Source: Mobula hypostoma (lineage: Eukaryota). From it: a stretch of 64,000 nt of DNA. A program made the translations under genes and the position numbers. Below the pieces are notes generated by a model. The model saw only the letters and a list, made by a program, of their open reading frames with translations. It made no database searches and was not told where the DNA came from. Shown one piece after another: positions 1-64,000 of the stretch; within the stretch, counting starts at the first letter, position 1; each line of letters opens with the position of its first letter. The stretch is taken from NCBI RefSeq assembly GCF_963921235.1, contig NC_086109.1, positions 12,896,001-12,960,000 on the forward strand. Reading direction: 5' to 3'.

Positions 1-283
1 ATCGTCAACAAATTTGTAGATGGTATTTTGAGTTATGCCCAGTATACAGAGAGTAGAGCAGTGGGCTAAGCACACATCCATGAGGTGCGCCAGTTTTGTC
101 GTCAGCCAGGAGGATATGTTATCACCAATCCACACAGACTGTGGTCTTCTGGTTAGGAAGTTGAGGTTCCAATTGTAGAGGGAGGTACAGAGGCCCAGGT
201 TCTGCAACCTCTCAATCAGCAATGTGGGAATGATGGTGTTAAATGCTGAGCTGTAGTCGATGAACAGCATCCTGATGTAGTCG
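1..283 (-). mobile_element. Rex1/Babar-type LINE RT fragment
   Basis: Closely matches 38690-38990 within the Rex1-type element. Confidence 0.75.
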
Positions 284-854
284 TACGTGCCTGGAATGTA
301 CTGCTAGATTAGATAGTGGGAGAGGATGTAATAATGAAATTTAAGGGGCAATTTTCTGTGAATTCTAGAAACTGTTTTGTGTGCCAACTGCAAGAGTTCA
401 GGAATTCCTGAGAAACTCAGACGGCCCCATCTGGCACCTGCAAACACTCTACAAAGTCACTTCGATCACAATTCTTCCGCATTCTGAGGTTTGTTCTGAA
501 CAACAACTGAACTTCTTGACCATGTCGTTTCTCTTCCTCTCATTTGTTTCTCTTCCTCAAATAACTTTTTGCCATGAACATTTTACTCGATGACTCATCA
601 TGGATGACATTTTAACTCGAGCAAGAAAAAAATTTTCTGGGGGAACTTAGAGATAGAGAACATCAGCTCATGTAGAGTGATCAACATTTTAGATTAAGCC
701 CCTGCTTCATGACACCTCCAGCAATTTATTTTTGCTCCAGATCATAACATCTGCTGTTGCTAGTGTCTAACAATTTGATTTTTCTCATCATTCCTATCTG
801 TCATTGGGAATTGTCTTTTATTTTGTTAAATATAATTAAGAGCTTTTGATATTC

Positions 855-1152
855 TGGCCTTTTACCTCTTCTCACCTGCCAATCACTTTCCCCTGGGTTC
901 CCTCCTCTTTCCCTTCCTCTTTTGGTCCACACTCCACTGCGAATATATTCCTTCCTCACCAGCCCTCTACCTTACCTTTCCAGATGGCTTAACCTATCAC
1001 CTTCCATCCACTCACCCCAACTTTTTATTCTGATGTCTTCCCCCTTCATTTTCTGTCCTGATAAAGGGTCATATCCAAAATGTCGACTGTATATTAATTT
1101 CCATTGATGTTGCCTGACCTGCTGAGTTCCTCAAGAACTTTGTGTGTGCTGC
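855..1152 (+). mobile_element. Penelope-derived 3'/pseudo-LTR repeat with degenerate hammerhead core
   Basis: ctgataaagggtcatatccaaaatgtcgactg...ctgacctgctgagttcc matches the tail at 54530-54625. Confidence 0.6.
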
Positions 1153-1156
1153 TTTT

Positions 1157-2452
1157 CATAAGGCCGTAGGATGTAGGAGCTTTTGACCCATCAAGCCTGT
1201 TCCACCATTCAGTCATGGCTGATCCTTTGTTTTGCCCTCCTCAGCCCCACTCCCCGGCCTTCTCCCTATAACATTTGATACCATGGCCAATGAAGAATCT
1301 TTCAGTCTGCACCTTAAATACATCCAAAGGCCTGGTCTCTACAGCTGCCTGTGGTAACAAATTCCACAAATTTACCACCTTCTGGCCAGAGACATTTCTC
1401 CATATCTCTGTTCTAAATGGATACCCCTGAATCCTGAGGTTGTGCTGTCTTTTCCTAGACTCCCCTACCATGGGAAATATTCTTTCCACATCTACTTTGT
1501 CTTGGCCTTTCAACGTTTAATAGGTTTCAATGAGATACCCCTCATCCTTTGAAATTCCAGTGAGTAGAAGCCCAGAGCCATCAAATGTCCCTCATATGAT
1601 AACCCTTTCATTCCTAGAATCATTGTTATGAACCACCTCTGAACCCTCTACAATGCCAGCACATCTTTTCTCAGATAAGGAGCCTACAACTCTTCACAAT
1701 ACTCAAAGTGAGGCCTCACCAGTTCCTTATAAAGCCCTAGCATTGCATCCCTGCTCTTATATAATCACTTGAAATGAATGTTAACATTGCATTTGCCTTC
1801 CTCACCACTGGCTCAACCTGTAAGTAACCTATAGGATGTTCTGCGTAAGGACTACCAAGTCCCGTTGCATCCGATTTTTCGATTTTCTCCCCTTTTAGAA
1901 GACAGGCTTTACATTTATATCTACTACCAAAGTGCATGACCATGCATTTTCCAACAATGTATTTCATTTGCCACTTTCTTTCCATTTTCCTTATCTCTCT
2001 AATTCCTTCTGCAGCCTATCTGTGTTCCCAACACTATCTGCACCTCCACCAATTTTCATATCAGCTGCAAACTTGGCAACAAAGCTATCTATTCCATCAT
2101 CTAATTCATTGATATCCAGCATAAAAAGAAGCGGTCCTAATACCGACCCCTGCGGAACACCACTAGTCACTGGCAGCCAACAAGTAAAGGACCCTTTTAT
2201 TCCCACTCGGAGCCTCCTACCATGCTAGTAACTTTCCTGTAATACCATGGGCTCTTAACTTGGTAAGCAGACTCATGTGTGGCGCCTTGTCAAAGGCCTT
2301 CTGAAAATCCAAATATACAATATCCACTAAATTTCCTTTCTGTATCCTACTTGTAATCTCCTCAAAGAATTCCAACAGGTTCACTAGGCAAGATTTTCTC
2401 TTAAGGAAACCATGCTGACTTTACCCTATCTTGTTCTGTGTCACTAAGTACA
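1157..2452 (-). mobile_element. CR1-type LINE, RT C-terminus and 3' end, degenerate
   Basis: WLPVTSGVPQGSVLGPLLF...KFAADMKIGG; VVNLWNLLP. Confidence 0.85.
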
Positions 2453-3127
2453 GGTTTTTTTTAGATTAGATTATGAGGACACAGTCCTCTTTTATTGTCA
2501 TTTAATAATGCGTGTGTTAAGAAATGATACAATGTTCCTCCATTGTGATATCACAGAAACGCAAGACAGACCAAGACTGAAAAACTGACAGAAAACACAT
2601 AATTATAACATATAGTTACAACAGTGCAAGCAATACTGTAACTTGATGAAGAGTAGGCCATGGGCATGGTAAAAAAAAGTTCAAAGTCTCTCGACAGTCC
2701 CAACATCTCACACAGACGGGAGAAGGAAGAAAACTCTCCATGCCATGAGTTTCTAGTGCCGCAAACTTGCCGATGCAGCATCCTGGAAGCACCAAACCAC
2801 AGTCCGACTCTGAGTCATCTGAAAACTTCAAGCCTCCGACCAGCCCTCCGACACCGAACACCACCTCTGCCGAGCACTTCGACCCCAGCCCCGGCCGCCA
2901 GCAACAGGAAATACCAAGGATTTGGGGCCTTCCCTCTGGAGATTCTCGATCGCATAGTAGCAGCAGCAGCGAACGGGGCATTTCAGAAGATTCTCCAGAT
3001 GTTCCTCCATGCTTCTCACATCTGTCTCCATCAAATCAGAATTGTGCACGGCCTCTATTTAACAAATATGATATCATTTCACTGGAAAGGCAGCGTGCGC
3101 TGTGTCACGCCTCCATCTTCTCCTCCT

Positions 3128-4814
3128 GCCCATCCTGCCCGCCATCCGAAGATAGAGCGATCCTATGAAACAGTTCGTAAGCTGGAATGTCGTAAAGCAA
3201 AGCAGCAATTACCATTTATTTATATGGGAAAAATTTGTGAGCGTTTGCAGACCCAAAAATAACCTACCAACTCATGCCAAATAACACAAAACCTAAAATA
3301 ACAGTATAATATAGTAAAAGCAGGAATGATATGATAAATAGACAGCCTATATAAAGTAGAAATACTTCTCTACAATCATTGCCTGCACTGTTGTCTGTAG
3401 CGAAAATCTCACGCAAGCGCTCTCGGCAGAAACACGGCGCAAGGCGTCTTGGAAAAATCTCAGGCAAGTGCTCTTGGCAGAAACACACTCTCCAGTAATC
3501 TTTAAGCTATGAAGCTGCCAAATCATACCAAATAATGCATAAAAATACACAGCCTATATAAAGTAGAAATAATGTATGTACAGTGTAGTATCACTTACCA
3601 GAATTGGGAAGACAGCGCAGAGCACACTGATGATGGTGTGTTAGACTGAGTCGTCGGAGGTTGGGGTGGTGCAGTGGCCCCCACCCTCCAGACCACCGAC
3701 CGATACCGATCTGCGAAGCATGCAGGGGTACAGCGGTGGTCGGTACGCACCCAGCATATCTTTAAGAGAAAAGTCGAAGTAAAGAAGATAATTAATTAGG
3801 TGCCACCCGGCACATAAAGGTCGGCCCAGATCAGAGGCGATGCAATCAGCGATCGCCTCTGATCTGGGCCGACATTTATGTGCTGGGCGGCACCTGATTA
3901 ATTAGCTTGTTTATTTCAGCTTTTTTTATTGAAGATGTGCTGAGTGCGTCCCGACTACCGCTGCATTCTCTGCGGCAATGTATCGGCCCGCGGTCCGGGG
4001 GCTGGGGTGGTGGGACACTGGAGTGTCATCTCATCGTCATCTGTTTCCATTAGGGTAGGCAGGTCATCTTCTTCTATGTCTGCCTGCCTCTCTGTTGAAG
4101 GTCGAGGTTCACCGTCTGCTGTGGCTGATGTGGAAAGCTTGAAAAATGACAATATGCTTGACTGCTAGCCTCATGCATTTTTCTATCATACAGTTCTTTG
4201 TAAACACTCAAACCATCTTGCCAATATGCCCTAAACCAACGTACCCTTTCAAAATTCAAGTCGTTTTACTTCATCATTGCAGTGAAAATCTCACGCAGTT
4301 GCTTCACGTTCAGTTCCTGGACGACTTCACTTTCAGTCCATTCGCTACTGCATTTGGTTTTGATTGTTATCTTTTCCTCTTCCAATTGCATCAGCTCTTC
4401 ATCTATCAGTTCTTGGTCATGGGATATCATGTTTGTCAACTTCCACAAGCCAATCTCACTTTGTCCTTGCTTCGTTCACCACGATCGAAACGTTTATTTA
4501 TGTCTGGTTTTACCCTGAGCATAACACACTTAAGAGCTCTTTTAGGCTTTTCCGATAACTTAGAACTCATCTTGCTAACGGCTGCTCACAGGTACATGTT
4601 TAAGCAAAGCCGGCTGGAATGCAGTTCCGAATCCGGGGGAGGTGCAGCTGCTCGGGGCGCCCGTTCCTTTTTTTTTGCGTGCTGCTTTTTTCGCGGGCTG
4701 CCTTTTTTCGTAACAGTGAAAACACCTTCTGTTAGACAAAACAGGTAACTAATGTAGGTCTTTTGTAACAGTGAGGTTTGGTAAAGCGAACATGCGAAAA
4801 GCGGGGGACAACTG
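3128..4814 (-). mobile_element. Tigger/pogo-type DNA transposon, internally deleted
   Basis: TIR CAGTTGTCCCCCGCTTTTCGC ending 4814 next to TA; degenerate left TIR near 3128; C-terminal transposase remnants (HDQELIDEELMQLEEE, NFER..QDGLSVYKELYDRK). Confidence 0.7.
3791..3902. repeat. Near-perfect inverted repeat, 51-bp arms and 10-nt loop
   Basis: 3791-3841 vs reverse complement of 3852-3902: 4 mismatches, inner 22 bp perfect. Confidence 0.92.
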
Positions 4815-5478
4815 TACTCCATAACCTCATCCTTAACGATTGACTCCAACATCTTCCCAGCCACTGAGGTCAGGCTAAATAGTCAATTATTTCCTTTCTG
4901 CTGCCTCCCTCCTTTCTTAGAGAGTGGAATGACTTTTGCAATTTTTCTAGTTCTCTGGCACCATGCCAGAGCCCAATGATTCTTGAAAGATCATTACTAA
5001 GGCTTCCACAGTCTCTACCACTACAACTTTCAGAACCCTTGGGTGCAGTTCATCTGGTCTGGGTGGCTTGTTCACCTTTAGGTTTTTCAACTTTTTGAGC
5101 ACCTCATTCCTTGTAATAACAACTGCACTCACTGCTCTCCCCTCACACCCTTCTACACCTGGCACATTGCTAGTGTCTTCCATGGTGAAGGCTGAGGCAA
5201 AGTATTCATTTAGTTCATCTGCTATCTTCTTGTCTCCCATTATTTCTCCTGCATCATTTTCTAGTAGTCCATTATCCACTTTCATCACTCTTTTATTTTC
5301 ATAAATACTTGAAAAAGCTTCTTGGTAGCTTGTTTTCGTATTTTGTCTTTTCTGTCCCAATGATTCTTTTAGTTGCTTTCTGTAGGTTTTGAAAGCTTCC
5401 CAATGTTCTATCTTCCTGCTAATTTTTGCTTTTACATTAGCTTTGACTTCCCTTGTCAGCCACGGTTGTACTATCTTG

Positions 5479-7262
5479 TGTCACAGAGGTGTGCTGGGAA
5501 CAGACCCAAATGCGAGACACAGACACTGCAGTACAAGGAACAGTACTTGACTAGAGTAGGGACGTGACAGGATCCAGGCAGGGAGCAGGGACAAGAATGC
5601 AGACTTGGGCTAGGGAAAGCGGGACCAGGACTAGGAACCATGGACTAGGAGACAAGGCTTGGACTCCAAGCCCGAGACTGGACAAGGACCCAGAATCTGG
5701 GTACTGCCTCGGGCTCAGACCCCGGAACCAGGCAAGGACATGACATGGCTTCAGGACAGGATGTGGCTGGGGTCTAGAAGCCTGAGATTGGAGACAGGCT
5801 GAGGTCTTGGGTCTTGAGCTTGACTGCGGGATCCTCAAGGCTTGGGGTTCTTGGAGCTCGGCTGCGGGATCCTCGACGCTTGGGGTTCTTGCAGCTCGGC
5901 TGCGGGATCCTCGACGCTTGGGGTTCTTGCAGCTCGGCTGCGGGATCCTCGACGCTTGGGGTTCTTGCAGCTCGGCTGCGGGATCCTCGACGCTTGGGGT
6001 TCTTGCAGCTCGGCTGCGGGATCCTCGACGCTTGGGGTTCTTGCAGCTCGGCTGCGGGATCCTCGACGCTTGGGGTTCTTGGAGCTCGGCTGCGGGATCC
6101 TCGACGCTTGGGGTTCTTGGAGCTCGGCTGCGGGATCCTCGACGCTTGGGGTTCTTGGAGCTCGGCTGCGGGATCCTCGACGCTTGGGGTTCTTGGAGCT
6201 CGGCTGCGGGATCCTCGACTCTTGGGGTTCTTGGAGCTCGGCTGCGGGATCCTCGACGCTTGGGGTTCTTGGAGCTTGGCTGCGGGAGCCGCGAGGCTGG
6301 GGTTCTTAGAGCTCAGAGACAGACTGGGAACCAAACATCAACATAGAGCTGGGACTTATCCATCGACAGGCCAGGACTCATCTTTAACACGACACTGACT
6401 TGAGACAGGACAGAACATAGACATAGGGCCAGGATTTATCCTAAGACAAGCCAGGACTCAACTTTTCCACACCAAGGTGGGCCAGGTCCACCTGTTGGGT
6501 AACGGCAGGACAGCCAACAGAGGCAAAGACAATGCATGTCCCCCCGCAGGGCAAAGGCAAGACAGCCTGTCTTACCCCATGGAGGCGAGGACAAGACAAG
6601 ATATGACCCCCCGCAGGGCAATGGCAAAACGGCCTGACTTACCACATGGAGGCGAGGACAAAACAAGACATGACCCCCCCGCAGGGCAATGGCAAGATGG
6701 CTTGACTTACTCCACGGAGGCAAGGCCAAGGCAAGACATGACCCCCCACAGGGCAACAGCAAGACAGCCTGACTTACCCCACAGCGGCAAGGACAAGAAG
6801 AGACAAACACCAAAGAACAACAGACAGTTCCATCTCTGCTCGGGGGTAGCTCCAAGTCTCAGTTCAGCCAGCAACCTCCGCTGGCTATGGAAACAGCTGT
6901 ATCCCTACCTAGCTTGGAGTGGCTGGCAGCCACTCAGCTGGCCCAGGAAACAGCCAAATCCATACCGCAAAGACAGCTCTGACTACTGACAGCGAAGCTC
7001 CGTGAGGGGATGGTTCCCCAATACAGCCTAAAGATGGCAATTGGCTGCTCTAGCCTTCCACCAGCAGGTTGCTCCAAGGGGGACTGACAAGACAGATCAG
7101 CAGCCTACACTCAATCCGAAGGCTACTTATATTGCAAACCCAAAGATGGGAATCAGGTGCCAATGTTTAACTCAAACAAGGGACAGCTGGAAGACCCAGA
7201 GTCCTGGGTCCACGGACCAGACCATGAACCGGAATGCGGACTTCACGGACTGGACCATGACA
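5479..7262. mobile_element. LTR-like element (TGTCA...TGACA termini) containing a 38-bp minisatellite
   Basis: Inverted 5-bp termini, interrupts a CR1, second copy at 18478-19620; no clear TSD seen. Confidence 0.6.
5818..6310 (+). repeat. 38-bp tandem minisatellite, about 13 units
   Basis: Unit gctcggctgcgggatcctcgacgcttggggttcttg(g/c)a; explains the 38-aa-periodic ORFs at 5774-6398. Confidence 0.95.
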
Positions 7263-7626
7263 TCGTCTCATTTGAGTATTTCTTCATTTTTGCAATAAAT
7301 CTGTGCTGCACCTTCCTCATCTTTCCCAGAAACTCACGCCATTGCTGCTCTGCTGTCATCTCTGCCAGCATCTCCTTCCAATTTACTTTGGCCAACTCCT
7401 CTCTCGTTCCACTGTAACTTTCTTTACTCCACTGAAATAATGCTGTTAGACTTATTTTCTCCCCCATTAAATTTAAAGTTGAACTTGAAATATGATCACA
7501 TATCACACATCAACTGATGACGTGTGGTTACATAATTGGACTTCCTTCTCCCTTCCTCCTTAATTTTATTTGACAGTTACTTCACTCTGTGACCAGACAA
7601 GTGTTGACCGGGTCTCTGTGAATAAA

Positions 7627-7666
7627 ATGATGTGGAGTTTGATTCTTCTAATTTGTGTCCTACATG
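7627..7666 (+). CDS. Leader (signal peptide) exon, unit 1 of Ig-superfamily receptor cluster
   Basis: ctctgtgaataaaATG context shared with 20035 and 40433; encodes MMWSLILLICVLH+G, then canonical phase-1 donor GTGAGT at 7667. Confidence 0.8.
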
Positions 7667-8323
7667 GTGAGTGGCAACCAGCATGGGATATTTTCATAAT
7701 TTGTTTTGACTAGGGGTCATTCATCATTTCCAGAACAATGCGTGAATATATGTAGACACGAAAGATTCCAGAATCTGGAGTTTAGAGAAAATTCCCGGAG
7801 GAACTCAGCAGACCAAGCAGCAGCCATCTGGGGGAAGGGGATTGTTGATGGTTTGGGTCAAGACCCTGCACTGAACCTGAGTGGAGCAGAATAGGAGAGA
7901 GGGCATTGTGAAATAGGATCAGTTATCTGGACTGCATCCCAGGGCTCTGAATGAAGTAGCTGGAGGGATTGTGGAAGCATTAGAAGTAATCTTTTAACTA
8001 TGGTTCCAGATGACTGAAAATTTAAAATGTAATTCATCTCTTTAAGAAGGGAGGGAGACAAAAGGCAGGATATTACAGGCCAACTAGCCTGGCTTCAATG
8101 GATGGTAAGATGTTAGAATCTGTTATTAAGGATGGGATTTCAGAGTACTCGAAGGCATGTGATAAAATACGCTGAAATCAACATGGTTTCTTTCAGGAGA
8201 AATCTACCCTCCCAAATCCATTGAAATTGTTTGAGCAAATAGCAGGCAGGATAGACAAAGGAGACTTTGTTTATCAGTGCCTTTGTTTGCTCTGCTAAGT
8301 CCCAAAATGGTCCACAGACTTCA

Positions 8324-8399
8324 TGCTATACTAGAGTTTCTCTCTGTTTGCTATACCAGAGTTTCTCTCCATTTGCTATACCAGAGTTTCTCTCCGTTT
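8324..8399 (+). repeat. 25-bp tandem repeat x3
   Basis: gctataccagagtttctctcc(a/g)ttt. Confidence 0.8.
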
Positions 8400-9748
8400 T
8401 CAAACTCTCATCATTCAGAATCCAGTTTGCTAAAAATTCTCAAGGGAGCAGGAAATACTGGAAGAGGAGTCTGTCCAATGAGATTTTGGGCTTGGCTTTT
8501 CAGGCTCTAGTAGATTGGAGGGGGATTGGAGTGACTGTCTTCACTCCTGAGGTACCATCAGACAGCAGTGTGGTCAGATGGATGGTTGACGGTACTGTGA
8601 AGACTAAGGGATTCCACTGATCCTCACACCCAAATGTCATCTGAAAAACTCAAGGCCAGTGTTGTTTAAATGAAAAGTGTAGCCATTACAGCTGGGACTC
8701 TTAATGAAACATCAGTGAGTGATCTTTGTGTGCATTTGAGTAGTTGGAAGGCATCTGATTTGAAAGCAGCATCTCCATTACTGCTAGACTTCAACATTCA
8801 AAGGAAATTTATTATCAAAGTGCTGCCTTGATATTCATTTTCAGGTAGGCATTCACAGTAGAACAAAGAAATACAATAGAATCAATGAAAAAATTGCACC
8901 CAAACAAAAGACTAACAATCAACCAATGTGCAAAGAAGACAGTGCAAATAAAAATCTAAATATTGTTGATGTTATTTTTATGCTGATAATGTGTTGTAGA
9001 AGCCTTGAAAGTGAGATTGAGTCCATGGGTTGTGGAATCAGTTCAGAGTTGAGGTGAGTGAAGTTATCTACCTCGGTTCAGGAGTCTGATGATTGTAGGG
9101 TATTAACTATTCCTGAACCTGGGGCAGTGGGACCTAAGGTGACTGCAGCTCTTATCCAATGGTAGTAGTGGGAAAAGAGCGTGGACGGTGGGGGTCCTTG
9201 AAGATGGCCGTTGCTTTTTTGTGGCAGCTCTCCTTGTAAATGTGTTTGTCCAGTGGTGGGGTGGCCTTTCCCTGTCATGGACTGGGTTGTTTCCAACACT
9301 TATGGAACATAGAAGATAGAACATTACAGCAGAGTACAGGGTCTTTTACCCTCCTTGAAGATCAGACTAATCCTTCCCTTCTGTAACTTTCCTATCCTCT
9401 ATGTGCCCACCTGAGAGATTATTTAAATGTATCTGCACATTCCATCACTCCTGGCAAGGCTTTCCATGCACCCAGCACAATGTGAAGATCCTGCCTCTGA
9501 CGCCCCCTCAATACTATCCTCCAGTCACCTTGAAGTTATTCCCCACACTTTAGCCATTTCTGCCCTGAGATATACTTTGGATAGACACTTGATCTATGCC
9601 TCTGATCATTTTGTACATCTCGATCATGTTGTCTCTCACCCTCTTGTGCTCCATTTCTGAATTGTCTTCAGATCCTCAAGAATTTTGCTCTCACTTTCAT
9701 CTTCCTTTTAGTTAGAGAGAGATGGAGATGTGGAGATGGAGAGATGGG

Positions 9749-9886
9749 GTAAGAGGAGTTGTAGGAAGAGCAATCACAATTGATTGCCCCTATGCGACAG
9801 TAAATCAGTCACACACAATGCACTGGTGCTGTGGAATATTGGTCACCAATATTCAGTCTTGGTGGAAATAAATGGGCTACATGGAG
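9749..9886 (+). pseudogene. Degenerate V-A exon remnant (unit 1)
   Basis: Reads VRGVVGRAITIDCPYATVNQSHTMHWCCG, then a 2-nt frameshift, then GHQYSVLVEINGLHG; clearly homologous to 21004 and 41914; 5' part replaced by GAGATG-rich sequence and 3' half missing. Confidence 0.8.
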
Positions 9887-12109
9887 AGGAAGGAAATATT
9901 GCATGTATAGTCAGTTTTGTTAAAAAGATTGGCTTTTTATTTGTCACGTGTACATGAAAACATCGAAGCATACAGCAAAATCCATCTTCTTGTGCCAAAT
10001 GAAATTAGTGAAGACTGTGCTGGGATTAGGCTGGGTTAAATTGGTGGGTTACTGGGTGGTGTGGCTCATTGGGCCTAAAGAGCCTGTTCTGTGCTGAATC
10101 TCCAAACAAATAAACACTGAGAACACGAGCTGTGGAGTCCTTGAAAGTGAGCCCTTAGGTTGTGTGTAGTGATCAGTTCAGTGTTGAGTGAGTGAAGTTA
10201 TCCATGCTGATTCAGGTGCCTGATCTTGAAACTACAGTCTGTCAGTTACTGAAACTTGATGCATTAAACTGTGAATCCTTTAAAACATATTTATCAAAGA
10301 AAATTACATCCTCTTGATCAATGGTGAAAGATAGACAACTAAAATAAACTCAGAATAGGGGTGTAGATGGCAGTTTTATTCTATGTTGTAACTTGCTGTG
10401 TAATAGTGACCTGCCACAGTTTTCCATGTATATGTGGCCTTTGCTCTCATTCTTCTCTCCCTCAGCCACTGTGTGAAGAAATTTATGCTATACCACATCA
10501 TTATCTGATTACAAAGAATCTTTCAACATTTCGCACTTTGTCATCATACAATGGTGATTCTTACATTTGCGAACAGCTCCCTTCAAGTAGCAGCTCCAAG
10601 GCTAATTGTACATCCACGGGTTACAGTTACATGTCAACTCTGAGAAAAACAGCAACTTCTATTTGCAGATACACACCCCACTGACCATTGCAAGCTGTAA
10701 CCACTCATTTTATTCAACGCCCAACTTTTAATCCATTCTTCATTTGTTTTTAAGAGCTTTGAATATTGACTGGAAATATATCCAATTTCAATTAATTTTA
10801 TTTTTATGTTGATCAAATTATTGCATCATTCTCAGGAAAGAAACTTATATATATTATTAAAGTGCATACTGTATATGTCACCATATACTATCCTGACATT
10901 CATTTACTTACAGGCATTCAGTGTAAATACAAAGAAATACAATAGAATCAATGAAAAACCACACACGAACAAAGACAACCAACCAAAAAAAGTGCAAATA
11001 CTAAAAGAAAAACAAAATAATAATAATAATAATAATAGTAATACATAAATGAGTACAAAATAATATTTGAGAACATGAGTTGTAGAATCTTTGATAGTGA
11101 GTACAGAGGTTGCGGAATCAGATTAGTAATAGGTGAAATTATTCACTCTGCTTCAAGAGCCCTATGGTTAGGGGATAATATCTGTTCCTGAACCTGCTGG
11201 TGTGGGACATGAGGCTCCTGTACTTGCTTCTGACAGCAACAGGAAGAAGAGAGCATGGCTTAATTGGTGACGGATGCTGTTTTTAGTGTAACAATGTGTT
11301 CCACAGTGAGGAGGGGTTTATCTGTGATTGACTGGGCTTTACCCAGTACCTTTGTAGGTTTTTCCATTTAAGGGCATTAGTGTTTTCATACCATGCCATG
11401 ATGCAACCTGTAAGAATACTCTCCACTGTGGATATATCGAACTTTGTCAAAGTTTTAGATGACAGTTTGATCTTCGCAAACTTTTAAGTAAATAATGCAC
11501 TGCCGTGCTTTCTTTGTCATGGCAGATACACGAGGGACCCAGGACAGATCCTCTAAAATGTTAATATCAAGGAATATAAGGTTACTGACTCTTTCCATCT
11601 CTGATCTCCTGATGAGGACTGGCTCATGGACCTTCAGATAACTCCTCTTGTAATCAATAATCAGCACTTTGGTTTTGCTGATGTTGAGTGGGAGGTAGTT
11701 GTTCTGACACCATTCAGCAGATTTTCAATCTTCCTGCTACATGCTGATTGAACACACATGAGTGCTGGAGGAACTCAACAGATCAGGCAGCATCTATGGA
11801 AAGAGATAAGCAGTGGATGTTTCTGGCCGAGACCCTTCATTGAACCCAGTTTCAGGTCAGGGACCCCTCCTCAGATCTGGATTAATGTTGAAGACTATCA
11901 GCGTAGAAAGAAGATCTGGTCAGAAGAATGATGTGTAAGATAAAAGGCGATACAGTCCAGGTTAAGTACTCCTGATTTATGGACACTTCTACATATGAAT
12001 AAGCCTCTGTAATGTACCTTAATTCAAAAGTCCAACATATATACATATCTTTACAGATGACACGAAGATTGTCGGTGTTCTGGATGGTACAGAAGGCTGT
12101 CGTAATTTA

Positions 12110-13075
12110 GTCATAGTCATAGACATACTTTATTGATCCCAAGAGAAATTGGGTTTCGTTACAGTTGCACCAACCAAGAATAGAGTATAAATATAGCAAT
12201 ATAAAACCATAAATAATTAAATAATATATAAATTGTGCCAGATGATAATAAATCCAGGACCAGCTTATTGGCTCAGGGTGTCTGACCCTCCAAGGGAGGA
12301 GCTGTGAAATGTGATGGCCACAGGCAGGAATAACTTCCTATGACACTCAGTGTTGCATCTCGGTGGAATGAGTCTCTGGCTGAATGTATTCCTGTGCCCA
12401 ACGCACATTATTTAGTGGATGGGAGACATTGTCCAAGATGGCATGCAACTTGGACAGCATCCTCTTTTCAGACACCACTGAGAGAGAGTCCAGTTCCATC
12501 CCCACAACATCACTGGCCTTACGAATGAGTTTGTTGATTCTGTTGGTGGCTGTCACCCTCAGCCTGCTGCCCCAGCATACAACAGCAAACATGATCGCAC
12601 TGGCCACCACAGACTAGTAGAACATCCTCAGCATCGTCCGACAGATGTTAAAAAACCTCAGTCTCCTCAGGAAATAGAGATGGCTCTGACCCTTCTTGTA
12701 ATCAGCCTCAGTGTTCTTTGACCAGTCCAGTTTATTGTCAATTCGTATCCCCAGGTATTTGTAATCCTCCACCATGTCCACACTGACTCCCTGGATGGAA
12801 ACAGGGGTCACCAGTGCCTTAGCTCTCCTCAGGTCCACCACCACCTCCTTAGTCTTTTTCACATTAAGCTGCAGATAATTCTGCTCACACCATGTGACAA
12901 AGTTTCTTACCGTAGCGCTATACTGAGCCTCATCTCCCTTGCTGATGCATTCAACTATGGCAGAGTCATCAGAAAACTTCTGAAGATGACAAGACTCTGT
13001 GCAGTAGTTGAAGTCCGAGGTGTAAATGGTGAAGAGAAAGGGAGACAAGACAGTCCCCTGTGGAGCCCCAGTGCT
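12110..13075 (-). mobile_element. Rex1/Babar-type LINE, RT C-terminus and 3' tail
   Basis: LSPFLFTIYTSDF...QKFSDDSAIV...YKYLGIRIDNKLDW; (AGTCAT)n tail near 12110. Confidence 0.85.
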
Positions 13076-13589
13076 GCTTACAAGAGGAGCTCGACAGGAT
13101 GCAGTGCTGGGTGGAGAAGTGGAAGGTGGATTTTATCACTGAAAAATGCAAAGTGATTTACTTTGTGTGATAGAACTTGAAGGCAGATTACAAGGTTAGT
13201 GACAGAATTCTTAACAATGAGGAGGTACAGCGGGATATTGTGGTCCAAGTCTGTTCAGTCCTCAAAGTTTCTGCATACATTAAAAAAGTGTTACAGAAGA
13301 TATATGTTGTGCTGGACTTCACTAGTTGAGGGGACTGAATCTGGTTCAATCACGCCTGAAGCATTGTCGAGTGTAAGGCATAGATTGAGAGGACAGCCAG
13401 CACCTGTTTCACATGGTGACAATGACAAACACCAGAGGGCATCCATTTAAGGTGAGTGGAAGAAAGTTTATGGTAAATGTAAGAGGTAGGGTTTTTTTAT
13501 ATACAGTGAGTGGTGGGTCCCTGGATACACTGCAGGCATGCTGGTAGAGACGTTTAGAGGCTCTTATATAGGCACATACAGTACACATA

Positions 13590-15181
13590 CAGTCCTATAA
13601 AAAGTATTCTCCCCCCTTGGAAGTTTTCATGTTTTATTGTTTTCCAACATAAATCACAGTGGATTTAATTTGGCTTTTGTGACACTGACAAACAGAAAAA
13701 GTACAGTATCTTTCATATCAAAGTGAAAACAGATCTCTACAATATGATCTAAATTAATTACAAATATAAAACAGAAAATAATTGATTGCACAAGAATTTA
13801 TCCCTTCAAGTTAATATTTAGTAATACACTTTTGGCAGCAATTACAGCCTTGAGTCTCTGTGGATAGGTCTCTATCTGCTTTGCACATCTGGATACTGCA
13901 ATTTTTCCCTATTCTTCTTTCCAAAACTGCTCAAGCTCTGTCAGATTGCATGGGGATCATGAGTAAACAGCCCTTTTCAAGTTCAGCTACCACTTCTCAG
14001 TTGAATTGAGGTCTGGATTCTGACTTGGCCACTCCAGGACATTAACTTTCTTGTTGTTAAGCCATTCCTGTCTAGCTTTGGCTTTATACTTTGGGTCATT
14101 GTCTTGCTGGAAAAATAAATCTTCTCCTAAGTCACAGTTCTCTTGCAGACTGCATCAGGTTTTCCTCCAGGGTTTCCCTGTGTTTTGCTGCATTCATTTT
14201 ACCCTCTACTTCAACAGCCTTCCAGTTTTTGCTGCAGTGAAGTATCCCCGCAGCATGATGCAGCCACCACCGTGCTTCACGGTAGGGATTATGTGGTTTT
14301 GATTATGTGCATTGTTTAGCTTGCATCAACATAGTGTTCAGTCTGATAACCAAAAACTCACTTTGTTTTCATCAGACCATAGTACCTTTTTGCAGCTGTC
14401 TTCAGAATCTCCAGCATGCCTACTGGCAAACTCCAGCCAAGATTTCACGTGAGCTTTCTCTTTGCCACTCTCCCATAAAACTGACTGGTGAAGTACCCGG
14501 GCAACAGTTGTTGCATGTACAATCTCTCCGATCTCTGCTGCTGAAGATTCTGACTCCTCCAGGGTTGTCATAAGTCTCTCAGTGGGACCCTCACTAGTCC
14601 CATTCTGACACGGTTGCAGAACTTAGTTTTTGAGGATGGCCTGCACTAGGCAGGTTTACAGCTGTGCCTTATCCTTTCCATTTCAAGATAATTGACCTAA
14701 CTGTACTCCAAGGGATATTCTGCGACTTGGAAATTTTATTGTATCCATCTCTGATCTTTTCATCGAGTTGCTTGGAGCATTCTTTAGTCTTTATGGTGTA
14801 GTTTTTGCTAGGAGACTGACTCACCAGCAGTTGGACCTTCCAGATACAGGTGTAATTCAAACATCTTGACTGCACACGAGTCTCCTAAAACAGATCTCTA
14901 TTTAACTAATTATGTCACTTCTAATCGATTTGGCTACACTAGTGATGATTTGATGTGTGATATTCAAGGGGGTGAATACTTATACTATCAATTATTTTGT
15001 GTTTTGTACTTGTAATTAGTTTAGATCACTTTGTAGAGATTTCTGTTCACTTTGACAGAATAGTGTCTTTTTTCTGTTGATCAGTGTCAAAAATAACCAA
15101 ATTAAATCAACTCTGATTCAATGTTGTAAGACAATAAAACAGAAAACTTCCAATGGGGATCAATACTTTTTAAAGGCACCA
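13590..15181 (-). mobile_element. Full-length Tc1-type transposon with long (about 220 bp) inverted repeats, transposase decayed
   Basis: TA-CAGTCCTATAAAAAGTATT... left end and matching right end followed by TA; IPWSTVRSIILKWK, KVLWSDE, KHGGG motifs across frameshifts. Confidence 0.85.
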
Positions 15182-18100
15182 TATGTTCTATGTTCCTACA
15201 AATAACAGAACTAGTTTTCTTCTCTCAAATTTTCAGAATTACTCTTTCTTCTCAGTTTTATATGCAGCTGATGCTTTGAGTGGAACTGACTCAATGGGCT
15301 GACTGGCCTTCTTCTGCCCCAATGCCTCATCGTCTTATGTGCTGACGTGATTAGGCAATACAGGAAGAGAGTGGAGCAGTTTGTTTATGTGAGGCATCCA
15401 CTGGTACTTCCCGTTATCCTGCCTTGTAAGACCAGTAAAGAGGACAGAAGTTCTAACCATATCCTTTGCTTTGGGTTGTGCTGGATCAGGAAAACATTCT
15501 CTTTCAAAATCAAAATCAGATTTATTTTCACTGTTTTCTGATGTTAAATTTGTTGATTTGCAGCAGAAAACAACTAAAACAAGTTCTTTAACCTCAGCCT
15601 ATAAATGAGCTCAGGTTTCACAAGTGGGACCACTGCATCTGGAATTATTCTACAGCTAATCAAAACCCAACAAATAACTCTGAGCTGAAGAGGTCAATAG
15701 CTCCAAACAGACTCTGGTGTTACTGCTTCACAACCTCACATCTCTGGTGGAAGATATTAAGCGATATTCCTCATTGTCAGTGGAGTATTTCAAAGTTCAA
15801 AATACAAATTAAATTTATCAAAGTGCATATGTGCCACCATAATAATGCAGTTCACCTTCTCTCATTTATAAGATGCTTTATTGTACACTCATGGGTCACA
15901 GTCACAGATCAGTACTGAGAAAAGTTACTCCTTCTATTTGCAGATTCATGCCCTGACGATCAATGCAAGCTGCAAAAGTTTGCAGCTCACTCATTTTATA
16001 CAGCACCCAACTTTTATTTCCCCTGCTCATTCTCCTTAAGGCCTTTATATATCTACAGCCAGTTTATTGAAGAAGATGGGGGTGAGGGGTCACTCCCTCC
16101 AACAAGCAATCAAGTCCTTATCAAATGCAGCAGAAGAAAGCAGCAATTAGATTTGGATTAAAAGGAAAGACAACAACTGGGCTGCAAGATGAAGACAGGA
16201 GGGTATGGAACTGAGGGGCGTGTATCTGGGATGCCAGGTAGCACCGTTGTGCCCTCTGGAGACATTGTGGGCTTATCAACGAAACCTCAAAGAAGGAGGG
16301 TGCCCACCTGATGACCCTGATGATGTTCCTACCCTCCTTCCTTGTCACCACTCCAAGCCCACTGCCAACATCGAGATTGCCAACTTACCATAGGGATTGA
16401 AACATCAAGTCCTTGTGGCTCTACGTATACAGTGACAGGAAATTTTTCATGTTGTGTATTTTTCTCACTTCATTTCTACAAAATGTGTTACGAAAGATCA
16501 GTGATCATGCACCTGACCAAAGCTGAAAAACTACACACTAAGACTGACTGCCAATCTGCACAGGATAAAGGGAAGTACCTCACGTAAACAAACTGTTCCA
16601 TCCTCTTCCTGCATTGCCCAATCACTTCAGACCATAAGACACATAGGAGCAGAAGAAAGCCATTCAGCCCACTGAGTCTGTACCGCCATTCTATAATGGT
16701 TCATTTATTCGTCCCCTCAACCACATTCTTTCCGTAATTTTTGACATTCTAACTAATCAAAAACCTATCAGCCTCTACTTTACATATATCCAAGGACTTG
16801 CCCTCCACAGTTGTCTGTGAAAATGAATTCCACAGAATCAGCACCTTCTGGTCAGGGAAATATCCTCTCCACATCACTCCATCCAGGTTTCAGGCCATTC
16901 ACTATTCAAGATGTTACAATGAGAACCACTGCCTCGCCCCCATTCTTCTAAACTCCAGCAAGTACAAACCATTCCTCATACATTAACCCTTTCATTACTG
17001 GGATCATTCTCAGAAACCTCCTCTGGACACTCTACATTTACAGCGCATCCTTTCTAAGATAATGGTCCCAAGATGGTTCACCATATTCCACGTGCAGTCT
17101 GATCAATAACTTATCAAGCTGCAGTTTTTATATGACTTCTCAACAACAGAAAGGAAAATGTTTCACAATCTCACCGTTGTATTTACAGGTGTGCACAGGA
17201 TTGGGATTAGATTTAAACACACTGGCTAAATGGCTTTTTGACTTTTCTTCACCAAATTGTTATTGTTATTCAGTGATCTAGTTGCTGAAACAAAAATGTT
17301 TTGCTGAAGATGTTTTGTGTCTCTGCACTTGTTCTCATCAGCATATTGACCCATGGTTGTTGAGACATTTTCTAAGAAGTGATGGGGCAATGCAGGAAGA
17401 GACCAGAACAACTTGTTGATGTTTAGCAACCATCGGTACTTCTCTATAGTCTGATTGGTAAGACAAGTAAAGAAAACAGAAGTTCTGACCACATCCTTTG
17501 CTTAGGGTGAACATTAGACTGATGACAGCAGTGACTGATACAATAGAGTCAGCACTCATACTATACATGTACAGAATTTATGCAGATATATATTCACAGC
17601 TAATATGCTGCACTGTTTCCCCTAAAACAAATGTAACAAACCCAAAATTACAAAAGCTCTCCCTGTATACTGAATTATTTTGTCATTTATCTATTTGTAT
17701 ACAATGTGTGATTAAGTGTTTATAAACATTTGCAAAGTCAGCAACAAAATATCAGGAAAATACAAATAAGCTGCATTCTTGGATCTCCTCACATGACATG
17801 AAATCAAAAGCATCACACAAAAAATGCTGGAGGAACTTAGCACACCGGGTGGAAACTATGGAAAGAAACAGATAGTTGAGGTTTCGGGCCAAGGCTTTTC
17901 ATTTACCTCTTCTCACCTGCCTGTTACCTCCCCCCGGGTCTGCTCCTCCTTCCCTTTCTCCTATGGTCCACTCTACTCTCCTGTCAGATTCCTTCTTTGA
18001 CAGCCTTTACAACCTTTCCCACCCATCTGGCTTCACCGATCACCTTCCAGATAGCCTCCTTACCCTCCCTCATCTTTTTATTCAGAGAGTTTCCCATACC

Positions 18101-18477
18101 TTTCTCAGACCTGAAGAGGAGTCTCGGCCCGAAATGTCAACTATTTATTCAATTCCACAGATTCTGCCTGACCTTCTAAATTCCCTCCAGCATTTCCCAT
18201 GTGTTGCTTTGGACTTCCTGCATCTGCTTACAATGAAATTAAGGTGAAACAATTAATATTGCTCAGTTGAAATTCAAGATGGCGCCGATAAGTGGTGACT
18301 CTGTGTCCAGCTCCAATGGTAATCATTGAATATTCCCGTTAGGACTGTTATAGCTAATTTCAAAACATACACTATGTCGGTGATAAAACCTGAATCTGTT
18401 TCTGATTCTCTATTACTTCTCCAATATGTGTGACACATGAGAATCATTACCCCTTGTACTGAAGCTCCCTCAGACTT

Positions 18478-19620
18478 CGTGCTGGTTTGTCTCGTCAGTC
18501 CCCCTTGGAGCAACTTGCTGATGGAAGGCTAGTGAAACCATTTGTGATCTCTAGGCCTGGTTGGAGGACCACTGCTTCATGGAGCCTTGTTGCCACTTGG
18601 ACTAGTCTTTGCGGTATGGATTCCGCTGTTTCCTGGGCCAGCTGAATGGCTGCAACCACTCTGAGCTAGGTAGGGATCCGGCTGTTTCTGTAGCCAGCTG
18701 AGGTTGCTGGCTGAACTGAGACCCGGAGCTACCCCGAAGCAGATATGGAACTGTCTGTCATTCTTTGGTGTTTGTCTCTTCCTGTCCTTGCCTCCATGGG
18801 GTAAGCCGGGCCGTTTGTCTGTTGCCCTGTGGGGGGATCTGTCTTGTCATCGCCTCTGTGGGGTTAGTCAGACCATTCTGCCATTGCCCTGCGGAGGGTC
18901 CTGACTTGTCTTGTCCTCGCCTCCGTGGGGATAAGTCAGGCTGTTTTGCCGATGCCCTGCGGGGGGGATCTGTCTTGTTTTGTCCTCGCCTCTGTTGGGT
19001 AAGTCCCGCCGTTCTGCCATTACCTGTCCCACCTTGGTGTGGAGATGAAGTTGAGTCCCGGCTTGTTGTAGGATACCCTGCTCTATGTCTATGTTCTGTC
19101 CTGTCTCATGTTAGTGTTGTGTTAAAGATGAGTCCTGGCTTGTTGAAGGATAAGTCCTGGCTCTATGTTGATGTTTAGTTCCCAGTCTGTCTCTCAGCTC
19201 CAGTCTCTGAGTTATCAGCCTCCGCATTTCAAGACAAAGATCCCGCAGCCAAGCTCCAAGAACCCCAGCCTCGAGGATCCCGCAGCCAAGCTCCAAGAAC
19301 TCCAGCCTCAAGGATCCCACAGCCAAGCTCCAAGAACCCCAGCCTCGATAATCCCGCGGCCAAGCTCCAAGAACCCCAGCCTCGAGGATCCCGCAGCCAA
19401 GCTCCAAGAACCCCAGCCTCGAGGATCCCGCAGCCAAGCTCCAAGAACCCAAGCCTCGAGGATCCCACAGCCAAGCTCCAAGAACTCCAGCCTCGAGGAT
19501 CCTGCAGCCAAGCTCCAAGAACGCCAGCCTCGAGGATCCCGCAGCCAAGCTCCAAGAACCCCAGCCTCGATGATCCCGCGGCCAAGCTCCAAGAACCCCA
19601 GCCTCGAGGATCCCACGGCC
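18478..19620. mobile_element. Truncated, inverted second copy of the 5479-7262 element
   Basis: Reverse complement of about 5820-7100. Confidence 0.85.
19241..19620 (-). repeat. 37-bp tandem minisatellite, about 10 units
   Basis: Unit tcccgcagccaagctccaagaaccccagcctcgagga; variant of the 38-bp unit. Confidence 0.93.
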
Positions 19621-20034
19621 ATTAACTTTTTCCCAATGACTCACCACGGCTAACATTTTAAACCAAACACAAAATAAAGCTTCTGGATGAACTTTGGGAA
19701 TTAGGTGGGATCTGTGGAGACAGAGTGGTTGACATTTCAGATTAATACACTGTGTCAGCACACCCCCAAATGTTTATTTTTACATCAGATTAGAACATTG
19801 TTGCTTTTGTCTAATACTTTAACACTTCTCAGCATTTCATACAGTCGTTGGTAATTGCTTAAATGTTCATGACTTGCTAATGTAACTAGAAGTTTTTCAG
19901 ATTGTCACATGCCACACACCTGTTGTATCACTGTGGTTTTTTTGATGAAACTCCCTGCTGCCTTCTTCCTTATTTTTATTTCAGTCATTTCTCTTTGAGG
20001 AAAGACAGGTCTTGGCTGAGTCTCTGTGAATAAA

Positions 20035-20074
20035 ATGCTGTGGATTTGGATTCTTCTGTTTGGTTTCCTATCCG
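20035..20074 (+). pseudogene. Leader exon, unit 2, with dead splice donor
   Basis: MLWIWILLFGFLS+G followed by GGGAGT where paralogs 7667 and 40473 have GTGAGT. Confidence 0.8.
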
Positions 20075-21003
20075 GGGAGTGACAGACAACTCTGGATATT
20101 CACTTAATCAGTGTTCGTTTAGGGGTTGTACACAGTTTCCACAACAGTGCTTCAATACCTGTCAACACTAAAGATGTCGGAAACTGGAGTTCAGAGTACA
20201 CTCCTGGAGAAACCCAGTGGGTCAAGCAGCTTCTGTCAGAGTGAGGGGGAATGTCAATGGTTTGGGTCAAGACCCTGCATCAAGTGTGAGTGGAGAGGGA
20301 GATAGTGTATATAGGAGAGGGGGAGGTGTGAGACTGGGTCCACTAGGTGTTCAGGGACTGAGGAGGGGTGAAGCACAACGGGCAAATGGAATGGGGAGAA
20401 AAAGAGGTGGAGTTTGGAGGTGTTGCAGCACCTTCTAACTGCACATAGAAATACTTGACAGGTACAAGATATAAAATTTCCATCAGAACCAGAGGGCACT
20501 GTTTCAGACATCATGAGGGGTTTCTTTCTGCAGCTTATAAACTTGTCTGAAAGTGAGGAGGATTTCAGGACTTTGGCCTTTTTGAGGGAACTGAAATATG
20601 TTTTCAAATCATCCTACCAATCTTGTCTCATCCAGAGAATTTCATGGAATCCAAGACACACACACACACACCAAATGAAAAAAGCTGGGTCTTTGTAGAC
20701 ATTACAAAGGCTGATATAATCAGAGGTAACTGAAAGTTGTAGATGCCACATTCCCCCAGTACTGCACTGGAAGGTCAGCCCTGGGTTTCTGCTCAGGACT
20801 GTGGAGTGGGAAGTGAACCCACAATGTACTGACACAGCTGACACAGTAACAGCACTGACTGCACTTCAGACCAAAATCATTGGCTGTGGTGTCATGGACC
20901 ACGTGCCGGATGTGACCTGGACCTGTTTTTAATGTCATATTCAAAGTCATTTGTTTGTAATAAGTTGTTCCTTTCCCTGGAAATCTGAAAGTGCTTCCCT
21001 CAG

Positions 21004-21324
21004 TTTCAAGTGAATTGTGGGCGGAGAAAAATGTAACAGGAGTTGTGGGAAGAGCGATCACAATCGATTGTCACTATGAAGCAAAGTACCACTCACACAC
21101 AAAGTATTGGTGCGATGGATGGACTCATCAATGTTCAGTTTTAGTGGAAACAAATGGGCAACACAGACGGAGTGGACGATTGTCAGTCACAGATAACCCA
21201 GAACAGAGAATATTTACTGTTACAATGAAGGATCTTCACTCTGGAGATACAGGATGGTACAGCTGTGGTATTGAATCAACAGGTCACGATCCGATGTTTA
21301 ATGTATATTTACAAGTATCTGATG
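21004..21324 (+). CDS. Ig V-set exon, CD300/pIgR-like subtype A (unit 2), open frame
   Basis: ccctcag acceptor, G|GTAGGT donor, 321 nt; B-strand Cys (TIDCHY), C-C' cysteine pair KYWCDGWTHQC, DTGWYSC motif. Confidence 0.9.
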
Positions 21325-21546
21325 GTAGGTTTCTCAGGGATTAACTTTGTGCCAAACATAAAGTAAGTGTCTCATGATCTTTGTTGTCACCCTGTCCATC
21401 CCTCACTATCTCTGCATTAATATCAGTGCCAAATGTTTCCCTCTATATGGCAGGTCACTGAACCCAGTCAAAATTTCATTCTCTCCTGAAAGCCTCCAAA
21501 CATGTGACAGATATCTCACAAGTTGCTGCCTTTCAACAATCACGGG

Positions 21547-22085
21547 TCACTTTATTAGACACCTCCTGTACATAATAAAGTGACCACTGTGTGTATGTTC
21601 GTGGTCTTCTTCTTCTGTGATCGATGTGTTGTACTTTTAGATGCTCATCCACATACCGCTGTCGTAACGTGTGGTTGTTTGAATTGCTATCACCATTCTG
21701 TCAGCTTGAACCTGTCTGGCCATTCTCCACTCACATCTCTCATTAACAAAGCACTTTTCTACACATAATTGCTGCTCACTGGATTTTTTTCATGTTATTT
21801 GTTCCGTTCTCTGTAAACTTTAGAGACAGTTGTGTGTGAAAATCCCAGGATATCAGTAGTTTCTGAGATACTCAATAAAGAACCCTCTTGCACCTACAAT
21901 TCTTTCATGGTCAAAGTCACTTAGATCACATTTCTTCCTCATTCTAATGTTTGGCCTGAACAACAACTGAACCCCTTGACTATGTCTGCATGCTTTTATG
22001 GGCAGAGTTGTGGTCACATGATTGATGAATTAGATATTTGCATTAACAGGCAAGTGAACAGGCATACCTAATGAAGTGCCAGAAG
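21547..22085. mobile_element. Tc1-derived MITE shared at the same intronic position in unit 3 (44620-45200)
   Basis: cactttattag...taataaagtg(g/a)ccactg termini; both copies lie just upstream of the C2a exon. Confidence 0.6.
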
Positions 22086-22141
22086 AGTGCATGATTTTCA
22101 GATGTTCATTCAGTGTCCGTTTGTTCATTTCTTTCCCACAG

Positions 22142-22461
22142 AACCTGTGTCTGTTCCTGTACTTCGATATCTGTCAACAGCAAATATCTCTCATCTCGGG
22201 GGCTCAGTGTCAGTTTCCTGTGAGTCTCTCCAGGGATCCCTTCCCATTCAGTGCACATGGTATGAACAAACCTCATCTGGGCATCCAAAGATTTCAGATA
22301 CTAATAAACTGGCTCTACATTGACAATCCTTCAACCAGCAGCACCATCAATATTACTGCAGTGCCTCGAATCTGGATCAGCAAGATCCAGTGCAATGGTT
22401 AATGTGACAGTCTTCAACAATGGAGAGATCTGCAGTAATGTGACAGAAATCCATGGCACCA
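22142..22461 (+). pseudogene. Ig C2-type exon subtype a (unit 2), disrupted
   Basis: ttcccacag acceptor, A|GTAAG donor; EPVSVPVLRY...CESLQGSLPIQCTWY; Cys codon is TGA at 22321-22323; 1-nt deletion near 22375 (320 nt vs 321 in paralog 45266). Confidence 0.88.
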
Positions 22462-23927
22462 GTAAGTTCTAATTTCAAGGGAGGATACATTTAAATATTT
22501 CTTTACGTTATTCTGTTACTGCTGCTCTTATACTTCTAGTGAGGGTAAGGAATTTCTTTGCATTTGTAGAAGTTACACATTGAAACCACCATGGGGTAGA
22601 AATAAAGTATAGTGAACAATTAAGTCTGTTACTTCCTCCAGGAAGATGTGGAGCATCTCAAACATAGTTGGACTTGCACCTCCGGACAAATTCAAAGCAT
22701 TCCATTCATACTTCAGGCTTCTGTTTTGAAAAGGCTGGAATGTGTGTTGAGTCATGAGACAGCGACATTGTCATAAAAAGAAAAGGAAGGACATAAAGTA
22801 TTTCAAAAATTGGTGGGAATGACAGAAATTTGCAATGTCAGGGGGCAGGGGTGAGTGTGGTTGCTATTACTAAGGAGAAGGTGCTTGGGAAGCTGAGAGG
22901 TCTGAAGGTAGATAACTAACCAGGACCAGATGGACTACACCCAAGGTTCTGAAAGATGTAGCTAAAGAAATTGTCCAGGCACTCGTGGTGATCTTTCAAG
23001 ATTAGCTGGACTCTGGAATGTTCCAGAGGACTGAAAAATTTGAAATGTCACTCCACTCTTTAAGAAAGGAAATTATAGACTAGTTAGCATGATTCCAGTG
23101 GTTGAGAAGATGATGGAGTCCATTATTAAGAACAAGGTTTGGGATACTTGGAAGCATATGATAAAATAGGGTTTCCAATGGGGAAATCTTGCCTGACAAA
23201 TCAGCCTCACTATGCAAGGACGTCCCTTTATTTTATTAATTGATCGATAGAGTGTAGATCAGGCCCTTCAGGCCGTTCAAGCCACACCAGCCCAGCAACC
23301 CTCAACAAACGTGATTAACCCATATCCCAATCAGAGGCCAATCTACAAAGACCAATTAAACTATGCTGTATGTCGTTGGACTATGGGAGGAAACGGGACC
23401 TCCCAGGGAACCTCAATGCATTCCACATGTAGAACATACAGACTCCATACATTTGAAGAGAGATGAGGAGGAATTTATTTAGCCAGAGGGTAAATGTTTA
23501 GTAAATGCATCAAAGATTATGGGAAAAAATCAGAAGAATGGGATTGAGTGGTATACTAATACACGGAGACATTAGTGGGCAGTGAAAATGATGACCCTAA
23601 TGAAATAAAAATCATTTCTTGTGAAGAGCTGTGAGCACAAGATGAGGGATGATGCTGCTATATTCTCAGTCTATGTGGAATTTAATTATACCGGTTGACA
23701 GTGTGGCAAATTCCTTAGAACACAGCAACAGCTTTAAGTAAAACAACTTTTTTTATTATTGTTGCATTCTTGATGGTTTGTGCTTTTTCTGTGCTGCATC
23801 AAATCCAGAGTAACAATAATTTTGATCTCCCTTACATTTGTGTAGTGGAAATGACATTAAACAATCTTGAATCTGCTTGATGAAATTTGGCCTTACGTAT
23901 CCATTTTCTTAAGAGCTTCTCCCTCAG

Positions 23928-24248
23928 TTTCGGGTGCTTTATGGGCAGAAGATAAAGTAAGAGGAGTTGTGGGAAGAGCGGTCACAATCGATTGTCACTA
24001 TGCACTAATGTACCGTTCACACACAAAGTATTTGTGCCGCATGTGGGGTCGTCAATGCACATTGTTAGTGAATACAAATGGGACAAATGAGCAGTATGGA
24101 AGAATGACAATCAGAGATAACACATCCCAGGGAATATTTACTGTTACTATGGAGAATCTTGTCTCTAATGATACAGGACTTTACAGATGTGGGGTTACAA
24201 CATCTGGCAATCATCCAGTGTTTGATGTGCATCTACAAGTACCTGACG
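23928..24248 (+). CDS. Ig V-set exon, subtype B (unit 2), open frame
   Basis: ccctcag acceptor, G|GTAGGT donor, 321 nt; KYLCRMWGRQC, DTGLYRC. Confidence 0.9.
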
Positions 24249-24652
24249 GTAGGTTTCTCATTGATTTATATTATGTCTCCATTGAAATGTCTCATCCATG
24301 TTTTCTCCTGGAAGTGTCTGGGCAGCAGGAATATCCTGAAGCTCCTCAGCAGTGCTGAGGCCTGTTGTGAGTGCGAAGGGATCGGGATACTCTACTCATG
24401 TTTTCTGACCCACTGACTGGACACCGATTTCTAGGGGGAGGCTCGGCACATTCTCCTGCCTCTGAACTGTATGAAATGTCACCCTCTCAGAGGTTTGCAT
24501 TCAGACATAAACTAATAATCTAACAACAACAGATCAGTGAGATAAAAATGTCGCTCGTGGTCTAAATACCTTAATAAATATTAAAAGGAAATTAGTTGTC
24601 AGAGCTCAGCAGACTCCTCAGTCCTCTGGAAGTAGGCCAGCCCAGCCCCACC

Positions 24653-24779
24653 ACACCGCAGGGAGTATTTACTGTTACTATGAAGGATCTTCGCTCTGAA
24701 GATACAACATGGTATAGCTGTGCTATCGAAACAACAGGTCACGATCCGATGTTTAATGTACGTTTACAAGTATCTGATA
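24653..24779 (+). pseudogene. 3' half of a V-A exon plus following intron, duplicated from 21210-21590
   Basis: TPQGVFTVTMKDLRSEDTTWYSCAIETTGHDPMFNVRLQVSD then A|GTAGGT; downstream 24780-25045 closely matches 21325-21590. Confidence 0.85.
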
Positions 24780-26086
24780 GTAGGTTTCCCGGGGATTAAC
24801 TTCGTTCCTTCCATAAAGTTAATGTCTCATGATCTTTGTTGTCACCCTGTCCATCCCTCACTATCTCTGCATTAATATCAGTGCCAAATGTTTCCTTCTA
24901 TATGGTAGGTCACTGAACCCAGTCAAAATTTCATTCTCTCCTGAAAGCCACTAAACATGTGACAATATCTCACAAGTTGCTGCCTTTCAACGATCGGGGG
25001 CCACTTTATTAGACACCTCCTGTACATAATAAAGTGGCCACTGATCAGTTGCTCCATGTTTTTTTTTTCTCTCTGTCTCTCTGTGTCTGTCTCTCTCTCT
25101 GTGTTTCTTCCCCCAAATCATGCCACTCTGAGCCCCCACACTCAGCACCCGCTGACCACCCACACCCAGCAGCCGACCTCACCACCCGGCCCATTCCCGT
25201 ATGGAAAATACTGCAATGGGATTACAGAAGAAGTTTGAACATGAACCTTCCAGGCCAGAAACAGGCCCTTCAGCCCGCCATGTACCACTGACTGTGTTCC
25301 CCAGAATGAAAGGGTTAACATATGAGATACATTGGATGGCTCTGTGCCTTTACTCACTAGAATTTAGAAGAATGAGAGGGGATCTCATTGAAACCTATAA
25401 AATATTGAAGACTAGATAGAGAAGACGTAGAAAGCACGTTTCCAACCATGGAGGAGTCTAGACTGCGGGAGAGAGGCAATAGATGGACATTCGTTTTGAA
25501 CGGAGCTGAGGAGGAATTTCTTGAGCCAGACAGTAGTGATTCTTGGAATTCATTGCCACGGAAGGCAATGGAAGCCAAATGATTGGGTATACTTAAAGTG
25601 TAGTATGATAGGTTCTTGATTAGTGAGGGCATCAAAGGATTCAGGGAAAAGGCAGCAGAATGGGTTTGAGAAGGAAAATATTTATCAGCATTATTGAATG
25701 TCAGAGCAGACCCAATAGACCAAATGGCCTAATTCTACTCCTTTTAGTGGGTTAGTCTAAATGCGTCTCTAATATTGCTCTTGTATCTGTTCTGTCTGTG
25801 TGCCTGAAGATGGCACCTTAAAGCAATGCTTGCCTTGAATTTTCCAAACAGCACTGGAGACAGTCTCCTTGATGCTGAGAGAGATTGTAACTCTCATTTT
25901 CACACTGACACACCCTCAGTGTCATCACTGCTGTCCTGATCTGTAATTCTGCTGCGTTTTAGGATAATGGCAAATGTGGCAGTTCAGGCATCTGGGAGGA
26001 TGCAGAGCCACGACAGATGTGGAGTTCAGATCCCCACCTATGGCATCTTTATTGACTTTCTGATGTTCAATGATTCTTTCCCTAAG

Positions 26087-26407
26087 AACCGGTGTCTGAT
26101 TCTGTGCTTCAATTTCTCTTTTCTGCAAATGTCTCGTGTGGTGGGGGCTCCGTGTCAGTGTCCTGTGAGTCTGTCCAGGGATCCCTTCCCATTCAGTACA
26201 CGTGGTATGAAAACATCTCCTCTGTGGATTCAAAGATCCCAAACTCAACTAAACTGAATTTAAGTTGTCAATCCTTCAAACACCAGCACCATCAATATTA
26301 CTGCACAGCCTCAAATATTCATGGAGCAAAGACTAGTGAAATAGTGAATGTGTCCATATAAAACAGAGGAGACAACTGCAGTTTTGTGATTCGATTCACT
26401 GGCACTG
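26087..26407 (+). CDS. Ig C2-type exon subtype b (unit 2), in-frame TAA at end of the Ig fold
   Basis: EPVSDSVLQF...CESVQGSLPIQYTWY...YYCTASN...VNVSI then TAA at 26359-26361; homologous codons continue to G|GTAAG donor at 26408; acceptor is cctaag. Confidence 0.82.
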
Positions 26408-29082
26408 GTAAGTGGTGGAGGGTGTGAATCATTAGGGAGATTGATTGAGTATCATGTACCGTTTGCAAGATTCAAGATTGCTTAATGTCATTTCCAATAC
26501 ACAAGTGCCAGGAGAACAAAATAATTGTTACTCTGGATCTGATGCAGCACAAATAAAACAGTCTAAGATATAGATCACAGTCATAAATAAACACAATAAA
26601 TATAAATACAAAAGGCACTTTATATACATTTATTGCATGTTCATAAAGTGCCACTAGGCACAATTGTGCTTGTAACTCAGGTGGCTGATATGAAATGATA
26701 AAGTAGTGGTGGTGGGTTTTGTGGAGGGCTGAGTAGTGGTGTGGGAGTGTTAATCTATGTTCTTAAGGCTGCATTCAAGCATTTCTGGAATATTCTGTCT
26801 CTGCTGTGACAAGTCTTGCAGAGAATGTCATGCCATGTTCAGTAGCTGAGAAGTGAGACTTAAACCAGAGGGTATCCTATCTTGCTGAGTATGGTAGCTT
26901 TGTATCTAAGTGGCTGATGTTTCTGGTTGCTGACTGAGATTTTCTCATCTTTGAAAAACAGCAAATACCCAAACTCGCTTCTTGTAGATTTCTAAAGTTT
27001 CTAGTGGTTTGCTTCATGGAAAATAGAGGGAATTGAACAGGTTAAACCACGTAAGAACTCAGGAAGAATGGCTGCAGCAGACCAATCAAATGTTGAAAGT
27101 GGATGTGAAGAGAATGTTTCTGTTGGTGGGGTAGCCGAGGACTAGTGGGCACAAACTCAAAAGAGAGGGATGTCCACTTAGGACAGAGATGAGGAGCAAT
27201 TTCCTTACCAGAGGTTGGTGAGACAGGAATTTGTTGCCACAAGCGATGGTGGAAGCCATGTCACTGAGTGTCTTTAAGCCAGTAGTTGATTGGTTCTTAA
27301 TTAACCAGGGCATGAAAGGTAATGGAGAGAAGGCAGGAGAATGGGGTTGAGAAGACAATTCATCAGTTATGATAAAATGGTGGACCAGGCTTGATGGGCT
27401 GAAGGTCTAATTCTGCTTCTACGTCTTCTGATCCTTGTAGTCTTATGGACATAGACAGGATGCAGAATGGAGTTCTATCTGGAAAAGTGTGAAGGTATAC
27501 ATTTTGGAAGATGACATTTGAAGGCAGAGTACTGTATCAGCACATATACAGAAAAGGGAAATGGGACTAATACAATAGGTGGAACTAGCTCAGGCAGGTC
27601 AGTGTGAATGAGTCGAGCTGAAGGGCCTGATCCCATACTGTATAACTCTATGATGTTTACTGACATTTGTCTGCCCACTATTAGAACAGGAACACAAGAG
27701 ATTCTGCAGCTGATGGACAACAAGAGCAACATATCCAAAATGATGGAGGAACTCAGCATCTATGCAAAGGAATAAACAGTAAGCGTTTCAGGCCAAAATC
27801 CTTCATCAGAAAGGATTTTCGTCTGCAATGTCTACTGTTTATTCTTTCCGTAGATGTTGCCTGAGCTGCTGAATTCCTTCAGTATTTTGTATTATATCAG
27901 GAGTTGTCTTTTCATTGAGAACAGAAGCATTATCCTGTTGTATCAACAACTGTACTTGGTCCAGTATCTCCACATACACTCAGTGCAGAGATGAGTTCGT
28001 CCCTCTGGTGGATGTTGAGACCCCCAAGAACAGATCTCCCAGAGCTGGCAGGTGTCATTCGCCTGGCTGGAACTTTCACTTCTGCTTGCACAGGATTAAA
28101 TAGGGTTTGCAATCCCAGCGATCAAAGCCCCATAACTTCCCCAGGAACATCGGTGTTCAGATATATACAGGAAACAGAAATTACTCACCTCCATGTAACC
28201 AATCAGCCCTTTATTGAGGCATGAGTTTCCACACGTCAATCATGTACCCTTGCTTGACTGCACTTGGAAAACACGTGAGACTGAATTATCTTTCCTTGCC
28301 TCAATAGGATGTGAATATTCATGTGAAACACTTACAACAGTATCAACTGCAAGGTAAGTCACTTGATCCAGTTCTGCTTAAATGTACAATGTTCTCATTG
28401 CTGGTGATATGATTGGCCCTGTTCCTGTAAAAGAGGAGATTAAAGTGGAAATTACAAGTTTATTCATTTAAACTGAATGTCTGTGAGAATATTGTTTTCA
28501 TTTCCACATCCAGTAGTATAACTAATTCTCTACTACATGTTTTAAGACCAAGAATCCAAGGTAAATTAATCTCTCCAAATATTCTGCAATAACTTAGACA
28601 TGAAAATTGATATAGGTTTTTATTGGAAGTAGATTATTGGAACGGATAATGATAACCAAAGGGGATAACCTCACTCAATTTCACTTGTCCCATTATTGAA
28701 ATGTGCACGCAGCAAATTGACTCACTTTTAAGAACTCTTCATCTCATGTTCTCGATTTTTTTTCCTTATTTAATTAATATTATTATTTCTTCTTTTTCTA
28801 TTTGCACAGTTTGTTGTTTTCTGCACTCTAGTTGATCGCTCTAGTTGGCTGTTTTTTCATTGATTCTGTTGTGGTTATTATTCTTCAGATTTATTGAGTG
28901 TGCCCACAAGAAATTGAATCTCAGGGTTATATATGGTGACAGATAATGTATTTTGATAATAAATCCACATTGAACTTTAAGCTTCAGGGTTCAGATAATG
29001 CTGTTGTGTAACAGAATCATATGGTCCTAGAGTGGTACAACACAGACAAAGACCATGTGGATTTCCATTGCACATCCATCTA

Positions 29083-29493
29083 CAGAACACTGCAAATGTC
29101 TTAGGCACCCTTGATTTTTTTTTATATAGTTTCAGATGGCATCATTTCCAGAGAGCCCTGATCTCAAAATTGAGGCTGTCTGGGATTATCTGGAGAGACA
29201 GAACCAAGTGAGCAAGCCAAAGTCTGCAGAAGAAGTTAGCAAGTTCTCCAAGATGCTTGGAATAATCTACCAGACAATTTTCCTATAAAACTGCATGACA
29301 GTGTGCTGAAAAGAATTGGTTTTAAAGGCAAAGTGTGGTGACACCCAATATTGATTTGATGTAGTTTCTTCCTGCCAACTGCACATTATAGTTACTTTTT
29401 AGATATTTAAAAACTTTTTGTTTCATTATTTTTGAAAGCATCTTCACTTTACAGAATTATTTTCCATGTGCCTTAGACTTTTGCACAATACTG
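29083..29493 (+). mobile_element. Non-autonomous Tc1 deletion derivative
   Basis: TA-flanked TIRs cag..ctgcaaatgtcttaggcac / gtgccttagacttttgcacaatactg; SPDL..IEAVWDYLERQ remnant. Confidence 0.75.
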
Positions 29494-30768
29494 TATGTAA
29501 ACTCTATCTTCCAGCACCTGGCCCAGTGCCTTTATGGAGTTGTGACTTAAGATCTCATTCAGACACGTCACAAACACCGACTGTGATTCTGTTTCCACCA
29601 CTCTCTGGGTAAAAACAATCCCTTCAAATCCCTTCTAAATCTATGTCATCTTGTTTTATTCACCTCTGAGAATGAGGAAAATTGCTGTCGTCTGTCCAAC
29701 CTGTACATCTCATAATTTCCCATCCTTCAACTATATCCACTCTCCACCCCATCTGCTCCAAGGACAGCAAGCCTAATCTCTTGCTATAAAGTTTATCCTT
29801 TGGAAATAAGAATCATTTGTTATATTCAAAGGGTTGTCATGCAGTATTCTCCACGACTATTCCATCACTAGCCCTCTCCCATGCTGTGAGATGAGTTTTG
29901 TGTTTGCCAAACCCTAGGATGCTGCTTTCCCTTACTCTGATATTCATTGACATTCACTGACTCAAAGATTGCTGGCAGAGCAACAAGCAATAACATAACA
30001 TCTTGCAGGGTTAGCCAAAGTCTCAATAACAATAATTGGAGAAAAAATATCATTTGCAGATGACACTCAGACAGATTGTTTTTCAGACAGTGAATAGGAT
30101 TTTGAAGAATCTTGATTCGCTGGGTTTTTGGGCTGAGGAATAGCAAACTGGAGTTTAATTCAGAAATGTGCCAAGTTTTGTATTTTCAAAAGTCAAATCA
30201 AGTAAGACTTTCATGGTGCATGGTCGGTCCTAGGAAGTGTTGAAGATCAATGGGATCTTGGAATTCAGGTACATGGTTCCCTGAAAGTGGAGTCAGAAAA
30301 AGAAGGGGTAGTAAAGAAGGTTTCTGGCATGAATCCTAGTAGAGAAATTGGTAATCTGCTAAAAAAACAGATATTATTACACTGGATGAATTGCAGAAAA
30401 GGATTTCAAAGTTCAAAGTAAGGTATATACAGGAATATGTCACCATACACAACACTAAGATTCATTTTATCGTGGCATACTCAGTAATTCCAACAACCAC
30501 AACAGAAACAATGAATGACCACAATGCAAAATGTTGCTATTGCCTTGAGAAAATTTGGTTTTATTACAACTGATGATCAGGCTCTTCTCCCTTCTGCAAC
30601 CCACCATTCAGTCAACACTAGTTTACTCTTCTATTTGAAATTCTCTGCTCTGCTTACTTTGCACTCTCCACTTCATTAAGCTTACAGAGTAAACAAGAGA
30701 TGAATGTTTCAAATGCAAAACCATCTCAGTTCATCTCATCAGTTCTGTATCTCTTCCCCTTTGCTCAG

Positions 30769-30859
30769 TTTCATGATAAGGAAAATGGGCCGTTGGCTAC
30801 TCATCGCTCTGCTGATGATCTGCATGATTTCAGTCACATGGCTCACAAGGGAAACTAAG
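30769..30859 (+). CDS. Candidate transmembrane exon (unit 2)
   Basis: ctcttcccctttgctcag acceptor, AAG|GTAGG donor; FMIRKMGRWLLIALLMICMISVTWLTRETK; conserved paralog at 61657; needs phase-2 entry, so its link to the ectodomain is unresolved. Confidence 0.6.
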
Positions 30860-31699
30860 GTAGGCTTCTGGACATCAGTGGAATTTGCTTTGAAACATAC
30901 TCATCATTTAAGGGAAGAAATTTACTTTTTCTTATCCAATGGTCAATACAAAGCTATTTGCAGATGAAATTGACAAGATGTTGGCACACTGTATGTTTGC
31001 AGAATGCTTGATGCGAATATATTGGAGTCCAAGCTCCAGATACAACTGTATAGCAGAGTTCCCAGTGTCGATGAGTCTGATGATTTGACCGTTGCCTTTT
31101 ACAGAGATGCAATGAATCAGCTCCCCACAGACTGGTCTATAAGGTAAAGTGAAGGCTTCTGGATCACACAGATAGTGCTGGAATTTTGTACCAGGATCAA
31201 ATATTCATACCTCTTCAGAAATTGTGCAAATATAACATTTGTGGAGAATTAATTTCTCTTGTCATTCAATTGTTAACTTCATGAAGGTGAAAAAATAATG
31301 CTAGTATTCTTCACTACAGTGACATTATACATGGCGAATAGATCACATTCAGGCTCCTGGATTTTCTTGATGGAGTTAAGACCATAAGATACTGTGTAAG
31401 CAAAGGATCAGGATTAAGCCATTCATTGCTTCAAGTTTGCTTTGCCGTTCTATCACAGCTGATTTATTATCCCACTCAACGTAATTCTGCAGTCTTGTCC
31501 TTGAAGACTTTGACGCCCTTACTAATCAAGAACCTATCCACTTCTGCTTTAAATATACCCAATGACTTGGTCTCCACAGCTATCTGTGGCAATGAATTCC
31601 ACAGATTCACCATCCTCTGGCCACAAAATTTCTCCTCAGTTCTGTTCTAAAGGGATGACCTCTATTCCAGGACTGTCCTTTGATCCTAGCTATTGGAGA

Positions 31700-31749
31700 C
31701 TTCTGTGTATTTAATATTTAATTTCTATTTGTGTGATCTTGTGGGTGTG

Positions 31750-31804
<55 letters not shown>

Positions 31805-32880
31805 CTATATATATATATAAACTTTGTTCATGTAAATCATTCATTAGGGGTTAAATGTATAAATATGTGCCAGTGCAATGATGTATGCAATTCACGTGAT
31901 ACATGCAGCCCTCACTTGAAGTGAAGAATGAGGTTAGATCCACATTCCCCAACCCCTGTATTTTCTTTTGAATTAGTCTGATATTCTGAAGTTAGAAAAT
32001 GCAGCACTTGTGACAAGGTATTTTTAAAACGAACCTTAGAAGTCTGTTGACCTTTTGAAGAGCACCAAAAGAATTGAACAAAAAAAAAAGAAGCCCAGCA
32101 TATGCAGAGATGGTCAAGTTTAATAAAAGAAAAGCAGCACAGAACATGTTCTTCTGAAGGGAGAACATGATCAAGTTTGAAAAATGTCAGAAATTGGAAG
32201 AATTCATCCATTCATAAAGAGTTAGTACTGGGTGATAAACATAATTTAAAACAGCAGAAATAGTTGGCTATATCAGAAAGATTGGCTCGTTTGATTCCAC
32301 AGAAGATAATTGGAATATGTATACTGAGCTAATTCAACATTAGTTTGAAGCAACTGTAATAGACAATGAGAAATGTGTGCCAATTTTGCTGAGTGCTTTG
32401 TCTGTAAAGGCAAACAATTTGCTTCAAAGTTTGACTGCTTCAACCAAACCAGAAATTAGCTTTCATGATATTCTTAAGTAGTGCAGGAACATTTAGAAAC
32501 AATGTCATTGTTGATGGCAGAATGCTATAGGTTTCATTTGCAGAATCAAAAAGAAGGGGAGTCCACTGCGGCGTTTGTGGCTGAATTGAAGAGATTATCT
32601 GAGTATTGTCAGCTCAATGATGGGCTCGATGATACACTGAAAGATTATTTATTTTGTGGAATCTTACAAGAAAGCAGTCAAAAATGGCTCCTAACTGAAG
32701 CAGAACTCATATTCAAGAGAGAGCAGCTAAAATTGCTGTTTCAATGGAAACCACAGACAGTGATGCAATTGAATTGCAGTTAGGAATGAAAGTGAGTGTG
32801 AACAAATTGGAATGTCCAAACATAAACCGGTCAGGCTGATCAAATTCTGTTACGATTGTGTCAGGGGCTCACATTCACTA
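31700..32880 (+). mobile_element. Gypsy-type LTR retrotransposon 5' part (LTR remnant, degenerate PBS near 32002, gag 32262-32870)
   Basis: IGSFD...EHL...AECYRFHLQNQKEGES.AAFVAELKRLSEYC gag signature; (TA)n(TG)n microsatellite at 31748-31818. Confidence 0.7.
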
Positions 32881-32949
32881 AAGAAATACAGTTTAAAGGT
32901 CTCTACTTGTGCACCAATTGCCACATCTTCTGCAACTTCACTTCGATTC

Positions 32950-33400
32950 CCACCCCGCTGCAAATCTAGTTTAAACCCTCCCCCAACAGCATGACCAAAC
33001 CTCCCACCCAGGATATCGGTTCCCCTCCAGTTCAGGTGCAACCCATCCCATTTGTATAGGTTACCCCTTCCCCAGAAAAGGTTCCAATGATCCAAGAACT
33101 TGAAACCCTTCCCCACAACATCCCCTCAACCACTCATTGATCTGTGTTATCTTCCTGTTCTGACCTTCACTAGCTCGTGGCACCGGGAGTAATCTGGAGA
33201 TGACCACCTTGGAGGTCCTACCCTTCAGCCTCCTTCCTGACTCCCTAAATATACGACGCAGAACCTCTACCCCTCTCCTGCCTATGTCATTGGTACCAAC
33301 ATGTACCGTAACCTCTGGCTGCTCACCCTCCCCTTCAAGAATATTCCGCAACCACTCTGAGGCATCCTGAACCCTAGCACACAGGAGCCAACACACTATC
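32950..33400 (-). mobile_element. CR1 ORF1 SGNH-esterase fragment
   Basis: VHVGTNDIGR...FLDHW..FWGR..LYKWDGLHLN. Confidence 0.8.
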
Positions 33401-35137
33401 TCGGCCTGAAACGTCGACTGCACCTCTTCTTACAGATGCTGCTTGGCCTGCTGCGTTCACCAGCAACTTTGATGTGTGTTGCTTGAATTTCCAGCATCTG
33501 CAGAATTCCTGTTGTTTACACTATCCTGCTGTCTCCTTTGCCGCTGCAGAATCTCCTATCTGTCCTAGTTTATAGAAATGGAGTGAGAAAGACTAGCTTT
33601 AAAATTTCCAGTCCCTGTCCTAAGGTCTTAAAGGAGAATGAGCAATGGAAATAAAAGTTGGGTGTCGAATAAAATGAGTGAGCTGCGAACTTTTGCAGCT
33701 TGCATCGGTCATCAGGGCGTGAATCTGCAAATAGATGGTGTAACTTTTCTCAGTACTGATCTGTGACTGTAACCCATGAATGTACAATAACGGGTCTTGA
33801 AAATAAGATGTGAACTGCATTATTGTCGTGATAATCATGGTTCGAAAATACAAAGACTTATTCATAACTTTTCAAGTTCAATCTGTAGTTCAAGTTTAAC
33901 CATGCACATGTAACTAAACAAAACAATATTCCTCCAGAGCCAAGGTGAAAAACACAGTCCATACATTAACACACAGCACACACCACACAGCACATATAGT
34001 TAAAATAGCACATGGAGTCACAAAACTAAATAATTATAATAATATCAGTCCAAATCCTGAGTGACATGTTTGTCCTGAAGACTGATGGTGCAGGAGATAT
34101 TGTCCCGGAGTGACGTTTCTCCAAGAAGTATGCAGCAGCTCTTTTTGAACTTCGATAAGGTGCATGACTACTGTCCTTTTGTAACGCATGTTCAAGAAAT
34201 GGAGTGAGAAAGAGACACAAGATTGAAAATAAAATTGGTGCTGATTAAAATGAGTGAGCTACAAGTTATTGCAGCTTGCATTGGTCATCAGGGTGTAAAC
34301 CTGCAAACAGACAATGTAACTTTTCTCAGTACTAACATGTGTCTGAAAACCCATAAGTATACATACATAGAATAAAATGTCTTGGAAATAAAACAGAACA
34401 TGAACTGCATTATTGTAATTATAATCAGGGTAGTATATGGTGACATATGTTCTTTGATAACAAACTTAATCTGAACTTTGAACTTTTAAATACCTCATTG
34501 ACAAGGAGGAATATGACACAATATCCTTCACCTGCTGTGTGAGGATGTGAAGCAAAAACACTAGAGTCTGTTAGGAGCTCTTGACCTCTACAGGTCAGGG
34601 TTATCTGATGGGGTTTGATTAGCCTGAGATGATTCTATTTACAGTGGTCCCATTTGTGAATCTGGTCCTTTTAAACCCAAATTTATTAATAGTCTGAGGG
34701 AATGAACTTGCTCGTTTTTTTTTTCTGCTGCAAAACAGCAAATTTTACATCAGAAGACAGTGAAAACAAACCTGATTCTGATTCTGAAAGGGTCCCTTTC
34801 CCTTTCTGAGGACATCCCAAGGCAATTCTCAGTGGATATGTTGAGAACATCCATGCTCTTTACTTGACTTACAAAACAGAATTTAAGGAAGTACCAATGG
34901 ATGCCTCATGTAAACAAGTTGTTCCATCATCTGCCTGCAGTGTTCCATCACTTAAGACCGTAAGACCAGAAGACGATAATCCAGCAAAATAATTCAGCCA
35001 TTTCGCCCATCTATTTACTCTCCCATTTTATAATGGCTGATTTATTATCCACCTCAGCCCCATTCTCCCCATAACCTTCGACACCCTTACTAAACAAGAA
35101 CCACCAACATCCACTTCAAATATTCCCAATGACGTAT

Positions 35138-35575
35138 GTAGCGTTCTCAGTAATATTAACTGTAATATTACCTGTTAACTGCCAATAATTAAATGGCTTC
35201 TTTGTAGGTTATAATGAAATGGCTTCTCTGTCATGTTAACTGATGAGGTAATGTTCTTGGTAGCTGAGATGTTTGAGTTATAATTATAGATAATGGGGAA
35301 CTAACCAATGGAAGTCATGTCATTCTATCTGTACGTGTGGGAACCCGAGTGAGTGCGCGTGGATTTTCAGCAAGAAGAGGCAAAGAGGAAGGACGTGCAG
35401 GAAGCACTCTGGTAGACCACCGTGGTTGGTCCCAGTCCGAGGGTCAAGGAGTTCAGAGGAGATCGAATGGTGGAGAGAAGACTCTGTTCCTTGAGCTCCA
35501 ACGATTGTGCACAAACTGTTTAACTCCTGCAGCTTGCATTGCTCAACAGAGTGCCTAAGCAGCCTTCTTTTTCAA
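35138..35575 (+). mobile_element. Probable LTR fragment abutting the Gypsy element
   Basis: TGTAGC start, CCAAT box, LTR-like composition; second end not identified. Confidence 0.35.
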
Positions 35576-35579
35576 TGAA

Positions 35580-37050
35580 TTCCACAGCTAGAGAGCCATG
35601 GCTTCAGCACCAAGATGGAGTATTGCCCCCGGCAAGTCCACACAGGCACCCCCGCCCCCCCAGCGGGACAGCAGGTCCAGGCCAGTGATGCAGGATTCCT
35701 GGATATCACCGAGCCACACCTCATGCTCCACTGTGTTTCTCCCCACTGCGATGCGCAGGAACCGCACCCCTCTCATCGGCGCACACTCGCTGGTGACTGT
35801 GGGCAACTGAACGCCTTCGTTGTCCACCTAGGTGTGGATAGGTATCTGTGTTCGGGAGAACACAGGGACGGATGGCGGTGATGGTTGACCCCGTGTCCAC
35901 CAACGCACTGCATCTGATACCCTCCACCGTGCAGTCCACGTATAAGCCTTGCTCTTCACTCCAACGGCCTGCCCGGAGGGGCGACAATGGAGAGATTCTA
36001 CTGGAGGTCTCAGGTGAAGCCCCCCTGCTCGGTGTTTCCCGATGGCCTCACTGGGCTGTGGCATGGTGACGGTGCTGGTGCTGGTACGGGGCAGTCCCGG
36101 GCCAAATGGCCTGCTTCATCGAACCGGTAGAAGCGATCGTTTCGTGGCCTGCAGTGAGGTCGGCGCGGCACTGGTCGGACCTATCTCACAGGCTCCTCCT
36201 TTGCCTCGATCACACAATCCAGTGCTCACGGGGGGGGGGGCAGGGCGATGCTGGAATGCTTTGGGGCGCCAAAATTGCTTCTGCCCTCTCTGTCTTGGCC
36301 AGCGATGGTGGTGCTGTCAGGCAAACCTGCTACCGAAGGTGCTCCGGCATTTCAAGGATGTGGAGGACAAGCTCTTCCTGGGCTGCGGGAGGGAACTGGG
36401 AGGTAGCCATGCTGAACACAATGGATGAGGTTTACCATGAGCACCCCCTGGCTTTCTGCCAAAAGACACCGTCTGCTGCACAGTTCTTCCCTCATTGCTT
36501 CCACCAACGGCCTTTGCTTGAAACACCACTCCAGAGCTGCTGTGAGGGCCCCGCAGGCACGCTGCACAGCCAGTTGTTAGGTCCACAGGGCCCACAGGTA
36601 CTCCCCCTCCAGCGCCACGGAAAGGTGCACCGCCACCTCGGTGGGTTCTACCTGTTGTGCCATGAGGCAGGTTTGACTGGTATCGTTGTGTCTGGGAAGC
36701 TTCAGGATAGACCTTGAGGCATGATGCTCAGTTCCCAGGTCCTTCCTCTGGGTCTCATCTTCATGAAACCGATGTGGGGCGGGCATACTGCTCGGTCCCT
36801 CAACCTGTTCCCCGGGTCTTAAGGCTCTCTGTACGATGTCGCAGCTCTTCAATCTCATTATCAATCTTGTATCCCACTCCTAACACCAAAGTGCTGAGCA
36901 TTTGGTCCATAATGACAGACAAGGAAGCTCGTTAAACTCAACAACTGTTTTACTGTGATAAACACAAAACAGACCAGGCACCATTACCTGGAGAGTGAAC
37001 TCACCAGTCTCATACAGACGGGCAAGTGACCATCACACACCCCGGTTACA
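35580..37050 (-). mobile_element. Gypsy-type element: short 5' LTR (37050-36891), tRNA-Leu-type PBS (36888-36871), decayed gag and protease
   Basis: TGTAAC start; PBS TGGTGTTAGGAGTGGGAT; protease ALVDTGST and ILG-like CITGLDLL; no RT or 3' LTR seen. Confidence 0.75.
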
Positions 37051-37189
37051 GTTAGGTTGACCACAAATGCAAGCGAATAGCTGTATAACCCAAGTTAAAA
37101 TGTAACAATAAGTGAACTGGAACTTACCTCCATGATCCCACAAAAACATTTTAACACAAGAGCAATAAATAGTGCTGGTCATTGGAAAT

Positions 37190-37789
37190 ACAGGGGCGGG
37201 TGCCACAATATTATTATCACTTGCCCGTTAGGATTCTTTTACCTTAAGCTCTCCAATCAATTCTGGTTCATTGCACAAAACTCAATCCAGAATAGCTGAT
37301 CCCCTAGTGGGCTCTGCCACAAGCTGCTCTAAAAAACTACCTCATAGGCACTCTAGAAATTCTCCCTCGGAATCCAGCACCGACCTGATTTTCCCAATCT
37401 ACCTGCATATTGAAGTCCCTCATGATTGTTGTAACATTGCCCTTTTGGCATGCATTTTCTATCTCCTGTTGTAACTTGCAGACCATATCCTTACTACTGT
37501 TTGGGAGTCTGTATACAACTCCCTTCAGGGTCTTTTTACCTTTGCAGTTTCTTATCTCTATCCACAATGCTTCAACACTGTCTGACCATATGTCACCTAT
37601 TTCTAATGATTTGACTTCATTTTTTATCAACAGAGCTAACCACCCCCTCTGCCTTCCTGCCTGTCCTTTCGATTCAATGTGTATCCTTATACATTAAGCT
37701 CCCAGCTATGATCTTCTTTCACCCGTGATTCAGAGATACCTGCAACATCGGACCTGCCAATCTGCAACTGGGCTGCAAGCTCATCTACC
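37190..37789 (-). mobile_element. CR1 endonuclease-region fragment
   Basis: VEALWIEIRN.KGKKTL.GVVYR.PNSS...DFNMQVDW. Confidence 0.8.
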
Positions 37790-40091
37790 TCAGAATCCGA
37801 ATCAGGTTTGTTATCACTGGCATGTGAGGTGAAATTTGTTAACTTCGCAGCAGCAGTTCAATGTAACACATTATCTAGCAGAGAGAGAAAAAAATAATTA
37901 TAAATAAAATAAAACATAATAAATAAACAAGTAAATCAATTATGTATATAGAATAGATTTAAAAGAATGTGCAAAAACAGAAATACTGTATATTAAAAAA
38001 AGTGAAGTGGTGTCCAAACCTTCCATGTCCATTTGGGAATCAGATGGCAGAGGGGAAGAAGCTTTTCCAGAATTGCATAGTGTGTGCCTGCAGGCTTCTG
38101 TATCTCCTACCTGATGGTAACAGAAAGAAAAGAGCATGCGCTGGGTGCTGGAGGTCCTTAATAATGGACGTTGCCTTTCTCGGACACCACTTCCTAAAGA
38201 TGTCCTGGGTACTTTGTAGGCTAGTGCCCAAGATGGAGCTGGCTAGATTTATAACATTCTGCAGCTTCTTTTGGTCCTGTGCAGAAGCCCCTCCATACCA
38301 GACAGTGATGCAGCCTGTCAGAATGCTCTCCACGGCACAACTACAGAAGTTTTGGAGTGTATTTGTTCACATGCCAAATCTCTTCAAACTCCAAATAAAG
38401 TATAGTTGCTGTCTTGCCTTCTTTATGACTACATCGATATGTTGGGGCCAGGTTAAGTCCTCGGAGATCTTGACACCCAGGAACTTGAAGCTACTCACTC
38501 TCTCCAATTCTGATCCCTCTATGAGGATTGGTATGTGCTCCTTCGTCTTACCCTTCCTGAAGTCCACAATCAGCTCTTTCGTCCTACTGACATTGAGTGC
38601 CAGGTTGTTGCTGTGGCACCATTCCACTAGTTGGCATATATCACTCCTGTACACCCTCTCGTCACCACCTGAGATTCTACAAACAAAGGTTGTATCATCA
38701 GCAAATTTGTAGATGGTATTTGAGCTATGCCTGGCCACACAGTTATGTGTATACAGAGAGTAAAGCAGTGGGCAAAGCACACACCCCTGAGGTGCGCCAG
38801 TGTTGATCGCCAGCGAGGAGGATATGTTATCACCAATCTGCATAGATTGTGGTCTTCCAGTAGGAAGTCGAGGATCCAATTGCAGAGGAAGGTACAGATG
38901 CCCAGTTTCTACAGCTTCTCAATCAGGATTGTGGGAATGATGGTATTAAATGCTGAGCTATAGTCGATGAACAGCATCCTGACGTAGGTGTTTGTGTTGT
39001 CTGGGTGGTCTAAAGCCATGTGGAGAGCCATTGAGATTGTGTCTGCCGTTGACCTATTGTGGCGATAGGCAAATTGCAATGGGTTCAGGTCCTTGCTGAG
39101 CCAAGAGTTCAGTCTAGTCATAACCAACCTCTCAAAGCATTTCATCACTGTCGATGTGAGTGCTGCTGGGTGATACTCATTGAGGCAGCCCACATTATTC
39201 TTTTTAGGCACTGGTATGATTGCTGCCTTTTTGAAGCAAGTGGGAACTTCTGCCCGTAGCAGTGAGATTGAAAATGTCCTTGAATACTCCAACTAGTTGG
39301 TTGGCATGGGTTTTCAGGGTCTTACCAGGTACTCCATCGGGACCTTCTGCTTTGCGAGGGTTCATTCTCTTTTAAGACAGCCTAACATCAGCCTCTGAGA
39401 CGGAGATCATAGGTTCCGCAGGTGCAGCAGGGATCTTCACAGCTGTAGTTGTGCTCTCCCTTTCAAAGTGTGCATAGAAGGCATTGAGTTCATCTGGTAG
39501 TGAAGCATCGCTGCCATTCATACTATTGAGTTTTGCTCTGTAGAAAGTAAAGTCTTGCAGACCCTGCCAGAGTTGCTATGCATCTGATATCGCCTCCAAC
39601 CTCATTTGAAATTGTCTCTTCGCCTTTGAAACAGCCCTCCGCAAATCATACCTAGTTTTCTGTTACAGGTCTGGGTAGCCAGACTTAAATGCCACAGATA
39701 TAACTTTCAACAGACAATGTACCTCCTGGTTCATCCACGGCTTTCAGTTTGGGAATGTACGGTAAGTCTTTGTAGGCACACACTCATCCACACAGGTTTC
39801 AATGAAGTCGGTAACAACAGCAGCATACTCATCCAGATTCAAAGATGAATCCCTGAATACATTCCAGTCCACCGATTCAAAGCAGTCCTGTAGGCGCTCT
39901 TGTGTTTCCTTTGTCCAAACCTTCGTGGTCCTCACTGCTGGTGCTGCAGTCGTCAGTCTCTGCCTATACTCAGGGAGTAGAACTACAGCTAGGTGATCAG
40001 ACTTCTCAAAGTGAGGGTGTGGAATAGCACTGTAGGCACTCTTGATGGTGGTGTAGCAATGGTCCAGTATGTTTTTCCTCTGGTACTGCAA
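37790..40091 (-). mobile_element. Rex1/Babar-type LINE, about 2.3 kb, frameshifted
   Basis: LDHCYTTIK...KSDHLAV; [16 protein letters not shown]; LQFAYR..RST; [11 protein letters not shown]; YKFADDTT; (CAGAAT)-like tail near 37790. Confidence 0.9.
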
Positions 40092-40294
40092 GTAATCGTT
40101 CTATATATTGCGCACATTCAGATACAAAACCTTCAGATCTGTATTCGCTCTTTTCAATTTTGTCTGCCTTTTACGTTGCAACTCATCCCATTGATATATT
40201 TTCTAAGCCTAATATTTAACTCTTCTCATCATTCCGTTTAATCTTTGGAAATTGTTTAAATGTTTCAGTCTTCCTAAAAATAACTAAAAGCTTT

Positions 40295-40432
40295 CCTGAT
40301 TGTCACATACCACACCCTAGTGTGTCACTGTAGTTTTTTGATACAACTTCCTGCTGCCTTCTTCCTCATGTTTATTTCACAGTTATTTCTCTCTGAGGGC
40401 AGACAGGTCCTGGCTGGGTCTCTGTGAATAAA
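40295..40432 (+). promoter_or_regulatory. Putative proximal promoter/5'UTR of unit 3
   Basis: Alignable with 19905-20034 and more weakly with 7515-7626; RUNX-type ACCACA at 40309-40314, ETS-type ACTTCCTG at 40346-40353; motifs are short. Confidence 0.35.
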
Positions 40433-40472
40433 ATGCTCTGGACTTGGATTCTTCTGACTGGTTTCCTACCTG
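40433..40472 (+). CDS. Leader exon, unit 3, intact
   Basis: MLWTWILLTGFLP+G|GTGAGT; splices in frame to VSGA at 41914. Confidence 0.87.
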
Positions 40473-41505
40473 GTGAGTGATAAGCACAGGACTTTTGCAC
40501 AATTAATGTTGGTTTGGGGTTGGGGGTCATACATCATTTTCAGAACAGTACTTGAATGCCTGTAGACACTAAAGATGACAGAATCTGGAATTCAGAGTTC
40601 ACTCCTGGAGGAACTTAGTGGGTCAAACAACATCCGTCAGAGGAGGGGGAATGTCAACGGTTTGAGTCGAACTTTGCATCAAGTGTGAGTGGAGAGGGAG
40701 ATAGTGTACATAGGAGAGGGGGAGTTGTGAGACTGGGTATACTAGGTGGTCGGGGACTGAGGAGGTGTGAAGCACAATGGGCAAATGGAATGGGGGTGAA
40801 AAGGAGTGGAGTTTGGAGATGGGTGAGAGGTGGAAGCAGATAAGGAGAAAAGGGGAATAGTGTGGACCCACTTGGGAGGAGAATATGCCCAGTTGGAGAA
40901 AAGTCCTGGAGGCTGTTAAGCGGAAACATCGCATCTACCATTGCTGGAATCTGATCTCACTCTGCAGGGATCACTACAACAATTGACGTTACTGTCTTGA
41001 AATCAGTGTCTTTCCTGGGCCATTTCACTGGGAAATTAATAATGAACATTACTAGATCTGGAGTCAAAGGTAAACCAGGGTGGGTGGGGTTGAGAGATTT
41101 CTGTCCATGAAGGTCTTTCCAATTTAGATGGGATTTTGACATCTGGAAGTTCATCATTATCATTATTGATATATGTTTCTTAATTAAGGATATAATTAAT
41201 AAATTGGTATTTAACTCTTCAAGGTATCCTTACAGAAACTGAAATCACTTCTGGATTTCTAGATATGAAAGTAGTTACGACCACTGTTGCACCACCTTCC
41301 AAATACACATAAAATAATAAAATAATTGACAGGTATAAAATGTAAAATTTCGATTGAACCAGAGGGCACTGTTTCAGACATCATGAGGGGTTTCTCTCTG
41401 CAGTTTATAAACGTGTCTGTAAGTGAGGAGGAAGTCAGGACATTGGCCTCAAATGATCCTACCGACCTCCATCTCAAACCCAGAGTTCCATGGAATCCGA
41501 GACAA

Positions 41506-41509
<4 letters not shown>

Positions 41510-41548
<39 letters not shown>
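41510..41548 (+). repeat. (CA)n microsatellite in leader-V intron of unit 3
   Basis: Expanded relative to the short (CA)n at the orthologous position 20657-20672 in unit 2. Confidence 0.9.
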
Positions 41549-41553
<5 letters not shown>

Positions 41554-41913
41554 GCACTTGTAAGTATCTCAAATGACATAGCTGGGATCTTTGTCGACAT
41601 TTCAAAGGCCGACATATTCTGAAGTAACTGAAAGTTCGCTCTCCCTCAGTACTGCACTGGAAGGTCAGTCCTGGGTTTCTGCTCAGGACTCTGGAGTGGG
41701 AAGTGAACCCGCAATGTACTGACACAGGGGAGAGAGCACTGACACAGCTGACACAGTAAAAGCACTGACTGCACTTCAGATCAAAATCATTAGCTGAGGT
41801 GTCATGGTCCACATGCTGAATGTGACCTGGACATGCTTTTATCATCATGTTCAAAGTTAAATGTTTGCATTAAGTTGTTTCTTTCCCCTCAAATCTGAAA
41901 ATACCTCCCTCAG

Positions 41914-42234
41914 TTTCAGGTGCATTGTTGGCAAAGAAATATGTAAGAGGAGTTGTGGGAAGAGCGATCACAATCGATTGTCACTATGAGGAAATGTACT
42001 GCTCATACCAAAAGCATTGGTGCCATGGATGGACTCACCAATGTTCAGTTTTAGTGGAAACAAATGGGCAACATGGACAGAGTGGACGAATATCAATCAC
42101 AGATAACCAAAAACAAAGAATATTTACTGTTACTGTGGATAATCTTCGCTCTGGAGATGCAGGATGGTACAGCTGTGGAATTACAAGAGAAGGTGCCGAT
42201 CTGATATTTAGTGTAGATCTACAAGTATCTGATG
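41914..42234 (+). CDS. Ig V-set exon subtype A (unit 3), open frame
   Basis: ccctcag / G|GTAGGT, 321 nt; KHWCHGWTHQC, DAGWYSC; extra Cys in MYCSY. Confidence 0.9.
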
Positions 42235-42343
42235 GTAGGTTTCTCAGTGATTAACTTTGTGCCTTCAGTAAAATAAATGTCTCATCCATGGTTACTTCGG
42301 GGAATAAGGTGCCACATAAAAGACTTATCAATGAGATAAGGAT

Positions 42344-43188
42344 TGTTACATACCTAAAGGAGATCTTGTGACTTTCTTGTGAGAATGATGTAATGGTCTT
42401 TTGGAGGTCACCTGATGCAATTTTCCCGCTAATGTGAGGTCATGTGATGACATGTTCACCACGGGTATAAAAGGGAAGACCCCTGGTGACGCATTTAGTT
42501 TTCCAGTTAGAACATCAATGAGATACTCCGCTCTGCTGCTTATTTGCATTATGATGCCGTTTTGATTTTAAACGGAATTTTATGTTCTAATGTAAGGTAC
42601 AGAAGTCTGAGCCGGCGGTTTGACCAATCGCTGCCAGGTTTGTTAATGTATCTTTTCAGTAACATTGGAGAGTGAAGACAGGACCCTGAAGGAGATGTTT
42701 GACAGGTTTGGAAAGGATTGACCATGATTGAATTCATTCAAGAAAGAGTGATCTGCATGAGATAGCCTCTGCTAAAAAGGAAGCAGAAAAGGCTGTGCAG
42801 GGTCTATTCTACAGAGGAAGGTCAGTGCCTTTAAAAAGTTTTATTTTCGTCGTCTTGAATCCTGTGGACAAGGCAGGATTTGCCTGGGAGTGGCAGTGAC
42901 GTCGTGTCTTCGAGGAATTTGTTACTTCATGAAAGTCTCTCCTAATTGACTATACAAAACTCTTGGACTTTAAAATTTACCATTCAAAGAACTGTGTTTC
43001 AATTTATTGCTTTAAGAACCGGTTTCGCATTAATCGCTTTAAGAACTAGTACTGAGTAGCGGTTTACTGAGTGGCCACATAGCCGTTTACTTCCTGTTAG
43101 GGTTTTCATTTTTTTTTCAGGGTTTAATAAATGTTTGTTTGTTTATAAATTCTGACTCGATATATTCATTGCTGCCAATCACGTGACA
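42344..43188 (+). mobile_element. Solo LTR, 845 bp, with 4-bp target-site duplication GGAT
   Basis: TGTTACA...GTGACA; GGAT at 42340-42343 and 43189-43192; TATAAAA 42466-42472; AATAAA 43126-43131. Confidence 0.88.
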
Positions 43189-44335
43189 GGATCCGTAGAG
43201 TTAGGGCTGTATATTATCATGGATAGAGGATTAGTTAACGATTAGAAAGCAGAGAGTTGGGATACATGGGTATCACTCTGGTTGGCAATCAGTGGTAAGC
43301 GGTGTACTGCAGGGGTTGGTGTTGGGCCCGCAACTGTTGATTATATACATCAACGATCTGGAAGAGGAGACCAAGTGTTGTGTATCAAAGTTTGCTGATG
43401 TCACTAAATTGAGTGGAAAAGCAAATTGTGCAGAAGGTACGGAGAGTCTGCAGTTAGATATAGATAGGTAACGTGAGTGGGCAAGGGTCTGGCAGATGGA
43501 GTACAATATTGGTAAATGTGAGGTCATTCACTTTGGAAGGATAAATGAAAGAGCATATTATTATTTAACAGTAAAAAAATTGCATCATGCTGCTGTGCAG
43601 TGGGGCTTGAGAGTGCTTGTACATGAATCACAAAAGGTTGGTTTGCAGGTGCAGCAGGCTGTCAAGAAGGCAAATGGAATGTTGGCCTTCATTGCCAGAG
43701 GGATTGAATTTAAAAGCAGAGAGGTTATGCTGCAACTGTATGGGGTACTGGTGAGGCCGCACCTGGTGTACTGCGTACAATTCTGGTCTCCTTACTTGAG
43801 GAAGGATACACTGGTTTTGGAGGCAGTGCAGAGGAGGTTCCTCAGGTTGATTCCAGAAACAAGGAGGTTAGACTTTGAGGAGAGATTGAGTCACCTGGGA
43901 CTGTACTCACTGGAATTGAGAAGTATGAGAGGAGATCTTATGGAAACATATAACATTATGAAAGGGATGGAAAAGATAGAGGCAGGAAAATTGTTTCCAC
44001 TGGTACGTGAGACTAGAATTAGGCAACTTAGCCTCAAGATTCGGGGGAGTAGATTTAGGATGGAGATGAGGAGGAACTGCTTTTCCCAGAGAGTGGTGAA
44101 TCTATGGAATTCTCTGCTCAATGAAGCAGTGGAGGGTACCTCAGTAAATATATTTAAGGCAAGGTTGGATAGATTTTTGCACAGTAGGGGAATTAAGGAT
44201 TATGGGGAAAAGGCAGATAGGTGGAGATGAGTCCATGGTCAGATCAACCATAAACTTATTGAACTGTGGAGCAGGCTCGATGAGTCAGATGGCCTACTCC
44301 TGCTCCTACTTCTTATGTTGTTATGATCTTATGAA
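43189..44335 (+). mobile_element. CR1 LINE RT C-terminus and 3' end (host of the solo LTR)
   Basis: KFADVTKL; LVRPHL.YCVQFWSPYLRKD; FSQRVVNLWNSL. Confidence 0.9.
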
Positions 44336-45265
44336 TGTTCAGAGCATTAGATGACCTGGGGAGTGGCGATGTGCTGATCCCAGGGTTAAACTTGTTGAAT
44401 GGAGAAATGCAATCTCCTCCTCCTCCCCTTCCTCCTCCTCCGCAGTCTCAGCAGAGTTACAAGATCTTTGTCCAGACCATGTCCATCCCTAAAGATCTCT
44501 GCATTAATCTCAGTGCCAAATGTTTCTCTCTCTACACTGCACCCCGTCACAAATTCATTTTCTCCTGAAGGCATCTAACATCTGACGGATATCTCACAAG
44601 CTGCTGCTTTTAAACACTCAACCATCACTTTATTAGATACCTGTTGTACAGAATAAAGTAACCAATGGATGTATGTTTGTTGTCTTATGCTGCTGTACCC
44701 CATCCACTTCAATGTTCAACGTATAGTGCATTTAGAGATGCTCTTATGCAGACCACTGTTGTAACACATGGTTATCTTGAATACCTTTGTTGTGACACAT
44801 GATTATCTGAATTCCTGTTACCTTTCCGTCAGCTTGAACCCTGTCTGGCCATTCTCCTCTGACCTCTCTCATCAACAAGGGTTTTATGCTCATAGAATTG
44901 CTGCTCACTGGATGTTACTTTTTGTTTTTCACACCATTCTTTGCCAAGTCTGGAGACAGTGGGTGTGAAAATCCCAGGAGATCTGCAGTTTCTGAGATAC
45001 TTAAACTACCTAATCTGGCACCAACAATCATTCCATGGGTAAAGTTACTTTGATCACATTTCTTCCTCATTCTGATGTTTGGCCTGAACAAGTGAATGTC
45101 TTGACCACGTCTGCATCCTTTGTGGACAGTGTTTCTGCCACACAATTAGCTAATTAGATATTTGTATTAACGAGCAGGTGAACAGGTGTACTTAATAATG
45201 TAGCCAAAGAGTGTTTGATTTTCAAATGTTTATTCATGGTCTGGATATTTAATTCCTTCCCACAG

Positions 45266-45586
45266 AACCTGTGTCTGTTCCTGTGCTTCGATATCTGTCA
45301 TCAGCAAAGGTCTCACGTATCGGGGGCTCATTGACAGTTTCCTGTGAGTCCTTCCAGGGATCCCTTCCCATTCAGTACACATGGTATGAAAAAACCTCAT
45401 CTCAGCATCCAAAGATTTCAGATACAAAAGAACTGGCTCTACATTGTCAATCCTTCAACCAGCAGCACCATCAATACTACTGTAGTGCCTCGAATCGGCT
45501 TGGAGCAAGATCCAGTGCAATGGTTCATGTGACAGTCTTCAACAACGGAGAGATCTGCAGCTACGTGACAGAAATCAATGGCACTA
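45266..45586 (+). CDS. Ig C2-type exon subtype a (unit 3), intact
   Basis: ttcccacag / A|GTAAG, 321 nt; CESFQGSLPIQYTWY...YYCSASN; no stops. Confidence 0.9.
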
Positions 45587-48550
45587 GTAAGTTCTCCTTT
45601 CAAGAGAGGATACATTTAAATATTTCTTTTTGTTCCTCTGTTACTGCTGCTCTTACACTTCTCGTTAGGGTAAGGAATATCTTTACATTTCTAGAAGCCA
45701 CACATTGCAGCCACCATGGGGTAGAAATAAAGTGCAGAGAACACTTAGTGTCTGGCTCTTCGTCCAGGAAAACGTGGAGCATCTCAAACACAGTTGGATT
45801 TGCACATCCAGAAAAATTGGGAGCATTGCATAAATATTTCTAGCTTCTGCACTGAAGATGCGAGAGTAGGTGTTGAGTTGTGGGACAGTGACACGTCATG
45901 CAAACAAAAGGAAGGGCATATAATATAGCAAATATTAGTGGGAATTTAGAGAATTGGGGAACTTTTAAAAGCAACAGCAGGCAATGAGAAAAGTCACAAG
46001 GAGAGAAAAGATGAAATTTGAAGGAAAACTAGCCAATAATATAAAAAAATACCAAAAGTTTTCAGATATAAAAGAGTAAAAGAGAAGTGAGAGTGGATAT
46101 CAAACCACTGGATAATGAAGTTGGAGAGATAGTAATAAGAGATACAAGAAATAGTAATAAGAGATAAATGGCGGACAGACCGAGTAAGTGATTTGCATCA
46201 GTCGTTACTGAGGAAGGAACAAGTAGTATGAAAGAAATCTGGGAATGTCAGGGGAGCAGAAGTGAGTGTGGTTGCTATTGCTAAGGAGAAGGTGCTTGGT
46301 AGCTGAGAGGTCTGAAACTAGATAAGTTATCTTGTACAGATGGACTACACCCCAGGGTTCTGAAAGAGGCAGCTGAAGGGATTGTGGTGGCATCAGTTGA
46401 GATGCTTCAAGAATCACTAGATTCTAGAAAGTTCCAGAGAACTGGAAAATTGGAAATGTCACTCCACTCTTTAAGAAGGAGTGGAGGCAGAAGAAAGGAA
46501 ATAATAGACCAGTTAGACTGACTTGAGTGTTTAGGAAAATGTTGAAGGCCATTATTAGGGATGAGGTTTCGGGGTACTTGGAGGCATATGAGAAAATATG
46601 GTTTCCTCAGGGGGAAATCTTACCTGAAAAGGATGTTGGAATTCTTGGAGGAAATAATAGGCAGGATAGAAAAATAAAAATCAGTGGATATTGTTTACTT
46701 GGATTTTTGGAAGGCCTTTGACAAGCTGTCACACATCAGGCTGCTGAACATGATAAGCACCCGTGGTACCACAGGAAAGATACTCATGTGCATAGAAGAT
46801 TAGCTGGCTGGCAGGAGGCAAAGAGTGGGAATAATGGGGGCGTTTCTGTTTACTATCAGTGATACATGGTGTTCTGCAGGGGTCGGTCTATGTGAACGTT
46901 TTCTGCGCTCTCTCTAATTTAATCATGCCCTTCCTCTGGAACTGCACACAGCAATTGAGGTGAAGTCTAGACAGTGTTCTTTATAGCTGTAACATGCCAT
47001 CCCAACTGTACTTATTGCCTCATCCATTGAAGGCAAGCATGGCATCTGCCTTGTTCACCACTTTGTCCACCTGTGTTGCACTTTCAGAGACCTATTTAGT
47101 TGCACACCTAGTTCTCTACTGTCCTTATTTAATTTCCCGAAATACAACACCTCACACTGCCTGAATTCAATTCCATCAGCCATTTATTTCATTGGCCACT
47201 TTCCCAGTTCAAAGTTCAAGGTAAATTTATTATCAAAGTCTGTACACCACAAACAAACTAGAGATTCATCTTCTTGCAAACACCCACAAAACAAAGTAAC
47301 ACAATGGAATCCACGGCAAGCCACACACAATAAAGGCTGACAAATATCAAACGTGTAAAAGAAGATGAATCATGCAAATACTAAAAATATGTAAACAAAT
47401 AATACACAGATCATGAATCGCAGAGTCCCCAAAAGTGAATCCACAGCTTCAGAGTCAGCTCGGTGCTGAGGTGAATGAAGCTGGTCCAGGAGCCGGTCGT
47501 GTGGGACCCAAGACTCCTCCACCTCCTGCCCAATGGTAGTAGCGAGAAGAGCAGGAGACAGGTCAAATTCAGGCAGACGGGATGGGCACAGGTACAGGGA
47601 ATCTTGCTGACAGAGAGAAATGGAGCTGAACACTTGTTCATTTTCCAGATCCAGTTGTAAAATTCAACAACTCTTTTCACTGTCCACTACATTACTTTGA
47701 CGTCCACAAATTATTAATCATGTCACCTACAATATTGTTACAAATTATCGATATAGGTGAAAGTAACTGGTTAATAAATAAGAATACTGATCCCAGCAGC
47801 ACTCAACTGGTGAAGAAGTCTAATATTGTCAAAAAAACAACACTCCACCACCAATCTGACTCGTTCCACCAAGCCTATTCAGTATCGATCCAGCTAGCAT
47901 CCCATGTGATCTCACATTGCAGATCAGTCTACAATGTGAGACCCTGTCAAAAGCCTTGCTTAACTCCTTACCTTCATCAGTCCCTTTGGTCAGCCTTTCA
48001 AAAAAGCTCAGTCAATTTCATTTCAGAGAGGTTCTCTCATGCACAAAATCATGTCGGCTATCCCAAATCAGATCTTGTCTTTACAAATTCAGGCAAATCC
48101 TGTCTCACACAATTGCCTCCAGTAAGTTACCCCCCGACTGATCTTTTCCTCACCTGCCTGGATTGGGACTGACTCAGAAATGTGGAAACACACTGAGACA
48201 TTAGTGGGCAGTGACAATGATGACTCCAATCAAATAACTTGTGAAGAGCTCTGAGTATATGATGAGGAATGATGATGTTGTCTTCTCAGTTTCCCTGGAA
48301 TTCAATTATACCCATAGACAGCGTGGGCTGTTTCCTTACAACACAGTAACAGCTTTCAATAAAACATCCTTATTCATTATTATCGCGTTCTTTATCATTT
48401 CTGTTTTTTTGGTGCTGCATTGGATCTGGAGTAACAATTTTTTTTTGTTCTCCTTTACACTCGTGTGCTGGAAATGACACAAAATAATCTTTAATCTGCT
48501 TCTGTAAATTTGCTTTTACCTTTCCATTTTTTGAAGAATTTCTCCCTCAG

Positions 48551-48871
48551 TTTCAGGTGCTTTATGGGCAGAAGATAATGTAAGAGGAGTTGTGGGAAGA
48601 GCGATCACAATTGATTGCCACTATGCACCAATGTACCGTTCACACACAAAGTATTTGTGCCGCATGTGGGGTCTCCTATGCGTATCATTAGTGAATACAA
48701 ATGGGAAAAATGAGCAGTATGGAAGAAAGACAATCAGAGATTACACATCCCAGGGAATATTTTCTGTTACTATGGAGAATCTTGTCTCTCAAGATACAGA
48801 AATTTACAGATGTGGAATTACAACATCTGGATATGATCCAGTGTTTGACATGTATCTACACGTATCTGACG
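48551..48871 (+). CDS. Ig V-set exon subtype B (unit 3), open frame
   Basis: ccctcag / G|GTAGGT, 321 nt; KYLCRMWGLLC, DTEIYRC. Confidence 0.9.
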
Positions 48872-49919
48872 GTAGGTTTCTCCTTGATTGACTTGGTGTC
48901 TCCACCAAATTGTCCGATTCATGTTTTCTCTGGGAATGGTTAGGGCAGCACCGACATCCTGAGGCTCTGTAGAGGTACAGAATCCCACAGGGAGCGGGTG
49001 AGGGTTGGGACACCCCGCTCATATAGCTCTCACCCACTGACTGGACACTGATTTCCAGTGGGATGCTCGGCACATTTTCCTGCCTCTGATCTGTATGAAA
49101 TGTTACACTCTCAGAAGTTTACATTCAGACTAAATCTAATAATCTTATAATAACAGGTCAATGAGAAACAAGTGTTACTCATGATCTAAATACCTCAAAA
49201 ATCATAAAAAGGCAATCAAATCCAGATCAAAACAGCCTGTGTTCATTCCTCCCAGGACAGGCTATCCCACTTCCCATCCCTGCTTCAAGTATCACTCACT
49301 CCCTCCCCTACCACGTGCTCTTTCTCTCTGTCCCCCTCAATGTGCTCCAGTAATCCACCTCTCAACACCCATTGACTATCCACTTCCTGGCAGCCAGACT
49401 CTCCATCTGACCCGTTGCTGTGAGAAATGGAGCAATGGAACTAGAGGGAACTTGGAACACAGTCCAGAACAAGAATAGACACTTTGGCCCAGCATGTCTG
49501 CACTGATCATGATGTCATTCTAAGCTCATTCCATCATATTGCATATGGTCCATATCCCTCCAATCTCTCCTTTTTCATGTCCTCATCTAAAAGCCTCTTA
49601 AATATTGTTATGATATCCCTTTCTTCCAGCCAGTCTGACTGTGTGTTTCATGGGGTCACCACTCTTAGTGTAAAAAAAAACTTGTAAAAAAACTTGTTTT
49701 ACAAATGTCCTTTAAACTTTCCCCCAGATCACCTTAAAACTATATTCACTATTATTTGATATTTCAACCCTGGGAAAAAGGTTATGACTATTTTCCCTTC
49801 CTATGACTTCAATTATTTTATAAACTTCTCACAGGTCTCTCCTCAGTCTCCTGTACACCAGCAAAAACAATTCTGGTTTGTTGAACTTTAACCCATAGCT
49901 AATACACTTCAATCCTGGA

Positions 49920-50220
49920 AATGAGTAATTAACTTTCTGCATAATCACTCAAAGAGTTGAACTACATGTGCATGTAATGAGAGCTGTACAACTCATCACC
50001 TTCTACCTTAGGCCATGAACTTATCAATCACCCCTGCTGTGGACCACTTTCTGGAGGTCCAAGATGCCGACTTCTACAAAGAACGGATCCGTATGCTCCA
50101 CGATCGCTGGACTAAGTGTGTAAATGTAGGAGGGGACTATGTTGAAAAATAAATGTGCTAGCTTTTCTAAAATTGACTCCTTCTACCTTAGGCCACGAAA
50201 TTATCAGTCACCCCCTCATA
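49920..50220 (+). mobile_element. Mariner-derived non-autonomous element
   Basis: FYKE.IRMLHDRWTKCVNVGGDYVEK* remnant; terminal ccttctaccttaggccacgaa..tatca.tcacccc present twice. Confidence 0.7.
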
Positions 50221-51188
50221 AAGTCCAGGTGATGTCAAACTCCCCTAATGTATGAGGAGCGTTTGAAGTTTCTGGGCCTGTCCTTGCAGGAATTTAGAAG
50301 AATGAGGGTGGATTTCATGGAAAATTATCCAGCATTGAAATGCCTGGTGGTTGTGGAGAGGATATTTCCTATAGTGTGGACCTCTAGGACCAAAGGGCAC
50401 AGACTCAGAATTGATGGACATCTCTTTAAAGGAGAGATGAGGAGGAATTTATTTAGCCAGAGGCTGGTGAATCTGTGGAATTCAATTCCACAGGAAGCTG
50501 TGGAGGCTAAATCCTTGGGTATATTTAAGGGAGAGTTGATAGGTTCTTGATAAGTAAGGGCATCAATGGTTACAGAGAGAAGGCAGGAGAATATATGAAG
50601 AGGAACAATAAATCAGCCATGATTGAATGGTAGAGCAGCATGAATAGACTGAATGGCCTAATTCTGCTCCTATGTCTGATGGTCTTATGGTTTATCGTCT
50701 TCCTGGTTCTCAGGTCTCACATGATTCCTTGTTGGCTTCATGTCAATATCAATACCAATAGATTCCCTTCCTGCTGTAGGTCACTGAAACCAATCACTCT
50801 CTCCTTAAAGTCACCATTCATTTTGTATGTATCTGACAATTTCCTGCTTTCAACCTATGGAGAGTTTTCCGGAACATCCACCAATGCTGCCATTCCAGAG
50901 TCAAACTGTTAGGTCTCACTTTAGAGTGTTTCCCCGCTGCTGAGAGAGACTGAAGCCCTGATTTTCACACTGACACACTCTGTGTCATCACTGTTGTTCT
51001 GATCAGGAGTCCTGCTGTTTTCGGTGATACTGACAGACATGGACGTTCTGGCAGCTCTGAGGATGACGAGACACAGTGGAGTAGATGAGCTGCTGAGATT
51101 CCAAACTGGTGTCTCCCGGTTGAGATACAGAACTGCTGAAATGTTTAGTGTGTTTGATTTTCAGATGTTCACTGATTATTTTCCACAG

Positions 51189-51506
51189 AACCCGTGTCTG
51201 TTCCTTTGCTTCGATTTTCACCACCAAGTGGCTCAAGTTGTGGGGACTCCGTGTCAGTGTCCTGTGAGTCTGTCCATGGATCCCTTCCCATTCAGCACTC
51301 ATGGTATGAAAAGATGCCATCTGAGGATTCAAAGATCTCTGACACAAATAAACTGGATCTACATTGCCAATCCATAAAATACAGCAATCATATGTATTAT
51401 TGCAACGCCTCAAATGTTAATGGAACAAAGTCCAGTGGAATGGTCAGTGTGTCCATCTCCAACAGTGTCATCACCTGCAGAAATGTGATTGAAGTCAACA
51501 GTACGG
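51189..51506 (+). CDS. Ig C2-type exon subtype b (unit 3), intact
   Basis: ttccacag / G|GTAGGT, 318 nt; CESVHGSLPIQHSWY...YYCNASN. Confidence 0.88.
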
Positions 51507-53099
51507 GTAGGTGCTGGAGGGTTTGAATCTTTATGATGGTCGATGGAGTACAACTGAATGACTGATGTGTGCTGGATATTGTGTTGTCGGAACTTCACTC
51601 AGCAGCATTAAGTGTATGTTGTCACCATGTTTCAGAGAATGAAAAGCTTTTGGCACAGCCATTCAAATGTGAGTCTCTCGGCACAGGGTCTCCTGTCTCT
51701 GATCTGACTCTTGCTGGCTGAGTGTGAATGTGTCTCATCTGGTAATATTTCTGGCCATTCATTAATATAGTTCTTCCAAGTTAAACCACTTCAAAGTTGA
51801 AAATAAATTACGTTTTTGTCACCATATACTACCCCGAGATCCATTTTCTTGCAGGCATTCACAGTAGATACAAATGAATACAACAGACTCTATGTAAAAC
51901 TACACACAATCAAAAATGGTCAAACAATCAATGTGCAAAATAAGACAAATTGTGCAAATACAAAAGAAACAAATAATAAATAAATAAATAACAAGAGAAT
52001 ACCTGCAGATGCTGGAAGCACTACACACAAATTTCTGGACGTACTCAGAAGGCCAGGCAACATCTACTGAAAAGAGACATCAGTCATCATTTCGGGCTGA
52101 GACCCTTCATCAGGACTGGAAAGAAAAGCAGATTAGAAGTCAAAGTAAGAAAGTCGGTGGGAGGAGATGGAGAAGTACAAGGTAATAGGTGATAGGTGAA
52201 ATCAAGAGAGTGGGAGGGGTGAAGTAAAGATGAAAGCGATAAAGGGCTGGAGAAGGGGAAATCTGACAGGAGGGGACAGAAGGCCATGGAAAGCAGGGAA
52301 AGTGGAGGAGCACCAGGGGGAGGCAATGGGCAGGTTTGCAGAATGGTGAGAGAGGGAAAGGGGAATGGGGAAAGGTAAAGGAGATAAATAAATAAATAAA
52401 TATATATATATATATACTGAGAGGATGAACTGTAGAATCCTTGAAAGTGAGTCCATTGGTTGCAGAATCAGTTCAGTGCTGGTGAGTGAATTTATCCATG
52501 ATGATTCAGGAGCCTAAAGGTTGAAGATAATAACTGGTCCAGAATCTGGTGATACGGGATCTAAGCCTCCTGCCACTCTTTCGTTCTGACAGCAGCAAGA
52601 AGAGAGCATGGCTTGGATGGTAGGGGTTCTTGCTGCTTTGACACGCTCTTGTGCCCGGGACTCACCGCCTCGATTTGGCCCATACCCGATCTTTCCTTTC
52701 TGGCCTGAGGCTTAAATTGGTCAAACATTGACTCGAGCCTCACTCTTGGGCCACCAGCATTGTCAGCAGATTTGGTTCAATGAAGGATGTTCTTGTTAAG
52801 AAAGAAGGCAAGCAAAGGATCACCAGACTGATTTCTGAAATGCCACAATTGACACAAGATCAGAGATTTGGTTGATTGGGTTTATTTGATGGAGTTCAGC
52901 AGGCTGAGAGGTGATCACATAGAAATGAGCAATATTTTAACACGGTGATACAGATGCAGGTAGGATGCTTCCAATGCCAGGGAATACAGGATAGTCTATG
53001 GAGTCTTACCACAAGAGAACCACAAACTTGTTGTTAGATTTGGAGGTTTGCATGCCTCAATGACCCAGAGAGCTACATTGGCTGGAGTGAGGGCTTTAT

Positions 53100-53437
53100 G
53101 CTTTGGCTGTTCATCGGGTCACCCATGCCAAAGAGGTCAAAGGGTAGAGGCCAGACTTAGAGTGGTCCCCCAATCCTCCAGATTCGGGGGATTCACTCAG
53201 GACTGACAGGCCTGACTGGTTAAACAAAATTGTCATGGAAACAGGAATGAAAAATCCTTTTCCATCAGAGTTTGACGGTATTGCTCGGTCTCTACCTGGG
53301 ACTTGCATGACTGACAGCAATGAAAACCGAGAGGAATCTATTGACACAATGAAAGAAGCCCCGAACACTGCCAGAGGTAGGAGACCTTCACTGCTGCCCT
53401 AAACACCAGTGGTGTAATGGACAGTAAGTAAGTAAGC
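53100..53437 (+). mobile_element. RTE-type LINE 3' end
   Basis: KEAPNTAR...AALNTSG ending in a (GTAA)n tail at about 53424-53436. Confidence 0.5.
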
Positions 53438-53595
53438 TTGGAATCTTCGAAATAATCTGAGGGGTGAGACACTTAAGACTGGGATTAGGAAAGATTTCTT
53501 CTCCCAAAATGTGGTGACCTGTATTCAAGAAAGATTGAGTTATTTTTCTCAGAGGTTGAGACATCAAGAGACATGAGAAAAAAATGACCTTGCTT

Positions 53596-54628
53596 TTTCA
53601 TTGAGAAAACCTCCTGCATTATCCTGTTGGATAAAAAGTGTACTTGAACCATTATCTCCTTGTATCCAAATTGCCAGTAACTTCTGCCACCTCCAACGGG
53701 ATCCCACCACTAAGCGCATCTTTCCCTCCCCCCCTCTCTCTGCATTCCGCAGGGATTGCTCCCTACACAACTCCCTTGTCCATTCGTCCCCCCCATCCCT
53801 CCCCACTGATCTCCCTCCTGGCACTTATCCATGTAAGCGGAACAAGTGCTACACATGCCCTTACACTTCCTCCCTTACCACCATTCAGGGCCCCAAACAG
53901 TCCTTCCAGGTGAGGCAACACTTCACCTGTGAGTCGACTGGGGTGATATACTGCGTCTGGTGCTCCCGATGTGGCCTTTTATATATTGGCGAGACCCGAC
54001 GCAGACTGGGAGACTGCTTTGCTGAACATCTACGCTCTGTCCGCCAGAGAAAGCAGGATCTCCCAGTGGCCACACATTTTAATTCCACATCCCATTCCCA
54101 TTCTGACATGTCTATCCACAGCCTCCTCTACTGTAAAGATGAAGCCACACTCAGGTTGGAGGAACAACACCTTATATTCCATCTGGGTAGCCTCCAACCT
54201 GATGGCATGAACATCGACTTCTCTAACTTCCGCTAAGGCCCCACCTCCCCCTCGTACCCCATCTGTTACTTATTTTTATGCACACATTCTTTCTCTCACT
54301 CTCCTTTTTCTCCCTCTGTCCCTCTGAATATACCTCTTGCCCATCCTCTGGGTCCCCCCCCCCCGTCTTTCTTCCTGGACCTCCTGTCCCATGATCCTCT
54401 CGTATCCCCTTTTGCCTATCACCTGTCCAGCTCTTGGCTCTATCCCTCCCCCTCCTGTCTTCTCCTATCATTTTGGATCTCCCCCTCCCTCTCCAACTTT
54501 CAAATCCCTTACTCACTCTTCCTTCAGTTAGTCCTGACGAAGGGTCTCGGCCTGAAACGTCGACTGCACCTCTTCCTACAGATGCTGCCTGGCCTGCTGC
54601 GTTCACCAGCAACTTTGATGTGTGTCAC
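53596..54628 (+). mobile_element. Penelope-like element 3' part: GIY-YIG endonuclease ORF (53601-54236) plus pseudo-LTR tail
   Basis: CYTC...FTCESTGVIYC.WC..CGLLYIGETRRRL..CFAEH...HF...LGSLQPDGMN. Confidence 0.9.
54530..54565 (+). ncRNA. Minimal type I hammerhead ribozyme motif (Penelope-associated)
   Basis: AGTC-CTGACGA-AGGgtctcggCCT-GAAA-CGTC-GACT: both core boxes, stem I, 3-bp stem II, palindromic ACGT stem III, GUC cleavage triplet. Confidence 0.7.
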
Positions 54629-57309
54629 CAGTAAATGTAATAGGTTGCACAGGAGCACAGCAATTACTGTAACAGTATTACAGCACCAGCGATCAGTGAT
54701 CAGGGTCCAATTCCCACCACTGTTTGCAAGTTGTTTGTACGTTCTCCCAGTGAGAGCCTCAACATCACATCCCTGCTCCTATACTCTATTCCTCTAGAAA
54801 TGAATGCCAACATTGTATTCGCCTTCTTCACTACTGACTCAACTCAGGTTAGGATGAGTAAATCCTGAGGAAGCCATTTTGGTGCGAGAAGCATGGAACA
54901 CTTGCAGGCTGCCCCCAGCACAAACTCTGTTGGTCACTGTTGTAAACAATGCATTTCACTGTATGATCTGATGTACATGAGACAAATAAATCTCATCTTT
55001 AATCTTTAAGTGTTCATCGGGTAATAGATCACCTTTGGTCCATCGTGCTCAAGTACCTATTGGTCTAACAATTGTGATCTCTTGTTCTTGCAAGTACAAT
55101 GCAGATGAAATTTTATTTTATTTTCTTTTAACTGGGCCAATTGATTTCTGTGAAAAGACTGTGACAGAATTGATGACAACTGCACAAAGGGAAGAAACTA
55201 CTTCAGCTCAAATGTAAAGTATAAGGTTTTCTCTGCAGGTGGTTTCACTGCTACTGCTTCCAAGTAGAATCAGTTGGGAGAGAAATTTGTTTCTCTTTAA
55301 CTAGTGTTTATCATATTTGACATGATTAACTTCAACAAACTCATATCTTGGAAACTGAGCATTCCTGATTTTGTTGAACATGCGTCAAGCCTGAGATCAA
55401 AGATAAATTTCTTTTCCCAAATTATTTAATAATTTAAGCATAGCAATTGAAGCTCATGTACAGAATCGTAATGTCTTTGTTATATATTAGATCAACAGGC
55501 CCTTCAGCCTGACTCGTTCAAGCCAACCAGGATGTCCATCTAAGTTGAGCACATTTAATTTTATTTATTCCATATGCTTCTCTGCCAGGGGCTCCCAACC
55601 TGGGGTCAAGTCCAGTCCAGTCCAGTCAAGTGAAGTTTATTATCATTTAACTACATACATGTATACTGTCCAGTGAGGCAATGTTTCTCCAAACCAAGGT
55701 GTAAAGCACTGCAGTATACATAATGCTTAATAACCTATGAAAGTGAGAATGAAATTTACAGATTAATTACACGTTAATAAACTGAAGTGCCTGAATTATG
55801 TTTTGAAAGGTCCAGGGCATAAAAAAGTTTGTGAAGCCCTGTTCTAAGCCTTTCCTATTCACATATCTGTCAAGATGTCTTTTAACCTTTGTAACTGTAT
55901 CCACTTCTATGGATTGCTGTGGCAGCTTGTTCCATATACCCAAGATCCTCTGTATATAAAGTTGCTCCTTAGGTCCTTTCCCTACTCAATTTTAGCCTGC
56001 ACCTGCTCACTTTACTGTCCCCTCCCCTTGTAAAATGACAGTGATCATTCACCTTATCAATGCCCCTCATGATTTTATATACCTCTGTTAAATGACCCAT
56101 CAGTATTCTAAGCTCCAGGGCAAAAGTCTCAGCCTATCCAACCCTCCATTATAACTCTAGCACTCCATTCTCAGGATTTTCCTCATGGTTTTTCTGCGGC
56201 ACCCTTTCGAGTCTAATGATATCTCACTAACGTCTTATACAGCCATAACATCATAAAATAATCTTGTACAGTACTCACCACCCTGGACAACAAAGTAAAT
56301 GTACCAAATGCCTTTTTCAGTACCCTGTTTACCCATGACACCACTTTCAGGTAACAAGGTACCTGGAAGCCTCGATCTCTTTTCTGAACATTCTCCTACC
56401 ATTTTACTGTGTATGTCTTGCCCTGGTTTACCTTATTAAAATCCAATACCTCCAATTTGAAAAACCCCACTACAACCTGCTAACTCCTTCCACCAAGCCG
56501 CTGTTATATTTAATTTGGTACCTGAATCTGAATCCTGAATCCCATGTTGATCTAAACCTCTGGAGTAGTGTACATCTGGGTCCTTGTCAAAGGCCTTACT
56601 AAGGTTCATGTGGACAACATCCATTGCCCTACTCTCATTAATCCTTTCTGTCTGTAATGAGCTCGTTGTGCCTATGTGGGGAGCCGGAGACCATTGAGCT
56701 TCGAAGTTTTTAGAGCACCTGAATTATTTAATTGTAGTTTGACAAGAGTCATTAATCCTTTAGAGATCCTTGGGTGTTTATTGAATGACTCACTCTTTGT
56801 AATATGGACCCTGGTGCTTTCTGTTTAAACTTGTTAAGCTTATTTTAATAGGCTCAGGAATTCCATGTTACTTGTATTACTTAAGCGGATGCCTGATTAG
56901 CGCTAATCATAGGGTCCAATTTGAGAGCATTTGGTCTTGCATTCACTGCAGGCTTTCTGCTGGGTCTGTTGGAGATGTTCCACAGTCCAGAGGAGAAAAG
57001 ATTTTGACATGACACCAGTGAGAACTCAACAATCAATGTCCAAACCAGTGTGGGATATGGAGGGAGTTGACTTTTGTAGGAGAGCTAGTTTTAAGCAGAT
57101 GCAGTGTTTCCTTTCTTAGATCCTTTACTGTGAGTGCAGAAGGATCTGTAGATCCTCAGCTTCTCCCCACATCCTGATTGTTATACACATGTGTTCATAC
57201 ATACATAATTATACTTTATGGATATTTGTAATAATTTATATTTTTAATCGATTTTAATACTCTTCACTGACATGGTAAAGCAGCCAATCAACTTGAAGAC
57301 CCAACTATC

Positions 57310-59990
57310 CATAAGACTATAGGGTATAGGAGCAGAAGTAGGCCATTTGGCCCATCGAGTCTGCTCCGCCATTCAATCATGGGCTGCTCCAATTCTTCCA
57401 GTCATCTCCACTCACCTGCCTTCTCCCCATACCCTTTATTCCCCATAGCTCTTGATTACCCTGGCTAATCAAGAACCTATCTATTTCTGCCTCAAATACA
57501 CAGACTGACTTGGCCTCCACAGCTGCTCATGGCAAAACATTCCACAGATTTACCACTCTCTGAAAAGTAATTTTTCTGCATCTCTGTTCTAAATGGACAT
57601 CCTTCAATCCTGAAGTCATGCCCTCTTGTCCTCGACTCCCCTACCATGGGAATAACTTTGCCATTTCGTATCTGTTCAGGCCTTTTAACATTCGGAATGT
57701 TTCTATGAGAACCTCTCCTTATTTTCCTGAACTCCAGGAAATATAGCCCAAGAGCTCCCAGACGTTTCTCATACAGTAACTTTTTCATTCCTGGATTCAT
57801 TCTCATGAATCTTCAAGTGTGATCTCATAAGTGCCTTATAAACCCTCAACATCACATCCCTGCTCTTATATTCTACACCTCTAGAAATGAATGCCAACAT
57901 TGCTTTCGCCTTCACAACTGATTCAACCTGGGGGTTAACCTTTAGGGTATCCTGCACAAGGACTCCCAAGTCCCTTTGCATCTCTGCAGTTTGAATTCTC
58001 TCCCCATCTAAATAATAGCCTGCCCATTTATTTCTTCCACCAAACTGCATGACCATACTTTCCAACATTGTATTTCATTTGCCACTTCTTTGCCCATTCC
58101 CCTAAACTATCTAAGTCTCTTTGCAGGCTCTGTTTCCTCAACGCTACCCACTCCTCCACCTATCTTTGTATCATCAGCAAATTTAGCCACAAATCCCATA
58201 GACTAAATCATGTACATACATCGTAAAAAGCAACAGTCCCAACACCAACCCCTGTGGATCTCCACTGGTAACTGGGAGCCAGCCAGAATAGGATCCCTTT
58301 ATTCCCACTCTCTGCTTTCTGTCAATCAGCTAATGCTCCACCCATGCTAGTAACTTCCCTGTAATTCCATGAGCTCTTATCTTGCTAAGTAGCCTCATGT
58401 GCGGCACCTTGTCAAAGGCCTTCGGAAGATCCAAGTACACCACATCCACTGCATCTCTTTTGCTTTCCATGCTTGTAATTTCTTCAAAAAATTGCAGTGG
58501 GTTAGTCAGGCAGTATTTTCCTTTCAGGAAACTATGCTAGCTTTGGCCTATCTTGTAATATGCCTCCAGGTACTCCGTAATTTCATCCCTAACAATCAAT
58601 TCCAACAACTTCCCAACCACTGATGTCAGCCTAACAGGTCTATAGTTTCCTTTCTGCTGTCTGCCACCCATCTTAAATAGCAGAATAACATTTGCAATTT
58701 TCCAGTCATCTGGTACAATGCCAGAATCTATTTATTCTTGAAAGATTATTGCCAATGCCTCCACAATCTCTCCAGCTTCTTCCTTCAGAACCCAAGGGTA
58801 CATTCCATCAGGTCCAGGAGATTTATCCACCTTCAAACCATTAAGCTTCCTGAGCACCTTCTCAGTCATAATTTTCACTGCACATATTTCACTACCCTGA
58901 CACTCTTGAATATCTGGTACACTGCAAATGTCTTCCACTGTGAAGACTGATGCAAAATATGCCATCTCTGTGTCTATCATTACAATATCTCCAACGGCAT
59001 TTTTTATTGCTCCTATATCTACCCTCGACTCTCTTTTACCCTTCATATACTTAAAAAAGCTTTTAGTATCTTCTTTGATATTAGTTACCAGCTTCCTCTC
59101 ATAATTCATTTTTTCCTTCCTAATGACCTTCTTAGTTTCCTTCTGCAAGTTTTTAAAAGTTTCCCAATCCTCCATCTCCCCACTAGCTCTGGCTTCCTTG
59201 TATTCCCTCTCTTTTGCTTTTACTTTGGCTCTGACTTCACTTGTCAGCCATGGTAGTGTCCTTCTTCACTCAAAAATTTCTTCTCATTTGGAATATATCT
59301 GCTTTGCACTTCCCTCATTTTTCGCAGAAACTCCAGACATTGCTGCTCTGCTGTCCTTCCTGCGAGTGTCCCTTTTCAATCAACTTTGGCCAGTTCCTCT
59401 CTCATGCCATTGTAACTTCCTCTATTCCACTGAAATACAAACATATTTGATTTTAGTTTCTCCTTCTCAAATTTCAAAGTGAACGATCATATTGTGATCA
59501 CTGTTCCTTAAGATTTCCTTAACCTTAAGCTCTCTTATCACCTGCGGATCATTGCACAACACCCAATCCAGCACAGCCTCGTGGGCTCAACAGCAAGATG
59601 TTCTAAAAGCCATTCCTTGGACATTCCACAAATCCTCTCTCTTGAGGTCCAGTACTGACCTGGTTTTCCCAATCCGCTTTCATGTTAAAATCCCCAAATC
59701 ATGACATTGCCCTTATGACATGCCCTTTCTATCTCCTGCTGAAGTTTGTAATCCATATCCCGGCTGCTGTTTGGAGGTCTGTACACAACTGCCATTAGGG
59801 TCCTTTTACCCTTGCCATTTCTTAACTCAACCCATACACCTACACCTTCCAATCCTATGTCATCCCTTTCTAATGATTTAATATTATTTCTTACACACAG
59901 GGTCACACCACCCCTTCTGCCTACTAACCTATCTTTCCGATATACTGTATATCCTTGGACGTTCAGCTCTCAATAGCAGTCGTTTTTTAG
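57310..59990 (-). mobile_element. CR1 LINE, about 2.7 kb, with internal deletions
   Basis: Endonuclease to RT remnants (VWVELRNGKGKRTL, KSPGPDGMYP.VLKE, RDLGVLV) and 3' tail near 57310. Confidence 0.88.
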
Positions 59991-61055
59991 CCACTGACGT
60001 ACTCTCTTCCTCTCCCCTCCTATTGGGAAGAAATTACAAAAGTCTGAAAGCATGTACCACAAGCTTCAAGGACAGCTTCTTTCTCACTGTTACAAAACTA
60101 TTGCATGCTCTCATAGTATGATAAAATGGGTGTTTGATCTTATAATCTAACTGGGCTTGCACCTTATTGTCTACTGCATGGCACTTTCTCTGTAACCGTA
60201 ACACTTTATTCTGCATTCTCTTACTGTTTCCCCTTGTACTACCTTAATGCAATGTTATAATCTGTCACTTACTCCATTCAAATGTGGAGCATTTCAAACA
60301 TAGTTGAACTTGCACATCCAAGTTTCAAACTGTCCGAGCCTGTCCATAGCCCAAACCCTCCAGTCCCAGCAGCATCTTTGTGAATGCTCTCTGTACCTTC
60401 TCTAATTTAATCAAATTCTTCCTATGGAACTACACAGAGTAGTCAAGTTGAGATCTTGTCAATGTCCTTTATAGCTCTAACATGCCATTGCAACCGTACT
60501 TAATGCCCCATTCAATGAAGGCAAGCTGGTCATATTCCTTGTTCAGCACTTTGTCCGCCTGTGTTGCCACTTTCAGGTACCTGTGTAGTTGCATACCTAG
60601 TTCTCTACTGTGTAAGTTTTGCCCTTGTTCAATTTCCCAAAATTCATCATTTCACATTGCCTGAGTTCAATTCCATCAGTCATTCCATTAGCCGCTTTCC
60701 AAGTTCAAAATTCAGGGTAAACTTATTATCAAAGTATGTATACCATAAACAACCTGGAGATTCATCATCTTTCACACATGCACGAAAGAAAGAAACACAA
60801 TAGAATCCATGACAACCCACACACAACGAAGTCCGACAAATGTCCAATGTGCAAAAGAGGCTTTAAATAAAACATCTTTTATTAATATTGTTGCTTTCTT
60901 TATCATTTTTTTGTTTTTGTGCTGCTTCAGATCCAGAGGAACAATGATTTTGTTCTCCTTTACATTTGTATACAAGAAATGACATTAAACAATCTTGAAT
61001 CTACTTGTGTAAATTTGATTTTACCTGTAAATTTTCTGAAGAATTTCTCCCTCAG

Positions 61056-61243
61056 TTTTGGGTGCTTTATGGGCAGAAGATAAAATAAGAGGAGTGATCA
61101 CAATCGATTGTCACTATGCACCAATATACAGTTCACACACAAAGTATTTGTGCCACATGTGGGATCGCCAGAGCACATTGTTAGTGAATACAAATGGGCA
61201 AAGTGAACAATATGGAAGAATAATAATCAGAGATGACACATGA
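61056..61243 (+). pseudogene. 5' half of a third V exon (subtype B) in unit 3
   Basis: Intact ccctcag acceptor; 12-nt deletion (VGRA missing), C' Cys changed to Ser, TGA after RDDT where the sequence joins a LINE fragment. Confidence 0.85.
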
Positions 61244-61656
61244 GAGGAGAAGTTGGTATTCTGCTAAAAAAAGGGATGTAATTGAACTAGATGTAATGCA
61301 GAAAAGATTTCAAAGCTCAAAATAAATTTATTATACAAGCCTGAGATTCATCTTCTCGCGGGCATACACAGTAATTCCAACAATCATAATAGTATCAATG
61401 AATGACTGTAATGCAAGATGTTGCCACTGCCTCGAGAAAATCTGGTTTTGTTCCAAATGATAATCAGGTTTTTCTCCTTTCTCCAACTCATCGTTCAGTC
61501 AACACTAGTTTACTCTTCTAATTGAACTCATCTGCCTCTGCTTATCTACCGAGCTCCACTCCACTAAGGTTACAGAGGAAACAGGAGGTAAATGTTTCAA
61601 ACACAGAGCCATCTCGTTTTGTCTCATCAGTTCTGTATCTCTTCCCCTTTGCTCAG

Positions 61657-61747
61657 CTTCATGATATGGAAGGTTGGTCGTTGGCTGCTCTTCACTCTGC
61701 TGCTGATCTGCACTATTTCAGTCTCATGGTTCACAAGGGAAATTAAG
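61657..61747 (+). CDS. Candidate transmembrane exon (unit 3)
   Basis: FMIWKVGRWLLFTLLLICTISVSWFTREIK; same acceptor, donor and 91-nt length as 30769. Confidence 0.6.
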
Positions 61748-62359
61748 GTAGGCTTCTGGACGTCAGTGGAATTTGCTTTCAAATATACTGATCACTTGAG
61801 GGAAGACATTTAAATACATTGACTATTTCTTATCCAATGGTCAATCCAAAGCTATCTGCAGATGATATTGTCAAGATGTTGACACACTGTATGTCTGCAG
61901 AATGCTTGATGTGAATATATTGGAGTCCAAGCTCCAGATACAACTCTAAAGCAGAGTTCCCAGTGTCGATGAGTCTGATGATCTGACCGTTGCCTTTTAC
62001 AGAAGCCGGATGAATCAGCTCCTCCCAGACTGGTCTATAAGGTAAACTGAAGGCTTCTAGATCACACAGATTGTGCTGGAATTTCGCAGCAAGATCAAAT
62101 ATTCATACTTCTTCAGAATTTGTGCAAATTTAACATTTGTGGAGAATTAACTTCTCTTATCATTCATTATCAACTTCATGAAGGTGAAGAAATAATGTTA
62201 CCATACTTCAGGACATTGGCTCTTTTTAGCATTCCATTTCCAACATGTCACCTCCACAGATCTCAATCGTATGGTACCTTTTCACAATGTTTTCTTTTCA
62301 TTGCACAAGCAACAATTTTTAACCCTATCCTGGCAGTGAACTGCTTAAGATTGTTTTAC

Positions 62360-64000
62360 TCTATAGAACTATAGAACACAACAGCGCAGAAAACAGGCCA
62401 TTCGGCCCATCTAGTCCGCTAGTCCCATTGACATGCACCCAGTCCATAACCCTCCAGACCTCTCCAATCCGTGTATCTATCCAATTTATTCTTAAAACTT
62501 AAGAGTGAGCCCGCATTCACCACGTCAAATGGCAGCTCGTTCCACACTCCCACCACTCTCTGAGTGAAGAAGTTCCCCCTAAACCTTTCCCCTTTCACCC
62601 TAAAGCCATGTCCTCTCATACTTATCTCTCCTAATCTAAGTGGAAAGAGCCTACTCGCATTTACTCTGTCTGTACCCCTCATAATTTTGTAAACCTCTAT
62701 CAAATCTCCCTTCATTCTTCTATGCTCCAAGGAATAAAATCCTAACCTGTTCAATCCTTCCCTGTAACTCAACTCCTGAAGACCCGGCAACATCCTAGTA
62801 AATCTTCTCTGCACTCTTTCAATCTTACTGATATCCTTCCTATAGTTAGGTGACCAGCACTGTACACAATACTCCAAATTTGGCCTCATCAATCTTATGC
62901 AACCTCACCATAACATCCCAACTCCAATACTTAATACTTTGATTTATGAATGCTAGGATGTCAAAAGCCTTCTTTACAACCCTGTCTACCTGTGACGCCA
63001 TTTTCAGGGAATTATGTATCTGAACTCCCAGATCCCTTTGTTCCTCTGCACTCCTCAGTACCCTACCATTTACTGTGTATATCCTACCTTGATTTGTCCT
63101 TCCAGAATGCAACACTTCACATTTGTCTGCATTAAATTCCATTTGCCATTTTCTGGCCCATTTTTCCAGTTGGTCCAGATCCCACTGCAAGCTTTCAAAG
63201 CCTTCCTCGCTGTCTACAACGCCTCCAATCTTAGTGTCATCAGCAAACTTGCTGATCCAATTTACCACATTATTATCTAGATCATTGGTATAGACAACAA
63301 ACAACAATTGTCCTAGCACAGATCCCTGAGGCACACCACTAGTCACAGGCCTCCAGTCTGAGAACAACATGAGCTACCCTCCAGTCCTCCGGCACCACAC
63401 CCGTGGCGAAGGACATTTTAAGTATTTCTGCCAGGGCCCCTGCAATTTCTACACTAGTCTCTCTCAAGGTCCGAGGAAATATCCTGTCAGGCCCAGGGGA
63501 TTTATTTACCTTTATTCGCTGTAAGGCAGCAAGCACCTTCTCCTCTTTAATCTCTATATGTTCCATGACACTACTGCTTGTTTCCCTTCCTTCCATATAC
63601 ACTATGCCAGTTTTCTGAGTAAATACTGATGCAAAAAAACTGTTTAAGATGTCCCCCATCTCCTGAGGCTCCACACATAGACGACCACTCTGATCTTCGA
63701 GGGGATCAATTTTGTCCCTTACTATTCTTTTACTCTTAACATACTTGTAGAAACCCTTCGGGTTTACCTTCACATTATCTGCCAAAGCAACCTCACGTCT
63801 TCTTTTTGCCTTCCTGATTTTCTTTAGTATTTTCTTACATTTTCTATGCTCTTCAAGTTTCTCATTTGTTCCTTGTTGCCTATAACTGCTATACACCTCT
63901 CTCTTTTTCTTAACTAGATCACCAATATCCCTTGAAAACCAAGGTTCCCTATGCCTGTTAACTTTGCCTTTAATCCAGGCAGGAACTTGGCACTCTTAGC
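62360..64000 (-). mobile_element. CR1 LINE RT region and 3' end, running off the window
   Basis: WRPVTSGVPQGSVLG.LLFVVY.NDLD...KFADDTKIGG; RPNLEYCVQ.WSP. Confidence 0.92.

What the first reader, a model, noticed from the sequence alone, without database searches (positions are those of the whole stretch)
7627..61747. Tandem cluster of modular V-C2-V-C2 immune receptors joining CD300/pIgR-type and FcR-like domains
Seen: three paralogous leaders, six V exons or fragments of two subtypes plus one V remnant, four C2 exons of two subtypes, and two TM candidates. All Ig exons are phase 1/1 and ordered L-VA-C2a-VB-C2b-(V)-TM in units 2 and 3; shared intronic MITEs and microsatellites show a roughly 20-kb unit duplication. 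Established: the C-C' cysteine pair marks CD300/pIgR/TREM V domains, GSLPIxYxWY resembles FcR-like/PECAM C2 domains, and skate MDIRs mix such domains. Inference: a lineage-specific, birth-and-death innate receptor family with an alternating four-domain ectodomain; I cannot tell whether this exact architecture has been described.
Basis: partly seen in the sequence, partly recalled or inferred. Interest (0 to 1): 0.8.

Follow-up and report, generated by a model that had tools for sequence, protein, structure and literature searches.

The report
Ray MDIR immune-receptor gene cluster

Summary
The + strand carries three paralogous leader exons, six V exons or fragments plus one V remnant, four C2 exons and two TM exons. 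All intact Ig exons are phase 1/1. The V exons match pIgR D1 and CD300; the C2 exons match FCRL5 best.

This is the modular domain immune-type receptor (MDIR) family of the clearnose skate. Unit 3 splices conceptually into a 512-aa open frame, L-VA-C2a-VB-C2b-stalk-TM-short tail. It is colinear end to end with skate MDIR5 (57% identity, same WKVGRWLLF membrane motif) and 79% identical to a Mobula birostris RefSeq protein. RefSeq predicts V-C2, V-C2-V-C2 and longer forms in sharks, rays and a chimaera, under the names 'pIgR-like' or 'FCRL5'.

Unit 2 is dead: its leader donor is GG, C2a has a TGA and a 1-nt deletion, and C2b has a TAA. Unit 1 is a leader plus a V scrap. Both full units have a small stalk exon and a tail exon. 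Unit 3 is a chimera of an inhibitory-type C2b and stalk joined to an activating-type TM. Its stalk exon has TG where the acceptor AG should be, so even unit 3 may not work.

Verdict: new members of a known family, of modest interest. Earlier notes of this scan flag neighbouring loci that look like the same family.

The parts
7627..7666 (+). Unit 1 leader exon (MMWSLILLICVLH, phase-1 GT donor); intact
9725..9903 (+). Unit 1 V-exon fragment, truncated at both ends, with a frameshift and a stop; a relic
20035..20074 (+). Unit 2 leader exon; the splice donor is GG instead of GT (20075-20076)
21004..21324 (+). VA2, V-set exon of pIgR/CD300 type, open, phase 1/1
22142..22462 (+). C2a2 exon, broken: TGA replaces the second Cys codon at 22321-22323, and a 1-nt deletion near 22375 shifts the frame
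23928..24248 (+). VB2, V-set exon, open, phase 1/1
24650..24796 (+). V 3' remnant: a 91.5% identical copy of the 3' half of VA2 plus its downstream intron (21204-21589 matches 24659-25043)
26087..26407 (+). C2b2 exon (activating-type C2b lineage), with an in-frame TAA at 26359-26361
28308..28353 (+).
30769..30859 (+). Unit 2 TM exon (FMIRKMGRWLLIALLMICMISVTWLTRETK)
31105..31152 (+). Unit 2 tail exon (RCNESAPHRLVYKVK, then stop)
40433..40472 (+). Unit 3 leader exon (MLWTWILLTGFLP), GT donor
41914..42234 (+). VA3, V-set exon, open, phase 1/1
45266..45586 (+). C2a3 exon, open, phase 1/1; best solved-structure match is FCRL5
48551..48871 (+). VB3, V-set exon, open, phase 1/1
51189..51506 (+). C2b3 exon (inhibitory-type C2b lineage), open, phase 1/1
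55135..55213 (+). Unit 3 stalk exon (PIDFCEKTVTELMTTAQREETTSAQ), of inhibitory-gene type. The conserved acceptor reads TG, not AG. GTAAAG donor, ends in phase 2. A decayed TM-like relic follows it.
60375..61241 (+). Copy of the intron upstream of VB plus the 5' half of a VB exon (4-codon deletion, then a stop at the point where similarity to a V exon ends). It abuts the TM-upstream segment at 61241/61247, which reads as a deletion scar of a fourth unit.
61657..61747 (+). TM exon used by unit 3 (FMIWKVGRWLLFTLLLICTISVSWFTREIK), phase 2 to 0; 97% identical to M. birostris P0173
62003..62050 (+). Unit 3 tail exon (KPDESAPPRLVYKVN, then stop)

Best explanation
The stretch is a tandem cluster of genes of the modular domain immune-type receptor (MDIR) family of cartilaginous fishes. 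MDIRs are non-rearranging, germline-encoded type I membrane receptors. Their ectodomain is built from V-C2 modules: a pIgR/CD300-type V domain followed by an FCRL-like C2 domain.

Unit 3 (40.4-62.05 kb, 8 exons) is an MDIR5-type gene: leader, VA, C2a, VB, C2b, stalk, then a TM with Lys/Arg at its outer edge (WKVGRW) and a 15-residue tail with no tyrosine motif.

By analogy with paired receptor families, it would act as the adaptor-coupled (activating) partner of ITIM-bearing MDIRs that carry near-identical ectodomains. This step is inferred, not shown.

Unit 3 arose as a chimera. The C2b and stalk of an inhibitory-type gene were joined by deletion to the TM and tail of a downstream activating-type unit.

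Unit 2 is a pseudogene of the classical activating type, and unit 1 is a leader plus a V scrap. The cluster is thus a snapshot of birth-and-death evolution by unequal crossing-over.
For: - **Family identity.** Homologues found with the C2a3 exon are elasmobranch RefSeq proteins. A search with one of them, P0006 (V-C2-V-C2-TM-3 ITIM), returns MDIR3, MDIR5 and MDIR2 of Rostroraja eglanteria at 46-59% identity.
- **Unit 3 gene model.** The conceptual CDS is open for 512 aa. It aligns globally with MDIR5 at 57% with every domain in register, including WKVGRWLLF and KKxDES. It is 79% identical to M. birostris XP_072134926.
- **Architecture across the family.** Alternating V-C forms dominate the 125 family proteins classified, with either ITIM tails or the K[VM]GRW TM.
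- **Domain types.**
- **Splice sites and phases.**
- **Chimera.** C2b2 and C2b3 fall in two different well-supported clades (99 and 97-98 SH-aLRT). C2b3 groups with ITIM-type genes. C2b2 versus C2b3 gives dS 0.43, against 0.12-0.14 for the other exon pairs. The unit 3 stalk matches ITIM-type stalks. M. birostris P0173 has the same stalk-to-TM join.
- **Pseudogene lesions in unit 2.**
Against: - No transcript data were available, so no splice junction is shown.
- The unit 3 stalk exon has TG at the conserved acceptor. Skipping that exon puts a stop 8 nt into the TM exon, so unit 3 may be non-functional.
- No fetched RefSeq protein is more than 92% identical to any window exon. These units may therefore not be annotated as coding.
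- The activating role of the WKVGRW membrane segment is inferred. As I recall the abstract of the 2006 paper, which I could not open, it lists MDIR5 among the forms without a recognised signalling motif.
- A 2014 survey reported finding no FcR gamma chain in cartilaginous fishes (PMC4016189).
Confidence: 0.9

Rival explanations
1. The whole cluster is dead. Unit 3 is also a pseudogene or an unproductive transcript, so nothing in this window makes a working membrane receptor.
For: - The conserved acceptor of the unit 3 stalk exon is TG.
- The donor position used in M. birostris (after TTAQ) has no GT in the window.
- Skipping the stalk exon shifts the frame (my reading).
- Units 1 and 2 are clearly broken.
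- No fetched annotated protein matches the window exons above 92%.
Against: - All five 5' exons of unit 3, and its TM and tail exons, are open with canonical sites.
- A GTAAAG donor 26 nt downstream keeps phase 2 and matches the TM acceptor.
- An in-frame AG lies 30 nt upstream of the lost acceptor.
- One base could be a polymorphism or an assembly error.
Confidence: 0.4
2. This is a previously undescribed receptor family that independently joined CD300/pIgR-type V and FcR-like C2 domains. This is the novel option the first reader left open.
For: RefSeq names the homologues only 'pIgR-like', 'FCRL5' or 'uncharacterized'. Very few held papers mention MDIRs.
Against: Named MDIR2, MDIR3 and MDIR5 proteins lie within the same hit list at 46-59% identity over 62-98% of the query. 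MDIR5 has the same domain order and the same TM motif.
Confidence: 0.03
3. The V exons are germline segments of a rearranging Ig or TCR locus.
For: Weak matches to TCR alpha and delta V domains (E 1e-5 to 1e-3).
Against: - Each V exon encodes the whole domain through the G strand. It ends in a phase-1 GT donor, and nothing like a recombination signal was seen where one would lie.
- pIgR and CD300 matches are stronger by 10 to 40 orders of magnitude.
- The V exons are interleaved with C2 exons in a single reading frame.
Confidence: 0.01

Closest known systems
Skate MDIR5 (modular domain immune-type receptor 5, Rostroraja/Raja eglanteria, ABC86800.1; Cannon et al. 2006, Immunogenetics 58:362, cited in PMC3031540)
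   Same: It has the same order, L-V-C2-V-C2-stalk-TM-short tail. It shares the WKVGRWLLF membrane motif and the KKxDES tail start. Global identity to unit 3 is 57%.
   Different: It comes from a different batoid order. The unit 3 stalk is of the inhibitory-gene type and 10 residues longer. Unit 3 has a non-canonical acceptor at the stalk exon, and its expression is unknown.
Mobula birostris 'polymeric immunoglobulin receptor-like isoform X1' XP_072134926.1 (P0173) and its ITIM-bearing near-twin XP_072134917.1 (P0163)
   Same: P0173 is 79% identical to unit 3. It has the same chimeric join of an inhibitory-type stalk (RIDFCENTVTELMTTAQ) to the WKVGRW TM, and its TM exon is 97% identical. P0163 has an almost identical ectodomain on an ITIM tail, which is the paired-receptor pattern.
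   Different: It is a paralogue, not an orthologue: its Ig exons are only 70-90% identical to those of the window. These are machine predictions, and I could not fetch their genomic DNA.
Mammalian CD300/CMRF35 and pIgR
   Same: The V domain carries the extra C-C' cysteine pair. The alignment to pIgR D1 is strong. CD300 also exists as paired activating and inhibitory forms (established knowledge).
   Different: CD300 has a single V domain. pIgR has only V-type domains in series. Neither has interleaved C2 domains.
FCRL family (FCRL5)
   Same: It is the best solved-structure match of the C2 exons, including the GSLPIxYxWY strand.
   Different: In the solved FCRL5 chain the C2 exon matched repeated domains, and FCRL ectodomains have no pIgR-type V domain (my knowledge). 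Similarity per domain is modest, 15-25 bits.

Membership tests
MDIR (modular domain immune-type receptors, cartilaginous fish) | Full-length sequence homology to the named skate MDIR proteins | tested here: met
   The unit 3 conceptual protein is 57% identical to MDIR5 and 55% to MDIR3 in global alignment. MDIR2, MDIR3 and MDIR5 sit inside the family hit list.
MDIR (modular domain immune-type receptors, cartilaginous fish) | Ectodomain built as modules from a few Ig-domain subfamilies, in variable number | tested here: met
   The window has VA, VB, C2a and C2b types. Family proteins range from V-C to V-C x4 or more. VB, C2a and the C2b subtypes form supported clades. The 'four subfamilies, one to six domains' wording is my recollection of the 2006 abstract, which I could not open.
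MDIR (modular domain immune-type receptors, cartilaginous fish) | Members differ in signalling end: ITIM tails, a charged TM, or neither | tested here: met
   The window holds only the WKVGRW TM with a short tail. ITIM forms occur in homologues. Earlier notes report them in neighbouring windows, which I did not check.
MDIR (modular domain immune-type receptors, cartilaginous fish) | Large clustered multigene family | tested here: met
   The window holds three units plus a scar of a fourth in 55 kb. Many RefSeq homologues in one species share a longest-contig length, for example 55,338,035 bases in Hemitrygon akajei, which points to one chromosome.
MDIR (modular domain immune-type receptors, cartilaginous fish) | Expression in immune tissues | not testable with these tools
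   No transcript data are reachable.
CD300 / pIgR | V domain with the additional C-C' disulphide and pIgR D1-like sequence | tested here: met
   the alignment places WC...C of the window opposite WC...C of pIgR D1. E is 4e-46 for pIgR and 2e-20 for CD300f.
CD300 / pIgR | Ectodomain made only of such V domains (one in CD300, several in pIgR) | tested here: not met
   C2 exons alternate with V exons in one frame.
FCRL | Ectodomain without a pIgR-type V domain (the feature as I know the family; not checked against the literature here) | tested here: not met
   V-set exons are present at positions 1 and 3.
Rearranging Ig/TCR V genes | A V segment that ends before the J-encoded strand and is followed by a recombination signal | tested here: not met
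   The V exons encode the whole domain and end in G|GTAGGT splice donors.

The most novel reading that the evidence does not exclude
Cartilaginous fishes are reported to lack pIgR, FcRL and classical FcR homologues (PMC4016189). MDIRs join in one chain the two domain types that those families use. They could be the functional Ig-binding or Ig-transport receptors of sharks and rays. Alternatively, they could preserve the mixed ancestral architecture from which V-only (pIgR/CD300) and C2-only (FCRL) families later separated.
Probability: 0.1. Interest if true: 0.65.

Novelty: new member of a known kind. Interest (0 to 1): 0.2.

Why it matters
The finding gives exon-level anatomy of an MDIR cluster: 318-321-nt phase-1 Ig exons, separate stalk, TM and tail exons, and the lesions of its pseudogenes. 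It also gives a concrete case of an activating-type receptor made by fusing an inhibitory-type gene body to a neighbour's TM exon.

It shows that the RefSeq labels 'pIgR-like' and 'FCRL5' in sharks and rays hide the MDIR family. That bears on published statements that cartilaginous fishes have nothing resembling pIgR or FcRL domains.

None of this overturns current views. The family, its domain affinities and the V-C2-V-C2 form were published in 2006.

Tried and rejected
- **The 2006 MDIR paper could not be opened.** I tried PMC3701310 and PubMed id 16738934, and also a 2010 review, PMC2823954. What I say about its abstract is from memory. The family name and accessions come from database names and from PMC3031540.
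- **Orthologous genomic DNA could not be fetched.** P0007 is not on record. The Hypanus sabinus P0199 locus exists, with a gene span of 21.9 kb, but its file is too large. Splice sites of the homologues were therefore not compared at DNA level.
- **A long TM exon was considered and rejected.** I first read the sequence just upstream of the TM exons (SHQFCISSPLLS) as a long form of the TM exon encoding the REYSCETFTT stalk. Its phase does not fit, and true stalk exons exist at 28308-28353 and 55135-55213.
- **No ITIM exons were found.** A low-stringency tblastn with the ITIM tails of six homologues found no ITIM exon anywhere in the window. Only the stalk and a decayed TM-like stretch of the inhibitory-type 3' end survive.
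- **The first Pfam call failed** on the stop in C2a2. I repeated it on the open exons.
- **The species was not verified.** Earlier notes call the genome the lesser devil ray. No fetched Mobula hypostoma protein matches a window exon above 92%.
- **Not run.** No structure prediction was made; it would not change the verdict.
Full report
**1. What is in the sequence**

The window is vertebrate DNA of about 42% GC, rich in retroelement ORFs. I took the four V-like and three C2-like ORFs and searched them back against the window. This gave eleven Ig exons or fragments, all on the + strand:
- V fragment 9725-9903
- VA2 21004-21324
- C2a2 22142-~22462
- VB2 23928-24248
- V 3' remnant 24650-24796
- C2b2 26087-26407
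- VA3 41914-42234
- C2a3 45266-45586
- VB3 48551-48871
- C2b3 51189-51506
- VB-type 5' fragment 60995-61240

Reading the boundaries shows one pattern for each exon type. V exons start at CCCTCAG|TT TCA GG and end at GAT G|GTAGGT. C2 exons start at CACAG|AA CC and end at ACT A|GTAAGT or the like. All are 318-321 nt and phase 1/1.

tblastn with homologues and direct reading add more exons:
- Three leader exons, at 7627-7666, 20035-20074 and 40433-40472.
- Two TM exons, at 30769-30859 and 61657-61747.
- Two tail exons, at 31105-31152 and 62003-62050.
- Two small stalk exons, at 28308-28353 and 55135-55213.

**2. Domain types**

Pfam calls the V exons V-set and the C2 exons Ig_3, Ig_2 or Ig_C17orf99.

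Among solved structures VA3 matches pIgR (E 4e-46 over all five domains) and CD300f/CLM-1 (E 2e-20). Its extra cysteine pair aligns to that of pIgR D1. NKp44 and TREM2 follow, and TCR V domains reach only 1e-5 or worse.

C2a3 matches FCRL5 first (E 1e-32, several domains at 15-25 bits each). Titin, CAR and CD22 follow far behind.

The V exons encode the whole domain and end in splice donors, so they are not rearranging segments.

**3. What family it is**

A full HMMER scan with C2a3 found 39 proteins at E<1e-30. Those above 50% identity carry one to six matching stretches. The ten top hits I looked up are RefSeq predictions from sharks and rays named 'polymeric immunoglobulin receptor-like', 'Fc receptor-like protein 5' or 'uncharacterized'. 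The eight I scanned with Pfam carry V-set and/or C2-type Ig domains, most of them both.

One of them, Hemitrygon akajei XP_072886821 (P0006, 597 aa), reads L-VA-C2a-VB-C2b-stalk-TM and has three ITIMs. Searching with it returned about 110 chondrichthyan proteins. They come from many sharks, from skates, stingrays, mantas and a sawfish, and from Callorhinchus.

Among the hits are three proteins named by their depositors as modular domain immune-type receptors of the clearnose skate (accessions confirmed):

| Protein | Accession | Identity to P0006 | Query covered |
|---|---|---|---|
| MDIR3 | ABC86797.1 | 56% | 98% |
| MDIR5 | ABC86800.1 | 59% | 80% |
| MDIR2 | ABC86796.1 | 46% | 62% |

Hits outside cartilaginous fishes cover at most about 58% of the query at 24-44% identity, and their Pfam lists show mainly V-set domains.

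MDIR5 reads L-V-C2-V-C2-stalk-WKVGRWLLF...-short tail. PMC3031540 describes MDIRs as multigene activating and inhibitory receptors related to CD300, TREM, FCAR and pIgR, and it cites Cannon et al. 2006. I could not open that paper.

I classified 125 family proteins with HMMs built from four V and four C2 domains. V-C, V-C-V-C and V-C-V-C-V-C are the common forms. They end either in ITIM tails or in the K[VM]GRW membrane segment.

**4. Gene models in the window**

*Unit 3.* Joining its eight exons gives a 1539-nt open frame of 512 aa. Every site is AG/GT except one. The product aligns globally with:
- MDIR5 at 57%, with every domain, the TM motif and the tail start in register
- M. birostris XP_072134926 (P0173) at 79%
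- ITIM-type P0163 at 73% and P0006 at 70%

The exception is the stalk exon. Where homologues need ..AG|GG, the window reads AACTG|GG (55133 is T). The donor position that P0173 implies (after TTAQ) has no GT. A GTAAAG donor 26 nt further on keeps phase 2, which fits the phase-2 acceptor of the TM exon. An in-frame AG lies 30 nt upstream, but the pyrimidine tract would then fall inside the exon. If the stalk exon is skipped, the frame hits TGA 8 nt into the TM exon. Unit 3 is therefore intact in coding capacity but doubtful in splicing.

*Unit 2.* This unit is dead. Its lesions are:
- The leader donor is GG.
- C2a2 has TGT>TGA at 22321 and a 1-nt deletion near 22375.
- C2b2 has TAA at 26359, where homologues have Tyr.

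Its stalk, TM and tail exons are still readable and match the Hemitrygon and Hypanus activating-type genes (..G REYSCETFTTVS..FMIWK..).

*Unit 1.* This is an intact leader followed by a truncated, frameshifted V fragment.

**5. How the cluster evolved**

Self-comparison gives colinear matches between unit 2 and unit 3 through exons and introns:

| Unit 2 | Unit 3 | Identity |
|---|---|---|
| 19811-20422 | 40209-40821 | 81% |
| 20421-21375 | 41285-42285 | 76% |
| 21373-22820 | 44460-45945 | 78% |
| 23558-24592 | 48187-49216 | 80.5% |
| 25852-26451 | 50917-51550 | 70.6% |
| 30342-31321 | 61247-62218 | 83% |

Exon pairs VA2/VA3, VB2/VB3 and C2a2/C2a3 have dS 0.12-0.14 and dN/dS 0.7-1.3. C2b2/C2b3 has dS 0.43.

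In the C2 tree, C2b2 groups with the C2b of Hemitrygon and Hypanus activating-type genes (99). C2b3 groups with the C2b of ITIM-type genes and of M. birostris P0173 (97-98). The C2a exons form one clade (94). In the V tree, VB2 and VB3 sit in a stingray-plus-sawfish VB clade (96-97). The VA exons are unresolved among batoid first domains. In sharks and Callorhinchus the two V domains of one protein are each other's nearest relatives, so the VA/VB split is a batoid feature.

The unit 3 stalk exon matches ITIM-type stalks and is followed by a decayed TM-like stretch. No ITIM exon survives anywhere in the window.

Immediately upstream of TM3 lies a copy of the pre-VB intron plus the 5' half of a VB exon (60375-61241). 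It abuts the segment homologous to the region upstream of TM2.

The simplest reading is that an inhibitory-type gene lost its own TM and ITIM exons and now reaches the TM and tail of a downstream, largely deleted activating unit. P0173 of M. birostris has the same stalk-to-TM join, with a TM exon 97% identical. The join is therefore older than this copy.

Unit 2 also carries a recent internal duplication: 21204-21589 matches 24659-25043 at 91.5%.

**6. How it most likely works**

*Shown.* The coding potential is for a signal peptide, four Ig domains, four N-glycosylation sequons, a hydrophobic segment preceded by K-V-G-R, and a 15-residue tail without tyrosine motifs.

*Inferred.* This is a type I surface receptor. 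The basic residue at the outer edge of its TM would recruit an acidic-TM ITAM adaptor, as in the FcR-gamma-coupled receptors of mammals (my knowledge of those families). It would be the activating partner of ITIM-bearing MDIRs with near-identical ectodomains, such as the P0173/P0163 pair in M. birostris. I put this at about 0.5 given that unit 3 is expressed.

Three caveats apply:
- As I recall the 2006 abstract, MDIR5 was listed as lacking a recognised motif.
- A 2014 survey found no FcR gamma chain in sharks.
- The ligand is unknown.

**7. Novelty and verdict**

The family (2006), its affinities to CMRF35/CD300, pIgR, TREM and FcR homologues, and the exact V-C2-V-C2 form (MDIR5) are already on record. 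RefSeq predicts dozens of members in related species. No fetched protein is encoded by this window, the best exon identity being 92%.

The window adds new members, mostly pseudogenes, and a clear example of receptor remodelling by deletion and fusion.

Earlier notes of this scan flag neighbouring loci that look like the same family: an ITIM and charged-TM pair and a chimera 9-11 kb beyond the window's end, and this same stretch read again. They call the genome a devil ray. I did not test those notes, apart from confirming that units 1 and 2 are both broken.

Noticed in passing
window 5812-6805 and 18783-19621: A block of about 1 kb holds two satellite arrays, with 37-38-bp and 62-68-bp units. 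It lies 0.4-0.8 kb upstream of leader 1 and of leader 2, but in opposite orientation relative to the leaders (77-88% identity on the minus strand). Nothing similar lies upstream of leader 3.
   Followed up: partly
window 53601-54236 (+): A 211-aa ORF carries a Cys-rich stretch followed by a GIY-YIG-like motif (..GVIYCVWCSRCGLLYIGET..), as in the endonuclease of Penelope-like retroelements. It lies in the long intron between C2b3 and the stalk exon.
   Followed up: no
window 12347-13048, 38040-40091, 43496-44230, 57492-59175 and 62419-63896: LINE-type reverse-transcriptase ORF fragments on both strands fill the introns and spacers.
   Followed up: partly
window 61590-61656 and 30700-30768: The sequence just upstream of both TM exons reads, in the TM frame, SHQFCISSPLLS. 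This weakly recalls the REYSCETFTTVS stalk, which is encoded elsewhere. It may be an old duplicated stalk absorbed into the intron, or chance.
   Followed up: partly
literature (PMC4016189): A 2014 survey states that no pIgR, FcRL or FcR-gamma homologues exist in sharks. Yet RefSeq now labels dozens of shark and ray MDIR-family proteins 'pIgR-like' or 'FCRL5' on domain similarity. Neither the paper nor the labels mention MDIRs.
   Followed up: partly
Hypanus sabinus locus of P0199: The V-C2-V-C2 gene of the Atlantic stingray with the WKVGRW TM spans 21.9 kb, almost the same as unit 3 here (21.6 kb). Its DNA could not be fetched.
   Followed up: no
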